From Terriglobia bacterium (GTDB taxonomy: Bacteria > Acidobacteriota > Terriglobia > Acidiferrales > UBA7541), in the NCBI GenBank assembly GCA_963695545.1, contig OY968796.1, forward strand, positions 2,688,001-2,752,000: a DNA stretch of 64,000 bases. Direction: 5' to 3'. A program made the translations under genes and the position numbers. This document shows positions 1 through 64,000 of the stretch, piece by piece. Within the stretch, counting starts at the first letter, position 1. Each line of letters begins with the position of its first letter. The notes beneath the pieces were generated by a model that worked only from the letters and a program-made list of their open reading frames with translations, was not told the DNA's origin and ran no database searches.

Positions 1-885
1 AACGGCCGGTACCGCGACGATATCCGGCGTTTCTGGCGCGGCGACGACGGCATGCTCGGTACATTCGCCAGCCGCATCTGCGGCAGTTCCGACATCTATA
101 CCAAGTCCCGCAAAGGTCCCGAGGGCAGCATCAACTACGTCACGTGCCACGACGGTTTCACTCTGAATGATCTCGTCAGCTACAGTTGCAAGCACAACGA
201 AGCCAACGGAGAAAACAACCGCGACGGCACGGATGCCAACTACAGCCAGAACTACGGCACCGAAGGCGAAACCCGAGACGCCGAAATCGAGGCGCTGCGG
301 AATCGCCAGATCAAGAATTTCCTTTTGACCCTGTTTATCTCCCGCGGCATCCCCATGCTGCTCGGTGGCGACGAATTTCGCCGCACGCAATCCGGCAATA
401 ACAATGCCTACTGCCAGGACAACGAAATGAGCTGGCATGATTGGGACTGCGTCAAGAAGCACGAGGAAATCTTTCGCTTCACGCAGGGCATGATCGCTTT
501 TCGCAGCGCGCATCCCGTCCTGAGCGAGGAACATTTCTACACCGACACGGACATTCATTGGTTTGGTCCGCAAGGCGGATTGCCCAACTGGACCGATCCG
601 CAAGATAAAATATTCGGCTGCTTGATTCCGGAAGACGCGGACGGCGCTCTTTTCCTTATGTTCAACGCCGGCACCACTGAAACCGAATTCAATCTGCCTC
701 CGCCCCCTCAGGACCTCCGCTGGTATCGAGCAATCGATACTTCCGCCGCCACGCCGCAGGACTTGCTCGCGCCGGGCCAGGAACCGCTGGTGGATCACTC
801 AAAACCATATCGTCTGGAATCGCGCACCAGCGCGATACTTCTGGCGCGCAAGCCGGGCCCCGTCGCAGGAGGCGCGTCCGCATGA
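1..885 (+). CDS. glgX: Glycogen debranching enzyme (GH13), 5'-truncated by the window edge
   Basis: Frame open from base 1 (NGRYRDDIRRFWRGD); motifs INYVTCHDGFTLNDLVSY, KHNEANGENNRDG, GIPMLLGGDEFRRTQSGNNNAYCQDN. Confidence 0.95.
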   Translation, partial: NGRYRDDIRRFWRGDDGMLGTFASRICGSSDIYTKSRKGPEGSINYVTCHDGFTLNDLVSYSCKHNEANGENNRDGTDANYSQNYGTEGETRDAEIEALRNRQIKNFLLTLFISRGIPMLLGGDEFRRTQSGNNNAYCQDNEMSWHDWDCVKKHEEIFRFTQGMIAFRSAHPVLSEEHFYTDTDIHWFGPQGGLPNWTDPQDKIFGCLIPEDADGALFLMFNAGTTETEFNLPPPPQDLRWYRAIDTSAATPQDLLAPGQEPLVDHSKPYRLESRTSAILLARKPGPVAGGASA

Positions 886-2483
886 GCGAAAGATCCTCCG
901 GCGTGCTTTTACATCTGACCTCGCTTTCCAATCCCTGCCCCATCGGTGATCTGGGCCCCGCGGCAAACGCCTTTGCGGATTTCTTGGCCGCCAGTGGACA
1001 GCGTTGGTGGCAAATGCTTCCGATCGGTCCGATCGGTGAAGGCGACTCGCCTTACCAATCGCTTTCGGCCTTTGCAGGCAGTCCGCTTCTGCTGAGTCTC
1101 GATCGGTTGGTCGAGCACGGATTTCTCGGACGGCCCGATATCGAGATTCCTGTTTCCGCGGAAAAAGGAAAGGTGGACTATCCCGCCGCGGCGCGCTTGA
1201 AGTTGCCGCTGTTGAAAAAGGCGTTCGACAATTTCGAGAGCCGGGCAAACGGCAGCGGTCAATCCGAATTCGATGCGTTTGTCCGCGCGGAGTCGTTCTG
1301 GCTCGACGATTTTGCGCTGTTCTCGGCGATCCAGACCAAAGAGGGCACTTCCGATTGGACGCGATGGAGCCAAGAGTTGCGAACGCGCGAGCCAGATGCC
1401 GTCACTGGCGCGCGGAAATCTTTCGCCGAAGATATTCGATGCCATCAATTCGTGCAGTGGCAATTCTCCGTGCAGTGGAAGGAGTTCAGGTCCTACTGCG
1501 CTTCCAAAGGAGTATCGCTGATCGGCGATGTACCTTTGTTCGTTGCGCACCACAGCGCCGACGTCTGGGCCCATCCCGGATTTTTCAAATTGGACGCCGA
1601 TGGCAAACCCACTGTGGTCGCGGGAGTTCCTCCCGATTATTTTTCCGCGACGGGCCAGGTTTGGGGCGTGCCGGTGTACCGCTGGGATGCGCTCGCAGCG
1701 CAAAACTACGGCTGGTGGATCGAACGCCTGCGCTCGGCTCTCGCGCGGTTTGACGTGAATCGGCTGGATCATTTCATCGGCTTTGTCCGCACCTATGAAG
1801 TGCCTGCAAAGGACGCGACCGCGGTGAACGGGCACTATCAACCTGGCGGAGGCGCTGCCTTTTTCAACGCTGCGCGCGAGGCACTCGGGACATTACCTTT
1901 CATCGCGGATGATCTCGGCGCCATCACACCGGAAGTCGTGGCTTTGATGGATCAGCTTCAATTTCCGGGCACGCGCGTGCTCCAATTTGAGCTGGCCTCG
2001 ATTCTGCAAACGAATTCGGGTCAGCCGGAACAATTTCCGGCGAGATCGGTCGTCTATACCGGAACCCACGACAACGACACGACGGCGGGTTGGTTTCAGA
2101 AATTGCCGGAAGATCAGCGCAAAGCTCTGCAACAGAAGCTGGGAGTAGATAGCCAGGATATTGTTTGGGCCATGATTCGTGAGGCCATGGCTTCGCAGTC
2201 CGACACCGCAATCATTCCTGTGCAAGATCTCTTGGGGCTCGGAACCGAGGCGCGCATGAATTTCCCTGGAATTGCGGAAGGGAATTGGAAGTGGCGCCTG
2301 ACGGATGGCGCGCTCACGCCGGAGATTGCGCAAAAGCTGCGAAGCGTCACGACGACGTGCGCGCGCCTGGCGAGTGGTGATTCCCACCCTGATTCTCGCC
2401 GTCAGGCGGAAGTCCCGCGCGACGGATCGCGCAGCGAGCCTGCGAACTCTTCGAGCGAACAGGCCGCCGGAGCGGAGAGCTAG
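882..2483 (+). CDS. malQ: 4-alpha-glucanotransferase (amylomaltase, GH77)
   Basis: RSSGVLLHLTSL, WQMLPIGP, SPYQSLSAFAG, GVPPDYFSATGQ, RLDHFIG, YTGTHDNDT, RMNFPG; ATGA overlap with glgX. Confidence 0.95.
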   Translation: MSERSSGVLLHLTSLSNPCPIGDLGPAANAFADFLAASGQRWWQMLPIGPIGEGDSPYQSLSAFAGSPLLLSLDRLVEHGFLGRPDIEIPVSAEKGKVDYPAAARLKLPLLKKAFDNFESRANGSGQSEFDAFVRAESFWLDDFALFSAIQTKEGTSDWTRWSQELRTREPDAVTGARKSFAEDIRCHQFVQWQFSVQWKEFRSYCASKGVSLIGDVPLFVAHHSADVWAHPGFFKLDADGKPTVVAGVPPDYFSATGQVWGVPVYRWDALAAQNYGWWIERLRSALARFDVNRLDHFIGFVRTYEVPAKDATAVNGHYQPGGGAAFFNAAREALGTLPFIADDLGAITPEVVALMDQLQFPGTRVLQFELASILQTNSGQPEQFPARSVVYTGTHDNDTTAGWFQKLPEDQRKALQQKLGVDSQDIVWAMIREAMASQSDTAIIPVQDLLGLGTEARMNFPGIAEGNWKWRLTDGALTPEIAQKLRSVTTTCARLASGDSHPDSRRQAEVPRDGSRSEPANSSSEQAAGAES

Positions 2484-2584
2484 CCGCGCGCAAAACGGGG
2501 AATAGAGATCGTCGCGAATCGATGACAAATAAGCATTCGCGGCAATACGAGATTGGTCTTAACTGGAACAAGGAGAATTGAATC

Positions 2585-4978
2585 ATGAAAACAGAAACAC
2601 TTTCGCTGGCGGTTTCCCCAACTCTTTCCCCGGACCTGCTCCACAAAATTGATGCCTACTGGCGCGCCGCCAACTATGTGTCGGTCGGCCAAATCTATCT
2701 CTACGACAATCCGCTCCTGAAAGAGCCGCTGAAACTGTCGCACGTGAAGCCGCTGGTGGTCGGGCACTGGGGCACGGTGCCGGGCCAGAACTTCATCTAC
2801 GTGCACCTGAACCGGGTCATCAAGAAGTATGACCTGAATATGTTTTACATCGCTGGCCCCGGTCACGGTGGCGCGGCGCTGGTTGGCAACGTCTACCTCG
2901 AAGGCACATGGAGCGAAGTTTATCCGAACGTCACCCAGAATGAGGCCGGACTCAAGGAGCTGTTCAAACAATTCTCGTTTCCCGGCGGAATTTCAAGCCA
3001 CGTCGCGCCGACGACGCCGGGGTCGATTCACGAAGGCGGCGAGTTGGGGTATTCGCTCAGCCACGCCTTCGGAGCTGCGTTCGATAATCCCGACCTGATC
3101 GTCGCCTGCATCATCGGCGACGGCGAATCGGAAACGGCTTCCTTGGCGACGTCGTGGCAGTCCAACAAGTTTCTCGATCCGGTTACCGACGGCGCGGTGC
3201 TTCCGATACTGCACTTAAATGGCTACAAGATCAGCAATCCGACTGTTCTGGCCCGGATCGAACATGAGGAACTGGAGCAATTTCTAAAAGGTTGTGGCTG
3301 GACTCCTTATTTCGTCGAAGGCGATGAGCCGGAAAAGATGCACGAACTGATGGCCAGCACCATGGAAGCGGCAATCGAAGACATCCGGCAAATCCAAAGC
3401 AACGCGCGCACCAAGAACGACGCCGCTCGGCCGCGCTGGCCAATGATCGTCCTCAAGTCGCCCAAAGGCTGGACGGGACCGAAATTCGTCGATGGTCTGC
3501 AAATCGAAGGCACCTTCCGATCGCACCAGGTGCCGCTCCTGGTGGATCCGGAGCATCCCGATCACGTTAAGCTGCTCGAAAACTGGATGAAAAGTTACAA
3601 GGCCGAGGAACTGTTTGATGAAAACGGGCGGCTCATTCCGGAATTGGCCGAACTCGCGCCGAAGGGCGACCGCCGCATGGGCTCCAATCCGCATGCCAAT
3701 GGCGGAATTCTCCTGCACGATCTGCGCATGCCTGACTTTCACGTTCACGCCGTGAATGTGCCTTCGCCCGGCGCCGTCACCGCTGAAGATACGCTCGTGC
3801 TCGGCAGTTTCCTGCGCGACGTCGCCAAGCTGAATCAGGATAAGCGTAATTTTCGTATCTTCGGGCCCGATGAAACAGTCTCGAATCTTCTGGGCGCGGT
3901 TTTTGAAGTCACCAACCGTCAGTGGGACGCGAGGAAAGTAGACAACGACGAATTCCTCGCACCCGCCGGACGCGTGCTGGATTCGATGCTCAGCGAGAAT
4001 CAGTGCGAAGGTTGGCTCGAAGGCTATCTTCTGACCGGGCGGCACGGCCTCTTCAATAGTTACGAGGCTTTCATTCGCATCATCGACTCGATGTTCAGCC
4101 AGCACGCCAAGTGGCTGAAGGTTTGCCTTGAACTTCCGTGGCGTCGAAAAATCTCCTCGCTGAACTATCTGCTCGCTTCCCACGTCTGGCAGCAGGATCA
4201 CAACGGCTTCACGCACCAGGATCCCGGTTTTCTGGATCACGTCGTCAACAAAAAAGCCGACGTCGTGCGCGTTTACCTTCCGGCCGACGCCAATTGCCTG
4301 TTGTCGGTTTTCGATCACTGCCTGCGCAGCCGCAATTACGTGAACGTCGTGGTTGCCGGCAAGCATGCGCTCCCACAGTGGCTCACCATGGACGAGGCGG
4401 TGGTGCACTGCACCGAAGGAATTGGCATCTGGCAATGGGCCAGCAACGATCAAGGCTCCGAGCCGGACGTGGTAATGGCCTGCTGCGGAGACACCCCTAC
4501 GCTTGAGATTTTGGCCGCTGTTTCCATCCTCCGCGAGAAACTGCCCGAGCTGAAAATTCGTGTGGTCAATGTCGTCGATCTCATGAAACTGCAGCCGTCC
4601 ACGGAGCATCCTCACGGGCTGAACGAACGGGACTACGATTCGCTTTTCACCAAAGATAAACACATTATCTTCGGTTTTCACGGATACCCCTGGCTTGTTC
4701 ACCGGCTGACCTACCGCCGCACGAACCGCAACCTCCACGTCCGCGGTTACAAGGAAGAGGGCACCATCACGACTCCCTTTGACATGCGGGTGCAGAACGA
4801 CCTCGACCGATTCCACCTCGTGCAAGACGTCGTGGATCGCCTTCCGCATTTGGGTTCCAAGGGCGCCTACCTGAAGCAGGAAATGCGCGACAAGCTCATC
4901 GAGCACAAACATTACATCGATAAGCACGGCCAGGACCTGCCGGAAATCCGCAACTGGAAGTGGAGCGATCCCAAATGA
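2585..4978 (+). CDS. xfp: Xylulose-5-phosphate/fructose-6-phosphate phosphoketolase
   Basis: [35 protein letters not shown] motif, [21 protein letters not shown] upstream. Confidence 0.97.
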
Positions 4979-5130
4979 GCGCGCAAGAGGTTGTAAACAC
5001 CGCCCTGCGTTTTAGTCGGGGGGGCGCCCATCGCACGCTGATCGGCAGTGCCGGCCTGAACGTCGACCAGTTTCTGGCCATCGCCCCGGCGGGGATCAGC
5101 GAGTCGCAAATAAAAGGAGAAGCAGCATGA
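4975..5130 (+). pseudogene. 51-codon remnant ORF ([51 protein letters not shown]), probable deletion scar ending in a triosephosphate-isomerase-like C-terminus
   Basis: ATG overlaps the xfp stop (ATGA 4975-4978) and its TGA overlaps the pgi start (ATGA 5127-5130); [15 protein letters not shown] resembles the TPI C-terminal L(V/I)GGASL...F..I motif. Not in the ORF track. Confidence 0.55.
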
Positions 5131-6761
5131 CCGCAACCGGACAACTCACCGCACGCGCAGCCTGGAAGGCGCTTGAGGCCCATTATCCGAAGATGCGGGA
5201 CCTGCATCTGAGAAAACTTTTCGCGGACGACCCTGCGCGCGGCGAGCGCATGGCGGTCGATGCCGTCGGCATCTACTTCGACTATTCCAAGCATCGCATC
5301 ACCGATGAGACGCTCACGCTCTTGTTGCAGTTGGCGAAGGAGTCCGGACTGCGCGCCCGCATCGACGCGATGTTTCGTGGCGACAAAATCAATGTCACCG
5401 AGAAGCGTGCCGTCCTACATGTGGCCCTGCGCGCTCCGAAGGGGGAATCGATTGTCCTCGACGGCGAAGATGTCGTGCCCGAAGTGCATGCGGTCCTCGA
5501 CAAAATGGCTGCGTTCTCGAATCGCGTGCGCAGCGGCGATTGGAAGGGCCACACCGGAAAACGCATCCGCAATGTGATCAATATCGGCATCGGCGGATCC
5601 GATCTCGGCCCGGTGATGGCCTACGAAGCGCTGCGCTATTACAGCCAGCGCGACATGACTTTCCGCTTCGTCTCCAACGTCGATGGCACCGATTTCGCCG
5701 AGGCCACGCGCGATCTCGACGCAGCCGAGACGCTTTTCATCATTTCGTCGAAAACATTCACGACGCTCGAGACCATGACCAACGCGCATACGGCGCGCGA
5801 TTGGTCGCTCGCGACTTTGAAAGATGATGCCGCTGTCGCGAAACATTTCGTCGCCGTCTCCACCAACGCCGCCGAGGTGGAGAAATTCGGCATCGACACC
5901 GCGAACATGTTCGAGTTCTGGGATTGGGTCGGCGGCCGCTACTCGATGGATTCGGCGATCGGCCTCTCTACAATGCTGGCCATCGGTCCCGACAATTTCC
6001 GAGACATGCTCGACGGCTTCCATCAGATGGACGAGCATTTTCGCTCCACGCCCTTCGAGCGGAATTTGCCCGTGATCATGGGATTGCTCGGCGTCTGGTA
6101 CAACAATTTCTTCGGCGCGCAAACCGTCGCGGTTCTGCCCTACGAGCAGTACCTCAAGCGTTTCCCCGCATACCTCCAGCAGTTGACCATGGAGAGCAAC
6201 GGCAAGCACGTCACGCTCGAGGGCGCCGAGGTCACCTGGCAAACCGGGCCAATTTACTGGGGCGAGCCCGGCACCAACGGCCAGCATTCTTTTTATCAAC
6301 TGATTCATCAGGGCACCAAGCTCATCCCCTGCGATTTCATCGGGTTTTGCGAAACGCTCAACCCCCTGGGCCGCCACCACGATCTGCTGATGGCCAACGT
6401 GTTTGCCCAGGCCGAGGCGCTGGCGTTTGGCAAAACGTCGCAGCAAGTCGAAGCCGAGGGCACGCCCGCGTGGCTCGCGCCGCACAAAACTTTCGAGGGC
6501 AATCGCCCCACGAGCACGATCCTCCTCGATCGATTGACTCCGACGTCGCTCGGAAAACTCGTCGCGCTATATGAACACAGCGTCTTCACTCAAGGCACCA
6601 TCTGGAACATCGATTCGTTCGACCAGTGGGGCGTCGAATTGGGTAAAGCGCTGGCCGTGCGCATCATTCCCGAACTCGAGTCCGGTGCTGCGGCCCAACT
6701 GAAACACGATAGCTCCACCAATACGCTCATCAGTCGTTATAAGAAATCCAAGACTCCGTGA
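5127..6761 (+). CDS. pgi: Glucose-6-phosphate isomerase
   Basis: [62 protein letters not shown]. Confidence 0.98.
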
Positions 6762-6828
6762 GCGCGATCTCAAATTTCCCGCTGCCCGCGCCGCTCGCCG
6801 CTCAAGAAAGACAGGAGGAACATTCATT

Positions 6829-9450
6829 ATGAAATCCATTGCCGATCAGCCCAGAGCTCCGGGAGCACAGTCGATTCCAAAGCCTGATGCGCCCCACCCG
6901 AAAGACGATCTGAAAACTCTGCCACTGGCGCAAGTCGAGAAAGAGCTGGGATCATCGCCAGGCGGCCTCAGCCAAGCTGAAGCGCAGAATCGTCTCACGC
7001 AGTACGGCCCGAATGAAATTGCGGAAAAGAAATCCAACCTCTTCCTGAAGTTCCTCTCGTATTTCTGGGGTCCCATCCCCTGGATGATCGAAGGGGCGGT
7101 GATTCTGTCGGGAGTCGTCCGGCACTGGCTGGATTTCTTCATCATTCTCTTTCTGCTCTTTTCCAACGCCTTGGTCGCATTTTGGGAAGAACATCAAGCG
7201 GGCAACGAAATTGCTGCGTTGCGGGCCAAGCTGGCCAGCAAGGCTCGGGTTCTGCGAGATGGAAAGTGGGTCACTCCGGTCGCGCGCGAATTGGTGCCGG
7301 GCGACGTCATCCGTTTGTGCCTCGGCGATATCGTGCCCGCCGACGCGCGCTTGCTCGCCGGCGATCCCGTGCAGGTAGATCAGTCCGCGTTAACCGGCGA
7401 ATCTCTGCCCGCGACGCGCAAACCCGGCGACGCTGTGTTTTCGGGCTCGATTCTCAAGCGCGGCGAAGCCGACGCGCTGGTTTACGCCACGGGCGCGAAA
7501 ACTTACTTCGGCAAGACCGCACAACTGGTCGAAGAGGCGACTACCGTCAGCCATTTCCAGCGTGCCGTGCTCAAAATTGGCGATTACCTGATCGCTCTCG
7601 CGGTAGCGTTAGTCGCGGTGATTGTTACCGTTGCGCTCTTCCGTCACGATCCAATCCTCAGCACGCTGGAGTTCGCTTTGGTCCTTCTGGTGGCCGCGAT
7701 TCCGGTGGCCATGCCCACTGTGCTTTCAGTCACCATGGCCGTCGGAGCGCGTCTGCTTGCAAAAAAACAGGCGATTGTCACCAAACTGTCGGCGATCGAG
7801 GAACTCGCTGGCGTGGATGTGCTGTGCTCTGACAAGACCGGCACCCTTACCCAGAACAAGCTGACACTGGGCGATCCGTTCTGCGCGAACAATGTGCCCG
7901 CCGATCAGATCATTCTTTGGGCCGCCCTCGCTTCGCGCGCGGAAGATAAGGACACGATCGACCTCGCTGTGATCGGCGGCGTGAAGGGCGATAACGCGCT
8001 GAAAACCTTTCAAGTACTCCACTTCCAGCCGTTCGACCCGGTGCATAAGCGCACCGAAGCCACCGTCAAGGGCGCGGACGGAAAACAGTTTTTTGTGGCC
8101 AAAGGCGCGCCGCAGGTGATTCTGGCAATGTCCACTAACGCCGGCGAGGTTAAGCCCGCCGTAGAGACAGCCGTCAATGAGTTTGCCGGACGCGGCTTCC
8201 GTTCCCTGGGCGTGGCCCGCGCGGATCAGGAAAATCAGTGGCAGTTTGTTGGCGTGTTGCCGATGTTCGATCCGCCGCGCGAGCAAGCCAAAGCCACTAT
8301 CGCAAGCGCCCAGAAGATGGGCGTGAGCGTGAAGATGGTTACCGGCGACCAATTGGCGATCGCACAGGAAACGGCCCGCCAATTAGGGATGGGCACGAAC
8401 ATCCTTGATGCCACCGTGCTGCGCGGTTCCAAGAATCCACAGTCACCGCAGTCGGTGACCGCCATCGAAAAAGCGGACGGTTTCGCTCAAGTATTTCCCG
8501 AAGACAAGTACAACATAGTCGACGTCCTGCAAAAGCACGGCCACATGGTCGGCATGACCGGCGACGGCGTCAACGACGCCCCTGCGCTGAAGAAAGCGGA
8601 TTGCGGCATCGCGGTTTCCGGCGCCACCGACGCGGCTCGTGCGGCGGCGTCCATCGTTCTGCTGGCGCCCGGCCTCTCGGTAATCATCGACGCGATCATG
8701 GAGAGCCGCCGCATCTTCCAGCGCATGAATAGCTACGCGATCTACCGCATCGCCGAGACGCTGCGCGTGCTGTTCTTCATGACGCTCGCGATCCTGGTCT
8801 TCAACTTCTATCCGGTGACCGCGGTGATGATCGTGATGATCGCGGTGCTCAATGATGGAGCCATCCTCTCCATTGCGTATGACAATGTTCATTACAAGGA
8901 CAAGCCCGAGGCCTGGAACATGCGCCTGGTGCTCGGAATTTCAACCGTCCTGGGCGTCATGGGCGTCATAGCCGCGTTCGGATTGTTTTATCTTGGCGAG
9001 CGCGTTTTTCACCTGGACCACGGCCGCATCCAAACGTTGATGTATCTGAAGCTTTCCGTAGCCGGACACTTGACCATTTTCCTCACGCGGACGCGCGGGC
9101 CGTTCTGGTCCATCCGTCCGGCGCGGATCCTGTGGGTTGCGGTGCTCGGCACGCAAACTGTGGCCACCCTGATCGCAGTTTACGGATTGTTTATGACGCC
9201 GCTCGGCTGGCGTTGGGCAGGATTCGTTTGGGGATACGCGCTGATATGGGCTCTCGTAAACGATCGCGTGAAGCTGCTCGCGTATCGGATTTTTGATCCT
9301 GTGAAAGCCGCACCTTCGGCCAAGAAGCAGCTCGACCTTACGCCGCAGATCGCGGCGCGGGCCTATGAGCTTTACCAGCAGCGAGTCCATGGCGAAAGCC
9401 AGGCCGATCAAGACTGGCATGAGGCGGAGCGCGAAATTAAGAAAACTTAA
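6829..9450 (+). CDS. Plasma-membrane proton-efflux P-type ATPase (type IIIA) with C-terminal DUF2934-like tail
   Basis: TGES, IPVAMPTVLSVTMAVGA, CSDKTGTLT phosphorylation site, PFDPVHKRT, GDGVNDAPALKKA; tail IAARAYELYQQR...DWHEAEREI. Confidence 0.92.
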   Translation: MKSIADQPRAPGAQSIPKPDAPHPKDDLKTLPLAQVEKELGSSPGGLSQAEAQNRLTQYGPNEIAEKKSNLFLKFLSYFWGPIPWMIEGAVILSGVVRHWLDFFIILFLLFSNALVAFWEEHQAGNEIAALRAKLASKARVLRDGKWVTPVARELVPGDVIRLCLGDIVPADARLLAGDPVQVDQSALTGESLPATRKPGDAVFSGSILKRGEADALVYATGAKTYFGKTAQLVEEATTVSHFQRAVLKIGDYLIALAVALVAVIVTVALFRHDPILSTLEFALVLLVAAIPVAMPTVLSVTMAVGARLLAKKQAIVTKLSAIEELAGVDVLCSDKTGTLTQNKLTLGDPFCANNVPADQIILWAALASRAEDKDTIDLAVIGGVKGDNALKTFQVLHFQPFDPVHKRTEATVKGADGKQFFVAKGAPQVILAMSTNAGEVKPAVETAVNEFAGRGFRSLGVARADQENQWQFVGVLPMFDPPREQAKATIASAQKMGVSVKMVTGDQLAIAQETARQLGMGTNILDATVLRGSKNPQSPQSVTAIEKADGFAQVFPEDKYNIVDVLQKHGHMVGMTGDGVNDAPALKKADCGIAVSGATDAARAAASIVLLAPGLSVIIDAIMESRRIFQRMNSYAIYRIAETLRVLFFMTLAILVFNFYPVTAVMIVMIAVLNDGAILSIAYDNVHYKDKPEAWNMRLVLGISTVLGVMGVIAAFGLFYLGERVFHLDHGRIQTLMYLKLSVAGHLTIFLTRTRGPFWSIRPARILWVAVLGTQTVATLIAVYGLFMTPLGWRWAGFVWGYALIWALVNDRVKLLAYRIFDPVKAAPSAKKQLDLTPQIAARAYELYQQRVHGESQADQDWHEAEREIKKT

Positions 9451-9482
9451 AACTAGCCGTGACGCGATTTCAAGCAGGCGGG

Positions 9483-9501
9483 AAGCGGCGTTGCCGCTTT
9501 T
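9483..9501 (+). terminator. Possible weak intrinsic terminator or processing hairpin after the ATPase gene
   Basis: AAGCGGC-GTT-GCCGCTT hairpin ending in a short T4 run. Confidence 0.3.
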
Positions 9502-9507
9502 CAGAAA

Positions 9508-10551
9508 ATGGAGAATCACATGGAACTGGGAATGATCGGGCTGGGCCGAATGGGAACCAATATGGTGCGACGCCTGCGGAAGGCCGGCCATCAGTGTGTT
9601 GTCTATGACGTTCAAGCGGAAGCCGTGCAAGCGCTCGCCAAAGAGGGAGCGATCGGCGCGACGTCGCTTGAAGATTTCACGAAGAGACTGAAATCCCCGC
9701 GCGCGATCTGGATGATGGTGCCGGCTGCCGTGGTCGATCCGACGCTCGCGACTCTTGTCCCGTTGCTCGAACGCGACGACGTGGTTATCGATGGCGGCAA
9801 CTCCTACTATCATGATGACCTCCGCCGCGCCGGCGAATTGAAACCCAAGGGCATCCACTACGTCGACGTGGGAACCAGCGGCGGCGTGTGGGGCTCGGAG
9901 CGCGGATACTGTTTGATGATCGGCGGTGAACAATCCGTCGTCCAGCGCATCGATCCCATCTTCGCCGCGCTCGCCCCCAACATCGACGAAGCGCCGCGCA
10001 CGCCGGGCCGCGAAAAACTCGGCGGCACCGCCGAACACGGCTATCTGCACTGCGGTCCGAGCGGCGCGGGCCACTTCGTCAAAATGGTCCACAACGGCAT
10101 CGAGTACGGCATGATGGCCGCCTACGCGGAAGGTTTGAACATCCTTCATCATGCCAACGCCGGAAAACAGAAGCGCACCGTCGATGCCGAGACCACGCCG
10201 CTGCGCCACCCCGAGCTCTATCTGTACGACTTAAATCTCGCCGACATCGCCGAGGTCTGGCGCCGCGGGAGCGTCATCGCCTCGTGGCTGCTCGATCTCG
10301 CGGCCATCGCGCTCCTCGATAGCCCGGACCTCGGGAAGTACGCCGGCCGCGTGTCTGACTCGGGCGAAGGCCGCTGGACGATCGAGGCGGCCATCGACGA
10401 ATCGGTTCCGGCGCCGGTCCTGAGCGCCGCGCTGTACGAGCGCTTCAGTTCGCGCGGCGAGGCCGACTTCGCCGACAAGTTGTTGTCCGCGCTTCGTTTC
10501 CAATTCGGCGGCCACAAGGAAAAAGCCGACGTGCAGAAGGCAGGTGGCTAA
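9508..10551 (+). CDS. gnd: Decarboxylating 6-phosphogluconate dehydrogenase (short YqeC type); start may be 9520
   Basis: [50 protein letters not shown]. Confidence 0.95.
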
Positions 10552-10672
10552 TCACCGCCTCGCGCCGCGCGCCATGGCGTTCCGCCAATCGCACCGTTGT
10601 TTTCGATTGTCTAAGTAGCGCGCGGCGCCTCGAGTGCGGCGTTTCGCAAGACTCACGCGCCAAGTTGAAACC

Positions 10673-11980
10673 ATGAGCAGCCAGAAGTTGACCGTCGATG
10701 CCGAGCTGGAAAAGCTTCAGCGCGATTCGTTCAAATATTTCTTGCATGAGGCGAATCAAGCCAACGGGCTGGTGATCGACAAAAACGAAGCGGGCTCGCC
10801 TGCGAGCATCGCCGCCGTCGGCTTTGCGCTTGCGTGTTACCCGGTGGCCGTTGAGCGCGGATTTATGCCGCGCGCCGCGGCGATCGAGCGAACGCTCGCG
10901 ACACTGCGTTTTTTTTGGAACAGCCCGCAAGGCCCCGAACCGGACGCGACCGGCTATCGCGGCTTTTATTATCATTTTCTCGACATGCACACCGCCCGGC
11001 GCGCCTGGCAGTGCGAGCTGTCCACAGTGGACAGCGGCTTTCTGCTGGCCGGTGCATTGGCCGCTGGAATTTATTTTTCCGCCGACACGCCGGACGAAAG
11101 CGAAATTCGCACGCTGGCCGACGCGCTCTACCGGCGCGCGGACTGGAATTGGGCGCAAGACGGCGGCGCAACGGTAACGCACGGCTGGAAACCTGAAGGC
11201 GGATTTCTGAAGTATCGCTGGCAAGGCTACGACGAGGCGCTGTTGTTGTACGTCCTCGGCCTCGGCTCGCCGACTTTTCCGCTGCCCGAAGGAAGCTATT
11301 CGGCGTGGGCTTCCACTTATCAGTGGGGAAAGTATTGCAGACAAGATTATCTTTACGCCGGACCGCTGTTCACGCACCAGCTTTCGCATGTGTGGATCGA
11401 TTTTCGCGGCATCCAGGACGCGTTCATGCGCGAGAAGGGCATCGACTATTTTGAGAACAGCCGCCGCGCAACTTACGCCCAGCAGCGATACGCGATCGAG
11501 AATCCACTCAAGTTCGCAGGCTATGGCCGCAATTGCTGGGGAATTACCGCAGGCGACGGCCCCGGCCCGGCCACGATTAAGGTAAATGGGATCGTGCGCC
11601 AATTCTTCGATTACGAGGGACGCGGCGTGCCCTACGGACCTGACGATGGAACGATCGCGCCGTGGGCGGTGGTCGCGTCGCTGCCGTTCGCGCCCGAGAT
11701 CGTGTTGCCCGCGCTCGACCACTACATTCACCGGGCTAAATTGGCCGAACATAACTCCTACGGCTTCAGAGCGTCTTTCAACCTGACGTTCCCCCAAAAG
11801 GTTCATGACGAGCGCGGCTGGATTTCGCGATGGCACTTTGGGATCAATCAAGGTCCGATCGTTTTGATGATCGAAAATTATCGGACGGGATTGTTGTGGC
11901 AATTGATGCGAAGCTGTCCCTACATCGCGAGCGGCTTGCGCCGCGCGGATTTTCGCGGTGGCTGGCTGCAAGCATTGTGA
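10673..11980 (+). CDS. Glucoamylase-like (alpha/alpha)6 protein, GH144 beta-1,2-glucanase-related, no signal peptide
   Basis: ASIAAVGFAL, GFYYHFLDM, ELSTVDS, GYDEALLLYVLGLGS, GPLFTHQLSH, WGITA, GINQGPIVLMIENYR. Confidence 0.8.
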   Translation: MSSQKLTVDAELEKLQRDSFKYFLHEANQANGLVIDKNEAGSPASIAAVGFALACYPVAVERGFMPRAAAIERTLATLRFFWNSPQGPEPDATGYRGFYYHFLDMHTARRAWQCELSTVDSGFLLAGALAAGIYFSADTPDESEIRTLADALYRRADWNWAQDGGATVTHGWKPEGGFLKYRWQGYDEALLLYVLGLGSPTFPLPEGSYSAWASTYQWGKYCRQDYLYAGPLFTHQLSHVWIDFRGIQDAFMREKGIDYFENSRRATYAQQRYAIENPLKFAGYGRNCWGITAGDGPGPATIKVNGIVRQFFDYEGRGVPYGPDDGTIAPWAVVASLPFAPEIVLPALDHYIHRAKLAEHNSYGFRASFNLTFPQKVHDERGWISRWHFGINQGPIVLMIENYRTGLLWQLMRSCPYIASGLRRADFRGGWLQAL

Positions 11981-12073
11981 GGTGAATTTGGTGCGATAAT
12001 CATGCTGACGATTTCGGATGGGCAGGCAGTGGGACAAATTTGGGCCGTGAATCCGTAAGCGAGGGCATTCCCC

Positions 12074-14503
12074 ATGGCCAATTTTTGGCGCGACACTGTT
12101 CACGGTTTTCGTCTGCTGCGAAAAAATCCCGCGTTTGCCTGCGTCGCGATCCTGGCGCTGGCGCTCGGCATCGGCGCCAACACGGCGATCTTCAGCGTGG
12201 TGTACGGCGCGATGCTGGCTCCTCTTCCGTACCCTGATCCCGACAGACTTATGGTAGTGTGGTCCACGACGCAAGGGAATCACACCGAGGTTTCTCCCGC
12301 CGATTTTCTGGACTGGAAACGCGACAATACCGTGTTCGAGTCCCTGGTAGCCCTGACTTTTGGTCGGGTCACTCTGTCCGACTCGACCGGCGCGGAACAG
12401 GTCTCGATTTCGTACGGGACACCTGACAACCACAATACATTCGGAGAACGAATGGTGCGGGGACGCGATTTCCTGCCGGAAGAAGGCGAGCCGGGCAAGG
12501 ATCACGTTACCGTTCTCAGCTACGAATTGTGGCGGGATCGCTTCGGCAGCGATCCGAATATTCTCGGTAAAACCATTCGACTCGACCGCGAGCCGTACAC
12601 CGTGATCGGTGTAAGTCAACCTGCGCCTACCGACCGCGAAAGGAAGGGACTGGGCGTGCCCCTTTCCTTCCCGCCAGAACAGATCCGGCGTGACAATCAC
12701 TATCTGATCGTGGAGGGCCGGCTGAAGCCGGGCGTAAGCGTCGCGCAGGCCAACGCGGAAATGGCGGCGATCGTTCAGCACATTGACGAGACCTATCCCG
12801 AATCGAGCAAGGGCTGGGGCGTTCAAGTGGTACCGCTCAAGAATGCGTGGCTGGACCCCAACCTGCGTGCGAGTCTCTTGTTGCTTATGGTTGCGGTGGG
12901 ATTCGTCCTGTTGATCGCATGCACGAACGTCGCGAATCTGCTGCTTGCGCAGGGCGTAGCGCGCCAGAGAGAAATTGCCGTACGTGGCGCGCTGGGAGCC
13001 ACGCGCGGTCAAGTGATTCGACAGTTCCTTACGGAAAGCTTGTGGCTGGCGGCGATCGGTGCGGGCCTGGGCATCGCTCTGGCGTGGGCGCTCATAAAAA
13101 TTGTGATGGCGTTGGTCCCGCGCTACACGTTGCCGATGGACAAGCCGATTGGTTTGCAGTACCCCGTTTTGCTGTTTAGCCTGGCAATCACGGTGCTTTC
13201 GAGCGTGCTGTTCGGGTCCGCGCCCGCATGGCAGGCTTCGCGCCTGAATTTGAGCGATGCACTGAAGGAAGGAGGACGCTCGGCCGTCGGCACGCGCCGG
13301 CATTGGCTGCGTCGCGCGCTGGTTGTGACGGAGTTTGCGCTCGCGCTCACACTGCTGGCCGGCGGCGGAATGGCGATTCATAGTTTTTGGAAACTGGCGA
13401 ACGTGGATCTCGGTTTCCGGAAGGACCACGTGCTCACGTTTTATCTTCCCTTGCGGCGGGGCGAACTTAAGGCTCCGGAACAAATCGAAACTTACTATCG
13501 CCAGTTCCTGGACAAAATCTCGGCGCTGCCGGGTGTAACGTCCGAGTCGGCCGCGACGGGGATGCCTGTGTACGGCCCGGGATTTGACGGCATGCCTTTT
13601 AGCATCGCAGGCCAGGCGGCTGGCGAATCTTCGTCGCAGCCGGTCGTCGGTTTCAGTATGGTGACACCGGCTTACTTCGATACCTTTGGGATTCGCATCG
13701 ATCGAGGCCGCGCTTTCACCGAGGAAGACACTGCGGGAAGCGCCCGCGTCGCTATCGTCAGCGAGCAGTTCGTAAAACGATACCTTTCCGGTCGCGATCC
13801 GCTGACTGAGATCGTCAACGCTGGCCAACCTGTCGTCGGCGCCATGCAACCAGGTCCGCCCGTCGCATGGCAAATCGTGGGGGTCAGCCACGACGTCCGA
13901 AATCGCGGCGTACGGAACGAGGACCTCCCCGAAATGTACGTGCCATTTTGGCAATGTCCTTGGCCTTGGGCGGTTATGGCTGTGCGCACGGCGAGCGATC
14001 CGGCTAGCTTGAGCGAGGGCATCGCCAGCATCGTGCATTCCACGGATCCCGATCTGGCGATGGCTGAGGTGATGACCATGGACCAGCTGGTAGATGAATC
14101 CATGGATTCGGAGCGCTTTGAAGCATTGTTGTTCGGAAGCTTTAGCGGAGTGGCGCTGCTGCTGGCGGCGCTGGGAATTTATGGCGTGATGGCGTTCGAG
14201 GTGGAGCAGCGAACGCACGAAATTGGATTGCGGATGGCGCTGGGCGCGGGGCGCGCGGAGGTGCTCGCGCTTATATTGAAGGACGGGATGATCCAGGCGA
14301 TTGCCGGACTCGCGTTGGGATTCGTGGGCGCATTTTTTGTGGGGCGGGCGATGCAAAGCCGGTTGTATGGGATTGGCGCGATCGATCCGGTCGCGCTCGG
14401 CGGAGTGGCGGCGGTGCTGCTGGCCGCGGCGCTGCTCGCATGTTACGTGCCCGCGCGGCGTGCGACGAAAGTCGATCCGATGGTGGCGTTGCGCGAAGAG
14501 TGA
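12074..14503 (+). CDS. ADOP-family duplicated MacB/FtsX-type ABC permease (no adjacent ATPase)
   Basis: LALGIGANTAIFSVV, LLIACTNVANLLLA, REIAVRGALGA, EIGLRMALGA, PARRATKVDPMVALR. Confidence 0.93.
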   Translation: MANFWRDTVHGFRLLRKNPAFACVAILALALGIGANTAIFSVVYGAMLAPLPYPDPDRLMVVWSTTQGNHTEVSPADFLDWKRDNTVFESLVALTFGRVTLSDSTGAEQVSISYGTPDNHNTFGERMVRGRDFLPEEGEPGKDHVTVLSYELWRDRFGSDPNILGKTIRLDREPYTVIGVSQPAPTDRERKGLGVPLSFPPEQIRRDNHYLIVEGRLKPGVSVAQANAEMAAIVQHIDETYPESSKGWGVQVVPLKNAWLDPNLRASLLLLMVAVGFVLLIACTNVANLLLAQGVARQREIAVRGALGATRGQVIRQFLTESLWLAAIGAGLGIALAWALIKIVMALVPRYTLPMDKPIGLQYPVLLFSLAITVLSSVLFGSAPAWQASRLNLSDALKEGGRSAVGTRRHWLRRALVVTEFALALTLLAGGGMAIHSFWKLANVDLGFRKDHVLTFYLPLRRGELKAPEQIETYYRQFLDKISALPGVTSESAATGMPVYGPGFDGMPFSIAGQAAGESSSQPVVGFSMVTPAYFDTFGIRIDRGRAFTEEDTAGSARVAIVSEQFVKRYLSGRDPLTEIVNAGQPVVGAMQPGPPVAWQIVGVSHDVRNRGVRNEDLPEMYVPFWQCPWPWAVMAVRTASDPASLSEGIASIVHSTDPDLAMAEVMTMDQLVDESMDSERFEALLFGSFSGVALLLAALGIYGVMAFEVEQRTHEIGLRMALGAGRAEVLALILKDGMIQAIAGLALGFVGAFFVGRAMQSRLYGIGAIDPVALGGVAAVLLAAALLACYVPARRATKVDPMVALREE

Positions 14504-14571
14504 CGCTTCGCGGATTGGCCGGAGCCCGCGCGAAATATTTTCGCGCGCCTCGAGTTGGAACATCGTTCGCA

Positions 14572-16722
14572 TCAGGCCGAATACATGGCGGCGACCTCAT
14601 AGTCGAGAACACTGGGGATCACAAACCCGATCACGTTGCCGGTTTGACAGAAGGGAATTGATTTTTCGGCGCGAAGCAACTCGACGCGCGAGACGTTTCT
14701 GCCGGCGGGCAACGTCATGCTAACGCGCTGTTCGCCGATGGGGTAGAAATTGCGTATCCAGCCTTTGTGCGCGTGGGGATTCGTGTAGTTGAGAATGTGA
14801 ACGGCGAAGCCTGCGTCTGTTTCCCATGCAAAAGTTTCAATGATGCCATCGCCTTGAACTTGCACGGGCGAATTTCCATTGCTGACCCAGCGGATGGAAT
14901 TTTGAATCAGGCGGCTTAGATCGGTATTGCCGGATCGCCACATGGTGCGCTCGATGTCGCTGGGGAAATAGACGAGGCGGCTGGCGCCGGATTGCTTCAC
15001 GATGATGGCGGGGTCGTTCGTTTTCGGTATGGGTGGATAAGAAAGTTCGGGAGGATATGCGACATACGCGGGCACTACCGTTAAGACGGGATTATCCACC
15101 GGCGCGATGGGTAGAAGAAATTCGGCGCCGGGAATCCAATCGGTGTTCGCGAAGCCGTCGAGGATTTCGTGGCTGCGTTCGATGCGCGCGAGAAATCCAT
15201 TTCCAGTGGAGGTTTTCGGAAGGCCGAGGTTTTGGATACCAAAAACATCGGCTAGTCCGAAATCCGGGCGGCGTTCATTCTGATCTGTATACATGCTGGT
15301 TTCAAATGAGGCGAGCAGGGAGCCGCCGGCCGCAACGAAATCGCGGAGCTGCTGGCACTGGGCGTCGCTCAAGAGCGCGATGTTGGGCAGAAGCAGCGCA
15401 TTGTACTTTTTTAGATTTTCGGCGGCGAGATCGTCCTCGTGCACGAAATCGAAAAGGAAACGGCCTTCGAGTAATGCGTAGTAAAGACCTTGGACGGACT
15501 GGGCGGCGTCTCCTTCTCCCGGCGATTGATAGAACAACTGGGTGCGCTGACCCATGACGACGGCGATGTTCGCGATGGAGCGTTTGTTTTTGAAATGGCG
15601 ATCGTGTTGGGCGATCCAATCGAAGTGAGCGCGGCCAGGCTCTTGCCAGCGGCGATCGGCGCCGAGTCCATCTTCTGCGCCGATGAAGTGATACCAGGGC
15701 ACCATTCCGCTGGCGAGGGCTTCATTCATCCACATGCGCGCTTCGTTCGGAGATTTTGCGATGTTTCTCCAGCGCGGAGTTCCGGTGGACCAGGCGGCGA
15801 CGACGTTGGTGCTGCTGCGGCCCTTCATGATGGCGTTACAGACGCGCCCTTGGAGTGAGCAGCCCCAGATCGGAGCGGCGTCACCACCGCGGCCCTGATT
15901 ATCGCAATTGAACCAATCGGCGAGGCCTTCGACTGCTTTCAGATTTGGACCGCACTTGATGGCGCCGCCCATATTCGCGAAGAAAAGATTTTCCGGGCGC
16001 TTCTCTTTGGCGATTCCGTCGTAGAGGCGCCACAAGTAGACGAAGCGCTCGTTGAATTTGTCCCAATACGCGGGGGTGCGCGGCGCGGGCAGATTCTTGC
16101 ATTGATCGCAATAACAGACGGGCAACTGGCCGATGGGAGGCCAGGCATTGGTGAAAATTCCGTCTATGTCGTACCGTGAATTCACTTCGCGCATGATCGC
16201 GGGAATGTAGTCGGTGAAATAGCTTGTGAACATGCAGGTCTGATAGAGCCGGGGATCTTCGGTGTGTTGCAGGGGATTGCCCTGCGGATCGCGCTTGAAC
16301 CATTTGGGGTGGGCTTTGAGGGCGTCCTCCCAATTCAGGTCCGGGCTCATGCGCGCGACGACGCGGATGTTTCGTTTTTTCGCGGCGGAGCAGCATTCGC
16401 CGAAGAAATCGCGGTCGTTTAGATATTTGCCTCTGCGGTGGAAGGGAACCGCGGTGGGATAGAACGCGAGGATTCCGGTGACGCTGATGAGCACGGCGTC
16501 AACTTTCAGGCTGGCCCAATAATCGGCCCATTCCTCCACGTTCATGACGGCGGGATCGTGCTCGGTCATATTGAGCTGGCCGATGCGGCGGATGTTTTGA
16601 TGCCACGGCGCCGTGGGAGAATCAGGGCCTTGCGCGAAGAGATCAGCGGGCAGGGAAGCGGCAGCCGCGGCCGCGGCCGAAAGTGCCATGAAGTCACGAC
16701 GATTAATTTCCACGGGTTTCAC
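14572..16722 (-). CDS. Tat-exported GHL6-like putative glycoside hydrolase with class I GATase-like (beta-galactosidase trimerisation) domain
   Basis: NRRDFM twin-arginine leader; N-terminal TIM-barrel-like region (RDFFGE, YDIDGIFTN); LLLPNIALLSDAQCQQLRDFVAAGGSL. Confidence 0.7.
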   Translation of the reverse strand: MKPVEINRRDFMALSAAAAAAASLPADLFAQGPDSPTAPWHQNIRRIGQLNMTEHDPAVMNVEEWADYWASLKVDAVLISVTGILAFYPTAVPFHRRGKYLNDRDFFGECCSAAKKRNIRVVARMSPDLNWEDALKAHPKWFKRDPQGNPLQHTEDPRLYQTCMFTSYFTDYIPAIMREVNSRYDIDGIFTNAWPPIGQLPVCYCDQCKNLPAPRTPAYWDKFNERFVYLWRLYDGIAKEKRPENLFFANMGGAIKCGPNLKAVEGLADWFNCDNQGRGGDAAPIWGCSLQGRVCNAIMKGRSSTNVVAAWSTGTPRWRNIAKSPNEARMWMNEALASGMVPWYHFIGAEDGLGADRRWQEPGRAHFDWIAQHDRHFKNKRSIANIAVVMGQRTQLFYQSPGEGDAAQSVQGLYYALLEGRFLFDFVHEDDLAAENLKKYNALLLPNIALLSDAQCQQLRDFVAAGGSLLASFETSMYTDQNERRPDFGLADVFGIQNLGLPKTSTGNGFLARIERSHEILDGFANTDWIPGAEFLLPIAPVDNPVLTVVPAYVAYPPELSYPPIPKTNDPAIIVKQSGASRLVYFPSDIERTMWRSGNTDLSRLIQNSIRWVSNGNSPVQVQGDGIIETFAWETDAGFAVHILNYTNPHAHKGWIRNFYPIGEQRVSMTLPAGRNVSRVELLRAEKSIPFCQTGNVIGFVIPSVLDYEVAAMYSA

Positions 16723-16859
16723 CGTCCTGTTGCGTCAGCGAGATTTGTAAACCGGCAGAATCGCCCGGCGGGATTCTTGTATCACAGCGGGCGAGGGGGG
16801 TAATCCATCTTGCGTAGCATGGCGCCAAATTGGCCGGACGGTGGGTCGCCCCGAGGGGC

Positions 16860-17133
16860 GTATATACACCCCCGGTATATTTTGCGAAAGTATTGAAAAT
16901 GCAGGGTTTGCAGGGAAAGAGTGCGGATGAGTGTGAAAAGGCAAGGAGTTAAAAGCCATGCTTTTCAGTGAGTTGCGCACTCTTTTGCAATCGATTGAAA
17001 ACAAAGATGCTTGCAGGGGGGCTCTGAGTGCTAAGAGTGCAGATTTGCGGTGCGATCGGCGCAGGGCGAGACGTGCTTCGGGGCACAACGAGAGTTGCGC
17101 GGAGGGCAATTCGAATTGAATTCGGGCGAACAC
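16860..17133 (-). ncRNA. Candidate structured RNA or long 5' leader, copy A
   Basis: Homologous to 37454-37748; lies downstream of a sigma70 promoter; conserved hairpins; reading frames not conserved between copies. Confidence 0.55.
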
Positions 17134-17138
17134 GAAGC

Positions 17139-17205
17139 AGGATAGCATGCGTGTGTAGAAGTGTCAATAACTAAATAAGTATTCGAAATAATTTCCACAG
17201 GGCGG
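17139..17205 (-). promoter_or_regulatory. Sigma70 promoter of element copy A plus conserved upstream block
   Basis: Minus strand TTGACA (17167-17162), 17 nt, TATCCT (17144-17139) with TG extension; upstream CGCCCTGTGGA...TTCGAATACT shared with copy B. Confidence 0.75.
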
Positions 17206-17420
17206 CGACAACCGGGCGGCGGTAGGTTTTCGGACGGAGCGCGTTCGGCCGGCCCGCGTGCGGACGACGAGGCGCGGCGAAGCCCGGGGGAAATTTCGGA
17301 TATGTGGGCGGGCGGGGCGGTGATAGTATAACGATCCAAAGGACTTGTGTGGCCTGGAAGCGGGCGCGTCAGATAGGGTGCTGACGGCCGGCGGAGTGTC
17401 CTGGCGAAGCGAGCCGGGGA

Positions 17421-20400
17421 ATGCGGAACTCGGACCGCGGCAATTTGATGCTGCGGGTGCCACCGTATGTGCCTCGAAGCACGGGCACAGGCGCCGCGAA
17501 GGCTGCAAGTCACATGAATCGAAAAGCAATGCCACGGACTACGTCGATCTGTGCGTTTGCGCTTGTGCTGGCCGTTGCGGTTTCCATTCCGCTACATGCA
17601 TTTCCCATTCGATCGCTGCCGGACGGCTATACGCGCCGGGTGTGGCAGATGTCGGACGGCCTGCCGGAAAATACGGTGCAGGCGTTTGCGCAGACGCCCG
17701 ATCACTACCTCTGGATCGGAACCACCGGCGGCCTGGTGCGCTTCGACGGCGACCGGTTTGTGATTTTCACGCGCGAAAATACCCACGAAATCCACGACAA
17801 CAGCATTTTCTCGCTGATGGTGGCGCAGGACGGCGGGCTCTGGGCGGGCACCGATGGCGGAGGCGTGTTTCGCTACAAGGATGGGGCGTTCCGTTCCTAC
17901 ACGGAAGCGGACGGGCTGGGCGACCTGCATGTTCGCGTGGTGTATCAGGATCACACGGGCACGATTTGGGCGGGGACGGACGCGGGCCTATTTCGATTGG
18001 ACGGCGATCGCTTCACGCGGATCGATGGCCAAGGAAACGTTCCGAGCCTGGCTGTGCACGGTATGCGCGAGGATCATCTGGGAAGGCTGTGGGTGGGCGG
18101 ATCGAAGCTGCTGATGATTGAGGGCAACAATTGCCGCGAATTTTCGCTGAGCGGCGGGCCGAGCGCGAGCCGCGTGAAATCCATTTTCGAGACGAGCGAT
18201 GGGACCGTGTGGGTGGGGACGGTGGCGGGTCTCTCGAGGATGCTGCCTGGAGAGGGGCATTTTGAAGAAGTGCCGGGAATCACGAGCACGGTTCGCGTGC
18301 TGAGACAGGACCGCGACGGCACGTTATGGATCGGGAGCATCGGCGCGGGACTGATGCGCTATCAAGACGGCAGCTTCAGTTCCGTGGCGACGCCGGACGA
18401 TCCGCCGAGCAGCACGGTGCTTTCGGTATTCGAGGATTCGGAACAAAACATTTGGGTGGGCTTGCAGACCGGACTGTTGCGGCTGAGCCGGACGTCGCTG
18501 AGCACGTTTCCGCTGCCGGGCGCGCAGAACGCGGATTTTGGCACGGTGTACGCGGATCGCGATGGGTCGTTGTGGGTGGCGGCGTCGCATTTGTATCGCA
18601 TCGAGCCGCGGCGCAATCGTTCGGTGGAAGTTCCCGACCCCGAGCCGGGAATGCGCGTGCGCTGCGTTTTCCGCGATCGCGCGGGCGATTGGTGGGTTGG
18701 CACCGAGGGGCACGGCGTGTTCCTGACGCGCGGAAGCGAGCACATCCATTACACCAAGGGAACGGGATTGGTGAACGACTTCGTGCGCGTGTTTCTGGAG
18801 AGCCGCGACGGCAGCGTGTGGATCGGCACGGATGAAGGCGTGAGCCGCTGGCACAACGGCGAATTCACGAATTATGAAATGAGCAATGGGCTTTCGTATT
18901 TCAGCATTCGCGCGCTGTTGCAGGATAGCCGCGACGACGTGTGGATCGGAACCGAGCAGGGCGTGAACCGCTGGCACGACGGGCAATTCGTGAGCGACGA
19001 CGTGACGCGCGCGCTGCACGACGACAAAGTGTGGACGATTCACGAGGACCGCGACGGAGGGTTGTGGTTCGGCACGCTGGGCGATGGATTGTTCCGCTGG
19101 CGCGATGGGAAGCTGACGCATTTCACGACCGAGCAGGGTCTGGCGAGCAACAGTATTTACGAAATTCTGGAAGACCCGCGCGGCACATTCTGGATGAGCG
19201 GGCCGGACGGAATTTCGTCGGTAGCGAGAAACGACCTGGATCAATTCGCGCGCGATCCGAAATTCCGCCCGGCGGTGACGCTGTATGGATTATCCGACGG
19301 GATCGAGGCCACGCAGATGCACGGCGGCGTGCAGCCGGCGGGATGCCTTACGGCGAACGGCGAAGTGTGGTTTCCAAGCAATCGCGGGCCGGTGAGGATC
19401 GAGCCGAATCAGACGCGGCCGGAGGGGCTCGCGCAGGTGGTGATCGAAAGCGTGCTGGTGGATGGACGCGAGACGGCGACGTCGGGGCAATTGGTTGTGC
19501 CGCCCGGACAGGGAAGACTGCAGATTGAATATGCCGCGATTCGATTGAGATCGCAGGAGCGCATTCGTTTTCGCTATCGACTGATCCCATTCGACCACGA
19601 GTGGATTGAGGCGTTGCAAAACCGCGTGGCGAATTACACCAATCTTCCTCCGGGCCAGTATCAATTTCAGGTGCAGGCGTTTGAGACGAATATGCCGGAG
19701 AAGGTGACGGACGCATCGTTGGGAATCGATTGGCGGCCGCACATTTACCGGACGCGATGGTTTCTTGGTCTGTGCGCGGCTGGAATTATCGCGCTCGCGT
19801 TTCTTTTTTTCCGAGTGCGGCTCGGGCAGGTGCACACCCGATTCGCCGCGGTGCTGGCGGAACGCAATCGCATCGCGCGAGAGATGCACGACACGGTGAT
19901 TCAGGGATGCACGAGCACTTCGGCACTGCTTGAGGCCGTGGTGTCGCTCGCGCCGAGCCTGGACGGCGAGACGCGCGCGTTGCTGGATTCGGCGCGCGAC
20001 CAAGTGCGATCAACGGTGGAGGAAGCGCGGGAGGCGGTGTGGAATTTGCGGCGCGGGGAACACGCGGCGCCGGAAATCGGTCCGCTGCTGGACGAAATCG
20101 CGCGGCAAGCGAGCCATCTTTCGCACGTGCCGGTGAAGTTCGACGCGCGCGGCAAGGCCGTGCCGCTCGATGGCGACGCGGAACACGTGCTGCTGATGGT
20201 GGCGCGCGAAGCGGTCTATAATGCCGTGCGGCACGCACAGCCAACGGAGGTGCGCATCAACGTGCACTTCGTGGGAGATTCGGCGCGGATCGAGGTGGCC
20301 GACGACGGCTGCGGATTCGATCCGGCGGCGGTGATGGTGCTCGAAGGCGCGCATTTTGGCCTGGTCGGAATGCGTGAACGTGTGGAAAGCGTGGGCGGGC

Positions 20401-20495
20401 GATTCAGCGTGGATAGCGCGGTGGCCAAGGGAACGCGGATTTGCGCCGAGGTTCCGGTTCGCGCGACGAACGGGAAAAAATGGGCAGCAGCGTAA
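17421..20495 (+). CDS. Sensor histidine kinase: periplasmic beta-propeller repeats, Y_Y_Y domain, TM, HisKA_3 and HATPase; true start probably ~17514-17529
   Basis: Repeated DG-LWxGT motifs, YTNLPPGQYQFQV, ERNRIAREMHDT, EAVYNAVRHA, DDGCGF, GLVGMRER. Confidence 0.92.
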   Translation: MRNSDRGNLMLRVPPYVPRSTGTGAAKAASHMNRKAMPRTTSICAFALVLAVAVSIPLHAFPIRSLPDGYTRRVWQMSDGLPENTVQAFAQTPDHYLWIGTTGGLVRFDGDRFVIFTRENTHEIHDNSIFSLMVAQDGGLWAGTDGGGVFRYKDGAFRSYTEADGLGDLHVRVVYQDHTGTIWAGTDAGLFRLDGDRFTRIDGQGNVPSLAVHGMREDHLGRLWVGGSKLLMIEGNNCREFSLSGGPSASRVKSIFETSDGTVWVGTVAGLSRMLPGEGHFEEVPGITSTVRVLRQDRDGTLWIGSIGAGLMRYQDGSFSSVATPDDPPSSTVLSVFEDSEQNIWVGLQTGLLRLSRTSLSTFPLPGAQNADFGTVYADRDGSLWVAASHLYRIEPRRNRSVEVPDPEPGMRVRCVFRDRAGDWWVGTEGHGVFLTRGSEHIHYTKGTGLVNDFVRVFLESRDGSVWIGTDEGVSRWHNGEFTNYEMSNGLSYFSIRALLQDSRDDVWIGTEQGVNRWHDGQFVSDDVTRALHDDKVWTIHEDRDGGLWFGTLGDGLFRWRDGKLTHFTTEQGLASNSIYEILEDPRGTFWMSGPDGISSVARNDLDQFARDPKFRPAVTLYGLSDGIEATQMHGGVQPAGCLTANGEVWFPSNRGPVRIEPNQTRPEGLAQVVIESVLVDGRETATSGQLVVPPGQGRLQIEYAAIRLRSQERIRFRYRLIPFDHEWIEALQNRVANYTNLPPGQYQFQVQAFETNMPEKVTDASLGIDWRPHIYRTRWFLGLCAAGIIALAFLFFRVRLGQVHTRFAAVLAERNRIAREMHDTVIQGCTSTSALLEAVVSLAPSLDGETRALLDSARDQVRSTVEEAREAVWNLRRGEHAAPEIGPLLDEIARQASHLSHVPVKFDARGKAVPLDGDAEHVLLMVAREAVYNAVRHAQPTEVRINVHFVGDSARIEVADDGCGFDPAAVMVLEGAHFGLVGMRERVESVGGRFSVDSAVAKGTRICAEVPVRATNGKKWAAA

Positions 20496-20521
20496 AGACG
20501 CATCGAGCAGCGGAGATTCAT

Positions 20522-21151
20522 ATGACGACGCCGCAAAAAACAAGTGTGCTGGTGGTTGACGATCATCCGATCATGCGCCTGGGCGTGGCGGCAATCATCA
20601 ACGCGCAACACGATATGAAGGTGTGCGCGCATGTGGGCACGGGCGAAGAGGCGGTGGAGAGTTTCAAGAAGCTGCGCCCCGATATCACGCTGATGGATTT
20701 GCGCTTGCCGAAGATGAGCGGGCTTGAGGCGCTGCGCGCGATCCGGCGAATTGACGCGCATGCCCGGAGCATCGTGCTTACAACGTATGAAGGCGACGAA
20801 GACATTCATCAGGCGATTGCGGCCGGGGCGCTCGGATACATCATCAAGGGAATGTCGCACGAGACGCTGGTGAACGCGCTGCGCAAGGTGCGTTCTGGGA
20901 TGCGATTTCTGCCGCCGCCGGTGGTGCGCAGCTTGGCCGACCGCACGCCGAATTCGGATCTGAGCCCGCGGGAACGGGAAGTACTCTCGCTGATCGTGCA
21001 CGGCAGGACCAACAAGGAAATTGCCAGCGCGCTGGGGATCACCGAGGCCACGGTGAAGTGCCACGTGAGCGTGATCCTTCTGCAGTTGGGCGTGACGGAC
21101 CGAACGCAGGCGGCCATGGAGGCCCTGCATCGGGGCCTAGAGCACCTTTAG
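20522..21151 (+). CDS. NarL/FixJ-family response regulator
   Basis: VLVVDDH, LMDLRLP, LSPREREVL...TNKEIA LuxR-type HTH; GGAG before ATG 20522. Confidence 0.95.
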   Translation: MTTPQKTSVLVVDDHPIMRLGVAAIINAQHDMKVCAHVGTGEEAVESFKKLRPDITLMDLRLPKMSGLEALRAIRRIDAHARSIVLTTYEGDEDIHQAIAAGALGYIIKGMSHETLVNALRKVRSGMRFLPPPVVRSLADRTPNSDLSPREREVLSLIVHGRTNKEIASALGITEATVKCHVSVILLQLGVTDRTQAAMEALHRGLEHL

Positions 21152-21181
21152 GCAGCAAATTAGAGCGTTTCGAGCTTGATT

Positions 21182-21226
21182 ATCCTACCTTAGTCGGATT
21201 TCCGTGAGGCATCGCTCGGGTAGAGT
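21182..21226 (+). promoter_or_regulatory. Dyad box 1 (TCCTAC-CTTA-GTCGGA) plus -10 TAGAGT
   Basis: 6-4-6 inverted repeat 21183-21198, 22 nt before TAGAGT; same architecture at 30023-30067 and 37307-37353. Confidence 0.7.
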
Positions 21227-21253
21227 TGGCGGCGACGCATGCCCTGACTCGAC

Positions 21254-23737
21254 ATGAAATCACTCCTGCGGATTTGCATTCCCCTCGTTTTGCTTCTTGC
21301 GATCGGGCCTGTAACAAGGCGCGGTGTGTTCGCGCAACCGGAATCGCCGGTGGCGTCGGCGCCGGCGGTGGTGATCGATGCTTCGAAAGCGGCTGCGCCG
21401 CCGCAGCCGTTGTGGTTCGCCGTGGGCGGACGGTCAGCCGGAGGCGAAACGCTTGGCGCGAACAGCCGGTATCTTCTGCGCGATGGGAAGCCGTGGTTTC
21501 CGGTGATGGGAGAATTTCAATTTTCGCGCTATCCCGAAAATGAATGGGAAGACGAAATACTGAAGATGAAGGCCGGAGGGATCCAGATCGTTTCGACGTA
21601 TGTTTTCTGGATTCACGTTGAAGAGATCGAGGGGCAATTCGATTGGACGGGGCAGCGGAGTCTGCGCCGATTTGTCGAGCTCTGCCGGAAACACGGAATG
21701 TATGTGTGGGTGCGCATCGGGCCGTGGGATCACGGCGAAGCGCGCAACGGAGGATTTCCGGACTGGCTGGTGAGCAACGGCCAGCCGACGCGACAGATCG
21801 ATCCCGTCTACCTTCGGCATGTGAGCCAGCTGTACGATCAGATCGGCGAACAGTTGCGCGGGCTGCTATGGAGGGACGGCGGGCCGGTGATCGGAGTGCA
21901 GCTCGAGAACGAATACCACGAGCGCGGTCCCGGCAAGGGCGCGGATTACATCATGGCGCTGCGGAAACTCGCGCTGCAGGCTGGATTAAACGTGCCGTTC
22001 TTTACGGTGACGGGATGGGACGATGCGGTGATTCCGCCGGACGACTTTCTTCCGGTCTTCGGGGGATACGAGGACGCGTTCTGGAGCCGAAGCATCGAAG
22101 AACTTCCTCCGAACTCAAATTATTTTTTTACGCCGATTCGGCGAGATGAGGATGTGGGCGACGATCTGCAGTCGAAGCACGCCGATATCGACGCGCTCGA
22201 TGCGCGTTATCCGTTCCTGACGGCGGAAATGGGCGGAGGGATGGAAACGTCGTATCACCGCCGGCCGCTGATTGCGGCGGACGATATTGCGGCGATGGAG
22301 GTGACGAAGCTCGGGTCGGGCGTTTCGCTTTACGGATACTACATGTTTCAGGGAGGAACGAATCCCGAGGGTAAACTGACAACTCTTGAGGAATCGCAGG
22401 CCACTGGATATCCAAACGACTTGCCGGTGAAGTCGTATGATTTTCAGGCGCCGCTGGGAGAGTTTGGTCAGTTGCACGATTCGTTTCGCGCGCTGAAGAT
22501 ATTCCATTTGTTCCTTGGCGATTTCGGAACGAGCCTCGCGCCGATGACGCCGTATTTCCCCGAGACAGTGCCCGCGAGTAAAGCTGACACCGCGACGCCG
22601 CGGGTTGCGGCGCGCATGCAGGGCGATCGCGGATTCATATTCATCAACAATTACCAGCGGCTTCATCCGCTGCCTGCGAGGGTGAATTTTCAAGTGAAGC
22701 TCGAAACGTCGTCGGGCGCGATCGAAATTCCGCGCGAGCCGGTGAACATTCCGAGTGGAGCGTATACGATTTGGCCCGTCAATCTCGATCTGGGGCCGGC
22801 GGTGCTTCGGTATGCAACCGCGCAACCACTTTGCCGGCTGCGCGAGCAGAACACATTCGTATTTTTCGCCTGGCCGGGCGTTGCACCCGAATTTGCGATC
22901 GAGGAGAAAGGCGGCAGCTCGATTAATGCTCCTCACGCGCAACTTGCGCGAAGCCAGGGAGCTGCGATTGTGTCTGGGATCGAGCCGGGGACTGGGAATG
23001 CGATCGAAATTCGGGATCGAACGGGCGAGGCCACTCGAATCATTGTTCTTTCGCGAGAGCAGGCTCTCGACGCGTGGAAAGTTTCTCTTGCGGGGCGTGA
23101 GCGGCTGATTCTATCGGTTGCAGATTTATTTTTCGATGGAGATCGCATGCATTTACGCGCAAGCGATCCCGCGCTGCTTGAGGCTGGATTTTTTCCGGCG
23201 TGGGCTCGGCCGCCCGCGGGATTCGTGGACGCTGGCCGTGATGGCGTTTTCGAGCGCTACGCGGTGTCGCCACGGCCGGCGTCGCTCGATGTTACGGCTT
23301 CGGTGCAGGAATCAGATCAGGGCGACGACGATCCGCCTCCGGCCAGGATCGGCCACGGAGTGGCGATGGCTCCAGACGAGGCAGAGTTTGACAACGCTCC
23401 GCGTTGGACGATTCGCGTTCCGGGCGCGGTGGCGCCGAACGACATGCTTTTGAGTGTCCAGTATGAAGGCGATATCGCACGGCTTTATGCGGGCGGAAAG
23501 CTCTTCACGGACAATTTTTACAACGGGTCCGCGTGGGAGATCGGACTTCAGCGATTTTCGGCACAGCAACTGGAGCAGGGGCTCGAGTTGCGTATCCTTC
23601 CGCTGCGCAAGGACACCCCGATCTATCTCCCCGCTGGGGCGCGCCCCACGTTTCCGGCGTCCGGAGAAATTGCGAAGCTGCTTAGCGTGCGCGTGATTCC
23701 GGAATACGAAGTGGTGAGGGATTTGGGACATGAATAG
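21254..23737 (+). CDS. Secreted GH35 beta-galactosidase
   Basis: Signal peptide; GEFQFSRYP, STYVFWIH, RIGPWDHGEARNGGFPDW, GVQLENEY, GYYMFQGGTNP, SYDFQAPLGE. Confidence 0.9.
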   Translation: MKSLLRICIPLVLLLAIGPVTRRGVFAQPESPVASAPAVVIDASKAAAPPQPLWFAVGGRSAGGETLGANSRYLLRDGKPWFPVMGEFQFSRYPENEWEDEILKMKAGGIQIVSTYVFWIHVEEIEGQFDWTGQRSLRRFVELCRKHGMYVWVRIGPWDHGEARNGGFPDWLVSNGQPTRQIDPVYLRHVSQLYDQIGEQLRGLLWRDGGPVIGVQLENEYHERGPGKGADYIMALRKLALQAGLNVPFFTVTGWDDAVIPPDDFLPVFGGYEDAFWSRSIEELPPNSNYFFTPIRRDEDVGDDLQSKHADIDALDARYPFLTAEMGGGMETSYHRRPLIAADDIAAMEVTKLGSGVSLYGYYMFQGGTNPEGKLTTLEESQATGYPNDLPVKSYDFQAPLGEFGQLHDSFRALKIFHLFLGDFGTSLAPMTPYFPETVPASKADTATPRVAARMQGDRGFIFINNYQRLHPLPARVNFQVKLETSSGAIEIPREPVNIPSGAYTIWPVNLDLGPAVLRYATAQPLCRLREQNTFVFFAWPGVAPEFAIEEKGGSSINAPHAQLARSQGAAIVSGIEPGTGNAIEIRDRTGEATRIIVLSREQALDAWKVSLAGRERLILSVADLFFDGDRMHLRASDPALLEAGFFPAWARPPAGFVDAGRDGVFERYAVSPRPASLDVTASVQESDQGDDDPPPARIGHGVAMAPDEAEFDNAPRWTIRVPGAVAPNDMLLSVQYEGDIARLYAGGKLFTDNFYNGSAWEIGLQRFSAQQLEQGLELRILPLRKDTPIYLPAGARPTFPASGEIAKLLSVRVIPEYEVVRDLGHE

Positions 23738-24785
23738 AGGCAGATGGCTGATGCACGTCATTTCGGCGGCGGTCCTCACGCTGTTTCTTGGCGCCGGCGC
23801 TCGGGCGCAAAGTTCCGAATACGCAGTCGGCGCCGACGTATCTTTCCTGAAAGCGGCGGAGGACGGCGGGAAAGTATTTAAGGATAACGGCCAGACCAAG
23901 CCCGCGCTCGAAATTCTGAAAGATCATGGATACAACTGGGTTCGACTGCGCGTGTTCAACGCGCCGAAGGAACTCCCCAACAATCTGCAGTACACCATCG
24001 CTCTTGCGCAGGAGGCAAAGGCGCTGGGCTTTCATATTCTCCTCGATTTTCATTATTCCGATACCTGGGCCGATCCGGGCAAGCAATTTATCCCCGTTGC
24101 TTGGCAGGGCATGACGCACGCGCAGCTCGTGCAAGCGGTGTTTGAGTACACGCGCGACACGATCACGTCAATGCGCACGGCGGGCGTGCTGCCGGACATG
24201 GTTCAGGTCGGCAATGAGATCACGAACGGGATGCTCTGGCCCGACGGCAAGCTCCCGGACAATTGGGACAATTTTGCGGACTTCATTCAAGCAGGCATTG
24301 CCGGCGTGCGCGCTGGCAGCGGCAACGGGCCGATGCCGCGAATCATGATTCACATCGACCGCGGCGGCGATATGATTCGCACCAAGCAATTCTTCGACAA
24401 GCTCAACTCCTACCACGTGCCCTACGACGTTATCGGGCAATCGTACTATCCCTGGTGGCAGGGCAGCCTGAACGATTTGCGCGCAAATTTGCTTTTTATG
24501 GCGCGCGAGTACAAAAAGCCGATCATCGTCGTGGAATCGGCGTATTCATCGGCTCCGGCGAACTATAAGAACAAGGCCGGACCGTTCCCGGAAACGCCCG
24601 ACGGGCAAGCGCAGTTTCTCGATGAGTTGAATCGCGTGGTACAAGAAACGCCGGATGGACTGGGCGCGGGCGTGTTGTGGTGGGAACCGGCCGTGGCTGG
24701 ATCGCTCGGTTCGCGCGGATTCTTCGACGCCGACGGCAACGCGCTTCCCGTGATTCGCGTCTTCGACAAATTCACGCTGCACTAA
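23730..24785 (+). CDS. GH53 arabinogalactan endo-1,4-beta-galactanase
   Basis: GADVS, NWVRLRVF, LDFHYSDTWADPGKQ, VQVGNEI, DVIGQSYYPWW, WWEPA; signal peptide. Confidence 0.93.
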   Translation: MNRGRWLMHVISAAVLTLFLGAGARAQSSEYAVGADVSFLKAAEDGGKVFKDNGQTKPALEILKDHGYNWVRLRVFNAPKELPNNLQYTIALAQEAKALGFHILLDFHYSDTWADPGKQFIPVAWQGMTHAQLVQAVFEYTRDTITSMRTAGVLPDMVQVGNEITNGMLWPDGKLPDNWDNFADFIQAGIAGVRAGSGNGPMPRIMIHIDRGGDMIRTKQFFDKLNSYHVPYDVIGQSYYPWWQGSLNDLRANLLFMAREYKKPIIVVESAYSSAPANYKNKAGPFPETPDGQAQFLDELNRVVQETPDGLGAGVLWWEPAVAGSLGSRGFFDADGNALPVIRVFDKFTLH

Positions 24786-24814
24786 ATCGAATGGGGGAGA
24801 TGGAGCGGGCGTCG

Positions 24815-26128
24815 CTATTGTGAGGAGTCTGGAGTAGTGGGAGCATCGGACGCATCGGGCGTTACGTCTTTATCTCCTTGCGGGTGTTTTTTCATCTCCA
24901 TGTAGATCTGTCTTACCTGATCCTTGGTTTCTTTGATCTCTTCAAATAATTTCAATTCCTTCGCCGCGTCATCGGGCATGTTGAGCCGCTTGTAGACCGT
25001 GCTCAGCCGGTAGTGGGCTTCGCCGTTCAGTGGATCGGCCGCAACCGCCATGCGCAAGTATTTCAGCGCGTCCTCTGGCTTGCCGAGGAGCATTAGCACG
25101 TGGCCAAGGCCGAGTTGCGCGTCCACGCTCGCTGGATTCATTGCGAACGCGCGCTGGTAATGCGTGTAGGCGCCCGGCGTATCCGATTGAATCAAGGCGA
25201 TGGCGCCCAACTCGGATTCGATGTTGGCGTTGTCTCCTTCGGTCTGAATAGCGTCTTCGAGTTCCTTTTGCGCCTCGGCCTGCGCGTCCGGTTTCGACGG
25301 CGCGGATTCAAGGATCGCTTCGGCCAATTCGTAGCGCACTCCAGGCATGTGCGGATCCAATTCGAGGCATTTTCTGTAATGCTCGATCGCGCCATCGGCG
25401 TCGCCCTCGTTCACCAGGTGCTCGGCGATCACTTGCTGCATGCGCGCCGATCCCGGGGCAACGATCGTCAACTTATTGAGCGTATCGTCGGCCATGTCGG
25501 CGTACACGAGCTGCGCGAAGTACAGGATGTCCACGTTGTCGGGATCGGCGGCGAGCAGCGATTGCACCATGCTCACAGTATGATCGAGGTCGCCCTGCTG
25601 GTAGTACAACTCGGCAAGTTCCATGCCGACCTGCGTTCGCAGATGCTTCTCCGTAAGCTTCGGATAGACGCTTTCAAGCGTCGCCTTGCCCGAGCTGCGG
25701 CCCATGCGAATCTCGCAGATGCCCAGCATGGCCTTGGTCTTCACGAGCGATGGCTCAATAGCTAGCGCGCGCTGGAAATCCGGGGCCGCGCTCTGACAAT
25801 CTCCTTCGAGGAAGCGCACGGCGCCGCGATTGGTAAGGGCCGCCGCGTTCTTGGGATCGATAGCCAGCACGGCATCGAACTCCTGAAGCGCGGCGTTCGC
25901 ATCGTTTGCCTGCAAGTCCTGAGCCGCTTTGCGAAAGTGATCCTGAATCTCCGCAGCGTGCGAAGGGCCGGTCTGCGCGGCCGAGAGCGCGAGAGCGCTT
26001 CCGAGAAGCAAGAGGATCAGGGCGAGTGGCCCGGCGAAGAGACGTGCCATGCGTTTCGCGGCGGCAGCTAAAGAAACGTCGATATCAAATGCAGGTTCGT
26101 TACCGTTCGAAGAAATTTGTTTTTTCAT
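24815..26128 (-). CDS. Exported TPR-repeat protein; start possibly 26050
   Basis: Hydrophobic leader LALILLLLGSALALSAA; many TPR helical repeats (LAIDPKNAAA, LELDPHMPG, AADPLNGEAHYRL). Confidence 0.85.
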   Translation of the reverse strand: MKKQISSNGNEPAFDIDVSLAAAAKRMARLFAGPLALILLLLGSALALSAAQTGPSHAAEIQDHFRKAAQDLQANDANAALQEFDAVLAIDPKNAAALTNRGAVRFLEGDCQSAAPDFQRALAIEPSLVKTKAMLGICEIRMGRSSGKATLESVYPKLTEKHLRTQVGMELAELYYQQGDLDHTVSMVQSLLAADPDNVDILYFAQLVYADMADDTLNKLTIVAPGSARMQQVIAEHLVNEGDADGAIEHYRKCLELDPHMPGVRYELAEAILESAPSKPDAQAEAQKELEDAIQTEGDNANIESELGAIALIQSDTPGAYTHYQRAFAMNPASVDAQLGLGHVLMLLGKPEDALKYLRMAVAADPLNGEAHYRLSTVYKRLNMPDDAAKELKLFEEIKETKDQVRQIYMEMKKHPQGDKDVTPDASDAPTTPDSSQ

Positions 26129-26296
26129 GGGAGAGCGAGGCCTGCCGCTAGATTTCGTCGGGCGACTTGCAAGAACGATTCCGCCGTCTCTCGATCACGA
26201 CCTCACCATATCACAGCGTGCAAATCGGAGTGGGCAGAAATTCCGCGCGAGATCGCCACACAAGGCATCGCACAAAATATCCTGCTTTGCCGGCGC

Positions 26297-26345
26297 AAAA
26301 AAAACTGCGGGGTGCGGAAGGGAGGCTTTCTTCCGCACCCCGCAG
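26297..26345 (-). terminator. Strong rho-independent terminator after the TonB receptor
   Basis: Perfect 16-bp inverted repeat 26305-26320/26330-26345 followed on the minus strand by T8. Confidence 0.9.
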
Positions 26346-26376
26346 GCTTGGGGTGGTACGAACTCAATCCCGACGC

Positions 26377-29300
26377 TCAGAACGTGAAGTGAGCGCCGAT
26401 CTGGACGTCGCGTGGGCCGCCGGTGACGCCGGTGATTGTGCCAGCCGAGCAGTCGGCCAAGAAGAGACCGGCGTTAGGATGGCCCGCTGGACACGCTGAC
26501 GATCCAACGGCAACGTTGTCATCCGGGTTGCTAAAGTTCGGATGATTGAACACGTTTGTGATGTCAGCCCTGATTTGAAGGCTCATGCCCTCGCGCCAGT
26601 GAAGTGGGAAGTCCTTCGAGACGCTGAAGTCCACGTCGCTGAAGTGCGGCCCGATCAGCGTGTCGCGTCCGACATCCCCGAAGGTTCCAGGCGCTGGATT
26701 GGTGAACGCAGCGGGGTTGAACCACTGCGAGTGTAGGCCAAGGTTTGACGGACTCCCGATGTTCGGGTTGCCCACCACGTTGGCGAAAAGTGTGGACCCG
26801 GCGCCATTGTTGGGAACGCCGGCGTTTAGGGAGTCTTGGAGGCCCGGATCAATCGCATCCTGACCGCTGCCGATCGTTGCCGTCTCCGGAGTCCCGGTGT
26901 GCCACTGGAAGAGACTGGAGACGCGCCAGCCGCCGACGATCTCGTCCAGCACACCGTGAAGTACGAATTGCCGACCGCTGCCGAAGGGCACTTCCCAGAC
27001 GATTTGACCGGTCACGGTATCAGCCGCATTGAAGCTAGACAGGCCGTAGTTGGCGATTGGGCTGAATGCATTCTGATAGGTACCAATGTTCGACCCGTGC
27101 CCGCCGCCGGTGCCGGTATCGAGCGATTTGGACCAGGCATAATTGGCCAGGAAGCTGAAGCCGTACGATGCCCTCTTTTGCGCGCGTATTTGCAGGGCGT
27201 TGTAGTTCGACCATCCGTCGTAGTTCTCGGCCACAATGGACTCGTATTGCGGCACAGGGCCCACGCAGTTCTGGTTGACGTTCGTCATGATGCCCTTGAC
27301 GGGTTCGTTGATTACCGGGCAGCTTGTGCCCAACTCGTTGAGTGGGGCCTGATCGGTATCCGTTTGGAAGTTCTCGTGCGTTCCGCGGGTGTAGACGTAG
27401 CCAGCATCCACCATGACGCCACCCATGAACTGATGCTGAATATCCAGCAGCCATTCCGACACGTAGCTCGTCGGTTCGTACCGCGGGTAATCCTCGACAC
27501 CTTGGTAGTTGAGTACCCCAGGATTTAGGCTCGCAAGCGTCGCGATCTGGAACGTACCGGCGGGCGGTCCAACATCCAGCTTGAATGCTGGCGTGCCAGG
27601 AGTGGACTCCGTGGGCGCGGTTCCCTGTAAGTAGTCGCCCGAGAAAAATGCAGCAGTTGCGCCGTCGGTGTAATTCTCCGCATCGCGTGGCGCGATGAAG
27701 ACGCCGTAGCTCGCCCGGATGGCCCAGTTTTGGCCGGGGGACCAAGCGATACCGATCCGGGGCGCGAACTCCCTGTAGTCGGAATTTTGGATCTTATCCA
27801 AGTAGGGCGTTGTTCCCCCGGTTGCCGTGTCGCCAGACCCGCCAAGGAGAACTGCTCCCTGAGCGCCGAGCGAGCATGTAAGGGCGGTTTGGTTGCACGT
27901 GTACGCCGTGGGATTAGGCAGGTTCGGGTCGTACGTGCCGAACTCGTTGAAGGAGACACCCCAGCCGGACTGTATCTGCCAGCGGAGGCCGAGGTTGAGC
28001 GTCACGTGAGAGGAGACTTTGAAGTCGTCGCCCAGGAACACACCGGAGGTCCAGTTGTGCTCACTTTCCTGGGGATCGCTGGTTACGAACCATTGATCGA
28101 CATCGCCTAGGACGAAGTCGGCGTAAGAGTTTCCGGTAACGTTTCCATTGAATCCGAAGGCGCCGGATTCGGAAGCACCCCAGTTGTTGTAGTTCTGATA
28201 GAACTTGTCGAACTCGCCGCCGACCTTGATGGTGTGCCTGCCGCGAATGAGCGTGAGGATATCCGAAAACGTGTAGGTTCCCTGGCCGAGGATGGCATTG
28301 ATATTGCCATTGCCACCTGCACCGCCCGAACCGACGTTAGTGGAGCCCTGCACCCCCAAATTGATCGCGCCATTTCCCGAGCTCGGCTCGATAACAACTT
28401 CGGGAAACTGGTTGTAGGGAGCATTGGAGCCGTAGGCCGGCTCAAGGCCAAGCGTCGTCGGAGTGCCCTTGTTCCAGGAGTATGGAAGGTAGGCGTCGTA
28501 CTCGCGCTCCGCCCCCGCACGAAATTCGTTCAGCGCGGTCGGGCTGATCGTCCAGGTTTCCGTCAATTGCCCGGTCAGGTTGTAATTGTTCGCCGTTTCG
28601 AACCCCGACGCGAGGCTGGGGTAGAGAGGATCGGCGGGGATATCCGTCACGAAAGCGGGGTAATAGTTCAAGCTAAACGAGACCTTCTGTTTGCTCGAGA
28701 TGTTGTAATCGAGCTTGCCCTCGTACCACGTATTCGTATTTTTGTTAGAAGCGGTATAGAGAAAATTATCGTTCGCCGGACAGGTAGGTGAGCTGGGGCA
28801 TCCACTAATCCATCCCGCAGCGGTTGCTGGGGGGAAGTAGGTCTGAAGATTTTTGGCTACGGTGGAGAAGTCCGTCGTCGGAATCGAAGTGGTCGTGCAG
28901 CCCGTGCATCCTGCAGGAACAGTGGTGAGCGGCTGACCGGTGAAATTCCCGGCTTCCATGGCAGTGGTCGGATAACTATATTCAGTTGGCGTCCCTGGGC
29001 TGACCGAGGGGTTGTATTGGTAGGCGAAAAAGAAAAACAATTTGTTCTTTAGGATCGGCCCGCCGACGGTCCCGCCATACAAGTTATAGTGCGTTACGGA
29101 CTTGTGTCCCGGCGTAGCTCCGTAAGTGGCGGCATTGAACACGGTGTTTTGGTCGTAAAGAAAACCGCTGCCATGCCACTGGTTCGTTCCGCTCTTGGTG
29201 ACCGCGTTAAACGCACTGAGAGCGTTGCCATACTCCGGACCGGAATTGGCTGTATTCATGCTGATTTCGGCAATCGTGTCGACAGGTACGATATTGTTGC

Positions 29301-29937
29301 TGCCATTGAAATCTCTTGGAGAGGTCGCATTCGACCCGTCGATCGTAAAGCCCATGTTGTATCCCTGGGTGCCGTTGACTCCCGCTCCTTGGCCGTTGGC
29401 TGCGCCTGACCCGCCGCCGTTATTGATGCCCGGAGAGAGTTCAACCAGCGCGTTGCGCCAATCCGCGCCAATGATCGGCGAGGCTTGAACCGCCGCAGTA
29501 TTCAGGTCCACGTGTTGCTCGGTAGTTTCCGTCTCTACCAGCGGCGCGGCGCTTGTGACCACGACTTCCTGCGTGGCCGTGCCGACCTGCAGCGTGCCAT
29601 CAACTTCCAGCGTTTCGATTTCGAGCTTAATCCCCTGGCGGACGAGATCTCGAAACCCCTGCTTCGAGAACGTGACCGTATAGCTGCCCGGCGCGAGGAA
29701 TGGAACGTCGTACAGACCGTTAGCATTCGTTGCTGACGGCGTGACGACGCCCGTCGCCACGTTCTGAATGGAGACGGTAGCGTCCGGCACCACGGCGCCA
29801 GAGGAGTCCGTCACCGATCCTTTGAGTTCACCCGTGATGGATTGTTGTGCCCTTACCAAGGCAGGTGTCAACGCTACCGCCAACAGCAACAACAAACACG
29901 CGCGACCATAGCTTGCAAACTTCTTCTGACTCTGCAT
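26377..29937 (-). CDS. Oar-like TonB-dependent receptor with N-terminal carboxypeptidase-regulatory-like domain
   Basis: GGGAGG RBS before ATG 29937; signal peptide; GSVTDSSGAVVP, TKSGTNQWHGS, FAPRIGIAW, NVFNHPNF, C-terminal QIGAHFTF. Confidence 0.92.
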   Translation of the reverse strand: MQSQKKFASYGRACLLLLLAVALTPALVRAQQSITGELKGSVTDSSGAVVPDATVSIQNVATGVVTPSATNANGLYDVPFLAPGSYTVTFSKQGFRDLVRQGIKLEIETLEVDGTLQVGTATQEVVVTSAAPLVETETTEQHVDLNTAAVQASPIIGADWRNALVELSPGINNGGGSGAANGQGAGVNGTQGYNMGFTIDGSNATSPRDFNGSNNIVPVDTIAEISMNTANSGPEYGNALSAFNAVTKSGTNQWHGSGFLYDQNTVFNAATYGATPGHKSVTHYNLYGGTVGGPILKNKLFFFFAYQYNPSVSPGTPTEYSYPTTAMEAGNFTGQPLTTVPAGCTGCTTTSIPTTDFSTVAKNLQTYFPPATAAGWISGCPSSPTCPANDNFLYTASNKNTNTWYEGKLDYNISSKQKVSFSLNYYPAFVTDIPADPLYPSLASGFETANNYNLTGQLTETWTISPTALNEFRAGAEREYDAYLPYSWNKGTPTTLGLEPAYGSNAPYNQFPEVVIEPSSGNGAINLGVQGSTNVGSGGAGGNGNINAILGQGTYTFSDILTLIRGRHTIKVGGEFDKFYQNYNNWGASESGAFGFNGNVTGNSYADFVLGDVDQWFVTSDPQESEHNWTSGVFLGDDFKVSSHVTLNLGLRWQIQSGWGVSFNEFGTYDPNLPNPTAYTCNQTALTCSLGAQGAVLLGGSGDTATGGTTPYLDKIQNSDYREFAPRIGIAWSPGQNWAIRASYGVFIAPRDAENYTDGATAAFFSGDYLQGTAPTESTPGTPAFKLDVGPPAGTFQIATLASLNPGVLNYQGVEDYPRYEPTSYVSEWLLDIQHQFMGGVMVDAGYVYTRGTHENFQTDTDQAPLNELGTSCPVINEPVKGIMTNVNQNCVGPVPQYESIVAENYDGWSNYNALQIRAQKRASYGFSFLANYAWSKSLDTGTGGGHGSNIGTYQNAFSPIANYGLSSFNAADTVTGQIVWEVPFGSGRQFVLHGVLDEIVGGWRVSSLFQWHTGTPETATIGSGQDAIDPGLQDSLNAGVPNNGAGSTLFANVVGNPNIGSPSNLGLHSQWFNPAAFTNPAPGTFGDVGRDTLIGPHFSDVDFSVSKDFPLHWREGMSLQIRADITNVFNHPNFSNPDDNVAVGSSACPAGHPNAGLFLADCSAGTITGVTGGPRDVQIGAHFTF

Positions 29938-30022
29938 CGAGCCTCCCAAGCGCATGCCCATCAAGACCGCAAATTTAGGGTCGACAAGGATAGGACAGCG
30001 CACTTACCCCGAAACTCCGCGG

Positions 30023-30067
30023 ATACTAGTCCCGAACTGGGGCAGCATAAATCAGACAAAAGTAGGA
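30023..30067 (-). promoter_or_regulatory. Dyad box 1 (TCCTAC-TTTT-GTCTGA) plus -10 TAGTAT upstream of the TonB receptor
   Basis: Box at 30067-30052, 23 nt before TAGTAT (30028-30023) on the minus strand. Confidence 0.65.
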
Positions 30068-30383
30068 CTGGGCAAAGAAAAACAGTACTTTCGCATTATC
30101 GCCATTCCGCCGGGATTGCCGGCCTTTCTCACCGAAAAGCGCCCCGTGCTGACGCCAATATTCTGATCGACGCGTCGCGCGGGCTGACCGGGAAATCGCA
30201 GATTGCGGGCGGTTTAGCGATTCTTTCGCCTTTTGTTCGTTTCTTGTCGTCCCAACGGATGGCGATCGCCAAGATGGGGCGTTTTGGAGCCCGGCAGTTG
30301 CGCTTTCGCCTACCGTCTGACGTGCGACGCCGCCCCGGATGCGCTGGGACGCGGGAATACTGCGCGGGGCATTCCGGCTGCGG

Positions 30384-32780
30384 CTAGATCGTTTCCGCTG
30401 GCGCGGCAGTCAGTGTGAGAATCGCGGTCTGCGAGCCGAGACGTGGGTGCTTCGCGGTCAGGCGCACCGTGCCGGCGATTTCCTTGGCGCGAACCCAGAC
30501 GGCGCCCGTCCCACCAATCAGGGAAAACGGATTGTCACCGATCAGTTCTGCGGGGCCTTCAAGAGTGAAAACCACCGGATCGTTGGCATAGGTTCGCACT
30601 GCGCCGAACTCATCGGTTACGCGCAAGACCACGCGCGTAGTGTCAGCGCCGTCCGCCATCAGCTTCAGGTCATCCGGCAGCAATAGAAACTTGCTGTCGA
30701 CGCCCCTTCCGGACAACGATTTCGAGATCACCTGTTTTCCCGCGAGATAGCCGTCGATCCGCAGGTCGCCCCATCCAGCGCGAAACTTGCTGACGTCGAG
30801 AACGAACGGCGGATATTCCAGATTGGCGAACTCCGCGCGATCCGCATCGAGTTCGGCCAGCGGCATCCACGGATTTGTTTCGACGCTGCCCGCGCGCGTG
30901 AAAATCTTCAGATGATCGCAGTTGGAACAAATCACAGCTTTGGAGAAGCCGACGGATTCATCGCCGCGCGCCCAATGAAACGCCGGTTCGAGCACAATTT
31001 CCTCCGCCGGATCGCATTGCGATTTGTAAAAGCCTCCGGCGGGTTTCGGCTCGCGGAAGATGTCCGCAACACCGTGGTAACAGATGCGATCGCCGGAGCC
31101 GAAGTTCGCGTGCGTGTTGTAATCGAAGGCGCACCAGCCGATGCCTCCAGCGTACTGCGGATCGGAGGCAAGCTGATTGTGGATTCGCGCGTGGCGCAAG
31201 GTGTGTTCGCGCTGGCGCTCGTCGTCATCGGTGGTCTTCGTGGGAAAAGTGTGGCCGACAAATTCGGTATTCAGATAGCGCGGATGGTTCGGCGCTCTCA
31301 ATGGGAACCCGAAATCGTTTATCGTAAAAACGTCTTCGAGAAATTCCGATGCAGCGAAATTCCGGATTCCTCCGGTTTGGCGCGTTCCATCGAGCGCGTG
31401 CGCCAGCGCATTGGTCCGCGTATAGAAATCGTGATCATCCCTCGATTCGTTGATGCGCACGCCCCACAGAATGATCGCGGGATGATTCCAGTCGCGGCGA
31501 ATCATGCGGCCAACGTTGTCGACCGCGGCGTCCTTCCATCCTTCATCGCCAATATGTTGCCAGCCGGGGATCTCTTCGAGCACCAGCAGGCCAATTTCGT
31601 CGCAGCAATCCAGGAAGTGGCGCGACTGCGGATAATGCGACGTGCGTACGATATTGCAGTGCAGTTGCTCGCGCAGAATCTTCGCGTCCTGTCGCTGCAC
31701 GCGCGCCGGCATAGCCTGGCCAACGAATGGAAATGTCTCGTGACGATCGAGTCCGCGCAACTTGATGATGTTGCCGTTCAGCGAAAAGCCGTGATCGGTG
31801 AAGGTCGCGTCGCGGAATCCGATGCGCCGCGTATCTTCATCAATCGCCCGCCCCGAGCGCACCAGGCGCACATGAACTGTGTAGAGTTGGCGCTGCTCGA
31901 GATCCCACAGCTGTACATTGGCCAGGCCGGTGATCGAAACAGTGTGTCGCGCCGGATCGTTCATGGTCTCCGTGCTCGCGTATACGGGCGCGGGCGTGAC
32001 AGGATCGAGCGTGCCGGACGAATCTCCCGGCGCCGCGGCACCGAGAGGAGCCGTCGCTTTCCCCACAACCCGGTCGCCATCGCGCAGTTCCACTTCAATC
32101 GACAGGCCGTTGTCCGCGCCGGTCGCACCAGCGATAAAGCAATCCACATCCAGCGAAGGATTGCCGCTCAACACGTCTTTTGGATAGGCGAAAATGTTAT
32201 CGATATAAGTCGCAGGCACGATGCGCAGCGCGACCTCGCGATAAATCCCGCCAAACGTCATGTAATCGATCTCGTAACCAAACGGAGGAATGTCTGCGCG
32301 CTCGGTCGAATCCAGCTGCACGACCAAAACGTTTTCCGCGTCCTCGCGAAGATGCGGCGTCAGCTCGAATGAAAATGGAGTGAAGCCGCCTTTGTATTCG
32401 CCAAGCGAAACGCCGTTGATCCACACGGTCGACGCGGTCATCGCGCCTTCAAAGTCCACAAACACGCGCTTGCCCGCGGCCGCGCGGGGCAGCCGAAAGC
32501 GTCGTCGATATGTGGAAATGAATTCGTAATCCTTGTCGTCGAAGCTGTGCCACGGCGCGCGGATGTTCGCGTGAGGTATCACCACGCGCTCGAACGCGGA
32601 GTCGTCAAACTCAGGCCGCTCGGCGCCATCCACTTTTGCCGGATGGTAGCGCCAGCCGCGGTTGATCGGCAGAATTATCCGGCCCATCGCAGTCTGCTCT
32701 TCCGCGAACGCCGAAGTTCCTCGCAGAGCCGTTGCCGCCAGAGCCGCACCAGTTGTCTTGATAAAGTCGCGTCGGTCCAT
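30384..32780 (-). CDS. Tat-exported GH2 beta-galactosidase-like hydrolase
   Basis: MDRRDFIK leader; FEGAMT, FGGIYREV, RTSHYPQ, RDWNHPAIILWGVRINES, NTEF, WCAFDY. Confidence 0.9.
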   Translation of the reverse strand: MDRRDFIKTTGAALAATALRGTSAFAEEQTAMGRIILPINRGWRYHPAKVDGAERPEFDDSAFERVVIPHANIRAPWHSFDDKDYEFISTYRRRFRLPRAAAGKRVFVDFEGAMTASTVWINGVSLGEYKGGFTPFSFELTPHLREDAENVLVVQLDSTERADIPPFGYEIDYMTFGGIYREVALRIVPATYIDNIFAYPKDVLSGNPSLDVDCFIAGATGADNGLSIEVELRDGDRVVGKATAPLGAAAPGDSSGTLDPVTPAPVYASTETMNDPARHTVSITGLANVQLWDLEQRQLYTVHVRLVRSGRAIDEDTRRIGFRDATFTDHGFSLNGNIIKLRGLDRHETFPFVGQAMPARVQRQDAKILREQLHCNIVRTSHYPQSRHFLDCCDEIGLLVLEEIPGWQHIGDEGWKDAAVDNVGRMIRRDWNHPAIILWGVRINESRDDHDFYTRTNALAHALDGTRQTGGIRNFAASEFLEDVFTINDFGFPLRAPNHPRYLNTEFVGHTFPTKTTDDDERQREHTLRHARIHNQLASDPQYAGGIGWCAFDYNTHANFGSGDRICYHGVADIFREPKPAGGFYKSQCDPAEEIVLEPAFHWARGDESVGFSKAVICSNCDHLKIFTRAGSVETNPWMPLAELDADRAEFANLEYPPFVLDVSKFRAGWGDLRIDGYLAGKQVISKSLSGRGVDSKFLLLPDDLKLMADGADTTRVVLRVTDEFGAVRTYANDPVVFTLEGPAELIGDNPFSLIGGTGAVWVRAKEIAGTVRLTAKHPRLGSQTAILTLTAAPAETI

Positions 32781-32878
32781 GTGTCCTTTCGCAAAACAGT
32801 TCGAGCTTCACGATCGCGGGCTCTGCTCCGAGTCCGCCAAAATTTTGAAAGCTGCAGATTCATGCACCGCGTGCGGCT

Positions 32879-35020
32879 TCACCTTTCAACTGTGATCTCA
32901 TACCACGTCGTCACCGGCTGCCCGAGATGAATCTTCCAGCTGTCTCCGAGCTGTTCAGCTTTCGTCGGAGCACCGAGCGGCTGTCCCGCGCCGTCGATTG
33001 GTTGGACGTCGACCCCGCGCGCGCCTTGCAAGCCGGTCAGCGTAATCGTCCCTTTTACCTGATCGATCAGCGACGGCGAATCTCCCCAATTGGTCACATC
33101 CGTTCCCGCCGTATTCCATTGTTGCCCCGTATTCTCGACGCGCCCTCCCGCAACCAGAAGCAGCTTCGAAGCTTGATCGATCGGTTTCTCGTCGAGCGAA
33201 CTGAGTTCGATCGTGCAAAAAGCGTTATCCACCTGCGCCCCAAGATTGCTCACGGCTTTTTCATTCGCGCGCACGAATCCGATCAGCGCCTGGCTTCGCG
33301 GCGTATCGACGGTGACCACTCCGCCCTGCTGCGGCGACGTATACCACGTAAGCTGCCGCGTGTCGGACACGATGGGATCGGGCGCCGCCTCTTTCGGAAA
33401 AGTTTGCGTCGGGGGCCCATCGAGCGACGAAATCCGCACCTCATGTTCGAGCGGCAGATAGAGCGGAAAGCCGAGCGTAAAGTAAGGCCGGTCGGTCGTC
33501 GGCAGAATCATCGTGTCAAAAACTTGCTCCGCCGTGTAAGAACGTTCCACCACGCTGCGCGCCGTCTCCACGTCGCCACGCAGAAACAGCAGCGCGCCCG
33601 CCGCAAGCTCCGGCATTTTTACCGGATCGAGTCCGATGTCGAATGCGTCGCCCACATACGGCTTCCACGCCGGATCGAGTTTCGGTTCAAACGTGTACCA
33701 CATGATCGCGTCCCAATCCTGCAGCGCGCCGTAAGCGGCCAGGATCGGAATTCCTTCGCTGTCGTAGTCGTTCGGAAACGGATTATTCACTTCGCTCACG
33801 GTGTAAGGCTTTCCCGCGATCGCCGAGCGCGATAGCTCCACCACCGTCGAGTTCAACGGATCGTTCACCATCGGAGAGCGCCGAGAGTAAACACCCGGAT
33901 GCTCCCAATAATCGTGCCCATCGATCACGTCCATCGACGACATCGCGCGCAAAATCGGATAGCCGCTATTCGAGTGGCTGTGGTCCGCCGTCGCGATCAC
34001 CAGCGATTTCGATCCCAGCGTCTGCTTTATGTAATTCTCCATGTCCGCAAAATAATCGTGTTGCAGATCGTTGTAGAACTCCGCCTCCGCGTAAATGCGT
34101 TCCGGCGGCGCCGCGGCCTCCACTGGCGCCCCGCCGGGAAACGGCCCGCGCGGCTGCATCAGCGGCACGGCCGCACTGTCGTCTTTCACGCCGGCGATCG
34201 CGCGCAGCTTTGCGATCTCCTCGGCCGTGCGATGCTTCGCGAGCCACACGTTGTACATGTCCGTCAGCTCTTGCTCGTAGAACGGCGACGGTCCGCGAAA
34301 TCCGATGTTGATCGCGTTCTCGTTGTTGATTTCGACGAGCGCCACCGCCGGATCGTCCGTGTACTTTAGTTTCGTGTACGGATTCAGATGCCCCAGCAGT
34401 TGCTTCGCGTAATCTTTCTGCAATTCGATCATGCGCCGATCGTAGAGTGAAGTTCCCTTGGAACCTTGTCTCAACTGATCCGCATCCTGCACGCCGTCCC
34501 CAGCCTTGAACGGCCGCCCGACCAATAGATTGAAATCGATATAAATCCCGCGCTTCTCAAGCTCGGCGATAAAAAAATCCTCCCGATCGAGCGCGTCCGC
34601 GTCGAAACTCTGCGTGTCCGCGCGACCGGCGTCAATTAGCCCGCGCGGCGTCAGCAGATCGAGAAACTGAAACCGCACGCAATCCACGCCAAAGCGCGCC
34701 AACGTTCCCGCCCACAGCGCCGCGTCCGCTTTCGGCGGAATCTGTTGCGAGCCTTTGCTCCAATCCGTAATGTTCACGCCCCACAAGCGAATGCGCGCGC
34801 CGTCTCCCGTCGCCAAATGCCCATCCTTCACCTCGATAAATCCGTGTTTTCCCGCCGGCGCGTCGAGCAAGAACGACACATCCACCGGCGACGCCGTAAG
34901 CGCTCCCCGCCGATGATCCATCGTGAACGGCACCATCCCGTCCGTCGTCTGTGCCAGCAGCAAACTCCCACTCGCGGCAACGGCCAGCAGCAGCGCAATT
35001 ATCCTCACGCAGATTTTCAT
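32879..35020 (-). CDS. Secreted uncharacterised clan GH-A-like glycoside hydrolase (GH148/GH5-related), paralog 2
   Basis: Signal peptide; LDAPAGKHGF, RLWGVN, GIYIDFNL, HLNPYT, EINNEN (putative acid/base), TVSEVN (putative nucleophile), LQDWD. Confidence 0.65.
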   Translation of the reverse strand: MKICVRIIALLLAVAASGSLLLAQTTDGMVPFTMDHRRGALTASPVDVSFLLDAPAGKHGFIEVKDGHLATGDGARIRLWGVNITDWSKGSQQIPPKADAALWAGTLARFGVDCVRFQFLDLLTPRGLIDAGRADTQSFDADALDREDFFIAELEKRGIYIDFNLLVGRPFKAGDGVQDADQLRQGSKGTSLYDRRMIELQKDYAKQLLGHLNPYTKLKYTDDPAVALVEINNENAINIGFRGPSPFYEQELTDMYNVWLAKHRTAEEIAKLRAIAGVKDDSAAVPLMQPRGPFPGGAPVEAAAPPERIYAEAEFYNDLQHDYFADMENYIKQTLGSKSLVIATADHSHSNSGYPILRAMSSMDVIDGHDYWEHPGVYSRRSPMVNDPLNSTVVELSRSAIAGKPYTVSEVNNPFPNDYDSEGIPILAAYGALQDWDAIMWYTFEPKLDPAWKPYVGDAFDIGLDPVKMPELAAGALLFLRGDVETARSVVERSYTAEQVFDTMILPTTDRPYFTLGFPLYLPLEHEVRISSLDGPPTQTFPKEAAPDPIVSDTRQLTWYTSPQQGGVVTVDTPRSQALIGFVRANEKAVSNLGAQVDNAFCTIELSSLDEKPIDQASKLLLVAGGRVENTGQQWNTAGTDVTNWGDSPSLIDQVKGTITLTGLQGARGVDVQPIDGAGQPLGAPTKAEQLGDSWKIHLGQPVTTWYEITVER

Positions 35021-35040
35021 GGGATCCCTTTCCGTAGATC

Positions 35041-37218
35041 TCATCGTTGCACCGTAATCTCGTACCAGGTAGTGACCGTGTCTCCGATCGGAATCTTCCA
35101 GCTATCGCCAGCGTGCGCGGCATTGTCACTTGGCGCAGCACGCGTCGCCATAATCGGCGCGCCGACCGGCTGCCCCGCGCCATCGATCGGCTGCACGCTG
35201 ACCGCGCGCGCGCCCACGATCCCGCGCAACGTTATCGTGCCCTTCACCTGCTCGATGAGCGTCGGCGAACCTCCCCAATTCGTCACCGCCGTCTCCGCCG
35301 AATTCCACACTTGCCCCGTGTTCTCAACGCGCCCTCCCGCGATCAACAGCAGCTTCGACGCCTGCGCAATGGGCCGCGCGTCAAGCGAACTTAGCTGGAT
35401 CGTACAAAAAGTATTCTCAACCTCAGCAGCGAGATTGCTCACCGATTTACCATTTGCCCGCACAAATCCAACGAGCGCCTGGCTTCGCGGTGTGTCGATC
35501 GTCACCAAGCCAGTTTGTTGCACCGAGGTGTACCACGCGAGCTGCCTCGTGTCGGAAACGATCGGATCGGGCATCGCGCCTTCAGGAAAAACCTGAGTCG
35601 CAGGCCCATCCAGCGACGAAATCCTCACTTCATGCTCGAGCGGCAGATAAAGTGGAAACCCCGGCGTAAAGTAAGGCCGATCGGAAACCGGCAAAATCAT
35701 ACTGTCGAAAACTTGTTTCTCCGAGTACGAGCGTTCCACCACACTCCGCGCCTTTTCCACGTCGCCGCGAAGAAACATCAACGCCCCCGCTGCCAGCTCC
35801 GGCATTTTTACCGGATCGAGTGACACATCGTACGGATCGCCTACGTAGGGCTTCCATGCCGGATCGGCTTTCGGTTCAAACGTGTAAAACATCACCGCGT
35901 CCCAGTCCTGCAGCGCTCCATAAGCGGCGTCGATCGGAATCCCCTCGCCGTTGTAATCGCTCGGAAACGGATTGTTCGTCTCGCTCACCGTGTAAGGCTT
36001 CCCCGCGATCGCCGAGCGCGATAGCGAGACCACGCTCGAATTCAGCGGATCGTTGACCATCGGAGATTTGTGCTCGTACTGCCACGAGGGAGGAGTCCAG
36101 TAAATATGTCCGTCGATTACGTCCATCGACGACGTGGCATGCAGAAACGGATAGCCGCTCGCCGCATGGTTGTGGTCTGCGCTCGCGATCATCAGCGATT
36201 TCGCCCCGACCGTCGTCCTCAGATAATTTTCCATGTCCACAAAATAATCGCGCTGCAAATCGTCGTAGAACTCCGCTTCCGTACGGACGCGCTCCTCCGC
36301 CACCGCGGCCTGCGGCGGAACCGGCCCGTTGTACGTCGCCAGAGGCTGCGGCTGGATAATTGGCACCGGCGTGTCGGCCCCTTGCACTCCCGCGATCTCG
36401 CGCAGCTCCGCGATTTGCTCCGGCGTACGATGCTTCGCCAGCCACTGGTTATATATGTCCGTCAGCTCCTGCACATAAAACGGCGAGGGCAAGCGAAACC
36501 CCACGTTGATCGCGTTCTCATTGTTGATTTCAACGAACGCCACCGCCGGGTCTTCCGCGTACTTCAACTTGGTGTAGGGATTCACGTGGTCCAGCAGCTT
36601 CTGCGCGTAATCCTTCTGCAATTCAATCAAACGCTTGTCGAACAGCGAGACTCCTTTCGCGCCTAAACCCAGAAGTTGCGCATCCTCCACGCCATCGGCC
36701 GCCTTGAACGGCCGCACCACCAGAAGATTGAAATCGATATAGATGCCGCGCTTTTCAAGCTCGGCCAGGAAATAATCTTCCCGATCGAACGCTTCCGCGT
36801 CGAATGCTTGCGTGTCCTCGCGTTTGCCATCGATCAGCCCGCGCGGCGTCTGGAAATCCAGAAACTGCAGCCGCACGCAATTCACGCCGTAGCGCGCCAG
36901 CGTCGCCGCCCACATCGGCGCGTCCTCTTTAGACGGAATTTGCTGCGAACCCGGACTCCAATCCGAGATGTTCAGGCCCCAGAAGCGAATGCGCTGGCCG
37001 TCCGCGGTCGCCAGATGCCCGTCCTTCACCACCACGAAACCATGCTTGCCCGCCGGCGCATCCAGCAGGAAAGAAACATCCACCGGCGATGCTGCGAGCG
37101 CCCCGCGGCGATTATCCATCGTGGAGGGCACCATGCCGTTCGTCGTCTGCGCGACGAGCACGCCTCCGCTTCCGGCCAGGGCGAGCAATAGCGCGATCGT
37201 CGTGACGCAGATTTTCAT
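35041..37218 (-). CDS. Secreted uncharacterised clan GH-A-like glycoside hydrolase (GH148/GH5-related), paralog 1
   Basis: Same motifs as its neighbour (RFWGLN, EINNEN, TVSETN); collinear over the full length. Confidence 0.65.
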   Translation of the reverse strand: MKICVTTIALLLALAGSGGVLVAQTTNGMVPSTMDNRRGALAASPVDVSFLLDAPAGKHGFVVVKDGHLATADGQRIRFWGLNISDWSPGSQQIPSKEDAPMWAATLARYGVNCVRLQFLDFQTPRGLIDGKREDTQAFDAEAFDREDYFLAELEKRGIYIDFNLLVVRPFKAADGVEDAQLLGLGAKGVSLFDKRLIELQKDYAQKLLDHVNPYTKLKYAEDPAVAFVEINNENAINVGFRLPSPFYVQELTDIYNQWLAKHRTPEQIAELREIAGVQGADTPVPIIQPQPLATYNGPVPPQAAVAEERVRTEAEFYDDLQRDYFVDMENYLRTTVGAKSLMIASADHNHAASGYPFLHATSSMDVIDGHIYWTPPSWQYEHKSPMVNDPLNSSVVSLSRSAIAGKPYTVSETNNPFPSDYNGEGIPIDAAYGALQDWDAVMFYTFEPKADPAWKPYVGDPYDVSLDPVKMPELAAGALMFLRGDVEKARSVVERSYSEKQVFDSMILPVSDRPYFTPGFPLYLPLEHEVRISSLDGPATQVFPEGAMPDPIVSDTRQLAWYTSVQQTGLVTIDTPRSQALVGFVRANGKSVSNLAAEVENTFCTIQLSSLDARPIAQASKLLLIAGGRVENTGQVWNSAETAVTNWGGSPTLIEQVKGTITLRGIVGARAVSVQPIDGAGQPVGAPIMATRAAPSDNAAHAGDSWKIPIGDTVTTWYEITVQR

Positions 37219-37306
37219 AGGATCCCTCGTGAAACGTGCGGAGGTTCAAGGCACGTTCGCAGATTCCAAGCCAAATTCGGCGCCCGCGCACAAAACGGAC
37301 GCCACA

Positions 37307-37353
37307 ACTCTACGCCCGTCACCTCCTGATGCGTATCCCACGAAAGTCGGATA
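37307..37353 (-). promoter_or_regulatory. Dyad box 1 (TCCGAC-TTTC-GTGGGA) plus -10 TAGAGT upstream of the GH-GH-GH2 operon
   Basis: TATCCCAC-GAAA-GTCGGATA at 37334-37353; on the minus strand the box ends 23 nt before TAGAGT. Confidence 0.7.
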
Positions 37354-37381
37354 CCCCTTTCCTTGATGATTTGCGCCGCAC

Positions 37382-37448
37382 CCGCCCTGTGGATATCCAT
37401 TCGAATACTCATAATGTAGTTGACAACTATTTTCGTCTGCGCTATACT
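37382..37448 (+). promoter_or_regulatory. Sigma70 promoter of element copy B plus conserved upstream block
   Basis: TTGACA (37420-37425), 17 nt, TATACT (37443-37448); upstream CGCCCTGTGGA...TTCGAATACT. Confidence 0.8.
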
Positions 37449-37453
37449 CCTAC

Positions 37454-37748
37454 GTGTTCGCTGATAACATTTCGAATTGCCCCTCGCCTCGCGGCTCTTT
37501 CCGCCCGCGGTTTGCCCTCGCTCATCTCGGATCGCCTGCCAAATTTCATCGATTCATTGCCATCGATCCGCACTCATCTGCACCAAAGTGCCTCTCCAAC
37601 CCCTTTATTTTCACACTCATGCAAAAGAGTGCGCATCTTATTGAAAATAAACACGATCAAGTCTATTGCGTTCACACTCATCCCCACTCTTCCCCTGCAA
37701 GTCCTTTGTTTTCTGTTCTTTCGCAAATTACACCGGGGGTGTATATAC
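37454..37748 (+). ncRNA. Candidate structured RNA or long 5' leader, copy B
   Basis: Shares GTGTTCGC, TTCGAATTGCCC, TGCAAAAGAGTGCGCA, TTCACACTCATCC, CCCTGCAA, CTTTCGCAAA and ACCGGGGGTGTATATAC with copy A, in the same order. Confidence 0.55.
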
Positions 37749-37902
37749 CCACTCTCCTACTAAAGGCGGATTCACACCCCACCCCAACTGTGCTCCGATG
37801 CACCCGCGCGGAAATGCCCGAGCGTGAGTTGCGCCTGCCGCCCGCCGAAGAATCGACGGCCACGCCACCGAACGCCGAAATTCGCCAAAGAGGGAACGAG
37901 AC

Positions 37903-38787
37903 ATGAATATCCGCGAGCTTCCTCGCATCACGATCTGCCTGGCGCTCGCCCTGCTAACGTCGTGCACGGCAGCGCTCGCCCAGAAACCTGTCGTTGAGCT
38001 CTGGCCCAACGGCGCTCCCGGCTCGGAAGGCAAGACGTCGCCGGAGACCGTGCGCATTTCCGATCAGGGCGATCACGTGATCTCGAATGTCAATCGCCCT
38101 TCGATCACCGTCTATCTCCCGACCCCGGATAAAGCCACCGGCGCGGCGGTCGTCGTCATCCCCGGCGGCGGCCACAGTGAAATTTGGATCGACCACGAAG
38201 GCTACACCGTCGCCGCGTGGTTGAGTGATCACGGCGTCGCCGCCTTCGTCCTCAAATATCGACTCGCGCACGCTCCCGGTTCCACCTACACCATCGAAGG
38301 CACCGAATTGGACGACACCCAGCGCGCCATTCGTTTGGTACGCAGCCGCGCTGCCGAATGGGGCGTCGATCCGAATCGCATCGGCGTGATCGGGTTTTCC
38401 GCTGGCGGCCAATTGGCCGCGCTGGCCGGCACGCGCTACGACTCCGGCAACGCCGCCGCGACGGACCCGATAGATCGCGAAAGTTCCAGGCCCGACTTTC
38501 AGGGATTGATTTATCCCGGACTTCCCGACACTCCGCCTCTCGCTCTCACAAAGGACACGCCTCCGGCATTTCTAGCCTGCGGCGCTGATGACCGCCCCAA
38601 TGTTTCCGAGGGCGTTGCACGACTCTATCTTGCAATGAAGCAGGCCGGCATCCCGGTCGAGCTCCACATTTTCGCCGGCGTCGGACACGGATTCGGTATG
38701 CGCAACACCAACACCGGAAACATGAGCACGTGGACGGACCTGTTTTACGGCTGGCTAGGCACCAGCGGTTTCCTGACGCACAAATAA
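37903..38787 (+). CDS. Secreted alpha/beta hydrolase (putative carbohydrate esterase)
   Basis: PGGG oxyanion motif, AFVLKYRL, IGVIGFSAGG nucleophile elbow, GHGFG; signal peptide. Confidence 0.88.
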   Translation: MNIRELPRITICLALALLTSCTAALAQKPVVELWPNGAPGSEGKTSPETVRISDQGDHVISNVNRPSITVYLPTPDKATGAAVVVIPGGGHSEIWIDHEGYTVAAWLSDHGVAAFVLKYRLAHAPGSTYTIEGTELDDTQRAIRLVRSRAAEWGVDPNRIGVIGFSAGGQLAALAGTRYDSGNAAATDPIDRESSRPDFQGLIYPGLPDTPPLALTKDTPPAFLACGADDRPNVSEGVARLYLAMKQAGIPVELHIFAGVGHGFGMRNTNTGNMSTWTDLFYGWLGTSGFLTHK

Positions 38788-38850
38788 AATTTGGTTGAAC
38801 GAGAAAGTCGACAAAAGATCACGCGCACAAGCGAAACGAGGCCAACTTCG

Positions 38851-41391
38851 ATGTCCCCGACGAATGATGATTCAGGACCGCTGCTAACCCGGCGCGATCT
38901 TCTCGCCCACGCTGCCCGCGGCGCGATGCTTGTTTCCGCGTCTCCCTATCTCGCGCGCGCCCAAGCGGCGCTTTCTCCGGAGAGCTCCGCCACCAGAACC
39001 AGAGACACCTTCGATTTCGGTTGGAAATTCCAGAAGGGCGATTTTCCCGGCGCGCAGCGGCCCACGTTTGCGGATGCGAGCTGGCGCGACGTCGATCTGC
39101 CGCATGATTGGAGCATCGAAGGCCCGTTCGACGAGAAAGCTCCCAGCAGCGGCCCCGGCGCCTATTTGCCCACCGGCATCGCCTGGTACCGAAAAAGATT
39201 TCGTGTGCCCGAAGCGGATCGCAGCCGCATCACCGTGCTTGAGTTCGACGGCGTTTATCAGAATAGCGAAGTCTGGATCAACGGCCAGTATCTCGGCCTT
39301 CGTCCCTACGGCTTTATCCCGTTCTCCTACGACTTGACGCCGCACCTCAATTTCGGCGGCGAGAACGTCGTCGCCGTTCGCGTGGACAATTCCCGCCAGA
39401 CCAACTGCCGTTGGTATTCCGGTTCGGGCATTGACCGGCACACTTGGCTGCTCGTCACCAATCCGGTCCGCGTCGCTTACTGGGGCACCTTCGTCACCAC
39501 GCCCCGCGTGTCGCAGCAGTCGGCCACAGTGCAGGTGAAAACACGAATCGCGAATGGCCAAAAGGATGCCGCTCAATTCACTCTCACCACCACGATCCTC
39601 GATAAGGATGGCAACACCGTCCAGACTGCGGAAGCGTCTCAGGAAGTCGACGCCAACGCAGAATACGAATTCGTCCAGCAATTGGCGGTAGATAAACCCA
39701 GTCTATGGTCACCCACGAATCCGTATCTCTACACGGTCCGCAGCACAGTGCATCAGGCGAGCCAGGTGTTGGATGTGTATGACACTCCCTTCGGAATTCG
39801 CGAAGCCATCTTCGATGCCGAGCGCGGATTTTTGCTGAACGGCGAGCACATCAAATTGAACGGCGCCTGCATCCACCAGGAAGCCGGCAGCGTCGGCTCC
39901 GCTGTTCCCGAGCGAGTCTGGGAGCGTCGCTTGCAAACTCTTCACGAAATGGGATGCAATGCCATCCGCACCAGCCACAATCCCTATCCCGCCGAATTCC
40001 TGGATCTCTGCGACAAGATGGGCTTCCTGGTAATGAACGAGGCTTTCGACGAATGGAAAGTGCCCAAGGGCCAGATCAAATACGGTTACAGCGTTTATTT
40101 CGACGAGTGGCACGAACGCGATGCCACGAACTTCCTCCATCGCGATCGCAACCACCCATCCGTAGTGCTCTGGAGCGCCGGGAACGAGATTCCCGACCAG
40201 GACGTTCCCATGGGCGTAGACACCCTGCGCGGTTTGCTCGATATCTTTCACACCGAAGACCCCACGCGCCTGGTGACGGCGGCCTGCGACCACATCGCCG
40301 CGGATCCTCCCGTCGGCGGCAGGGTGTTGCCGGAATTTCTCGCCCTGCTCGATGTCGTCGGCTACAACTACGTGGACCGCTGGCGCGACCGCGCGCAGAA
40401 ATATTACAGCATCGATCACGACGCATTTCCCGAGCGCCGCGTGGTCGGCACCGAAAGCGGCGCGATGGGCGGCGTTCGCGGCGATTATCGCTCCTTGGTC
40501 GGCGATCCCATTCCCGAGCTTCCTGCTCGATTCCGATTTGCGCCCGGCCGCGACGTCGATGTCGAACAACTTTGGAAGTTCGTCGGAACTTACGACTACG
40601 TCACAGGCGATTTCATGTGGACGGGCATCGACTATTTGGGCGAGGCCTTTTGGCCTACAAAAGGATCTTCCTCCGGCGTAATCGATACCTGCGGCTTCAA
40701 GAAAGATGGATTCTATTTCTACCAGAGCCAGTGGACCGCCGCGCCCATGGTGCATCTGTATCCGCACTGGAATTGGGCCGGCAAAGAAGGGCAGTTGATC
40801 CCGGTCACTTGCTACACCAATTGCGACACCGTCGAACTCTTCCTGAATGGTAAGTCTCTCGGCGTGCGGGGCTACGAATTTCCGCGCTACGGAATGGAAG
40901 GCAAGTGGGGCAATTTGCCGCCCCGCGCCAGAACCGCGCGAACCACCGGCGACCTCCATCTAACCTGGGACGTTCCCTACGAACCGGGAACGCTGAAAGT
41001 CGTAGGGACCAAAGATGGAGTCGCAGCGGCCACCATGGAAATCTCGACCACCGGAGAGCCAGCCGCCATCAAGCTATCGGTCGATCGAGCGAATATCGCG
41101 GCCGATCGCCGCGATGTCGCGCATGTCACCGTCGAAATTTTAGATGCGCAGGGCCGCGTCGTGCCGGACGCCGCGAGCCAAGTCACATTCGACGTTCAGG
41201 GCGCAGGCAAAATCATCGGCGTGGATAACGGCGATCCGCTAAGCCACGAGGATTTCAAATCCAATCAGCGCAAAGCCTTTAACGGCATGTGCCTGGCAAT
41301 CGTCCAATCGACCGCCACGCCCGGCCAAATAAAAATCGCGGCGTCATCTCCCGGTCTGCAATCGAGCGATGTATCGATCACCACCGCCTAA
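38851..41391 (+). CDS. Tat-exported GH2 beta-galactosidase-like hydrolase
   Basis: TRRDLL leader; LPHDWSIE, FDGVY, RWYSGSGI, NAIRTSHNP, RDRNHPSVVLWSAGNE, WTGIDYLGE, VDNGD. Confidence 0.92.
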   Translation: MSPTNDDSGPLLTRRDLLAHAARGAMLVSASPYLARAQAALSPESSATRTRDTFDFGWKFQKGDFPGAQRPTFADASWRDVDLPHDWSIEGPFDEKAPSSGPGAYLPTGIAWYRKRFRVPEADRSRITVLEFDGVYQNSEVWINGQYLGLRPYGFIPFSYDLTPHLNFGGENVVAVRVDNSRQTNCRWYSGSGIDRHTWLLVTNPVRVAYWGTFVTTPRVSQQSATVQVKTRIANGQKDAAQFTLTTTILDKDGNTVQTAEASQEVDANAEYEFVQQLAVDKPSLWSPTNPYLYTVRSTVHQASQVLDVYDTPFGIREAIFDAERGFLLNGEHIKLNGACIHQEAGSVGSAVPERVWERRLQTLHEMGCNAIRTSHNPYPAEFLDLCDKMGFLVMNEAFDEWKVPKGQIKYGYSVYFDEWHERDATNFLHRDRNHPSVVLWSAGNEIPDQDVPMGVDTLRGLLDIFHTEDPTRLVTAACDHIAADPPVGGRVLPEFLALLDVVGYNYVDRWRDRAQKYYSIDHDAFPERRVVGTESGAMGGVRGDYRSLVGDPIPELPARFRFAPGRDVDVEQLWKFVGTYDYVTGDFMWTGIDYLGEAFWPTKGSSSGVIDTCGFKKDGFYFYQSQWTAAPMVHLYPHWNWAGKEGQLIPVTCYTNCDTVELFLNGKSLGVRGYEFPRYGMEGKWGNLPPRARTARTTGDLHLTWDVPYEPGTLKVVGTKDGVAAATMEISTTGEPAAIKLSVDRANIAADRRDVAHVTVEILDAQGRVVPDAASQVTFDVQGAGKIIGVDNGDPLSHEDFKSNQRKAFNGMCLAIVQSTATPGQIKIAASSPGLQSSDVSITTA

Positions 41392-41496
41392 CGAGGACCA
41401 GAAATCGTGACCTCGAATATTTCCGAAATCGGTGACCGCGCATGATCTTCGCGCTGACCTTGGACGCCGGTGCGCTTCGGTTGTATCCTCACGCCC

Positions 41497-42870
41497 ATGG
41501 CGCGACCCCGCGGCACGTCTCCGACCTTCGGCCTTTTTCTCGGATTGATCATCACCCTCGCCGCTGTGGTGGCCTATTCGCGCTATATCACCGTGCAAAT
41601 CTCTGGCCTGAAGAAACTGCAAACCGATTTGACCGAGCGCGATCGCAAGGACTCTCTTCAATTGCTTCGCGCTCAGAACGATCTGAATTCTCTCGCGCTC
41701 GCCATGCGCGACATGCTGGATAACGATGAACCCTATCCCATCACCGCTTGGTCCGCGCAGTTCGAGCGCATTCACGCCGATCTCGCTGACGCGCTCCAGC
41801 GCGAGCAGAGTCTTGCCGTCGCCACCCGCACCCCCGATCAGCGCGAATATCTGGCCACATCGCTCGCGCAATTTTGGGATGCGGTCGATCGCACGTTTTC
41901 GCTTGCGCAGCAAGGCAAGGATCGCGACGCGCGCGATCAGATTCGCATCACGCTGCAAGCGCGCCAGGCCGCTCTCAGCACCGCCGTCGCTCGCTTGCTC
42001 GTTGAAAACAATGAGAGCGAAGAACAAGCCGCTGTCCAGATCACGCAAATTTATGACAAGGTGCAGCGGCAGGTTTACTGGTTTCTTACCGCAACTCTCG
42101 GTGCAATTCTTCTTACCAGTCTCTATTTGATTTATTCAAACCGCCGCTTGTTCGCGCAGCTCGCCGCACTTTCCGAGCAGCGCAGTGAGCTCGCGCAGAA
42201 ATTGATCGCCACGCAGGAATCGACTCTGCGCCACATTTCGCGCGAGCTGCACGACGAGTTCGGCCAGATTCTCACCGCGGTCGGTTTGATGCTCGGCCGC
42301 GCCGAGCGCCACGCGCCGGAAGGTTCCCCCATTCGCGCCGAGTTGCGCGAGGTCAGCGAGATCGCGCAGTCCACGCTCGATCGCGTTCGCAGTCTCTCGC
42401 AAGCGCTGCATCCGGTGATGCTCGATCAATCCGGATTCGAGAACACCATCGATTGGTACATCGCCACCGTCGAGAAACAAGCCGGAATTTCCATCGCCTA
42501 CGAAAAATCCGGCGCTCCGTTTCCCGTGCCCGCTAGCGCGGGAATTCACATCTATCGCATACTGCAGGAGGCATTGAATAACGTCGTGCGTCATTCAGGC
42601 GCGCGCGAGGTCTCGGTGCGGCTGCGCTTTCGCCCGGCCGATTTGGAGCTAGAAGTGGAAGATCACGGCAAAGGATTCGTCGCGCACGCCGCCGGGCACG
42701 CAGCGCAGGCTGCGCACGGAATCGGATTGGTCGCGATGCGCGAGCGCGCCGAGCTGCTTCGCGGCGCAATTAGATTTTCTCATCCAGCGCAAGGCGGGAC
42801 GCTGGTGCGCCTCACGGTGCCGAGAGCTGGCGCCAGCGGCGACGAAAGGCCGGATGCGCATGGCGAATAA
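41497..42870 (+). CDS. Membrane sensor histidine kinase (two TMs, helical periplasmic domain, HisKA_3)
   Basis: ISRELHDEFGQ, QEALNNVVRHS, EDHGKGF, GIGLVAMRER. Confidence 0.93.
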   Translation: MARPRGTSPTFGLFLGLIITLAAVVAYSRYITVQISGLKKLQTDLTERDRKDSLQLLRAQNDLNSLALAMRDMLDNDEPYPITAWSAQFERIHADLADALQREQSLAVATRTPDQREYLATSLAQFWDAVDRTFSLAQQGKDRDARDQIRITLQARQAALSTAVARLLVENNESEEQAAVQITQIYDKVQRQVYWFLTATLGAILLTSLYLIYSNRRLFAQLAALSEQRSELAQKLIATQESTLRHISRELHDEFGQILTAVGLMLGRAERHAPEGSPIRAELREVSEIAQSTLDRVRSLSQALHPVMLDQSGFENTIDWYIATVEKQAGISIAYEKSGAPFPVPASAGIHIYRILQEALNNVVRHSGAREVSVRLRFRPADLELEVEDHGKGFVAHAAGHAAQAAHGIGLVAMRERAELLRGAIRFSHPAQGGTLVRLTVPRAGASGDERPDAHGE

Positions 42871-43489
42871 AATTTCAGTATTGCTGGTCGACGACCACAA
42901 TCTCGTTCGCCGCGGTTTCCGGCGAATGCTTGAGGATGAGCCGGACATCGACGTCGTGGGCGAAGCGTCTGACGGCAAGGAAGCGATTCGCCTGGCAAAG
43001 CGGTTGCGGCCGCAAGTGATCGTGATGGATTGCGCGATGCCGGAAATGAACGGTCTCGTAGCGACGCGGCGCATCCTCGCGGATTCGCCGTCGTGCGCAA
43101 TTCTGATGTTGAGCATGCACTCAGAGGACACGCTGGTGCGCCAGGCGCTCGACGCCGGCGCGCGGGGATATGTGCTGAAAAACGCGATCGATCTTGAATT
43201 AGCGACTGCAATCCGAAAGGTGGCCGAGGGCGAAACCGTTCTCGAACCGAAGCTTGCGCGCGCCGCCACACTCAAAGGTGAAAAGCCCGCCGGGCTTACC
43301 GCGCGGGAACTTGAAATTTTGCAATTCATCGTCGACGGCAAATCGAACAAGGAAATCGCGGAGGATCTCTCATTGAGCGCCAACACCGTCGCCGTCCACC
43401 GCGCGAACATCATGAGCGCGCTGGGAATTCACAAGACCGCGGAACTTGTGGCCTATGCGATCCGCAATGGTTTGGTGAGCATTCCTTGA
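42860..43489 (+). CDS. NarL/FixJ-family response regulator
   Basis: VLLVDDH, VMDCAMP, LTARELEIL...SNKEIA...HRANIM. Confidence 0.95.
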   Translation: MANKISVLLVDDHNLVRRGFRRMLEDEPDIDVVGEASDGKEAIRLAKRLRPQVIVMDCAMPEMNGLVATRRILADSPSCAILMLSMHSEDTLVRQALDAGARGYVLKNAIDLELATAIRKVAEGETVLEPKLARAATLKGEKPAGLTARELEILQFIVDGKSNKEIAEDLSLSANTVAVHRANIMSALGIHKTAELVAYAIRNGLVSIP

Positions 43490-45207
43490 ATCGCAGATCG
43501 TTCCTCATGGGGATTGCTGGCCTGGCCTCCGCATCGAGCCTGCGACTGCCCGTCGTCGGATTCGACGATGTGCGCGCGGCATCCCCGCCGCAAAATCCCG
43601 GCCCCGGATTTCGGTTGACGGACATCACAGCGGCAGCCGGCATCGATTTCAACCACTACACCGGGGCGTTTGGCGGAAAGCTGCTCCCGGAAACGCTGGG
43701 CTCGGGCTGCGCTTTCCTCGATTACGATGGCGACGGCTGGCAAGATATTTTGCTGATCAACAGCATGGATTGGCCGGGCCACCAGCAGAAGCGCGCGACG
43801 CCCCGACTGTATCGCAACAATCGCAACGGCAGTTTCACGGACGTCACGCGGCAAGCGGGCCTCGATCTCGAAATGTACGGCATGGGCGCGGCGGTCGGCG
43901 ACTACAACAACGACGGATATCCGGACATTCTGATCACCTGCGTCGGACAGAATCGTCTGTTCAAAAACACGGGCAAGGGGACGTTTATCGACGTGACGCG
44001 AGCGAGCGGGCTTGCGGGCAAACAGAGTTTCAGCACTTCGGCGCTGTGGTTTGATTACGACCGCGACGGTTTGCTGGATCTTTTCGTTTGCAATTATGTG
44101 AGATGGTCGCCGGCTACGGACGTTTTTTGCAGCCTGGACGGAAAGCACAAATCCTATTGCACACCGGAAGCGTATCGCGGCGAGACCTGCTGGCTCTACC
44201 GCAATCGCGGCAATGGGACGTTTGAAGACGTCACGGCGACCAGCGGAATTTTCGACAGCAGCTCAAAATCGTTCGGCGTAGCGATGTTCGATTACGACAA
44301 CGATGGCTGGCCCGATCTGATCGTGGCCAACGACACGCAGCCCAACAAACTTTATCGCAACCGGCGCGACGGCACATTTGAGGACGTCGCCGTGCAGGCC
44401 GGAATCGCTTTCAGCACCGAGGGAAAAGCGCGGGCTGGAATGGGCGTGGACACCGCGGATTTCGATGGATCGGGGCGGCCGGGCGTCGCGATCACGAATT
44501 TCGACAACGAGATGATCGGGCTCTATCGCTCGATCGGCGGCGGAGTTTACCAGGACGTTGCGCAAACGGCGGGGGTCGGACTCGCTTCGATGAACACGCT
44601 GGGATTCGGCTGCGCGTTTCTCGATGTGGATTTGGATGGAGCGGTGGATTTGGCCGTGGCCAACGGGCACATTGATGAAACGGTGCGGAACATTCGCGGC
44701 AACGTGGGCTACGCGCAGTCGCCGCAACTTTTCCTGAACGATGGCCGCGGGGATTTTCACGATGTGGCCGCGGCGTTGGGCGCCGATTTCGCAAAACCAC
44801 GCGTGGGCCGTGGTTTGTGCTACGGCGATTTCGATCGCGACGGCGATCTGGATATTTTGCTGACTACGAATAATGGCCCCGCGGTTCTGTTGAGGAACGA
44901 CAATCTTTCGGGAAACAAGAGCATTCGGTTTCATCTGGTGGGCACGAAATCGAATCGCGACGCGATTGGCGCGGTGGTTCAAATCTTTCACGAAGGATCG
45001 ATGCAATCGCGCATAGTCAAAACCGGATCGAGCTATTTATCGCAATCCGAATTGCCGGTGACATTCGGCGTGGGACCGCGTGACGCGATCGATCGAATGG
45101 TGATCGATTGGCCGAGCGGCAGAACCGAAGAGTACAAGAATCTCGCGGCCGGCCGCGCATACGAATGTGTTGAATCGAAAGGCATCGCGCCCCGATCAGG
45201 CACCTAA
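43486..45207 (+). CDS. Tat-exported CRTAC1-family protein (FG-GAP repeats plus ASPIC/UnbV)
   Basis: NRRSFL leader; repeated DYDxDGxxD motifs; SNRDAIGA, SYLSQS, WPSG; TTGA overlap with the regulator gene. Confidence 0.9.
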   Translation: MNRRSFLMGIAGLASASSLRLPVVGFDDVRAASPPQNPGPGFRLTDITAAAGIDFNHYTGAFGGKLLPETLGSGCAFLDYDGDGWQDILLINSMDWPGHQQKRATPRLYRNNRNGSFTDVTRQAGLDLEMYGMGAAVGDYNNDGYPDILITCVGQNRLFKNTGKGTFIDVTRASGLAGKQSFSTSALWFDYDRDGLLDLFVCNYVRWSPATDVFCSLDGKHKSYCTPEAYRGETCWLYRNRGNGTFEDVTATSGIFDSSSKSFGVAMFDYDNDGWPDLIVANDTQPNKLYRNRRDGTFEDVAVQAGIAFSTEGKARAGMGVDTADFDGSGRPGVAITNFDNEMIGLYRSIGGGVYQDVAQTAGVGLASMNTLGFGCAFLDVDLDGAVDLAVANGHIDETVRNIRGNVGYAQSPQLFLNDGRGDFHDVAAALGADFAKPRVGRGLCYGDFDRDGDLDILLTTNNGPAVLLRNDNLSGNKSIRFHLVGTKSNRDAIGAVVQIFHEGSMQSRIVKTGSSYLSQSELPVTFGVGPRDAIDRMVIDWPSGRTEEYKNLAAGRAYECVESKGIAPRSGT

Positions 45208-45260
45208 TGTTTTTGCACTATTGTGCCGGTCTGCAATCAGTGGCTTAATCCCGCCCGCTT
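45106..45260 (+). repeat. Diverged direct repeat, copy 1: CRTAC1 3' end plus dyad box 2 promoter
   Basis: 45166-45260 aligns without gaps to 51616-51710 (69/95 identical by manual count); similarity extends upstream with small indels. Confidence 0.8.
45203..45249 (+). promoter_or_regulatory. Dyad box 2 (TAATGT-TTTT-GCACTA) plus extended -10-like TGg-CTTAAT
   Basis: 21/22 identity with 51653-51674; 23-nt spacing to the -10-like hexamer. Confidence 0.6.
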
Positions 45261-45328
45261 GTAGTTCAAGTCCCGATTTCGGGGAAACCAAAAATCTATT
45301 TTGCGCTTGCGTCGTCGGAGGTGCACCG

Positions 45329-46399
45329 ATGTCCCGCGAAATGTCACGGCCCCTCAGTGCAATCGTTCCAGTGATTTGTGTTTTGGCGCTCTGCTGCAGC
45401 GGAACGCTCGCGCGCGCGCAAGGATGCGTGGCCGCGCACTCGAATCAGGGTCCCATGGACGAACTGTGCGATTCGGATACCACGCGTGGAGTGGATGGCG
45501 GAGCCTGGATTCACAGACTCACCGTGAATATTGGTTATCGCGTTTTCAGTTCTGAATATTATTTCGTCGGGACGCAGGAACTTCCGAAATCGCCCGCAAC
45601 CGAGAATCATCAGAATATTTGGGACGTGGGGATCGATTTTCGTCTGTCGCACAGGTGGAGTCTGATTGCCGACGTGCCGGTGTATGAAGGAGATCGCAAT
45701 CAGATCTATCCGCCCTCAGGGATTTTTCGAGTGGCCGGCATTGGCGACATGACGGTGGGCGCGCAAACCTGGATCTTTCGCCCGCCGACGGAGAGCAACG
45801 GAAATATTGCATTCAGCGTCTCGCTTAAAATTCCCACGGGCGTCGACAATGCCACCGGGGCAGCGCTGCTGCATGGGCAAACGGTTATCGCCACAGCCGA
45901 TCAATCGCTTCAGCCGGGCGATGGTGGCTGGGGATTCGTGCTCGCGTCGCAGGCCTACAGACAAATCTGGCTCCAGACTATGCTGTACTTCCAAGGGCAA
46001 TACTTGTTCAACCCGGAGGACACCAACGGCGTGGCTACTTTCCGCACCCAGCCGGGACAGAGCGTGATGTCTATAACCGATCAATATTTGTTTCGGGGTG
46101 GCTTTTCACACGGCATACCACATTTTCGGCGCCTGGAGTTGAGTCTGGGTGGCCGCGTGGAAGGTATACCCGTGCGCGACGCGTTCGGCGCGAGCGACGG
46201 TTTCCGACGCCCGGGCTACATCGTTTCGATCGATCCCGGGTTGATGTTCAGCTTCTATCACGAAACGATTTCGGTGAATGGTCCCTGGGCGTTGCTGCGC
46301 GATCGGGAAAACAGCGTTCCCGAAATGGCAGCGGGCGAGAATGGCGATGCGTTCTTCGCGAACTACACCGTTATCGCAACAATGTCTCACTACTTCTAG
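45329..46399 (+). CDS. Putative outer-membrane beta-barrel protein with Cys/His near the mature N-terminus
   Basis: GGAGG RBS before ATG 45329; signal peptide ending ARA-QGCVAAHS; GIGDM, SLKIPTG, QPGDGGWG; alternating strands; terminal Phe. Confidence 0.65.
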   Translation: MSREMSRPLSAIVPVICVLALCCSGTLARAQGCVAAHSNQGPMDELCDSDTTRGVDGGAWIHRLTVNIGYRVFSSEYYFVGTQELPKSPATENHQNIWDVGIDFRLSHRWSLIADVPVYEGDRNQIYPPSGIFRVAGIGDMTVGAQTWIFRPPTESNGNIAFSVSLKIPTGVDNATGAALLHGQTVIATADQSLQPGDGGWGFVLASQAYRQIWLQTMLYFQGQYLFNPEDTNGVATFRTQPGQSVMSITDQYLFRGGFSHGIPHFRRLELSLGGRVEGIPVRDAFGASDGFRRPGYIVSIDPGLMFSFYHETISVNGPWALLRDRENSVPEMAAGENGDAFFANYTVIATMSHYF

Positions 46400-46409
46400 A
46401 CGCGCGTAG

Positions 46410-46958
46410 ATGACGCACCTTTGCCATCGGCGACGGATTGCGCGGGCATGCGCTCAGCTTCTCTGCGGAATCGTTGTAGTGGCGCTCACGGCGAGATCGG
46501 AAACTTATCCCGAGCTGCCCGTGAAGGATTTGGCAGGCCGAGCGCAATCGCTTTCCGAGCATAAGGGCAAGATCGTGGTAGTCAATTTCTGGGCCACGTG
46601 GTGCGGGCCGTGCAGGGAAGAATTGCCCATGCTCAATCAGCTCGCCGGCCAATATCCCGCGGCGGACGTTTTCTTCGTGGCGATCTCGTTGGATGATGAG
46701 ACGACGCAAAACAAGATTCCCGGCTTCCTCGAAAAGAAAAAAATCACGCTTGCGGTATGGACGGGAGCAACTACCGATACACTCAAGCAGCTCGAGCTCG
46801 GCAAATTCGTTCCCGACACGATCATTGTGGATCGAGACGGCACGATTGTCGGCAGAATTTTGGGAGAGGCGCAACGCAAGGATATTACGACTCGAGTGGA
46901 TTGGCTTCTGAATGGGAGGATGGGTGCAGCGCCAAATCCGGTGGTGAAGCACCTCTGA
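46410..46958 (+). CDS. TlpA/ResA-like thiol-disulfide oxidoreductase
   Basis: VVNFWATWCGPCREELP; N-terminal hydrophobic anchor. Confidence 0.92.
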   Translation: MTHLCHRRRIARACAQLLCGIVVVALTARSETYPELPVKDLAGRAQSLSEHKGKIVVVNFWATWCGPCREELPMLNQLAGQYPAADVFFVAISLDDETTQNKIPGFLEKKKITLAVWTGATTDTLKQLELGKFVPDTIIVDRDGTIVGRILGEAQRKDITTRVDWLLNGRMGAAPNPVVKHL

Positions 46959-46964
46959 AATCAA

Positions 46965-48029
46965 ATGACGCTACTGACTGAACCAATTGGAAGTATCCCT
47001 CGACCGCCGCAGTTGCTGGCGGCGATGGCGGACTTGGGCGCATCGCGCATTTCGAGCGCGCAGTTTCGAGTTACAGAAGACGCGGCGCTGCGCGATACCA
47101 TCGTGCGCTTTGAAGAAACGGGATCGCCGGTGATCACCGATGGCGAGCAGACGAAGTCGAGTTTCGCTACTTATCCGCTGGCGGGAATCTCGAATCTTGC
47201 GCCCAATGGAGTGGTGATTCCGTTTGCGGACGGCCATACGCGGCAACTTCCCAAGCTGACGGCGGGCCCATTTCGATATGGGGTTCACGCGGCGACTTTC
47301 CTGGAAGCCGCGCGGCGATACGCCCACCGTCCGTTGAAGCAGGCGGTGATCTCGGCATCGGCGTTGAGTTTGCTTTATCCGCAGGAAGGGCTGGCGGATT
47401 ACTCGCGCGAAACGTTTATCGACGATCTTACCGACGAGGCGGAGCGCGACATTCGCGAGTGCATCGATGAAGGCGCCTTCTGCGTGCAAATCGATTTCAC
47501 GGAGGGCCGCCTCGCTCTGAAACTGGATCCTTCGGGCAACCTGCTGAATTCATTTATCAATTTGAACAATCGTGTGCTCGATCGGTTCACCGCCGCAGAG
47601 CAGAAGAAAATTGGCGTGCACACGTGCCCGGGCGGCGACCACGACTCCACGCATAGCGCCGACGTGGATTACCTCGAATTGCTGCCACTTCTGTTTCGCT
47701 TGAAAGTCGGAAGGTTCTACATTCAGTTGGCGAGCGAAAGCGATCGCGGCCAAGTGCTGAAGGCCGCGCGGGACCTTCTGAAACATGGGCAGACGCTTTT
47801 CGTGGGGGTCACGGACCCCATCAATCCGAAGGTGGAGACAGCGGAGCAAGTCCGGGATCGCGTGCTTGAAGCTGCCAAATTTATTCCCGTGGAATCGCTT
47901 GGGACCACTGACGACTGCGGTTTTTCTCCGTTTGCCGACGATACATCCACTTCGCGCGACACTGCGTTCGCAAAAATTCGTAATCGCGTGGAAGGCACGC
48001 GGCTGGCGTCGGCTATCCTGGGAGTTTAG
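46965..48029 (+). CDS. Cobalamin-independent methionine synthase II family (single catalytic domain) Zn thiol-alkylating enzyme
   Basis: IGSIPRP, ITDGEQ, VHTCPG (HxC), DDCGFSPF; 354 aa, lacks the N-terminal MetE half. Confidence 0.82.
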   Translation: MTLLTEPIGSIPRPPQLLAAMADLGASRISSAQFRVTEDAALRDTIVRFEETGSPVITDGEQTKSSFATYPLAGISNLAPNGVVIPFADGHTRQLPKLTAGPFRYGVHAATFLEAARRYAHRPLKQAVISASALSLLYPQEGLADYSRETFIDDLTDEAERDIRECIDEGAFCVQIDFTEGRLALKLDPSGNLLNSFINLNNRVLDRFTAAEQKKIGVHTCPGGDHDSTHSADVDYLELLPLLFRLKVGRFYIQLASESDRGQVLKAARDLLKHGQTLFVGVTDPINPKVETAEQVRDRVLEAAKFIPVESLGTTDDCGFSPFADDTSTSRDTAFAKIRNRVEGTRLASAILGV

Positions 48030-48104
48030 GTTCGCTGGGCGAACACTCTGGTTTCGGCGCAGCGCTAGAGAAAACACACGTCGGGAAAAAGCGAGGCGAG
48101 GGAG

Positions 48105-50039
48105 TTGACGCGTCGTGCGAACGCCCGCATGATTTGGGCCCGGATGCGATTTCATTTCCAGGTTTGTCTGCTAGTCCGAACCGAGCCCCGAGAATCTCTG
48201 TCTTTGTTTCGTGCGGATGACCGCGTTTTTCGACAGAGCGACGCGGAGCCCCCTCACGCCATCGACGCCCTGCCACTTATTTCTAGCGCTCGCCATTTCT
48301 GCACGGCCTGCCTGTTGATTGCGCTGTTTGCTCAGGCGCTTTGCGTTTTCGGGCAGGCGCCGGCGGCGAAACCCGATGCTGTCTACTTCGAGGATATCGC
48401 CGCGCGAGCGGGAATCACGGCGCTCGATGTCTATGGCGGGGACAAGCACAAGGAATTCATTATCGAGACCACGGGCAACGGCGCGGTGATCTTCGATTTC
48501 GACAACGACGGCTGGCCCGACATTTTTTTGCCAAACGGATCGACCGTCGAAGGTTTCCCGCCAGGCGAAGCGCCGACCAGTCATCTCTATCACAACAATC
48601 ATGACGGGACTTTCACGGACGTCACCGTGAAGGCTGGCTTGGCGCACGCGGGTTGGGGACAGGGCGCGTGCGTGGGCGACTATGACAACGACGGCTATCT
48701 CGATCTGGCCGTGACTTATTGGGGACAGACGATTCTGTATCACAACAACGGCGATGGGACTTTCACCGACGTGACGGAAAGAGCCGGGTTGAAAACGGCG
48801 CGCGCGGAATGGAGCACGGGATGCAGCTTTGTCGATTACGACCGCGACGGAAAAGTGGATCTTTTTCTTTCGCGTTATGTGGATTTCGACTACGACACGG
48901 TGCCGCGCCCGGGCCAGGCCGAATCGTGCAATTGGAAAGGAATCGCGGTGATGTGCGGTCCGCGAGGGCTGAAGACCAGCGTAAATGCGCTGTACCACAA
49001 CAACGGCGACGGCACGTTCACCGATGTTTCGGTGCAATCGCACATCACGCAGGCTTCGCCGTGTTTCGGTTTTACGGCGCTCACGGCGGACTTCGATATG
49101 GACGGGTGGCCGGATATCTATGTGGCGTGCGATACCACGGCCAATTTGCTTTATCACAACAATCATGACGGAACGTTTACGGAAGTGGCCAAGCAGGCGG
49201 GCGTGGCTTACAACGAAGACGGGCTGCTGCAGGCGGGGATGGGATTGTCGGCAGCGGATTACACGCACGACGGGCTTCAATCCGTGGTGCAAACGAATTT
49301 CAGCGACGATTCGCCGACGCTGTACTTGAACCGCGGCGGGATGAATTTCGACGATGTGACGTACACCGCGGGCCTGGGAAAAATTCGGAATTGGCTCGGG
49401 TGGGGAGTGCAGTTCTACGATTTCGACAACAGCGGCTGGCCGGGAATCCTGATTATCAACGGTCACGTGTATCCGGAGGTCGACAGCAAGAGTTTGGGGA
49501 CGAGCTACCGGGAGCCGCGCGTGCTTTATCGCAATTTGCGCGACGGCACGTTTGCCAACGTCACGGCCGACGCCGGCCCAGCGCTGAGCGAAATGCACTC
49601 CGGGCGCGGGATTGCGCTCGGCGATCTTTTTAACGACGGTCATCTCGAGGCGCTGGTGAACAACATGAACGAGAAGCCTTCGCTCTATTACAACACTCAG
49701 GCCGTCGGGAATTTCATCAGTTTGCAGCTCGTAGGCGTGCAGTCGAATCGCGCGGCGATTGGGGCGGTGGTCACGCTGGAAACTGGCAGCGACCGGTACG
49801 CGCAGGAAGTTCGCAGCGGCGGCGGATACATTTCGCAGAGTGACCTGCGATTGCATTTTGGTTTGGGCAAGGCGACACACGCTGAGAAAATTATGATTCG
49901 TTGGCCGAGCGGATCGGTTGAGACGCTGCAGAATCTTCCGGCAAATCAATACTACGTGGTGCGAGAGGGAAGCGGGGTCGATGCCAGTAGGACGCACGGC
50001 GTGAGCCCGACGCCGGCGCTTGTTGGCGCACAGAAATAA
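48105..50039 (+). CDS. CRTAC1-family protein (FG-GAP plus ASPIC/UnbV); true start uncertain, probably ~48270
   Basis: Signal-like CLLIALFAQALCVFG; DFDNDGWPD repeats; SNRAAIGA, GYISQSDLRLHFGLG, WPSG. Confidence 0.88.
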   Translation: MTRRANARMIWARMRFHFQVCLLVRTEPRESLSLFRADDRVFRQSDAEPPHAIDALPLISSARHFCTACLLIALFAQALCVFGQAPAAKPDAVYFEDIAARAGITALDVYGGDKHKEFIIETTGNGAVIFDFDNDGWPDIFLPNGSTVEGFPPGEAPTSHLYHNNHDGTFTDVTVKAGLAHAGWGQGACVGDYDNDGYLDLAVTYWGQTILYHNNGDGTFTDVTERAGLKTARAEWSTGCSFVDYDRDGKVDLFLSRYVDFDYDTVPRPGQAESCNWKGIAVMCGPRGLKTSVNALYHNNGDGTFTDVSVQSHITQASPCFGFTALTADFDMDGWPDIYVACDTTANLLYHNNHDGTFTEVAKQAGVAYNEDGLLQAGMGLSAADYTHDGLQSVVQTNFSDDSPTLYLNRGGMNFDDVTYTAGLGKIRNWLGWGVQFYDFDNSGWPGILIINGHVYPEVDSKSLGTSYREPRVLYRNLRDGTFANVTADAGPALSEMHSGRGIALGDLFNDGHLEALVNNMNEKPSLYYNTQAVGNFISLQLVGVQSNRAAIGAVVTLETGSDRYAQEVRSGGGYISQSDLRLHFGLGKATHAEKIMIRWPSGSVETLQNLPANQYYVVREGSGVDASRTHGVSPTPALVGAQK

Positions 50040-50048
50040 GTTTATCGC

Positions 50049-51545
50049 CTAGGTCAATGATGAGCGATCGGGCGGACGGCGGAAGGCGCCGCACGCTTCT
50101 TCAATCTTTGCCGCGACGGCGAGAATCGCTTCTTCCTGCCATGGACGCCCCACGATTTGTACTCCGATCGGCAGACCTTCCGGCGATTGACCGACGGGCA
50201 CGACCACGGCGGGATTGCCAAGCAAGTTGAACCACTGTGAATATGCCATAGCCTTGAGATATTCGATTTTGCGTCCCGCGACAGTCCACTCTCGTTCGCC
50301 GTGGCGAAATGCCGGAATCGCGCAAACGGGACAGATGAGGATGGGGGAGTGCTCCATCTTTGCGAGGAATTTTCTGCGCAGATCATCGCGCTGGAGAAGC
50401 GTATCGAGGAGTTCGTCGGCGCTAAGCGGCGGCTGGGATGCGACGTAACCGCGAAACTGCGTGAGAAGCGGGCTCAGGTCGGCATCGTGGCCGGCGAGCA
50501 GAGGAGCGAAGGCCATTTGTCCGGCGCGGCCGAAAAGATTCCACCACAACTTCCAAACTTGATCGAGATTTTCGGGACGCCATTCTTGAACGTGAAATCG
50601 CTGTTGCTCGAGTGCCCCAGCGGCTCGGCGAACGGCGGCAGCGGTTTCGGGAGTTGCCGGCGCAAAATCGTGTGAATCAAAAAATCCGACGCGAAGTTTT
50701 CGGAGTTCGCGATCGCCCCATTTTCGCAATGCGACTGGCGCGGCACACGGATCGCCGGGGTCGGGGCCGGCCATCACCTCAAAGAGCTTTTTCACATCGC
50801 CCACGGTGCGAGCCATCGGGCCTACGACTCCAAGCTGCGCGAAAGGGCCGGCCGATTCTGGAAAATGGCCGGTGGAAGGAATTCGGCCGGGCGTCGGCTT
50901 GAGGCCGCAAATGCCGCTGAAATGTGCGGGAATGCGAATCGAGCCGCCGCCGTCGCTCCCGACGCCCCCGGCGGAACAGCCTGCGGCGATGGCGGCGGCT
51001 TCTCCACCGCTGGAGCCGCCGGGCGTGCGGCCGAGATCCCAGGGGCTATTCGTGCGGCCGTAGAGAAGGTTGTCCGTTTCATACGCCATCAGAAATTCGG
51101 GAACGTTGGTGTTTCCGAGAATGATCGCGCCGGCGGCGCGCAATCGCGCGACGAGGGGAGCGTCGCTGACGAAGCGATTGCCCGCGCGTATCCGGCTACC
51201 GCATTCGCACGGGAATCCGGCGACGTCAATCGAGCTTTTGATCGTGATGGGAACGCCGCGGAGAGCGCGCGCCGCGCCATTCTTGTAATGACGCGACCGC
51301 GCCTGGTCCGCGTCGCGCGCCTCGGCTCTGGATTGGTCGAAGCAGAAGTGCACGAATGAGTTGAGTTTGGGATTCACACGTTCGATTTGAGCGATGTGCG
51401 CTTCGACTAATTCCGAAGCGGAAACTTTGCTCGCGCGAACGAGATTTGCCATCTCAACCAAAGAGCTGTAGACGATCTCGCTCAAATTCGTCACCGGTTC
51501 CTTCGCGATTTGGGAATCGAATGTTAGCACGTGGCGTCCGCTCAA
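50049..51545 (-). CDS. Amidase-signature family enzyme; start possibly GTG 51494
   Basis: GVPITIKS, PGGSSGGEAAA, GSDGGGSIRIPA, GLKPTPG, GLPIGVQIV. Confidence 0.93.
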   Translation of the reverse strand: MSGRHVLTFDSQIAKEPVTNLSEIVYSSLVEMANLVRASKVSASELVEAHIAQIERVNPKLNSFVHFCFDQSRAEARDADQARSRHYKNGAARALRGVPITIKSSIDVAGFPCECGSRIRAGNRFVSDAPLVARLRAAGAIILGNTNVPEFLMAYETDNLLYGRTNSPWDLGRTPGGSSGGEAAAIAAGCSAGGVGSDGGGSIRIPAHFSGICGLKPTPGRIPSTGHFPESAGPFAQLGVVGPMARTVGDVKKLFEVMAGPDPGDPCAAPVALRKWGDRELRKLRVGFFDSHDFAPATPETAAAVRRAAGALEQQRFHVQEWRPENLDQVWKLWWNLFGRAGQMAFAPLLAGHDADLSPLLTQFRGYVASQPPLSADELLDTLLQRDDLRRKFLAKMEHSPILICPVCAIPAFRHGEREWTVAGRKIEYLKAMAYSQWFNLLGNPAVVVPVGQSPEGLPIGVQIVGRPWQEEAILAVAAKIEEACGAFRRPPDRSSLT

Positions 51546-51560
51546 GCTTTCTCGCCAAGC

Positions 51561-51710
51561 GATTCGGCGAGCGGCAGGATCGAGAAGGCCAAGAGCTGGC
51601 GACCGTTAGCGCGACTGCGTTGAATCGAAGGTGAAAGCGCGGCGATCGGGTCCCTAATGCTTTTGCACTATTGTCCCAGTTTGACGAGCGTGTCGTAATT
51701 CGTCCCGCTT
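51561..51710 (+). repeat. Diverged direct repeat, copy 2: decayed CRTAC1 3'-end fragment plus dyad box 2 promoter
   Basis: Residual translation ...SGRIEK.../...DCVESKVKARRSGP* versus ...SGRTEE.../...ECVESKGIAPRSGT* in 43486-45207. Confidence 0.78.
51653..51699 (+). promoter_or_regulatory. Dyad box 2 (TAATGC-TTTT-GCACTA) plus extended -10-like TGt-CGTAAT upstream of the cytochrome operon
   Basis: 6-4-6 dyad with one mismatch at 51655-51670; 23-nt spacing to CGTAAT. Confidence 0.6.
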
Positions 51711-51841
51711 TCGTGGTCTGATCGCCGTGTCACTCAGAGATATTGCCGATTTGAGTGATAAGATTCGCGGCTGCGAAGGGATTTCGGCCCGGGGGCATGT
51801 GTGTCATTTCTCGTCTCGATCCCTTTGTTTCCTGACTCACG

Positions 51842-54685
51842 ATGAGAAGGCTTAGCCGCATCCTGCTGGCCGCGCTTTTCCTTTCAGCGGCGTATCTCTT
51901 CGCGTGGCCGTCGGCGACGGTGCCGTATTTTGGGGCCGTGATCCTGCATCTGATCGCAGGCGTGGTTTTTCTGTTCAGTTTGATTTTTGTATTTCGCGGG
52001 ATCTGGCGAGACGCGAGTCCAATTGCGCGGATCGGTTGGATTCTCCTGGTTCTCGGCGGAATCGCGGGAGCGGCGCTGATCTATACGGGGACGCCCCACA
52101 GTAAATGGGATTTGGTGTACGCGCACATCGGGGCGTGCATGGCGGGGGGATCGCTACTTCTATCGGAGTGGATCGGCAAGCGCGGATTTATGCGCGGCGG
52201 GTATTTCGCCGGCGTGCTGCGGGCGACGATTGTTTTGATCGCCGCCGGAGCCGTAGCGGCGGGCGCGTATTGGGTTCGCACGGTGCCGTGGCAGCGCGCG
52301 AATCGCATTGACAATCCTTCGATTGCTCCAGAAACGATGAACGACGAAGGCGATGGGCCGAGCGGCCCATTTTTTCCGAGCTCCGCGCAGACCGAGGGCG
52401 GAGTGCACATTCCGGCGAGCTATTTCACGGAGTCCGATAGTTGCGAGCGCTGCCACGCGGATATTTACAAGGAATGGCAAGGCTCGGCGCACCATTTTTC
52501 ATCGTTCAACAACGCGTGGTATCGCAAGAGCATCGAGTACATGCAGGACACGGTGGGAATTAAGCCGTCGAAATGGTGCGCCGGGTGTCATGATCCCGCG
52601 CTGCTCTATAGCGGAATGTTTGACCGGCCGATCCGCGAAGTTGAGGACACTCCGGCGGGGCAAGCGGGCCTTGGTTGCATGATGTGCCATTCCATCGCGA
52701 AGGTGAAAAGCACGATGGGCCAGGGAGATTTCGTGCTGGAGTATCCTGCGTTGCATCGTTTGGCCGCGAGCAAAAATCTTTGGGTGCGCCGCTTTCACGA
52801 TTTCCTGATCGATCTCAATCCCGAGCCGCATCGGCGCGTGTTCTTGAAACCGTTCATGCGCACGCAGACCGCGCAATTTTGCTCTACGTGCCACAAAGTG
52901 CATCTCGATGTGCCGGTGAACCACTATCGCTGGGTGCGGGGCTTCAACGAGTACGACAACTGGCAGGCCAGCGGCGTATCGGGCGGAGGCGCGCGTTCGT
53001 TTTATTATCCGAAGGCGCCGCAGATGTGCGCGGACTGTCACATGCCGCTCACGAATTCTACGGACGCAGGAAACGTCGCCGGGTTCATCCATTCCCATCG
53101 TTTTCCGGCGGCGAATACCGCGCTGCCTTTCGTGAATGGGTTGACGGCGCAACTCGACGCCACGGAAGATTTCCTTACGAAGAATCAAGTGAGCGTGGAC
53201 ATTTTTGCCATTTCGCCGGAAAGCGAATCGCGCGCGGCGAACCAATCGAGCGCCGCAGCCGCGAGCCCTGAATTCGCGACGACGTTCGCGGTGGGCGAAG
53301 AAGCGGAGACGGCCGGCCCCGCGAATGCTTCGCCGGAGTCCGCGACGCCTACCGCGATGCTGACGGCTCCGATGAATCGCGCCGATGTCGAGGTGCGCGG
53401 GGGCGGAACTTATCGCGTGGATGTTGTGGTGCGCACGCGCACCGTTGGACACTTTTTCCCAGGCGGCACGGTAGACGCGTACGATTGCTGGCTCGCGCTT
53501 GACGCCACGGATGACAAAGGCCGGGTGATTTTCTTCAGCGGATACGTTCAGGATGATGGCAAGGGGCCCGTGGATCCGAGTGCGCATTTTTACCGCTCGT
53601 TGCAAATCGACGCCCACGGCAACGCGATCACTAAACGCAACACCTGGTCCACACGCGCAGTGGTTTACGTTCACTTGATTCCGCCCGGCGCGGCGGACAC
53701 GGTGCACTACCGAATTAAAATCCCGCGCGATGCGGTCGGGCACATACATCTGCGCGCGCGTCTCAATTATCGAAAGTTTGCATGGTGGAATACGCAGTTT
53801 GCGTTCGCCGGCGTGCACGATCCGAGCCAGAGCAATCCCCAGGTGTCCCCGGACTTCGACGATACGCGATGGGTTTTTACGGGTGACCCGTCCCGCGCGC
53901 CCGGCGGCGCCAAGGGGATTCCAAATCTGCCGATTGTGACCATGGCCGAAAACGATCTGACGGTGGGGATTCTGCCTGAAGGCGCGAAGGAGCCTGCGCC
54001 AAAAATTGCGGCGAACGGCGACGATTGGTCCCGTTGGAACGATTACGGAATTGGCCTGCTCACGCAAGGCGATCTTTCGGGCGCCGCATTCGCATTTCGA
54101 GAGGCCACAGCAGCCGCACCGGAGAATCCCGATGGCTGGGTGAACATCGGCCGAGTGCGCGTGCAAGAAGGGAACGACGCCGCAGCGGAGCAGGCGCTCG
54201 AACGCGCGCTCGCGCTCAGCCCGCACCTTGCGCGCGCGCACTATTTCTATGCCAGAGCGTTGCGCAACGAGGGCAAGTACGACGAGGCCATGACGCACTT
54301 GCGCGAAGTGCTGGAGCAATATCCGGATGATCGTGTGGTGCACGATGATCTCGGACGCATTCTTTTCCTCGAACGCCGCTACTCGGATGCGATTCGCGAA
54401 TTTCAAGCCACGACTGCGATCGATCCCGAGGATTTGGAAGCGAATTACAATTTAATGCTGTGCTACACGGGTTTGCGGCAGCCCGGAACGGCGGGAGAAT
54501 ACGAGAAGAGATATTTGCGTTTTAAGGCCGACGAAGCGTCGCAAACGCTCACGGGTCCGTACCTGCGCACGCACCCGTACGACAATCTGGAACGGCAACT
54601 TATTCACGAACACACCTCTAGCTACGTTGAGTCTTCACAGGAAAAGCGATATGAAGCGGCTGCCGGCGGGAGCGGTGCAAATTGA
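51842..54685 (+). CDS. Membrane-anchored multiheme (five CxxCH) c-type cytochrome with C-terminal TPR repeats
   Basis: About 5 N-terminal TM segments; CERCH, CAGCH, CMMCH, CSTCH, CADCH; VGHFFPGG; TPRs from WNDYGIGLL. Confidence 0.88.
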   Translation: MRRLSRILLAALFLSAAYLFAWPSATVPYFGAVILHLIAGVVFLFSLIFVFRGIWRDASPIARIGWILLVLGGIAGAALIYTGTPHSKWDLVYAHIGACMAGGSLLLSEWIGKRGFMRGGYFAGVLRATIVLIAAGAVAAGAYWVRTVPWQRANRIDNPSIAPETMNDEGDGPSGPFFPSSAQTEGGVHIPASYFTESDSCERCHADIYKEWQGSAHHFSSFNNAWYRKSIEYMQDTVGIKPSKWCAGCHDPALLYSGMFDRPIREVEDTPAGQAGLGCMMCHSIAKVKSTMGQGDFVLEYPALHRLAASKNLWVRRFHDFLIDLNPEPHRRVFLKPFMRTQTAQFCSTCHKVHLDVPVNHYRWVRGFNEYDNWQASGVSGGGARSFYYPKAPQMCADCHMPLTNSTDAGNVAGFIHSHRFPAANTALPFVNGLTAQLDATEDFLTKNQVSVDIFAISPESESRAANQSSAAAASPEFATTFAVGEEAETAGPANASPESATPTAMLTAPMNRADVEVRGGGTYRVDVVVRTRTVGHFFPGGTVDAYDCWLALDATDDKGRVIFFSGYVQDDGKGPVDPSAHFYRSLQIDAHGNAITKRNTWSTRAVVYVHLIPPGAADTVHYRIKIPRDAVGHIHLRARLNYRKFAWWNTQFAFAGVHDPSQSNPQVSPDFDDTRWVFTGDPSRAPGGAKGIPNLPIVTMAENDLTVGILPEGAKEPAPKIAANGDDWSRWNDYGIGLLTQGDLSGAAFAFREATAAAPENPDGWVNIGRVRVQEGNDAAAEQALERALALSPHLARAHYFYARALRNEGKYDEAMTHLREVLEQYPDDRVVHDDLGRILFLERRYSDAIREFQATTAIDPEDLEANYNLMLCYTGLRQPGTAGEYEKRYLRFKADEASQTLTGPYLRTHPYDNLERQLIHEHTSSYVESSQEKRYEAAAGGSGAN

Positions 54686-56406
54686 CGCGGCGACGAAGCG
54701 CGTTGCATTTCGCGGCGGTTTGCTGCGTTGTGATTTGCGCTGCGTGGATTAGCGCATCGCTCGGAAGTCCGACCAAAGTCACCGCGCAGCCGGCGGGCAT
54801 ACGATTTGAAGACATTACGCGGGCCGCAGGCATTCATTTTGTTCATAACAACGGCAGTTTCGGCAAGAAATGGCTGCCCGAAACCATGGGGCCGGGCGTT
54901 GCTTTTATCGACTTTGACAATGACGGCTGGCAGGACATCTTGATCGTGAACGGAATGGACTGGCCAGGCCACGTGCGGCATCACTCGACGCTGGCGCTTT
55001 ACCGCAACAATCACGATGGCACGTTCACGGACGTTACGGCCAAGGCCGGCCTCGATGTTGAAATGTATGGGATGGGCGTGGCGGTCGGGGACTACAACAA
55101 CGACGGCTATGACGACATTTTTGTCACGTGCCTGGGGCAGAGCCACTTGTTTCGCAACAATGGCAATGGCACGTTCACGGATGTGACGAAGCGAGCCGGG
55201 CTGTGGGGACCGAACGAATTCAGCACGAGCGCCGCGTGGGTGGACTACGATCGCGACGGTCACCTTGATCTCGTAGTCGCGAATTACGTGCAGTGGTCGC
55301 CTGCAAACGACATCTACTGCACGCTCGACGGTAAGACGAAATCGTACTGCACGCCGGAGTCCTATAACGGAACCTCGGTGCGACTGTGGCACAATCGCGG
55401 CGATGGGACCTTCGAGGACGCGACCGCGAAGGCCGGCTTGCTCGATCCGACGTCGAAGAGCCTCGGCGTCGCGATCCTCGACGCGAATCGGGACGGCTGG
55501 CCCGACATCCTGATCAGCAACGACACGCAGCCGAATAAGTTGTACATGAACAACGGCAACGGCACGTTCACGGAGAAAGGCGTCTCAGCAGGCGTGGCCT
55601 ACAGCGAGGACGGAATCGCGCGCGCCGGAATGGGCGTGGACACGGCGGATTACGATAGGTCCGGTTATCCGAGCGTGCTGATCACGAATTTCGCGAATCA
55701 AATGGTTTCGCTTTATCACAACGAAGGCAACGGGCTGTTTGTCGATGAAGCGCCTCAATCGGAAGTGGGGCATGCCACGTTGCTCACGCTCGGATTTGGC
55801 TGCTTTTTCTTCGACTACGATCTCGATGGATGGCCTGACATCTACGTCGCCGACGGCCACATTGAAGACGCGATCGAGCGAGTGCAGCCTCTGGTGCGCT
55901 ATGCCGAGCCGCCACACATGTTCCGCAATCTTGGCAACGGGAAATTCGAGGATGTCACGGGCACGTTGGGCACAGCATTCGCGGCCCCTGAGGTCGCGCG
56001 AGGTGCCGCATACGGTGATATTTATAACGATGGGGCGCTCGATCTGCTTGTCTCCACAAACGGCGGCCCCGTGCATCTATTCCGCAACACGGGCACGACA
56101 AACAATAGCCTGCGCATCAAGCTCGTGGGAACGAAGTCGAATCGCGATGGGATCGGAACGGTTGTGCGCTTGGCGGCCGGCAGTGACATTCAATCGAAGA
56201 TGCTCTCGAGTGGCTCGAGCTACCTTTCCTCCAGCGAACTGATTTTAACGTTCGGCCTCGCAACGCATGCGCAAGCGGACACCATCGATCTCTATTGGCC
56301 AAGCGGACAGACTGAACACTTGACAGGCATCGCGGCAAATCAAATCATCACCGTCAAAGAGGGCCAGGGCGTCGTGTCGTCGAAAGCCCTCGCGAAGCGC
56401 CCATAG
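54682..56406 (+). CDS. CRTAC1-family protein (FG-GAP plus ASPIC/UnbV), close paralog of 43486-45207
   Basis: FGKKWLPETMG, DFDNDGWQDILIVN, KSYCTPESY, NDTQPNKLY, ARAGMGVD, SNRDGIG; TTGA overlap with the cytochrome gene. Confidence 0.9.
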   Translation: MTRRRSALHFAAVCCVVICAAWISASLGSPTKVTAQPAGIRFEDITRAAGIHFVHNNGSFGKKWLPETMGPGVAFIDFDNDGWQDILIVNGMDWPGHVRHHSTLALYRNNHDGTFTDVTAKAGLDVEMYGMGVAVGDYNNDGYDDIFVTCLGQSHLFRNNGNGTFTDVTKRAGLWGPNEFSTSAAWVDYDRDGHLDLVVANYVQWSPANDIYCTLDGKTKSYCTPESYNGTSVRLWHNRGDGTFEDATAKAGLLDPTSKSLGVAILDANRDGWPDILISNDTQPNKLYMNNGNGTFTEKGVSAGVAYSEDGIARAGMGVDTADYDRSGYPSVLITNFANQMVSLYHNEGNGLFVDEAPQSEVGHATLLTLGFGCFFFDYDLDGWPDIYVADGHIEDAIERVQPLVRYAEPPHMFRNLGNGKFEDVTGTLGTAFAAPEVARGAAYGDIYNDGALDLLVSTNGGPVHLFRNTGTTNNSLRIKLVGTKSNRDGIGTVVRLAAGSDIQSKMLSSGSSYLSSSELILTFGLATHAQADTIDLYWPSGQTEHLTGIAANQIITVKEGQGVVSSKALAKRP

Positions 56407-56408
56407 AA

Positions 56409-59400
56409 ATGCCTCGATCGGCCCGCACCGGGGGGACCGTGAATCGTTGGAAGCGAATTCTCGCGCCGGCGGCGATGATCGCTTGCGCGTTCCTGTGCGT
56501 TGCCTCGCGAGGCGCGAAGGATTCCGCGGCTTTCCAGCAGACGGCGACTGGGGACAGCGCGACGCATCTCGAAGCGGTGCGCGAAAATAATTTCGGCGTT
56601 GCGTTGATGAATCGCCAGCAATTTGGCGACGCGCTTGCGAAATTCCAGGCGGCGTGCGCGCAAGTGCCTAAGACCGATGTTCCGTGCGTGAATGTGGGCA
56701 TCACGCTTTTCAACCTGCAGCGCTACGACGAGGCGCGCAAGCTACTCGCCGAAATTGTAGGCCTCGACCCACAGAGCGCGCGAGCGTGGTTCAACCTCGG
56801 CCTCCTAGATAAAGCGGCGGGCGCGTTCGATGCGGCGCTCGTCGATTTCAACCGAGTCGCACAGATCGATTCCGACGACGCGGATTCGCGATACTTCGTC
56901 GGTCTTATTTATTCGCAGCAGAAACAGTACGACAAGGCCATCGCGTCGTTTCGCGAGGCGCTGGCGCGGAATCCGTTCCATCTTTCGGCGGAGTTCGGAT
57001 TGGCGCAGGCGGAGCAGCGGTCGGGCGATCTTGCGAGCGCAAAAGAGAATTTGGAAAGTTTCGAGCATCTGAACGCGACAAAACTCGGTGTGCCGATTGG
57101 CTCCGCGTACGGCCAGCAGGGGAATTATTCGCTTACGGCGTCGATGACGCCCGCGCCCGAGCCCGTGCCGCCGCCAATTCCAGTTCATTTTGTCGATGTC
57201 ACCGCGTCTGCCGGCCTCTCACCGACGCCCTCTCTAGAGAAGCCGGCAGTAGATTCCACGCTCGCTAATTTCCTCGGCAGCGGGGCTTGCGTGATCGACT
57301 ACGACGGCGACGGCAAGCCCGACATTTTTTTTCTCGATGCGGATGGACGCGGCGACGCGGCGCTCTATCACAATATCGGCGACGGCAAGTTTGTGGATGT
57401 GACGAAAGCCGCGGGACTCGATCTTCACGGAGAGGGAACCAGCTGCGCCGTCGGCGATTACGACAACGACGGTAAGCCGGATTTGGCGATTGCATGGAAC
57501 GGCCACCTTATGCTTTTTCACAACGAGGGGAACGGCGTTCTCAAAGACGTGACCGAGAAGGCGGGGATTAAGACCGACGGCCTTCTGCTGGGCATAACTT
57601 TCGTCGATTACGATCACGACGGCGACCTCGATCTGTACGTCACACGCTTCGAAAACTTTCCTTTTCCCGGCCCCTCGCAGCCTTTTGCGTTTCCCGCGGA
57701 CGCGTCTGCGCCTGGAAACGTTCTCTGGCGCAACAACGGCAATGGCACGTTCACGGAATGGACAAACGAAACGGCTCTCGGCGGTGACAAGCCTTCTGTT
57801 GCAGCGATCGCGAGCGACGTGAACAACGACCGCGCGGTCGATCTCGTTGTCACAGGCTGGGGCAAATCGCCGCAGGTGTTTCTGAACCCGCGCGAAGGAA
57901 AATTCAAGGCCATAACTCCATGGACGTCCGACATGCCGGCGCCAACCGCGGGAGCCGTGGCGCTCGATTTCGACAAGGATGGCCGGATGGATCTCGCGTT
58001 CACGCACTGGGGCGCGCCGGGTCTCAGTTTGTGGCGAAACGTCGATGGGAAATCGTTCGAGCGCGTCGCGCTGCCCGACCTCGGCTGGGAGCGCGGTTGG
58101 GGAGTGGCGCCGATCGATTATGACAACGATGGCTGGATCGACCTGGTGGCCGTCGGAGAAACCAAATCGGGTGAAGGGCGGATTGCGCTGTTGCGCAACG
58201 AAGGCCCCGCTGGATTTCGAGACGTATCTCACGACGTCGGCCTCGACAAAATCGTGCTGCGCAATCCGCGCAGTGTGATCGCATTCGATTACGATGGCGA
58301 TGGCGCAGTTGATTTGCTGATCACGCAAAACAATTTGCCGCCCGTTTTGCTTCGCAACGTGGGAGGCAGCCGAAATAATTGGCTCGAGCTCGCGCTCAAA
58401 GGCGAGCATGACAACGCGACGGGAATTGGCACGAAAGTTGAGATTTCCGCCGGCGCTCTCCAGCAGAAATGGGAAGTTCCCGGTGCGTCGGGATATTTGG
58501 GGCAAGGCTCGGCCGAGATTCACGCCGGCTTGGGCGACGAGCAACAAACCGACATCGTCAGGCTGCTTTGGCCTACGGGCGTGCTTCAGGACGAGCTGGA
58601 TATTCCCGCTGGGAAACGGAACGAAATCACTGAGATCGACCGCCGCGGAAGTTCCTGCCCGATTGTGTTCGCGTGGAACGGGAAGAAATTTGATTTTCTT
58701 GCGGATGTGATCGGTCCGGGCATCGTGGGTCACTGGATCGGACCGAACCAGCGGAATACTCCCGACCCCGAGGAATATTTTAAAGTTGCTGGATCGGAGG
58801 TGAGCCCGAAAGCTGGGCACATTCTATTCCGGATGATTGAGCCGATGGAGGAACTCGATTACCTCGATCGTGTGCGGCTGCTCGCTGTTGACCACCCCGC
58901 CGATGAGGAAGTTTATCCAAACGCATATTTCGCGAGTAATCCGCCGTTCCCGGAATTCAAGGTGATCGCGAGTCGCGGAGCGCATGCTCCCGCGGGCGCG
59001 TGGGACGATCAGGGGCGCGACGTTCTGCCGCTACTTCTCAGACGCGATCGAAAATATATTTCGGATCTGCCGGAGGCCCCGTACCAAGGATTCGCGGGAA
59101 TGCACTCGCTGAAACTCGATCTTGGTCCGTGGGATGCATCGCGCCCGCTGCGCCTGCTGATGGATGGGTTCACGGATTATTTTTCCGCGAACTCGATGTA
59201 CGCTGCGTGGCAGGCGGGGATTCAGCCGGTCGCGCCATTCATCGAGGCGCAGGATGCATCGGGCAAATGGATTCGCGTGGTGGACGACATGGGATTTCCC
59301 GCGGGTCTCGCGCGCACGATGGTTGCGGATTTGACGGGAAAACTTCCGCCCGGAACGCGCTACATTCGGATCACCACAAATCTGAAAATCTATTGGGATC

Positions 59401-59951
59401 GGATTCGCGTAGATAATTCGCCCGCCAATTTGGCGTATCGCGTCACCGAGGCGCCTTTGTCCGGCGCGAATTTGCGTTTTCGGGGCTATCCGCGCGTGAT
59501 CGAAGGCAATCCGAAGAACGACATCACGTACGTCTATGACGACGTGAGCCGAAGTGGTCCGTACGCGCGACAGGCGGGGAACTATACCCGCTACGGCGAC
59601 GTCACCGAGCTTGTGCGATCGAGCGACGACGAATACGTGGTCTTTGGTTCGGGCGACGAAGTCGCGGTAGATTTCGACGCAACGCGCTTACCCGATTTGC
59701 CGGCCGGTTGGACGCGCGATTATTTCTTCTACGCGGATGGCTTCGCCAAGGACATGGATTTCTACGCGGCGTATGGAGATACCGTCTCGCCGCTTCCGTT
59801 TCACACGCTGGTTCCGTATCCATATCCGCAAGGCGTTTCTTATCCGATGGACGACGAACATCTGAATTATTGGCTCGAGTACAACACGCGCGGAGTGGCG
59901 GGCCCGGCGAGCCCGAGCTTCAAGTTCAACTATCCGTCAGAATCACACTGA
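56409..59951 (+). CDS. Large exported protein: TPR, FG-GAP repeats, ASPIC/UnbV and an unknown C-terminal domain; start possibly GTG 56439
   Basis: N-terminal TPRs; DYDGDGKPD-type repeats; GIGTKVE, HAGLG, LWPTG; SSCPIVFAWNG followed by ~430 aa. Confidence 0.85.
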   Translation: MPRSARTGGTVNRWKRILAPAAMIACAFLCVASRGAKDSAAFQQTATGDSATHLEAVRENNFGVALMNRQQFGDALAKFQAACAQVPKTDVPCVNVGITLFNLQRYDEARKLLAEIVGLDPQSARAWFNLGLLDKAAGAFDAALVDFNRVAQIDSDDADSRYFVGLIYSQQKQYDKAIASFREALARNPFHLSAEFGLAQAEQRSGDLASAKENLESFEHLNATKLGVPIGSAYGQQGNYSLTASMTPAPEPVPPPIPVHFVDVTASAGLSPTPSLEKPAVDSTLANFLGSGACVIDYDGDGKPDIFFLDADGRGDAALYHNIGDGKFVDVTKAAGLDLHGEGTSCAVGDYDNDGKPDLAIAWNGHLMLFHNEGNGVLKDVTEKAGIKTDGLLLGITFVDYDHDGDLDLYVTRFENFPFPGPSQPFAFPADASAPGNVLWRNNGNGTFTEWTNETALGGDKPSVAAIASDVNNDRAVDLVVTGWGKSPQVFLNPREGKFKAITPWTSDMPAPTAGAVALDFDKDGRMDLAFTHWGAPGLSLWRNVDGKSFERVALPDLGWERGWGVAPIDYDNDGWIDLVAVGETKSGEGRIALLRNEGPAGFRDVSHDVGLDKIVLRNPRSVIAFDYDGDGAVDLLITQNNLPPVLLRNVGGSRNNWLELALKGEHDNATGIGTKVEISAGALQQKWEVPGASGYLGQGSAEIHAGLGDEQQTDIVRLLWPTGVLQDELDIPAGKRNEITEIDRRGSSCPIVFAWNGKKFDFLADVIGPGIVGHWIGPNQRNTPDPEEYFKVAGSEVSPKAGHILFRMIEPMEELDYLDRVRLLAVDHPADEEVYPNAYFASNPPFPEFKVIASRGAHAPAGAWDDQGRDVLPLLLRRDRKYISDLPEAPYQGFAGMHSLKLDLGPWDASRPLRLLMDGFTDYFSANSMYAAWQAGIQPVAPFIEAQDASGKWIRVVDDMGFPAGLARTMVADLTGKLPPGTRYIRITTNLKIYWDRIRVDNSPANLAYRVTEAPLSGANLRFRGYPRVIEGNPKNDITYVYDDVSRSGPYARQAGNYTRYGDVTELVRSSDDEYVVFGSGDEVAVDFDATRLPDLPAGWTRDYFFYADGFAKDMDFYAAYGDTVSPLPFHTLVPYPYPQGVSYPMDDEHLNYWLEYNTRGVAGPASPSFKFNYPSESH

Positions 59952-59964
59952 GTGGGAATTTGCG

Positions 59965-60525
59965 TTATTTCACGCGATGTAATTCGATGTAATCGCGGCC
60001 ATGATAGAGGCGATAGTTGCCCGGCTGCGCCGCCGCGACGAACTGTAGCGGGATGGGGCGATGGATGTCGGCGTCGCGCGTCGAGGTCGCGTGCAGCACG
60101 TCGTTCGCGGCGAGATCCATAACTACGAACTGGTTGTTATCGAGAAATCCGAAGCCGTACGCGCCGGGCTGCAGCGTCTGGCCGCTGATTTCGATCGGAA
60201 CTTCGGCGATCAGGTAGGCCTGATATTTCACTCGAATGCGCGTGGCATAGCCGGAACTATCCACGAGGCCCGCGAGAAGCAGCAGCCCGTCGGTGAAGCG
60301 GACGCCGCCGACGTTGTCCATTTGGACTGTAGCGGTCTGTCCGCGGAAAAAAACGGTCGTGGGAAAAAGATGGTCGGTGATATCCGTGGCGGCCAGGATT
60401 ACATCTTTCGTCTGCGGAGCGGCGGCTGCGTCTGGCGCAGGTGCCGGCGTGCCTTGGGCAAAGGCAGTCGCGGAGGCGACGAGCACAAGAAGGGCGATTC
60501 CGGCTAGGGTGTGGCGGGCATTCAT
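59965..60525 (-). CDS. Secreted hypothetical protein
   Basis: GAGGAG RBS before ATG 60525; signal peptide ending AFA-Q; protein-like composition (GLVDSSGY, LQPGAYGFGF). Confidence 0.75.
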   Translation of the reverse strand: MNARHTLAGIALLVLVASATAFAQGTPAPAPDAAAAPQTKDVILAATDITDHLFPTTVFFRGQTATVQMDNVGGVRFTDGLLLLAGLVDSSGYATRIRVKYQAYLIAEVPIEISGQTLQPGAYGFGFLDNNQFVVMDLAANDVLHATSTRDADIHRPIPLQFVAAAQPGNYRLYHGRDYIELHRVK

Positions 60526-60785
60526 GGGATTCTCCTCGTGGGCGAGCTCGGTTGGCGGTCGACGGCATTCTAGCACGGAGTTTCACGCATTGGGCCGCGC
60601 AGACGGCCGGACTTCCACGCGTCGCATCGGTACAGAGAATCGACGATTCGATCTGATATTGATTCGTACCTGCGTCTGGAGTGCATCCTATAATCACGAG
60701 GACAGAGCCCAAGGCGTCGCGATGCAAGGTCTAGAGTCGGCCAATTATTTTCCCGGCAACGATCGCCTGCGAAAGTCGTGATTCG

Positions 60786-61835
60786 ATGAACGGTTCTTTT
60801 ACAGCGCGAAGTGTTCTATTGACCGGGGCCGGCGGCTCGATCGGCTCCGCACTGGCGAAGGCGATCGCCTCGCAAGGACCTCGTTCGCTCGTGCTCCTGG
60901 ATCATTCGGAACAAAATCTTCAGCAGATCGATTTCGATCTGAGCGCCGTTCACGGCGCGAAGGTTTGGTCTCCAATCCTCGGAGACATCGCCGATGGCGC
61001 TCTGCTTTCAGAAATCTTTGACGAGTACGAACCGGAAGTGATCATCCACGCGGCAGCCTTCAAGCATGTACCGCTGATGGAGAAAAATCCGATTCCAGCC
61101 ATTCGGAATAACTCGCTTGCCACGAACCTCCTGGCGAAAAAGGCTGGCGCGCACGGCGTGGCCACGTTCGTCATGGTCTCCACGGACAAAGCGGTTAATC
61201 CGCAAAGCGTGATGGGCGCCTCGAAGAGATTGGCGGAACTTGCGCTGCTGCGATGGAGCAGCGCGCGCACCACCATGCGGGCTGTTCGCCTCGGTAATGT
61301 TTTTGGATCGCGCGGAAGCGTGGTGCCCACCTTCCTTCGGCAGATTTCTGCGGGAGGGCCGGTGACCGTGACGCATCCGGATGTGACGCGTTATTTCCTG
61401 AGCATGAGCGAGGCGGTCGAATTGCTCACCTTGGCGGACAGTCTCTCGGGGCGGGGCGGCATATACATTTCAGACCCTGGTGAACCCGTGCGAATTCTCG
61501 ATCTTGCACATCAGCTGATTGAGAACGCTGGCGCCGGACACGAAGGCGAAATCCCGATCGTGATGACGGGCCTTCGCCCAGGCGAAAAGATGACCGAGGA
61601 GTTTTATTCAGACGGTGAAACGGTTGCCGAAGCGGGCGGCCGAAAGCTGCGGCTGATCAATACACCGGAGCCGCCGCGCGAACAGTTCGACGTGCTGATG
61701 ACGGAGTTACAAGAAGCTGTGGATCGGCGCGATTTGACGGACGCACTCGACCGGCTATGCCGGCTGGTGCCCGAGTATCGCCCCAGCGAAACGATTCTCG
61801 CGTTGCGGCAAAACGCCGCGTCTCAATCCGCATGA
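60786..61835 (+). CDS. PglF/CapD-type nucleotide-sugar 4,6-dehydratase, catalytic domain only
   Basis: TGAGGSIGS, HAAAFKHVP, STDKAVNP, MGASK, VRLGNVFGSRGSVVP, GLRPGEK. Confidence 0.9.
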   Translation: MNGSFTARSVLLTGAGGSIGSALAKAIASQGPRSLVLLDHSEQNLQQIDFDLSAVHGAKVWSPILGDIADGALLSEIFDEYEPEVIIHAAAFKHVPLMEKNPIPAIRNNSLATNLLAKKAGAHGVATFVMVSTDKAVNPQSVMGASKRLAELALLRWSSARTTMRAVRLGNVFGSRGSVVPTFLRQISAGGPVTVTHPDVTRYFLSMSEAVELLTLADSLSGRGGIYISDPGEPVRILDLAHQLIENAGAGHEGEIPIVMTGLRPGEKMTEEFYSDGETVAEAGGRKLRLINTPEPPREQFDVLMTELQEAVDRRDLTDALDRLCRLVPEYRPSETILALRQNAASQSA

Positions 61836-63022
61836 AACGCACCATCGTAGTTGTGACGTCCTCCCGGGCCGACTATAGCCATTTGTATTGGCCGTTGCGA
61901 GATCTGTCTCGAACGGAATCGGTCGATCTCAGAATCGTAGCGCTCGGTCCCCACCTCTCGCCCGAATTTGGCAATACATTTCGGGAAATCGAAAAAGATG
62001 GCTTCACGATAGACGCGCGCGTCGAGTGTTTGCTCAGCTCCGATAGCGACATTGGAATGGCCAAAACGATCGGGGTCGCCACGCTGGGCCTTGCGGATTT
62101 GTTCGGCAAGATACGGCCGGATCTGCTTCTTTTGATCGCGGATCGATACGAGATGCTTGCCCCGGCATCCGTCGCGTTAGCTCTGCGGATTCCGATCGCG
62201 CACATCGAAGGCGGCGAGATCAGCGAAGGCGCAATCGACGATGCCGTGCGCAACGCTTTGACGAAGATGAGCCACATTCATTTCACGGCGACCGAAGCCG
62301 CACGTGAGCGCGTAATCGATATGGATGAAGAGGAATGGCGTGTTCACTGCGCGGGGGCGCCGTCTTTGGATCATCTCCGAAGGCGAACGCTCCTTGAGCG
62401 CGAGGAAATAGAATCTAAATTACGCGCGGATTTATCGCGGCCGACAATTCTGGTCGCCTACCATCCGGTCACTCTCGCGCGAGACACGCTTGAGGAAGCG
62501 GACGCCCTATTCGCGGCACTGGAAGAAATTCCGGAGCAGCTTCTATTCTGTTATCCGAATGCGGACGCCGGCAGCCGCGCGCTGATCGAGCGCACCAAAT
62601 CCTTTACCGAGTCTCGAGGATGCGGCGCCGTATTCACCAATCTTGACGCCGTCACTTATTGGAGCCTGTTGCGCGAAATATCTATGTTGGTGGGAAATTC
62701 CAGCAGCGGAATTATGGAAGCGGCGTCCTTCCGTCTCCCGACGGTGAATATAGGCATGCGACAGCAGGGAAGAGAACGCGCCAGGAACGTGCTCGACGCA
62801 GCAGCGAATAAAGCATCCATCTTGAAAGCGATAGAGATTGCTAAGACGCTTCAATTCCGCCAATCGCTTGTGGGCATGGTCAACCCATATGGCGACGGCC
62901 ACGCGTCCGAAAGAATCGTCGAGGTCTTGACCACAGTTCCGTTGAACAAGGACCTGCTGGTGAAGCGCCGCGCTGCGTCCGCGAAATCGCCGTCCGCCGC
63001 CAGAGTGAAGAGCGCGCCGTGA
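61832..63022 (+). CDS. neuC: Hydrolysing UDP-N-acetylglucosamine 2-epimerase (NeuC/LegG family)
   Basis: TSSRADY, DRYEML, HIEGGE, YHPVT, YPNADAG, VGNSSSGIMEA, NIGMRQQGR, NPYGDG; ATGA overlap with the upstream gene. Confidence 0.9.
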   Translation: MKRTIVVVTSSRADYSHLYWPLRDLSRTESVDLRIVALGPHLSPEFGNTFREIEKDGFTIDARVECLLSSDSDIGMAKTIGVATLGLADLFGKIRPDLLLLIADRYEMLAPASVALALRIPIAHIEGGEISEGAIDDAVRNALTKMSHIHFTATEAARERVIDMDEEEWRVHCAGAPSLDHLRRRTLLEREEIESKLRADLSRPTILVAYHPVTLARDTLEEADALFAALEEIPEQLLFCYPNADAGSRALIERTKSFTESRGCGAVFTNLDAVTYWSLLREISMLVGNSSSGIMEAASFRLPTVNIGMRQQGRERARNVLDAAANKASILKAIEIAKTLQFRQSLVGMVNPYGDGHASERIVEVLTTVPLNKDLLVKRRAASAKSPSAARVKSAP

Positions 63023-64000
63023 AAATCCCTCTTTCCGCTCCCGATATACAAGAAGACGAGATCGAAGCGGTTGCCGGCGTGCTTCGCAGTCCGCGCCTGA
63101 GCATGGGGCCGAGGCTTGAAGAATTTGAAAGTGCGATCGCGCGCTACGTCGGCGCCGAGCATGCGATCGGCGTGAGTTCGGGTACGAGCGGCCTCCATCT
63201 TTCTGTGCGCGCGCTCGGAATCGGCGCGGGCGATGAAGTGATCGTTCCATCGTTCGCGTTCATCGCCGTGGCCAACGTGCTGCGCTATGAACACGCGATC
63301 CCGTTATTCGTAGACATCCAGCCGGCAACACTGAATCTCGATCCGTGCAGAATTGAAGCCGCGATCACCGCCCGCACCAAGGCCATCCTTGTCGTGCACA
63401 CTTTTGGGTGCCCCGCAGATTTAGCGGAGATCCTTGCGATCGCGCGGCGACATCATCTGCACGTGATTGAGGACGCATGCGAAGCCATCGGAGCCGAATA
63501 CGATGGCCGGAAGGTGGGCGTGTTCGGCGACGCGGGCGTCTTCGCGTTCTATCCCAATAAACAGGTCACGACCGGCGAAGGCGGAATGATCGTCACCGAC
63601 AATCCGGTGATAGCCTCCGCGGCGCGTGCGCTCCGCAATCAGGGCCGAGCCGAAACCGACAATTGGTTCCAGCACTCCGAAGTCGGCTACAACTATCGGT
63701 TGCCGGAAATGAGTTGCGCGCTGGGAATCGGTCAGCTCAAGCGAATTGATGCGATCCTATCGCGGCGCGAGGAAATCGCGAAAACCTACAACGAGAAACT
63801 GGGAGGGAACGAAAATCTGATACTTCCGCCGCTGAGTGTGCCGCGCCGCAAGATCAGTTGGTTCGTGTATGTCGTTCGGCTGTCAGAATATTTCTCACAA
63901 GGTCATCGCGATTGGATTGTGAAGGAGATGGATCGCCGCGGGATTTCGTGTGGCCGATATTTTGCGCCGATTCACCTCCAGCCGGCGTATCACGATGTGT
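63019..64000 (+). CDS. DegT/DnrJ/EryC1/StrS PLP-dependent sugar aminotransferase, 3'-truncated by the window edge
   Basis: Translated by hand from GTG 63019: MKIPLSAPDI..., SSGTSGLHL, IEDACEAIG, FAFYPNKQVTTGEGG, GYNYRL; absent from the ORF track. Confidence 0.92.
   Translation, partial: MKIPLSAPDIQEDEIEAVAGVLRSPRLSMGPRLEEFESAIARYVGAEHAIGVSSGTSGLHLSVRALGIGAGDEVIVPSFAFIAVANVLRYEHAIPLFVDIQPATLNLDPCRIEAAITARTKAILVVHTFGCPADLAEILAIARRHHLHVIEDACEAIGAEYDGRKVGVFGDAGVFAFYPNKQVTTGEGGMIVTDNPVIASAARALRNQGRAETDNWFQHSEVGYNYRLPEMSCALGIGQLKRIDAILSRREEIAKTYNEKLGGNENLILPPLSVPRRKISWFVYVVRLSEYFSQGHRDWIVKEMDRRGISCGRYFAPIHLQPAYHDV

Follow-up and report, generated by a model that had tools for sequence, protein, structure and literature searches.

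The locus considered here raises the question of what a promoter-bearing intergenic element is for when it occurs twice, ahead of unrelated genes, in the 64 000-nucleotide stretch of DNA that was analysed (the window). The first-pass annotation, made from the letters of the window, took the element to be non-coding and proposed a transcribed RNA of 275–295 nt, to be understood as a small RNA, a protein-sequestering RNA or a portable leader. The data presented here come close to the last of these options. Below, we describe the element (the cassette), its distribution, its reading frame and its neighbours, and we argue that it may well be a portable promoter whose transcript starts with a leaderless, translated leader, a design that would likely protect the RNA from Rho. 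From the comparison of its copies, we give this reading a probability of about one half.

The two copies in the window

Both copies are present on opposite strands where the annotation had placed them, A on the minus strand and B on the plus strand, and both lie in divergent intergenic regions (Table 1). The promoter TTGACA-N17-TAT(C/A)CT and the identical terminal 17-mer were likewise found in each, and both continue with GTGTTCGC and TTCGAATTGCCC. Mean column identity between A and B is 77% and is arranged in blocks, as had been described; no inverted pair joins the ends of either copy, in agreement with the reported lack of terminal inverted repeats. The term ‘non-coding’ cannot be kept without qualification, as an uninterrupted frame starts at the GTG of each copy. 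That reading frames shift between the copies is true of the conserved blocks; it is not true of the frames that begin at the start codons, neither of which is broken.

Table 1. Cassette copies A and B and the genes that follow them (positions are those of the window; G000 is the genome from which it comes).
Feature	Position	Strand	Basis
Copy A, whole cassette (G000 2704850-2705216)	16850..17216	-	nhmmer profile positions 2-385, score 303.5
Copy A, upstream motif CTGTGGAA	17193..17200	-	sequence
Copy A, palindrome box TTCGAATA, here ATTTCGAATA, ~13 nt 5' of -35	17180..17189	-	conserved columns
Copy A, promoter: TTGACA 17167-17162, 17-nt spacer with TG, TATCCT 17144-17139	17139..17167	-	10/12 consensus positions
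Copy A, GTG, predicted leaderless start codon at predicted transcript start, 5 nt past -10	17131..17133	-	aligned column
Copy A, second palindrome AATTCGAATT, downstream of start; marks the subfamily of both window copies	17108..17117	-	
Copy A, open frame from +1 GTG, 132 codons + stop; spans cassette, stops 13 nt short of next gene	16735..17133	-	
Copy A, AT-rich 3' block with repeated GCACTC / TTTTCA / CCTGCAA motifs	16860..17050	-	alignment
Copy A, 3' end ACCGGGGGTGTATATAC, then CGCCCC able to close a hairpin	16876-16860	-	
Gene downstream of copy A: secreted glycosidase-like protein, GHL6 domain, TAT signal	14572..16722	-	
Copy B, whole cassette (G000 2725378-2725767)	37378..37767	+	nhmmer profile positions 9-394, score 323.6
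Copy B, motif CTGTGGAT 37387-37394 and box ATTCGAATA 37399-37407	37387..37407	+	sequence
Copy B, promoter: TTGACA 37420-37425, 17-nt spacer, TATACT 37443-37448	37420..37448	+	11/12 consensus positions
Copy B, open frame from +1 GTG, 150 codons; TGA 37904-37906 overlaps next ATG 37903	37454..37906	+	
Copy B, conserved 3' block, ends in ACCGGGGGTGTATATAC 37732-37748	37560..37748	+	
Gene downstream of copy B: alpha/beta-hydrolase (BD-FAE / Abhydrolase_3)	37903..38787	+	

A family of about one hundred copies

The genome-wide search that the annotation had proposed, carried out as an iterated nhmmer search of the 4.16-Mb genome of this soil acidobacterium (117 matches, merged), placed the cassette at 103 loci, about 80 of them full length. 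The similarity between A and B is thus beyond chance and the element is multi-copy as claimed; the notion of a pair falls, the window holding two of ~103 copies. An alignment of 80 full-length copies, in which the start codon was located by alignment-column mapping, is used throughout what follows. Copies match copy A at 82–86% identity over 130–160 nt, and subfamilies with diagnostic positions are present.

The cassette is ~350 nt long and the order of its parts is common to all copies. On its 5' side is a TATTCGAATA palindrome, ~13–23 nt upstream of the -35 hexamer; this is followed by a near-consensus promoter of the sigma-70 type, TTGACA-N17-(TGn)TAT..T, by an ATG or GTG 5 nt past the -10 hexamer (78 of the 80 copies), by a variable C-rich stretch, and by an AT-rich block of 170 nt, with 10-nt-phased GCACTC repeats and T-tracts, whose 3' end is ACCGGGGGTG. 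The promoter hexamers and the columns of the TTCGAATA box are conserved at 0.9 or more in the alignment, and 87 of the 98 matches to TATTCGAATA in the genome, counted strand-wise, lie in or near cassettes. The upstream motif CTGTGGAA is reversed, as TTCCACAG, in one subfamily. The transcribed strand contains 33% C and 19% G (39% C and 22% G in its 5' part).

As judged by sequence, the family is limited to one genus: matches occur in all five of the same-genus genomes, with many in the sister species G003 and G004, and in none of the 19 other genomes of the same family or the 16 of the same order. A genome of a second genus (G014) has its own version of the cassette in 25-plus copies. Five sequencing runs contain the region of the window, all of them DNA metagenomes. 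No description of the cassette was found in searches of the literature on intergenic repetitive elements and promoters of Acidobacteria or on Acidiferrales.

The start codon and its open frame

The aligned column 5 nt past the -10 hexamer reads ATG in 48 copies, GTG in 30, TTG in one and a misaligned GTG in one (n = 80). In the consensus, the first T of TAT..T precedes the initial base (A or G) of the start codon by 11 nt, which agrees with the spacing of a -10 element that marks a leaderless gene; such genes were predicted in three of three Acidobacteria genomes, with TANNNT ~12 nt before the start codon (PMC3160421).

There is evidence that the frame set by this codon (frame 0) is protected from stops. 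Between the start codon and the end of the cassette, the 80 copies contain five stops in frame 0; a pyrimidine-rich strand does lower the frequency of stops generally, yet the other two frames contain 119 and 158. Copies without any stop number 76 of 80 in frame 0 as against 15 and 11 in the other frames. The same is seen beyond the cassette, in the unconserved spacer before the next gene (stop-free in 39 of 50 cases in frame 0, in 22 and 21 in the others), and in two sister species, where, once 3 of the 24 copies examined had been left out for want of a promoter match, 18 of 21 were stop-free in frame 0, as against one and none.

One interpretation of such a frame would be a real family of small-protein genes, with a functional product of ~100–180 residues; copies A and B even share a stretch in which 19 of 25 residues are identical. 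We nevertheless regard this as extremely improbable. Frame 0 crosses the conserved DNA blocks in one phase or in another, depending on the copy (38 copies against 27, and 20 against 38), and the resulting peptides differ, are unrelated and are not conserved; third codon positions show no excess variation; and no Pfam family was found for the open frame of copy A or copy B. The length and end point of the frame vary with whatever adjoins it downstream. A conserved TGA is found at 49 different distances from the start codon; it is in frame in only 6 of 80 copies, and in 15 of 80 the position reads TCA instead.

Of the 58 full copies co-oriented with the next gene, 18 have the frame in phase with the called gene start, and it often runs straight into the gene to give open frames of several hundred codons. 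This counts against a translated leader, as an in-phase run-in would add at least 100 unselected residues to ordinary enzymes. Ribosome hand-over through a stop/start overlap of the ATGA type was also considered; the overlap occurs in 8 of the 58 (copy B included), by a rough estimate no more often than by chance, and the claim was therefore dropped.

Is there a discrete RNA?

A multi-copy family of small RNAs, in which each copy would give rise to a discrete, non-coding species of ~280 nt with a role in trans or as a sponge for a protein, would account for the strong promoter-like site of each copy, for the number of copies (~100) and for repeated linear motifs that could bind a protein. As to structure, copy A folds better than its shuffles (z = -3.48), and a 3'-terminal hairpin between a G-run and a C-run, with no T-run, can form in 30 of 80 copies, the figure for a control window being 9 of 80.

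Against this, copy B folds weakly better than shuffles (z = -1.56), and the 80 copies have no consensus structure in RNAalifold (energy 0.0); 54 copies from three species gave -0.05 kcal/mol and no compensatory pairs. A single long candidate stem, of a 17-pair structure, has a double change in one of 918 cells and a covariation score of 0.040 against 0.039 when shuffled (161 of 500 shuffles as high), and some copies of G003 or G004 show divergence in only one of its arms. No terminator-like site was found on the cassette strand between promoter and next gene for copy A or B. Nor is the element in Rfam, and the annotation had likewise not recognized a known family: no match in the window reached the gathering score, and permissive scans gave two matches of chance level in copy A (E 2.5 and 4.5) and none in copy B. 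Finally, the predicted 5' end of the RNA is a start codon and its frame is protected from stops well past the proposed 3' end. A family of discrete small RNAs, as first put forward, is on these grounds very unlikely, and a conserved fold is not supported. A leader or riboswitch of one specific regulon was rejected on the unrelated genes downstream and the missing conserved structure, and a leader-peptide attenuator on the length of the frame (100–180+ codons), which has no conserved codon run, and the lack of a terminator.

Neighbouring genes and antisense frames

At 77 of the 103 loci the next gene is co-oriented with the cassette (P = 2.5e-7); within co-directional gaps, 37 of 53 cassettes point at a gene start, and divergent gaps hold 40 of the 103 copies (39%), as against 24% of all gaps. 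The genes so placed are unrelated, among them SecA, EPSP synthase, fucosidases and peptidase M16, and 30 downstream proteins that were scanned fell into unrelated Pfam families. For 16 of 29 sister-species copies the orthologous gene in G000 also carries a cassette, whereas the cassette is kept with its upstream flank in 6 of 19 cases. In orthologous copies the blocks, the promoter and the start codon are kept while other positions have diverged. Since the family spread, many copies appear to have stayed with the same genes in different species.

The remaining 26 copies have no gene to drive. In 23 copies that face the 3' end of a gene, the frame of the start codon runs antisense for at least 150 codons in 14, and the other frames do so in two and two; where any frame is open, it is the one in register with the start codon in 14 of 18 cases (P = 1.4e-4). 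The faced genes include those for release factor 2, aconitase, RNase E/G and an EF-G homologue, and 13 of the 14 with a long antisense frame have Pfam domains. The cassette did not create these frames, as long codon-aligned antisense frames exist also, and often, in orthologues that have no cassette; at prfB, the antisense frame is open for at least 333 codons in 7 of 14 relatives. What appears to be non-random, then, is the register of the frames and which genes the cassettes adjoin.

A proposed promoter with a translated leader

A portable promoter joined to a leader that is translated from a leaderless start codon would draw these observations together as follows. RNA polymerase would start at the A or G of the ATG or GTG. 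Ribosomes would load on the 5'-terminal start codon and trail the polymerase through the C-rich, G-poor leader. Rho, which is encoded in the genome, loads on untranslated RNA (PMC12548453); ribosome cover would keep it off until the downstream gene's own translation takes over or, where the cassette faces the 3' end of a gene, until the antisense transcript has crossed that gene. The selected trait would be the act of translation, whatever peptide it yields. In this scheme, the palindromic box and the conserved nucleotide blocks are putative protein-binding sites at the level of the DNA, perhaps for the CCCH-motif protein described below.

Were this correct, a lineage would have mass-copied a complete expression starter, made up of operator, promoter and leaderless start codon, in which the start codon serves only to hold ribosomes close behind the polymerase. 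Translation would here have been selected in nature for the act, whatever the product, some 100 times over in one genome. It would also offer a clean system for leaderless initiation, one for transcription–translation coupling and Rho in Acidobacteria, a major phylum of soil that is hard to grow, and one for the growth of regulons by promoter spread.

A bolder version, speculative though with a real chance of being right, is that the genome carries ~100 evenly spaced, Rho-proof transcription launchers that share one palindromic operator, in which leaderless translation of a meaningless frame is pure anti-termination. Three-quarters would switch on ordinary genes and one-quarter would send ribosome-covered antisense transcripts over whole facing genes. 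Through them a single regulator (perhaps the CCCH-motif protein) might reprogramme the cell or divide up the chromosome.

Spacing along the chromosome

The even spacing of the copies is not predicted by a portable promoter with a translated leader. The coefficient of variation of the gaps is 0.59, compared with 0.98 +/- 0.09 for random intergenic placement (none of 2000 trials was as even), and the smallest gap between copies is 4.4 kb. We know of no repeat family that explains even spacing together with in-register antisense frames. The cassettes might instead be chromosome signposts, DNA sites set out at even intervals for a task that does not depend on the gene next to them, such as domain boundaries made by strong Rho-resistant transcription, or local start points of replication or packaging. 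This would suit the 170-nt block, in which phased repeats and T-tracts come with no signal of RNA structure, and the quarter of copies that drive no gene, yet whose frame stays open far into the facing gene. It does not suit the preference for gene starts and divergent gaps, or the finding that cassettes follow the downstream gene across species more than the upstream flank. No link to a packaging or replication protein was found, and orientation has no link to the replication arms defined by skew (49 of 103 co-oriented). We consider signposts distinctly unlikely.

Mobility

Because no transposase, end repeats or target duplication was found for the cassette, its mobility is read from its distribution only. 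The diagnostic positions of the subfamilies, the restriction to one genus by sequence, the 13 of 29 sister-species copies without a counterpart at the orthologous gene of G000, and the independent expansion in another genus all speak for a selfish, non-autonomous mobile repeat without host function, the autonomous partner of which would be a Y1 transposase or the CCCH-motif gene. Its promoter and open frame would survive only through the loss of those insertions that impose polarity or disrupt expression, and in-frame Rickettsia palindromic elements, like MIRUs, are tolerated in the same manner. The account of MIRUs describes insertion such that the internal frame is coupled to the next gene (PMC12548453).

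The genome has six Y1_Tnp matches, three of them in units of ~930 nt; of 21 matches to the end repeats of these units, 12 are no more than 2 kb away from a cassette. Those ends, however, are the units' own 165-nt inverted repeats and are unrelated to the cassette, which has internal pairs and an end palindrome but no terminal inverted repeats. The TnpB-type domain PF07282 has no match. Nor could a clean filled and empty site or a target duplication be derived: conservation fades gradually on the 5' side of the cassette, and the alignments of filled with cassette-free loci (G005, G000 vs G004, G000 vs G003) are too diverged to place the junctions. In addition, the blocks, promoter and start codon are kept in otherwise diverged orthologous copies, 16 of 29 positions are common between species, and harmlessness alone does not explain the register with antisense frames. 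A purely selfish repeat is unlikely in our view.

More specific forms of mobility were rejected. A guide RNA of the TnpB/IscB kind or an IS605-type element, suggested by the missing end repeats and the conserved 3' block, is opposed by the lack of PF07282, by the absence of replication-strand bias and by the open frame, and a REP/REPIN system with its RAYT by the fact that the cassette is not a palindromic pair and the ends of the Y1 units are unrelated to it.

Comparison with known systems

Small intergenic repeats of high copy number that can supply promoters include the Correia elements of Neisseria, ERIC and REPIN. These have terminal inverted repeats or are palindromic hairpin units, and Correia elements also have TA target duplications. 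The cassette differs in that no end repeats were found, and the Y1 units of the genome carry a different repeat.

Closer likenesses are found elsewhere. Putative mobile promoters (PMPs; Matus-Garcia, Nijveen and van Passel 2012) are, in a commentary on them, highly similar promoter-region DNA before unrelated genes of one genome, with no tie to a known insertion sequence and a route of movement left unexplained there (PMC3575422). The cassette, at 82–86% identity over 130–160 nt, falls within the definition (at least 80% over at least 50 nt, before non-homologous genes). PMPs as characterized there are mostly pairs, with 80% identity over 50 nt in a window from -150 to -50, whereas the description does not extend to ~100 copies of 350 nt with a start codon at the transcript start, an open frame, a 170-nt block and even spacing (PMC3575422).

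MIRUs resemble the cassette as dispersed intergenic repeats with an internal frame toward the next gene, in which translation apparently matters over its product; in the same account they are short and promoterless and have a fixed 4-nt overlap with the next gene (PMC12548453). The cassette has its own promoter and a leaderless codon, and shows the 4-nt overlap in only 8 of 58 copies. Translation that keeps Rho off the RNA, the role proposed here, is part of Rho polarity as outlined in that source (PMC12548453). The leaderless uORFs of mycobacteria also have an unannotated frame with a +1 ATG or GTG ahead of an annotated gene, which ends before, overlaps or enters that gene; they are single-locus features of ordinary genes, most with fewer than 50 residues (PMC4633059). 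The cassette differs in its ~100 copies, in its 100–180+ codons and in being aimed also antisense into genes.

A candidate regulator and origin

The small CCCH-motif protein that might bind the cassette has no match in Pfam, and its homologues, among the best 120 of 213, are unnamed or ‘hypothetical’. An AlphaFold prediction from 36 sequences gave a poor model (mean pLDDT 62.9, pTM 0.41). All four genes for such proteins in G000 lie directly behind a cassette and, in G014, the region upstream of the CCCH-motif gene is itself a repeat, with 29 matches. Most probably the family began as DNA upstream of a CCCH-motif gene and then spread.

The cassette family and its layout

The first-pass annotation had described a pair of non-coding elements of ~350 bp, each with its own sigma70 promoter, as a candidate new RNA family. 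Both copies are real, and lie in opposite orientation (copy A on the minus strand at ~16850-17216 of the window, copy B on the plus strand at ~37378-37767), but the genome to which the window belongs (G000; 4,159,512 bp in one contig, 60.6% G+C) holds 103 cassette loci. BLAST with copy A gave 53 matches in this genome; nhmmer, iterated over three rounds, found 87, 112 and then 117, and the last set merges into the 103 loci. As had been noted from the sequence, conservation between copies A and B is blocky (77% mean column identity on alignment), both are closed by an identical 17-mer and flanked by divergent genes, and no inverted repeats were found linking the ends of either. A consensus scan gives one promoter-like site per region (TTGACA-17 nt with TG-TATCCT in A, TTGACA-17 nt-TATACT in B), followed in both by a GTG five bases past the -10 hexamer. 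In the gap that precedes the start of the divergent gene 35041-37218, and on the same (minus) strand as that gene, a terminator-like hairpin followed by a T-rich tail occupies 37278-37304, ~75 nt upstream of the left edge of copy B.

Eighty of the 103 loci are full-length and form the cassette alignment, from which the layout in the table is taken. There are at least four subfamilies, differing in the promoter-proximal part. The 10-mer TATTCGAATA is nearly private to the cassettes, 87 of its 98 strand-wise hits in G000 being in or near them, and the promoter part occurs alone at about a dozen loci, nearly all before a co-oriented gene. Taken at the level of its sequence, the cassette shows an operator-like palindrome, a near-consensus predicted promoter, a putative start codon where the transcript is expected to begin, and a frame that is free of stops but has no fixed meaning.

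Parts of the cassette, and positions of CCCH-motif genes and Y1 transposase units (G000, the window's genome; C1, its contig; L004 and L039-L041, extracted loci)
Feature	Sequence or position	Remark
Cassette part 1	CTGTGGAA motif	orientation varies by subfamily
Cassette part 2	TATTCGAATA palindrome	then ~13-23 nt to promoter
Cassette part 3	TTGACA, 17 nt ending in TGn, TAT..T	predicted promoter
Cassette part 4	ATG or GTG	5 nt after promoter hexamer
Cassette part 5	second ATTCGAAT	in subfamily of the two window copies
Cassette part 6		C-rich stretch, variable
Cassette part 7	repeated GCACTC, CCTGCAA, TTT(A/G)TTTTCA motifs	~170-nt block, ending in ACCGGGGGTG(TATATAC)
CCCH-motif gene	L004:1056-1472 = G000:C1:29787-30203	
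Other CCCH-motif genes	G000 524838-525167, 3745302-3745718, 3770458-3770871	
Y1 (IS200/RAYT-type) transposase units	G000:C1:1198716-1199647 (L041), 1475559-1476462 (L040), 1478583-1479438 (L039)	

An open frame without a fixed product

The column five bases past the -10 hexamer contains ATG in 48 of the 80 aligned copies, GTG in 30 and TTG in one, the remaining copy having a GTG two bases off. Between this codon and the cassette end, the frame that it sets (frame 0) contains five stops in the 80 copies together, against 119 and 158 in the other two frames; 76 copies are stop-free in frame 0 compared with 15 and 11 in the others. The open frame is not a single inherited one: a conserved TGA lies at 49 different distances from the start codon (82-329 nt) but is in frame in just six of the 80 copies. 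TCA replaces the TGA in 15 copies. The conserved blocks occur in two reading phases (one block reads LQKSAHLIE in 38 copies and CKRVRNSLK in 27) and have no excess variation at third codon positions. The peptides of copies A and B share only a stretch of 25 residues, and neither has a Pfam match. Openness extends into the unconserved spacer before the next gene, which is stop-free in frame 0 in 39 of 50 copies versus 22 and 21 in the other frames. Among 24 distinct full copies from two sister species, the promoter-plus-start pattern is present in 21, of which 18 have no stop in frame 0 against 1 and 0 in the others. The depletion of stops in frame 0, together with the two-phase blocks and the unconserved peptide, shows selection for openness rather than for the encoded product: frame 0 is maintained, its peptide is not.

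The case against a structured RNA

The proposal that the element is a structured RNA is contradicted by the comparisons of Rfam, consensus folding, covariation and terminators. The element is, as suspected, foreign to Rfam, with no match at gathering score and two at chance level (E 2.5 and 4.5). RNAalifold gave no consensus structure for the 80 G000 copies and, for 54 copies from three species, a value of -0.05 kcal/mol with five invariant pairs and no compensatory ones. The sole long candidate stem (AAAAGAGTGCG with CGCACTCTTTT, plus TGAAAA with TTTTCA) is 86% paired; its changes are one-sided, with a double change in one of 918 cells and a covariation score of 0.040 versus 0.039 in shuffles, and some copies of the sister species G003 or G004 have a diverged left arm opposite an unchanged right arm. 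The top mutual-information pairs are subfamily markers and not base pairs. Copy A does fold better than its shuffles (z = -3.48), copy B barely so (z = -1.56), and no terminator-like site precedes the next gene in either.

Neighbouring genes and antisense frames

The next gene is co-oriented at 77 of the 103 loci (P = 2.5e-7). Forty cassettes lie in divergent gaps, 37 in co-directional gaps in the sense orientation, 16 in co-directional gaps in the antisense orientation and 10 in convergent gaps; of all gaps in G000, 24% are divergent and 18% convergent. The 30 downstream proteins that were scanned, among them SecA, EPSP synthase, a BipA-like GTPase, two fucosidases, a peptidase M16 and hydrolases, are too diverse to have a common function. 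Set against the start called for the next gene, frame 0 shows no preferred phase (18, 22 and 18 of 58 copies); it extends that far in 44, and a 4-nt overlap is seen in eight.

Twenty-three copies with a mapped start codon face the 3' end of a gene, and frame 0 is stop-free up to that gene in 22. An antisense run of at least 150 codons inside the facing gene is found in frame 0 in 14 copies versus 2 and 2 in the other frames, and one of at least 300 codons in 10 versus 1 and 2. Clear Pfam domains are present in 13 of the 14 facing genes, including aconitase, RNase E/G, an EF-G homologue, a release factor, a fumarase-type lyase and an aminotransferase. The genome-wide chance that a given antisense frame is open for 150 codons is 0.13, and even if each gene is granted a single open antisense frame, P = 1.4e-4 for an agreement in register of 14 of 18. 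Orthologues of three facing genes in relatives without the cassette served as a control. The antisense frame is fully open in all three G000 genes (prfB, lyase and aminotransferase); in the relatives, at least 333 antisense codons are open in the codon-aligned frame of prfB in 7 of 14, the lyase frame is nearly fully open in 2 of 10 and the aminotransferase frame in none of three. The cassette is thus not the creator of these long frames; the non-random part is the choice of facing genes and the register. Over the prfB and fumarase-type lyase orthologues extracted from 14 relatives (L110-L135), the codon-aligned antisense frame is mostly or fully open in many cassette-free genomes, with 366 of 366 prfB codons in one relative (G008) and 351 of 351 in another (G028), which makes long shadow frames a common feature of this clade.

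Distribution, age and spacing

By BLAST, the cassette does not extend beyond the genus: each of the five other genomes of the genus matches (23 and 18 times in the sister species G003 and G004, once or twice in the other three, mostly the promoter part), whereas no match was obtained in 19 further genomes of the family or in 16 from elsewhere in the order. A 21-letter conserved-block pattern was found at 15 places in public species genomes, in a search that may omit the window's genome, 14 of them in one Candidatus Acidiferrales MAG. The fifteenth is on a 3.8-kb contig of a MAG labelled Bradyrhizobium (L088), a placement that suggests misbinning rather than transfer.

Searches with the downstream flanks of 30 sister-species copies gave a G000 counterpart for 29; the orthologous G000 gene has a cassette in the same orientation in 16, and the other 13 positions differ between the species. 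Upstream flanks agree with G000 in just six of 19, and rearrangement or DNA gain seems to be concentrated just upstream of cassettes. Across the relatives' loci L031-L074, the linkage of the cassette to the downstream gene is far stronger than to upstream DNA. An orthologous cassette pair has kept the same blocks as are kept between paralogues, the remainder having diverged, and one G000 cassette locus lacks the cassette in another relative (G005). In alignments of cassette-bearing with cassette-free sites, divergence obscures the junctions.

The gaps between cassettes are even, with a coefficient of variation of 0.59 versus 0.98 +/- 0.09 for random intergenic placement (none of 2000 trials was as low) and a minimum of 4.4 kb. 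Orientation bears no relation to the replication arms as defined by skew (49 of 103). Cumulative GC skew is lowest at ~0.65 Mb and highest at ~3.45 Mb; the resulting arms differ greatly in length (2.8 and 1.36 Mb), and just 55% of the called genes are co-oriented with them.

Six Y1-transposase matches are present in G000, three of them in ~930-nt units whose own 165-nt inverted ends show no relation to the cassette; a TnpB-type domain was not found in this genome. The end repeat has 21 matches genome-wide, 12 within 2 kb of a cassette, and the DNA between these repeats and the cassettes is not homologous.

The CCCH-motif protein and the origin of the cassette

Four G000 cassettes directly precede paralogues of a ~140-residue protein with invariant C17, C27, C39 and H42, a predicted helical C-terminal half and no Pfam domain, and these are all the members of the family in G000. 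The best 120 of its 213 homologues are nameless or called hypothetical, and those with a name come from Acidiferrales or Acidoferrum MAGs. The family is present in 14 of 30 sampled genera, and is multi-copy in several related ones (11, 8 and 6 matches in G018, G015 and G020). In a genome of another genus (G014), the region upstream of the CCCH-motif gene has a cassette-like layout with TTGACA promoter hexamers and repeated units, and ends in CAAAAAC followed by a C-run/G-run/C-run hairpin. This region (L080:1040-1420) is in turn a repeat family of the G014 genome, where it has 29 matches, many at contig ends, and is undetected by BLAST from the G000 cassette; G022, a further relative, has a shorter, single-copy version upstream of its CCCH-motif gene. 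The repeat in G014 and the single-copy version in G022 suggest that the cassette derives from the region upstream of this gene and has expanded separately in different lineages.

Possible mechanism and relation to known systems

Most likely, the cassette supplies a translated leader that would shield against Rho, in which translation, the role of Rho and a box-binding protein are all putative. Rho is encoded in G000, and the cassette leader is rich in C and poor in G, a composition that Rho prefers. Untranslated RNA is described as a Rho loading site, with polarity as the result (PMC12548453), and leaderless genes with TANNNT ~12 nt before the start codon were predicted in three of three Acidobacteria genomes (PMC3160421). 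Ribosomes would start at the transcript 5' end and trail the polymerase, shielding the long leader until the next gene is itself being translated. A leader interrupted by a stop would leave the downstream gene silent, which would account for the purging of stops. This shielding model accounts for neither the even spacing, nor the function of the 170-nt block, nor the register with the antisense frames of facing genes, and these three features keep its rivals alive.

The nearest described class is that of putative mobile promoters (PMC3575422), and the nearest functional analogue is MIRU, a repeat with an internal frame coupled to the next gene (PMC12548453). The features of the cassette in combination are absent from these descriptions of both and from the literature searched. 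The combination is that of a putative leaderless start copied ~100-fold, a frame open in two phases, an antisense extension, even spacing and a presumed cognate small protein.

Follow-up and report, generated by a model that had tools for sequence, protein, structure and literature searches.

The window, a 64,000-nt stretch of DNA from a Terriglobia bacterium, contains genes for a pentaheme cytochrome-TPR protein (CYT), four CRTAC1-type propellers (CR1 to CR4), and a two-component system. We consider it somewhat more likely than not that these genes specify an inducible envelope redox system, in which CYT and CRTAC1 would form a quinone-fed periplasmic oxidoreductase activated by the kinase/regulator pair via the palindrome TART-N8-AYTA. 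On the best reading of the sequences, the system would sense and handle one imported compound. The openly accessible literature searched contained no description of the module or of the TART-N8-AYTA motif, and no function described for this gene combination, as an earlier reading of the DNA made without databases (the sequence-only reading) had stated. That the two-component system is part of the cytochrome-CRTAC1 module is likely, and new relative to the same literature.

Organization of the locus

The region from 41497 to 59951 comprises two transcription units divided by a minus-strand amidase gene (Table 1). All of the ORFs in the sequence-only reading were found in place with the overlaps claimed, and its barrel, TlpA, and MetE-like genes match their descriptions; the list had overlooked the amidase gene. 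The kinase and regulator genes overlap, TTGA overlaps occur at the regulator/CR1 and CYT/CR3 junctions, and 2 nt separate CR3 from the TPR-CRTAC1 gene. All four propeller proteins carry FG-GAP and UnbV_ASPIC (PF07593) domains over the Pfam cut-offs. The window and the other CRTAC1 loci also contain many glycoside hydrolases and TonB-type transporters.

Table 1. Features of the locus and the basis of each assignment
Feature	Position	Strand	Basis
Sensor histidine kinase, membrane (HisKA_3/HATPase), probable four-helix-bundle periplasmic domain	41497..42870	+	Pfam
Response regulator, NarL/LuxR-type; predicted binder of TART-N8-AYTA	42854..43489	+	Pfam; site tracks kinase presence
CR1, CRTAC1 propeller, Tat-like, sensor-linked clade; likely accessory receptor	43486..45207	+	Kinase adjacency, tree
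Predicted regulator site and promoter before barrel: site 45205-45220, -35-like 45221-45226, 17 nt, -10-like 45244-45249	45205..45249	+	Motif scan
Porin-like outer-membrane barrel, N-terminal QGC motif, Cys/UGA family	45329..46399	+	Atlas look-alikes, homolog loci
TlpA/ResA-like thioredoxin, exported, WCGPC	46410..46958	+	Pfam, NCBIfam
MetE-like (Meth_synt_2) protein, probably passenger	46965..48029	+	Pfam
CR2, CRTAC1 of another clade; probable start codon 3' of 48105	48105..50039	+	Tree, paralog
Amidase-signature enzyme, no evident signal peptide	50049..51545	-	PF01425, E 6e-109
Predicted regulator site and promoter before cytochrome: site 51655-51670, -35-like 51671-51676, -10-like 51694-51699	51655..51699	+	De novo motif
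CYT: five predicted membrane helices, conserved H36/H95; pentaheme c552/PHC-type core and Ig-like domain; TPR arm	51842..54685	+	Profiles, structure model, alignment
CR3, CRTAC1 propeller, constant CYT partner, C-x9-C loop	54682..56406	+	Pfam, gene neighbourhoods, model
CR4, TPR-CRTAC1; its 436-aa C-terminal domain matches no known family	56409..59951	+	Pfam, neighbourhoods
Small exported protein, no known family, recurs near module	59965..60576	-	Neighbourhoods

Not every neighbour recurs. The MetE-like gene lies beside the module in one relative only (genome G003), and CR2, which is 80% identical to a paralog at 2637284-2639137 of the same genome, falls outside the cytochrome-linked clade in our tree and looks incidental. 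The small exported protein is found near CYT or the kinase triad in genomes G001, G002, G003, and G017 and at loci L056, L059, and L128. A nucleoside hydrolase, a ureide permease, a PfkB protein, and an amino-acid permease were considered as members and set aside because they look like lineage synteny.

Conserved pairing of the cytochrome with a CRTAC1 propeller

A CRTAC1 gene lies directly 3' of the cytochrome gene in 71 of 74 close loci, in 29 of 39 phylum-wide loci (counted by hand, with one incomplete locus excluded), and in 46 of 54 distant metagenome loci (26 of 80 were excluded as too short). Since the 4.16-Mb genome has only 10 ASPIC/UnbV genes, such coupling is far beyond chance, and the co-occurrence that the sequence-only reading called for is indeed conserved. 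CYT itself occurs in 122 of 200 genomes of the class and 51 of 151 of the phylum, and Bacteroidota and Calditrichota have named homologs. The TPR-CRTAC1 gene comes next after CR3 in 45 of 55 close loci. The C-terminal domain of CR4 matched no Pfam family or PDB sequence and falls in large unnamed Atlas clusters.

The structure model of CR3, the one propeller folded, resembled murine CRTAC1 (PDB 9ETN; TM 0.71, E 2e-32), with fungal GlcNAc lectins as the next matches. Bacterial CRTAC1 among heme-enzyme genes has been described within hydrazine-synthase-homolog clusters (PMC12758564); the heme partner there differs from CYT. Together with six other CRTAC1 genes of the genome, which adjoin TPR proteins, TonB-type barrels, sugar enzymes, or unrelated 7-9-heme cytochromes, the lectin matches would suit propellers without catalytic activity that serve TonB-type uptake loci as scaffolds or lectins and share the regulation of the cytochrome without binding it; the cytochrome would then be simply an electron carrier or a sensor that binds gas. 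The lack of a CYT-CRTAC1 fusion among proteins longer than 1658 aa, a weak search, points the same way. We regard this explanation as improbable: one specific CRTAC1 clade is translationally coupled to CYT across 27-76% identity, the TPR shifts between the two genes, and K352, D372, D545, and R644 of CYT are invariant, which suggests an active site. In a TPR-less CYT subfamily, the TPR was fused to the adjoining CRTAC1 in all five cases checked. Counting against the oxidoreductase model, a short CYT subfamily that lacks the membrane domain has no CRTAC1 downstream (loci L126-L132 and L095). Docking of the propeller onto the cytochrome by the TPR, as the sequence-only reading proposed, is indicated indirectly only.

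Architecture of the cytochrome

The five CxxCH motifs (residues 201, 246, 279, 347, and 396) and C-terminal TPRs previously read in CYT are present; the first motif is CX4CH in some homologs. The reading had missed two conserved histidines in the N-terminal membrane domain, whose five predicted helices, also present in the model, agree with its proposal of a membrane anchor. H36 is kept in 87 of 97 sequences and H95 in 90 of 90, and the pair likely binds one heme b; two membrane hemes were ruled out, as only two membrane histidines are conserved. Cytochrome c assembly genes were found in the genome. Four distal histidines are conserved for the five hemes (H217, H330, H419, and H537, kept in 103-105 of 105 sequences and in 31 of 31). 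Heme 2, with no conserved His or Cys on its distal side, is on this count probably open.

The top Foldseek match of CYT residues 191-708 was the PHC/c552 structure from Thermochromatium tepidum (PDB 5ZE8; Z 19.0, rmsd 3.8, 346 of 385 residues aligned), which has the same pentaheme cap and Ig-like stem. The CYT profile also matches c554 and MccSep, although MccSep was not among the matches listed in the CYT fold searches; results of PDB searches with profiles that contained the TPRs were dominated by TPR matches. Only CYT has the five-helix membrane domain with two conserved histidines, the TPR arm, and the CRTAC1 partner, and unlike the PHC family (PMC11976967; member PtdA, 10.1101/2023.11.21.568154), it lacks Cys in the stretch from heme 4 to heme 5.

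MccSep/ExtKL is described as a polysulfide reductase of Geobacter sulfurreducens (10.1101/2025.11.18.688581), and its ext cluster is reported to contain an outer-membrane porin (PMC11976967). It shares with CYT five hemes, a C-terminal Ig-like domain, and an aligned GH-x-x-P-x-G loop. However, the catalytic Sec of MccSep, U325, aligns to T543 of CYT, with Cys at positions 536-547 in 0 of 105 sequences, and CYT has no counterpart of C239, the distal heme 2 ligand, with Cys between hemes 4 and 5 in 0 of 105. The NF040886 model gave CYT 15-18 bits against a cut-off of 250. CYT was rejected as a member of MccSep, since the catalytic residues are missing.

Link to the two-component system

Kinase orthologs were found in 63 of 200 class genomes, compared with 122 of 200 for CYT. 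CYT occurs in 55 of these 63 genomes, eight having no match, and lies within 25 kb of the kinase in 18 of the 55; these 18 genomes represent four families and several gene orders, divergent ones included. The kinase is dispensable to the CYT module, because about half of the CYT genomes lack it and none of the 55 full-length top loci has it within 10 kb. From that last count, the kinase-regulator-CR1 and barrel-TlpA groups had been taken as incidental neighbours, a view overturned by the kinase-locus counts, the CRTAC1 tree, and the distribution of the palindrome. CR1 adjoins the kinase in 10 of 10 loci in one survey and, by hand count, in 28 of 40 in a second, where the remaining 12 have no adjoining CR1. 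In a quick tree search without bootstrap, the kinase-adjacent CRTAC1s formed one clade (23 of 23, SH-aLRT 100) inside the CYT-adjacent clade, with the same Cys loop. The start of CR1 resembles a twin-arginine signal (NRRSFL). The nested clade and the common promoter palindrome support the link to the two-component system drawn in the sequence-only reading. Its single complex of all four propellers is not supported: CR1 more likely belongs to the sensor, CR2 is of another clade, and the MetE-like gene is probably a local passenger. Overall, that interpretation is partly supported.

The kinase showed a weak match, under the cut-off, to 4HB_MCP_1 (E 0.0012). NCBIfam models of MctS and MctR scored 122 against a cut-off of 700 and 185 against 300, and that of ErdR/CrbR 65 bits against 390. 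In the TorS-TorT-TorR system, a kinase with a periplasmic helical bundle and an accessory periplasmic protein controls torCAD, which includes a membrane pentaheme cytochrome. The present locus likewise pairs its kinase with an adjoining putative accessory protein, and the predicted target is again an operon for a membrane pentaheme cytochrome; the kinase may also have a periplasmic helical bundle. It differs in that the cytochrome fold is unrelated, there is no molybdoenzyme, the regulator is NarL-type rather than OmpR-type, and a CRTAC1 propeller takes the place of the accessory protein.

The palindrome TART-N8-AYTA

The de novo motif scored 91-108, compared with 22-33 in shuffles, and matched the window twice (0 in 100 shuffles). 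In a genome-wide scan, the cytochrome site, a member of the training set, scored best, and the barrel site, which was outside the training set, scored second. The barrel site begins at the CR1 stop codon, a position repeated in several genera. Among held-out genomes, the site was upstream of CYT orthologs in 14 of 20 with the kinase and 1 of 20 without; within families f1 and f4 it was found in 7 of 7 kinase-positive versus 0 of 9 kinase-negative genomes, and it correctly predicted the presence or absence of the kinase in 15 of 15 further genomes. The genomes in these comparisons were author-selected, related, and incomplete MAGs, which makes the P-values too strong, and the site was missing within 6 kb of CYT in six of the 20 genomes with the kinase.

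At 42 of 84 sites, a -10-like A2/T6 pattern was found at 17 nt (shuffle mean 4.5, maximum 12). CYT lies behind 41 of the 84, a TonB-type barrel behind 9, and TPR-CRTAC1 behind 7, with 15 unassigned. A run for an 18-bp palindromic motif did not outscore the shuffles, and a generic promoter/terminator scan gave counts at chance level and missed both sites. CrbR is described as a LuxR-family activator that acts at the ACTU motif, an inverted repeat immediately before the RpoD -35 box (PMC5715377). TART-N8-AYTA is an inverted repeat that likewise abuts the -35 box, although its letters differ from those of the listed ACTU sites, and the kinase and the targets are different too. The kinase/regulator pair likely activates the CYT operon through the palindrome. 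That the palindrome is instead read by another regulator, one simply co-inherited with this kinase, would agree with evidence that consists of association and with the partly family-structured presence of the kinase; we consider this very unlikely, given the within-family contrast, the 15 correct predictions, the recurrent position at the CR1 stop codon, and a site geometry that suits a LuxR-family activator.

The barrel family and a possible thiol relay

The barrel matched no Pfam or NCBIfam family; its Atlas look-alikes are labelled 'porin/transporter'. Among 21 homolog loci examined, the window's own included, the motif was located in 16, and in three of these a TGA aligns to the barrel Cys. 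The three genomes with the UGA form (G216, G231, and G332) have SelA, SelB, and tRNA-Sec over the cut-off, whereas SelA and SelB are under it in the window's own genome, which has the Cys form. In a SECIS search, a GC-rich stretch followed the UGA in all three barrel genes, with differing predicted folds. TlpA accompanies the barrel in homolog loci, and the barrel is missing from all 29 own-family genomes sampled.

These cysteines could instead belong to a relay that runs from the barrel Cys/Sec through TlpA and a small protein with three Cys to the Cys loop of CRTAC1. The relay would act on a thiol-reactive inorganic species (polysulfide, a selenium oxyanion, or copper), with the loop providing in trans a thiol that in MccSep is present in cis. 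In 5 of 28 barrel genomes, the barrel and TlpA adjoin the kinase or CYT, and the three-Cys protein occurs at 12 loci around the module. All 23 kinase-linked CRTAC1s and the 18 close CYT-linked ones have retained the C-x9-C loop. Nevertheless, a relay seems rather improbable: neither catalytic region of CYT contains Cys in any sequence, and the barrel and small protein are facultative. The loop itself may be a structural disulfide, because its pattern is absent from 10 of 13 distant CYT partners and comparable loops are seen in other CRTAC1 clades.

Proposed mechanism

In the oxidoreductase model that we prefer, a compound X would enter through the outer-membrane channel of the regulon, a TonB-dependent-type barrel in many relatives and the Cys/Sec barrel with TlpA here. 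CR1, a duplicate of the partner propeller of CYT, would bind X and stimulate the kinase, as the tree and gene order suggest. The phosphorylated regulator would then bind the site, which we observed together with its co-distribution, and turn on CYT-CR3-TPR-CR4 and the channel operon. The TPR arm would hold CR3, which would offer X to heme 2, and electrons would pass from quinol through the bis-His heme b to the c hemes. By analogy with MccSep, X may be reduced, oxidation being about equally probable.

The same regulon could work with electrons flowing in reverse, an imported organic compound being oxidized at heme 2, by a separate periplasmic dehydrogenase, or as the amidase product, and its electrons passing through CYT to quinone. 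The abundance of glycoside hydrolases and TonB-type transporters noted above would fit such a pathway, as would the amidase beside CYT in 43 of 67 close loci, in both orientations, and a GMC oxidoreductase with gluconate-2-dehydrogenase subunit 3, which 7-8 of 174 loci have close to the kinase. Yet the latter pair comes mostly from one family, the amidase lies outside the CYT promoter because it is upstream of the site in co-oriented loci, and the closest characterised fold relative, MccSep, is a reductase. We therefore judge this version unlikely.

Implications

Acidobacteriota encode many bacterial ASPIC/UnbV proteins, to which the literature searched assigns no biochemical role. We tentatively suggest, as a possibility short of even, that bacterial CRTAC1/ASPIC-UnbV propellers are specific ligand-binding subunits: one copy would deliver an imported compound to quinol-linked heme b/pentaheme c enzymes, a new class in which the catalytic heme is open, while a Tat-exported duplicate would be a two-component receptor inducing the enzyme and outer-membrane channels, including an undescribed selenoprotein porin. 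The predicted regulator and its 16-bp site offer a route to the inducer, which is likely the propeller ligand and enzyme substrate. If true, the module would provide a heme enzyme that shares the fold of MccSep but differs in its chemistry, and possibly a new selenoprotein family.

Organization of the locus

All of the ORFs named in the sequence-only reading were found in the window, overlaps included, and the gene coupling is established. An amidase gene missing from that reading divides the stretch into a left and a right unit. Homologs of the window (G000:C1:2688001-2752000) were labelled Acidobacteriota, and the source genome, G000, contains 10 ASPIC/UnbV genes and one gene for the pentaheme cytochrome-TPR protein (CYT). 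Separately, the genes at nucleotides 14572-41391 of the window resemble a sugar-utilisation locus: they encode a TonB-type barrel, a TPR protein, GH2, GH35, GH53, a propeller-sensor kinase and, at 32879-37218, two paralogous 720-aa proteins with no Pfam match.

Features of the window (CRTAC1, FG-GAP + ASPIC/UnbV protein; site, predicted regulator palindrome TART-N8-AYTA)
Feature	Position	Strand	Unit
Sensor kinase (HK)	41497-42870		left
Response regulator (RR)	42854-43489		left
CR1 (CRTAC1)	43486-45207		left
Site before barrel	45205
Porin-like barrel	45329-46399		left
TlpA			left
MetE-like			left
CR2 (CRTAC1)	48105-50039		left
Amidase	50049-51545	-
Site before CYT	51655
CYT	51842-54685		right
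CR3 (CRTAC1)	54682-56406		right
TPR-CR4 (CRTAC1)	56409-59951		right

Conservation of the cytochrome-CRTAC1 core

In a sample of 80 close-ortholog loci around CYT, counted where sequence was sufficient, CR3 lay directly 3' of CYT in 71 of 74 and was followed by TPR-CR4 in 45 of 55; CYT had the amidase gene as a neighbour in 43 of 67. A CRTAC1 gene also directly followed the cytochrome gene phylum-wide (29/39, hand tally; 40 loci chosen) and in a distant subfamily (46 of 54 long-enough loci among 80 metagenome loci); co-occurrence of the two is conserved. The exception was a cytochrome subfamily of ~750 aa without a membrane domain. Because the cytochromes of a TPR-less subfamily adjoin a CRTAC1 with a C-terminal TPR (5/5 checked), our data suggest that cytochrome, TPR and propeller form a three-part unit. 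CYT matches occurred in 51 of 151 phylum genomes, counting the unpublished G062, and in the class sample 122 genomes of 200 had one; of 10 distant representatives, two came with an organism name (Snuella lapsa; a Calditrichota MAG). For the last 436 aa of the TPR-CRTAC1 (58641-59951), Pfam and PDB gave no sequence match, and their best Atlas cluster comprised 3032 unnamed members.

Predicted heme ligands of the cytochrome

The structure model of CYT was confident (pLDDT 93), and residues 191-708 superposed on the pentaheme c552 of T. tepidum (Z 19.0, rmsd 3.8, 346/385 aligned); a TPR-free profile matched 5ZE8, cytochrome c554 and MccSep. A set of 31 diverse sequences showed no variation at K352, D372, D545 and R644; conservation was also good at H922/H924, two histidines in the tail. 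In MccSep, C239 is the heme 2 ligand and U325 the catalyst, according to the portion of the report consulted (10.1101/2025.11.18.688581); the U325 position is T543 in CYT, and Cys was present in either MccSep catalytic region in 0 of 105 CYT sequences. Since the five hemes are matched by only four near-invariant histidines outside the heme-binding motifs, and Cys is absent from the MccSep positions, heme 2 may be open or have an unusual ligand. Residues 1-150 form five helices, in which H36 (helix 2; 87/97) and H95 (helix 4; 90/90) would together bind one bis-His heme b. Several subfamilies had CX4CH rather than CX2CH at heme 1 (loci L103, L106-L108, L113-L116 and L134-L140).

Linkage of the two-component system

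HK-RR was initially read as an incidental neighbour, from the presence of the kinase in 0 of 55 full-length top CYT loci; we rejected this reading. The kinase occurred in 63 of 200 class genomes sampled, 55 of which also had CYT, and the two were ≤25 kb apart in 18 of these 55, spanning four families and several gene orders. CR1 adjoined the kinase in 10/10 loci of one set and 28/40 of another (hand count).

Near HK-RR, loci L174, L193, L197, L201, L210, L233 and L238 carried paired genes for a GMC oxidoreductase and for subunit 3 of gluconate-2-dehydrogenase. An exported 128-aa protein with C-x13-C-x3-C recurred in 12 loci (including L199:15070-15456 and L236:13482-13883), where its gene either adjoins HK-RR-CR1 or separates CYT from a TonB-type barrel; it scored above cut-off for no Pfam family and was not found in G000.

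A de novo motif search of 32 upstream regions yielded TART-N8-AYTA (score 91-108 vs 22-33 for shuffles). With a matrix built from 17 sites in 16 regions, the whole-G000 scan ranked the site before CYT, a training site, first and that before the barrel, which is outside the training set and starts on the CR1 stop codon, second; the strict pattern matched twice in the window and never in 100 shuffles. Among hand-picked, related and incomplete genomes, held-out 6-kb regions upstream of CYT contained the site in 14 of 20 kinase-positive genomes, where the kinase is unlinked, vs 1 of 20 kinase-negative ones (7/7 vs 0/9 within families f1 and f4 alone), and in 15 others the site forecast the kinase, present in 7/7 with it and absent in 8/8 without. 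RR would bind this site; control by a different regulator is highly improbable given this co-distribution.

A TTG-led hexamer lies immediately 3' of the site, and 42 of the 84 sites had a -10-like A2/T6 pattern 17 nt on (against a mean of 4.5 and a maximum of 12 in shuffles). In the part of PMC5715377 consulted, CrbR, likewise of the LuxR family, is described as an activator that uses another motif at this same position. The genes behind the 84 sites encoded CYT (41), TonB-type barrels (9), TPR-CRTAC1 (7), porin-like barrels (2) and a few others, with 15 unassigned. The third and fourth best scores in G000 were at G000:C1:2642569 (minus), ~150 nt before the TonB-type barrel of another CRTAC1 locus, and 3470761. 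A site precedes an alginate-export-type barrel (L083:17223-18899) just upstream of CYT in genome G001, and a similar gene is downstream of a site in L003.

Probable origins of CR1 and the barrel

The CR3 model resembled murine CRTAC1 (TM 0.71). In a quick IQ-TREE analysis (76 sequences, hand-chosen rows, SH-aLRT support without bootstrap), all 23 kinase-adjacent CRTAC1s formed one clade (SH-aLRT 100) nested within the CYT-adjacent ones, with which they share a C-x9-C loop; because of this nesting, CR1 is likely a duplicate of the cytochrome's partner propeller. CR1 would act as a receptor and CR3 would dock; that the propellers are scaffold only is very unlikely. CR2 and the remaining G000 paralogs fell outside the CYT-adjacent clade, and CR2 shares 80% identity with a paralog flanked by two other multiheme cytochromes. 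CRTAC1 genes elsewhere in the genome, at G000:C1:2634741-2640942 and 4049178-4063200, lie beside unrelated 8-, 7- and 9-CxxCH cytochromes and also flank TPR proteins and TonB-type barrels.

Of 200 class genomes, 28 had barrel homologs, as did 0 of 29 genomes from the family of G000; the homologs adjoined the kinase in four genomes and, in one, stood immediately 5' of TlpA-CYT-CR3. No site was found near the closest homologs within the short loci examined. In close relatives a TonB-type barrel occupies this position, so barrel-TlpA-MetE has probably displaced it downstream of a promoter that was already there; among relatives, MetE-like adjoined the module in G003 alone. In three homologs (L220/L192 in G332, L222 in G216 and L223 in G231) a TGA codon takes the exact place of the mature N-terminal Cys, and these genomes contain SelA, SelB and tRNA-Sec. 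The barrel-type family was not found in the consulted part of a 2026 selenoproteome review (PMC13188914). We regard the family, which is paired with TlpA, as a candidate for a selenoprotein porin not described before.

Proposed function

We lean slightly towards an inducible reductase, fed by quinol, whose substrate would be an imported compound; TorSTR/TorCAD is a possible analogue of the module. Electrons would accordingly flow towards the compound in this reductase; its oxidation instead is possible but unlikely, and a thiol/metal relay is decidedly doubtful. No published description of the module or the site motif was found in the literature searched; nearest in print, in the portions consulted, were hydrazine-synthase-homolog clusters that include a CRTAC1 gene (PMC12758564) and the ASPIC/UnbV paralogs mentioned for Solibacter (PMC3174227). 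We conclude that the system is real and, in the literature searched, undescribed, and that it offers a direct experimental handle.
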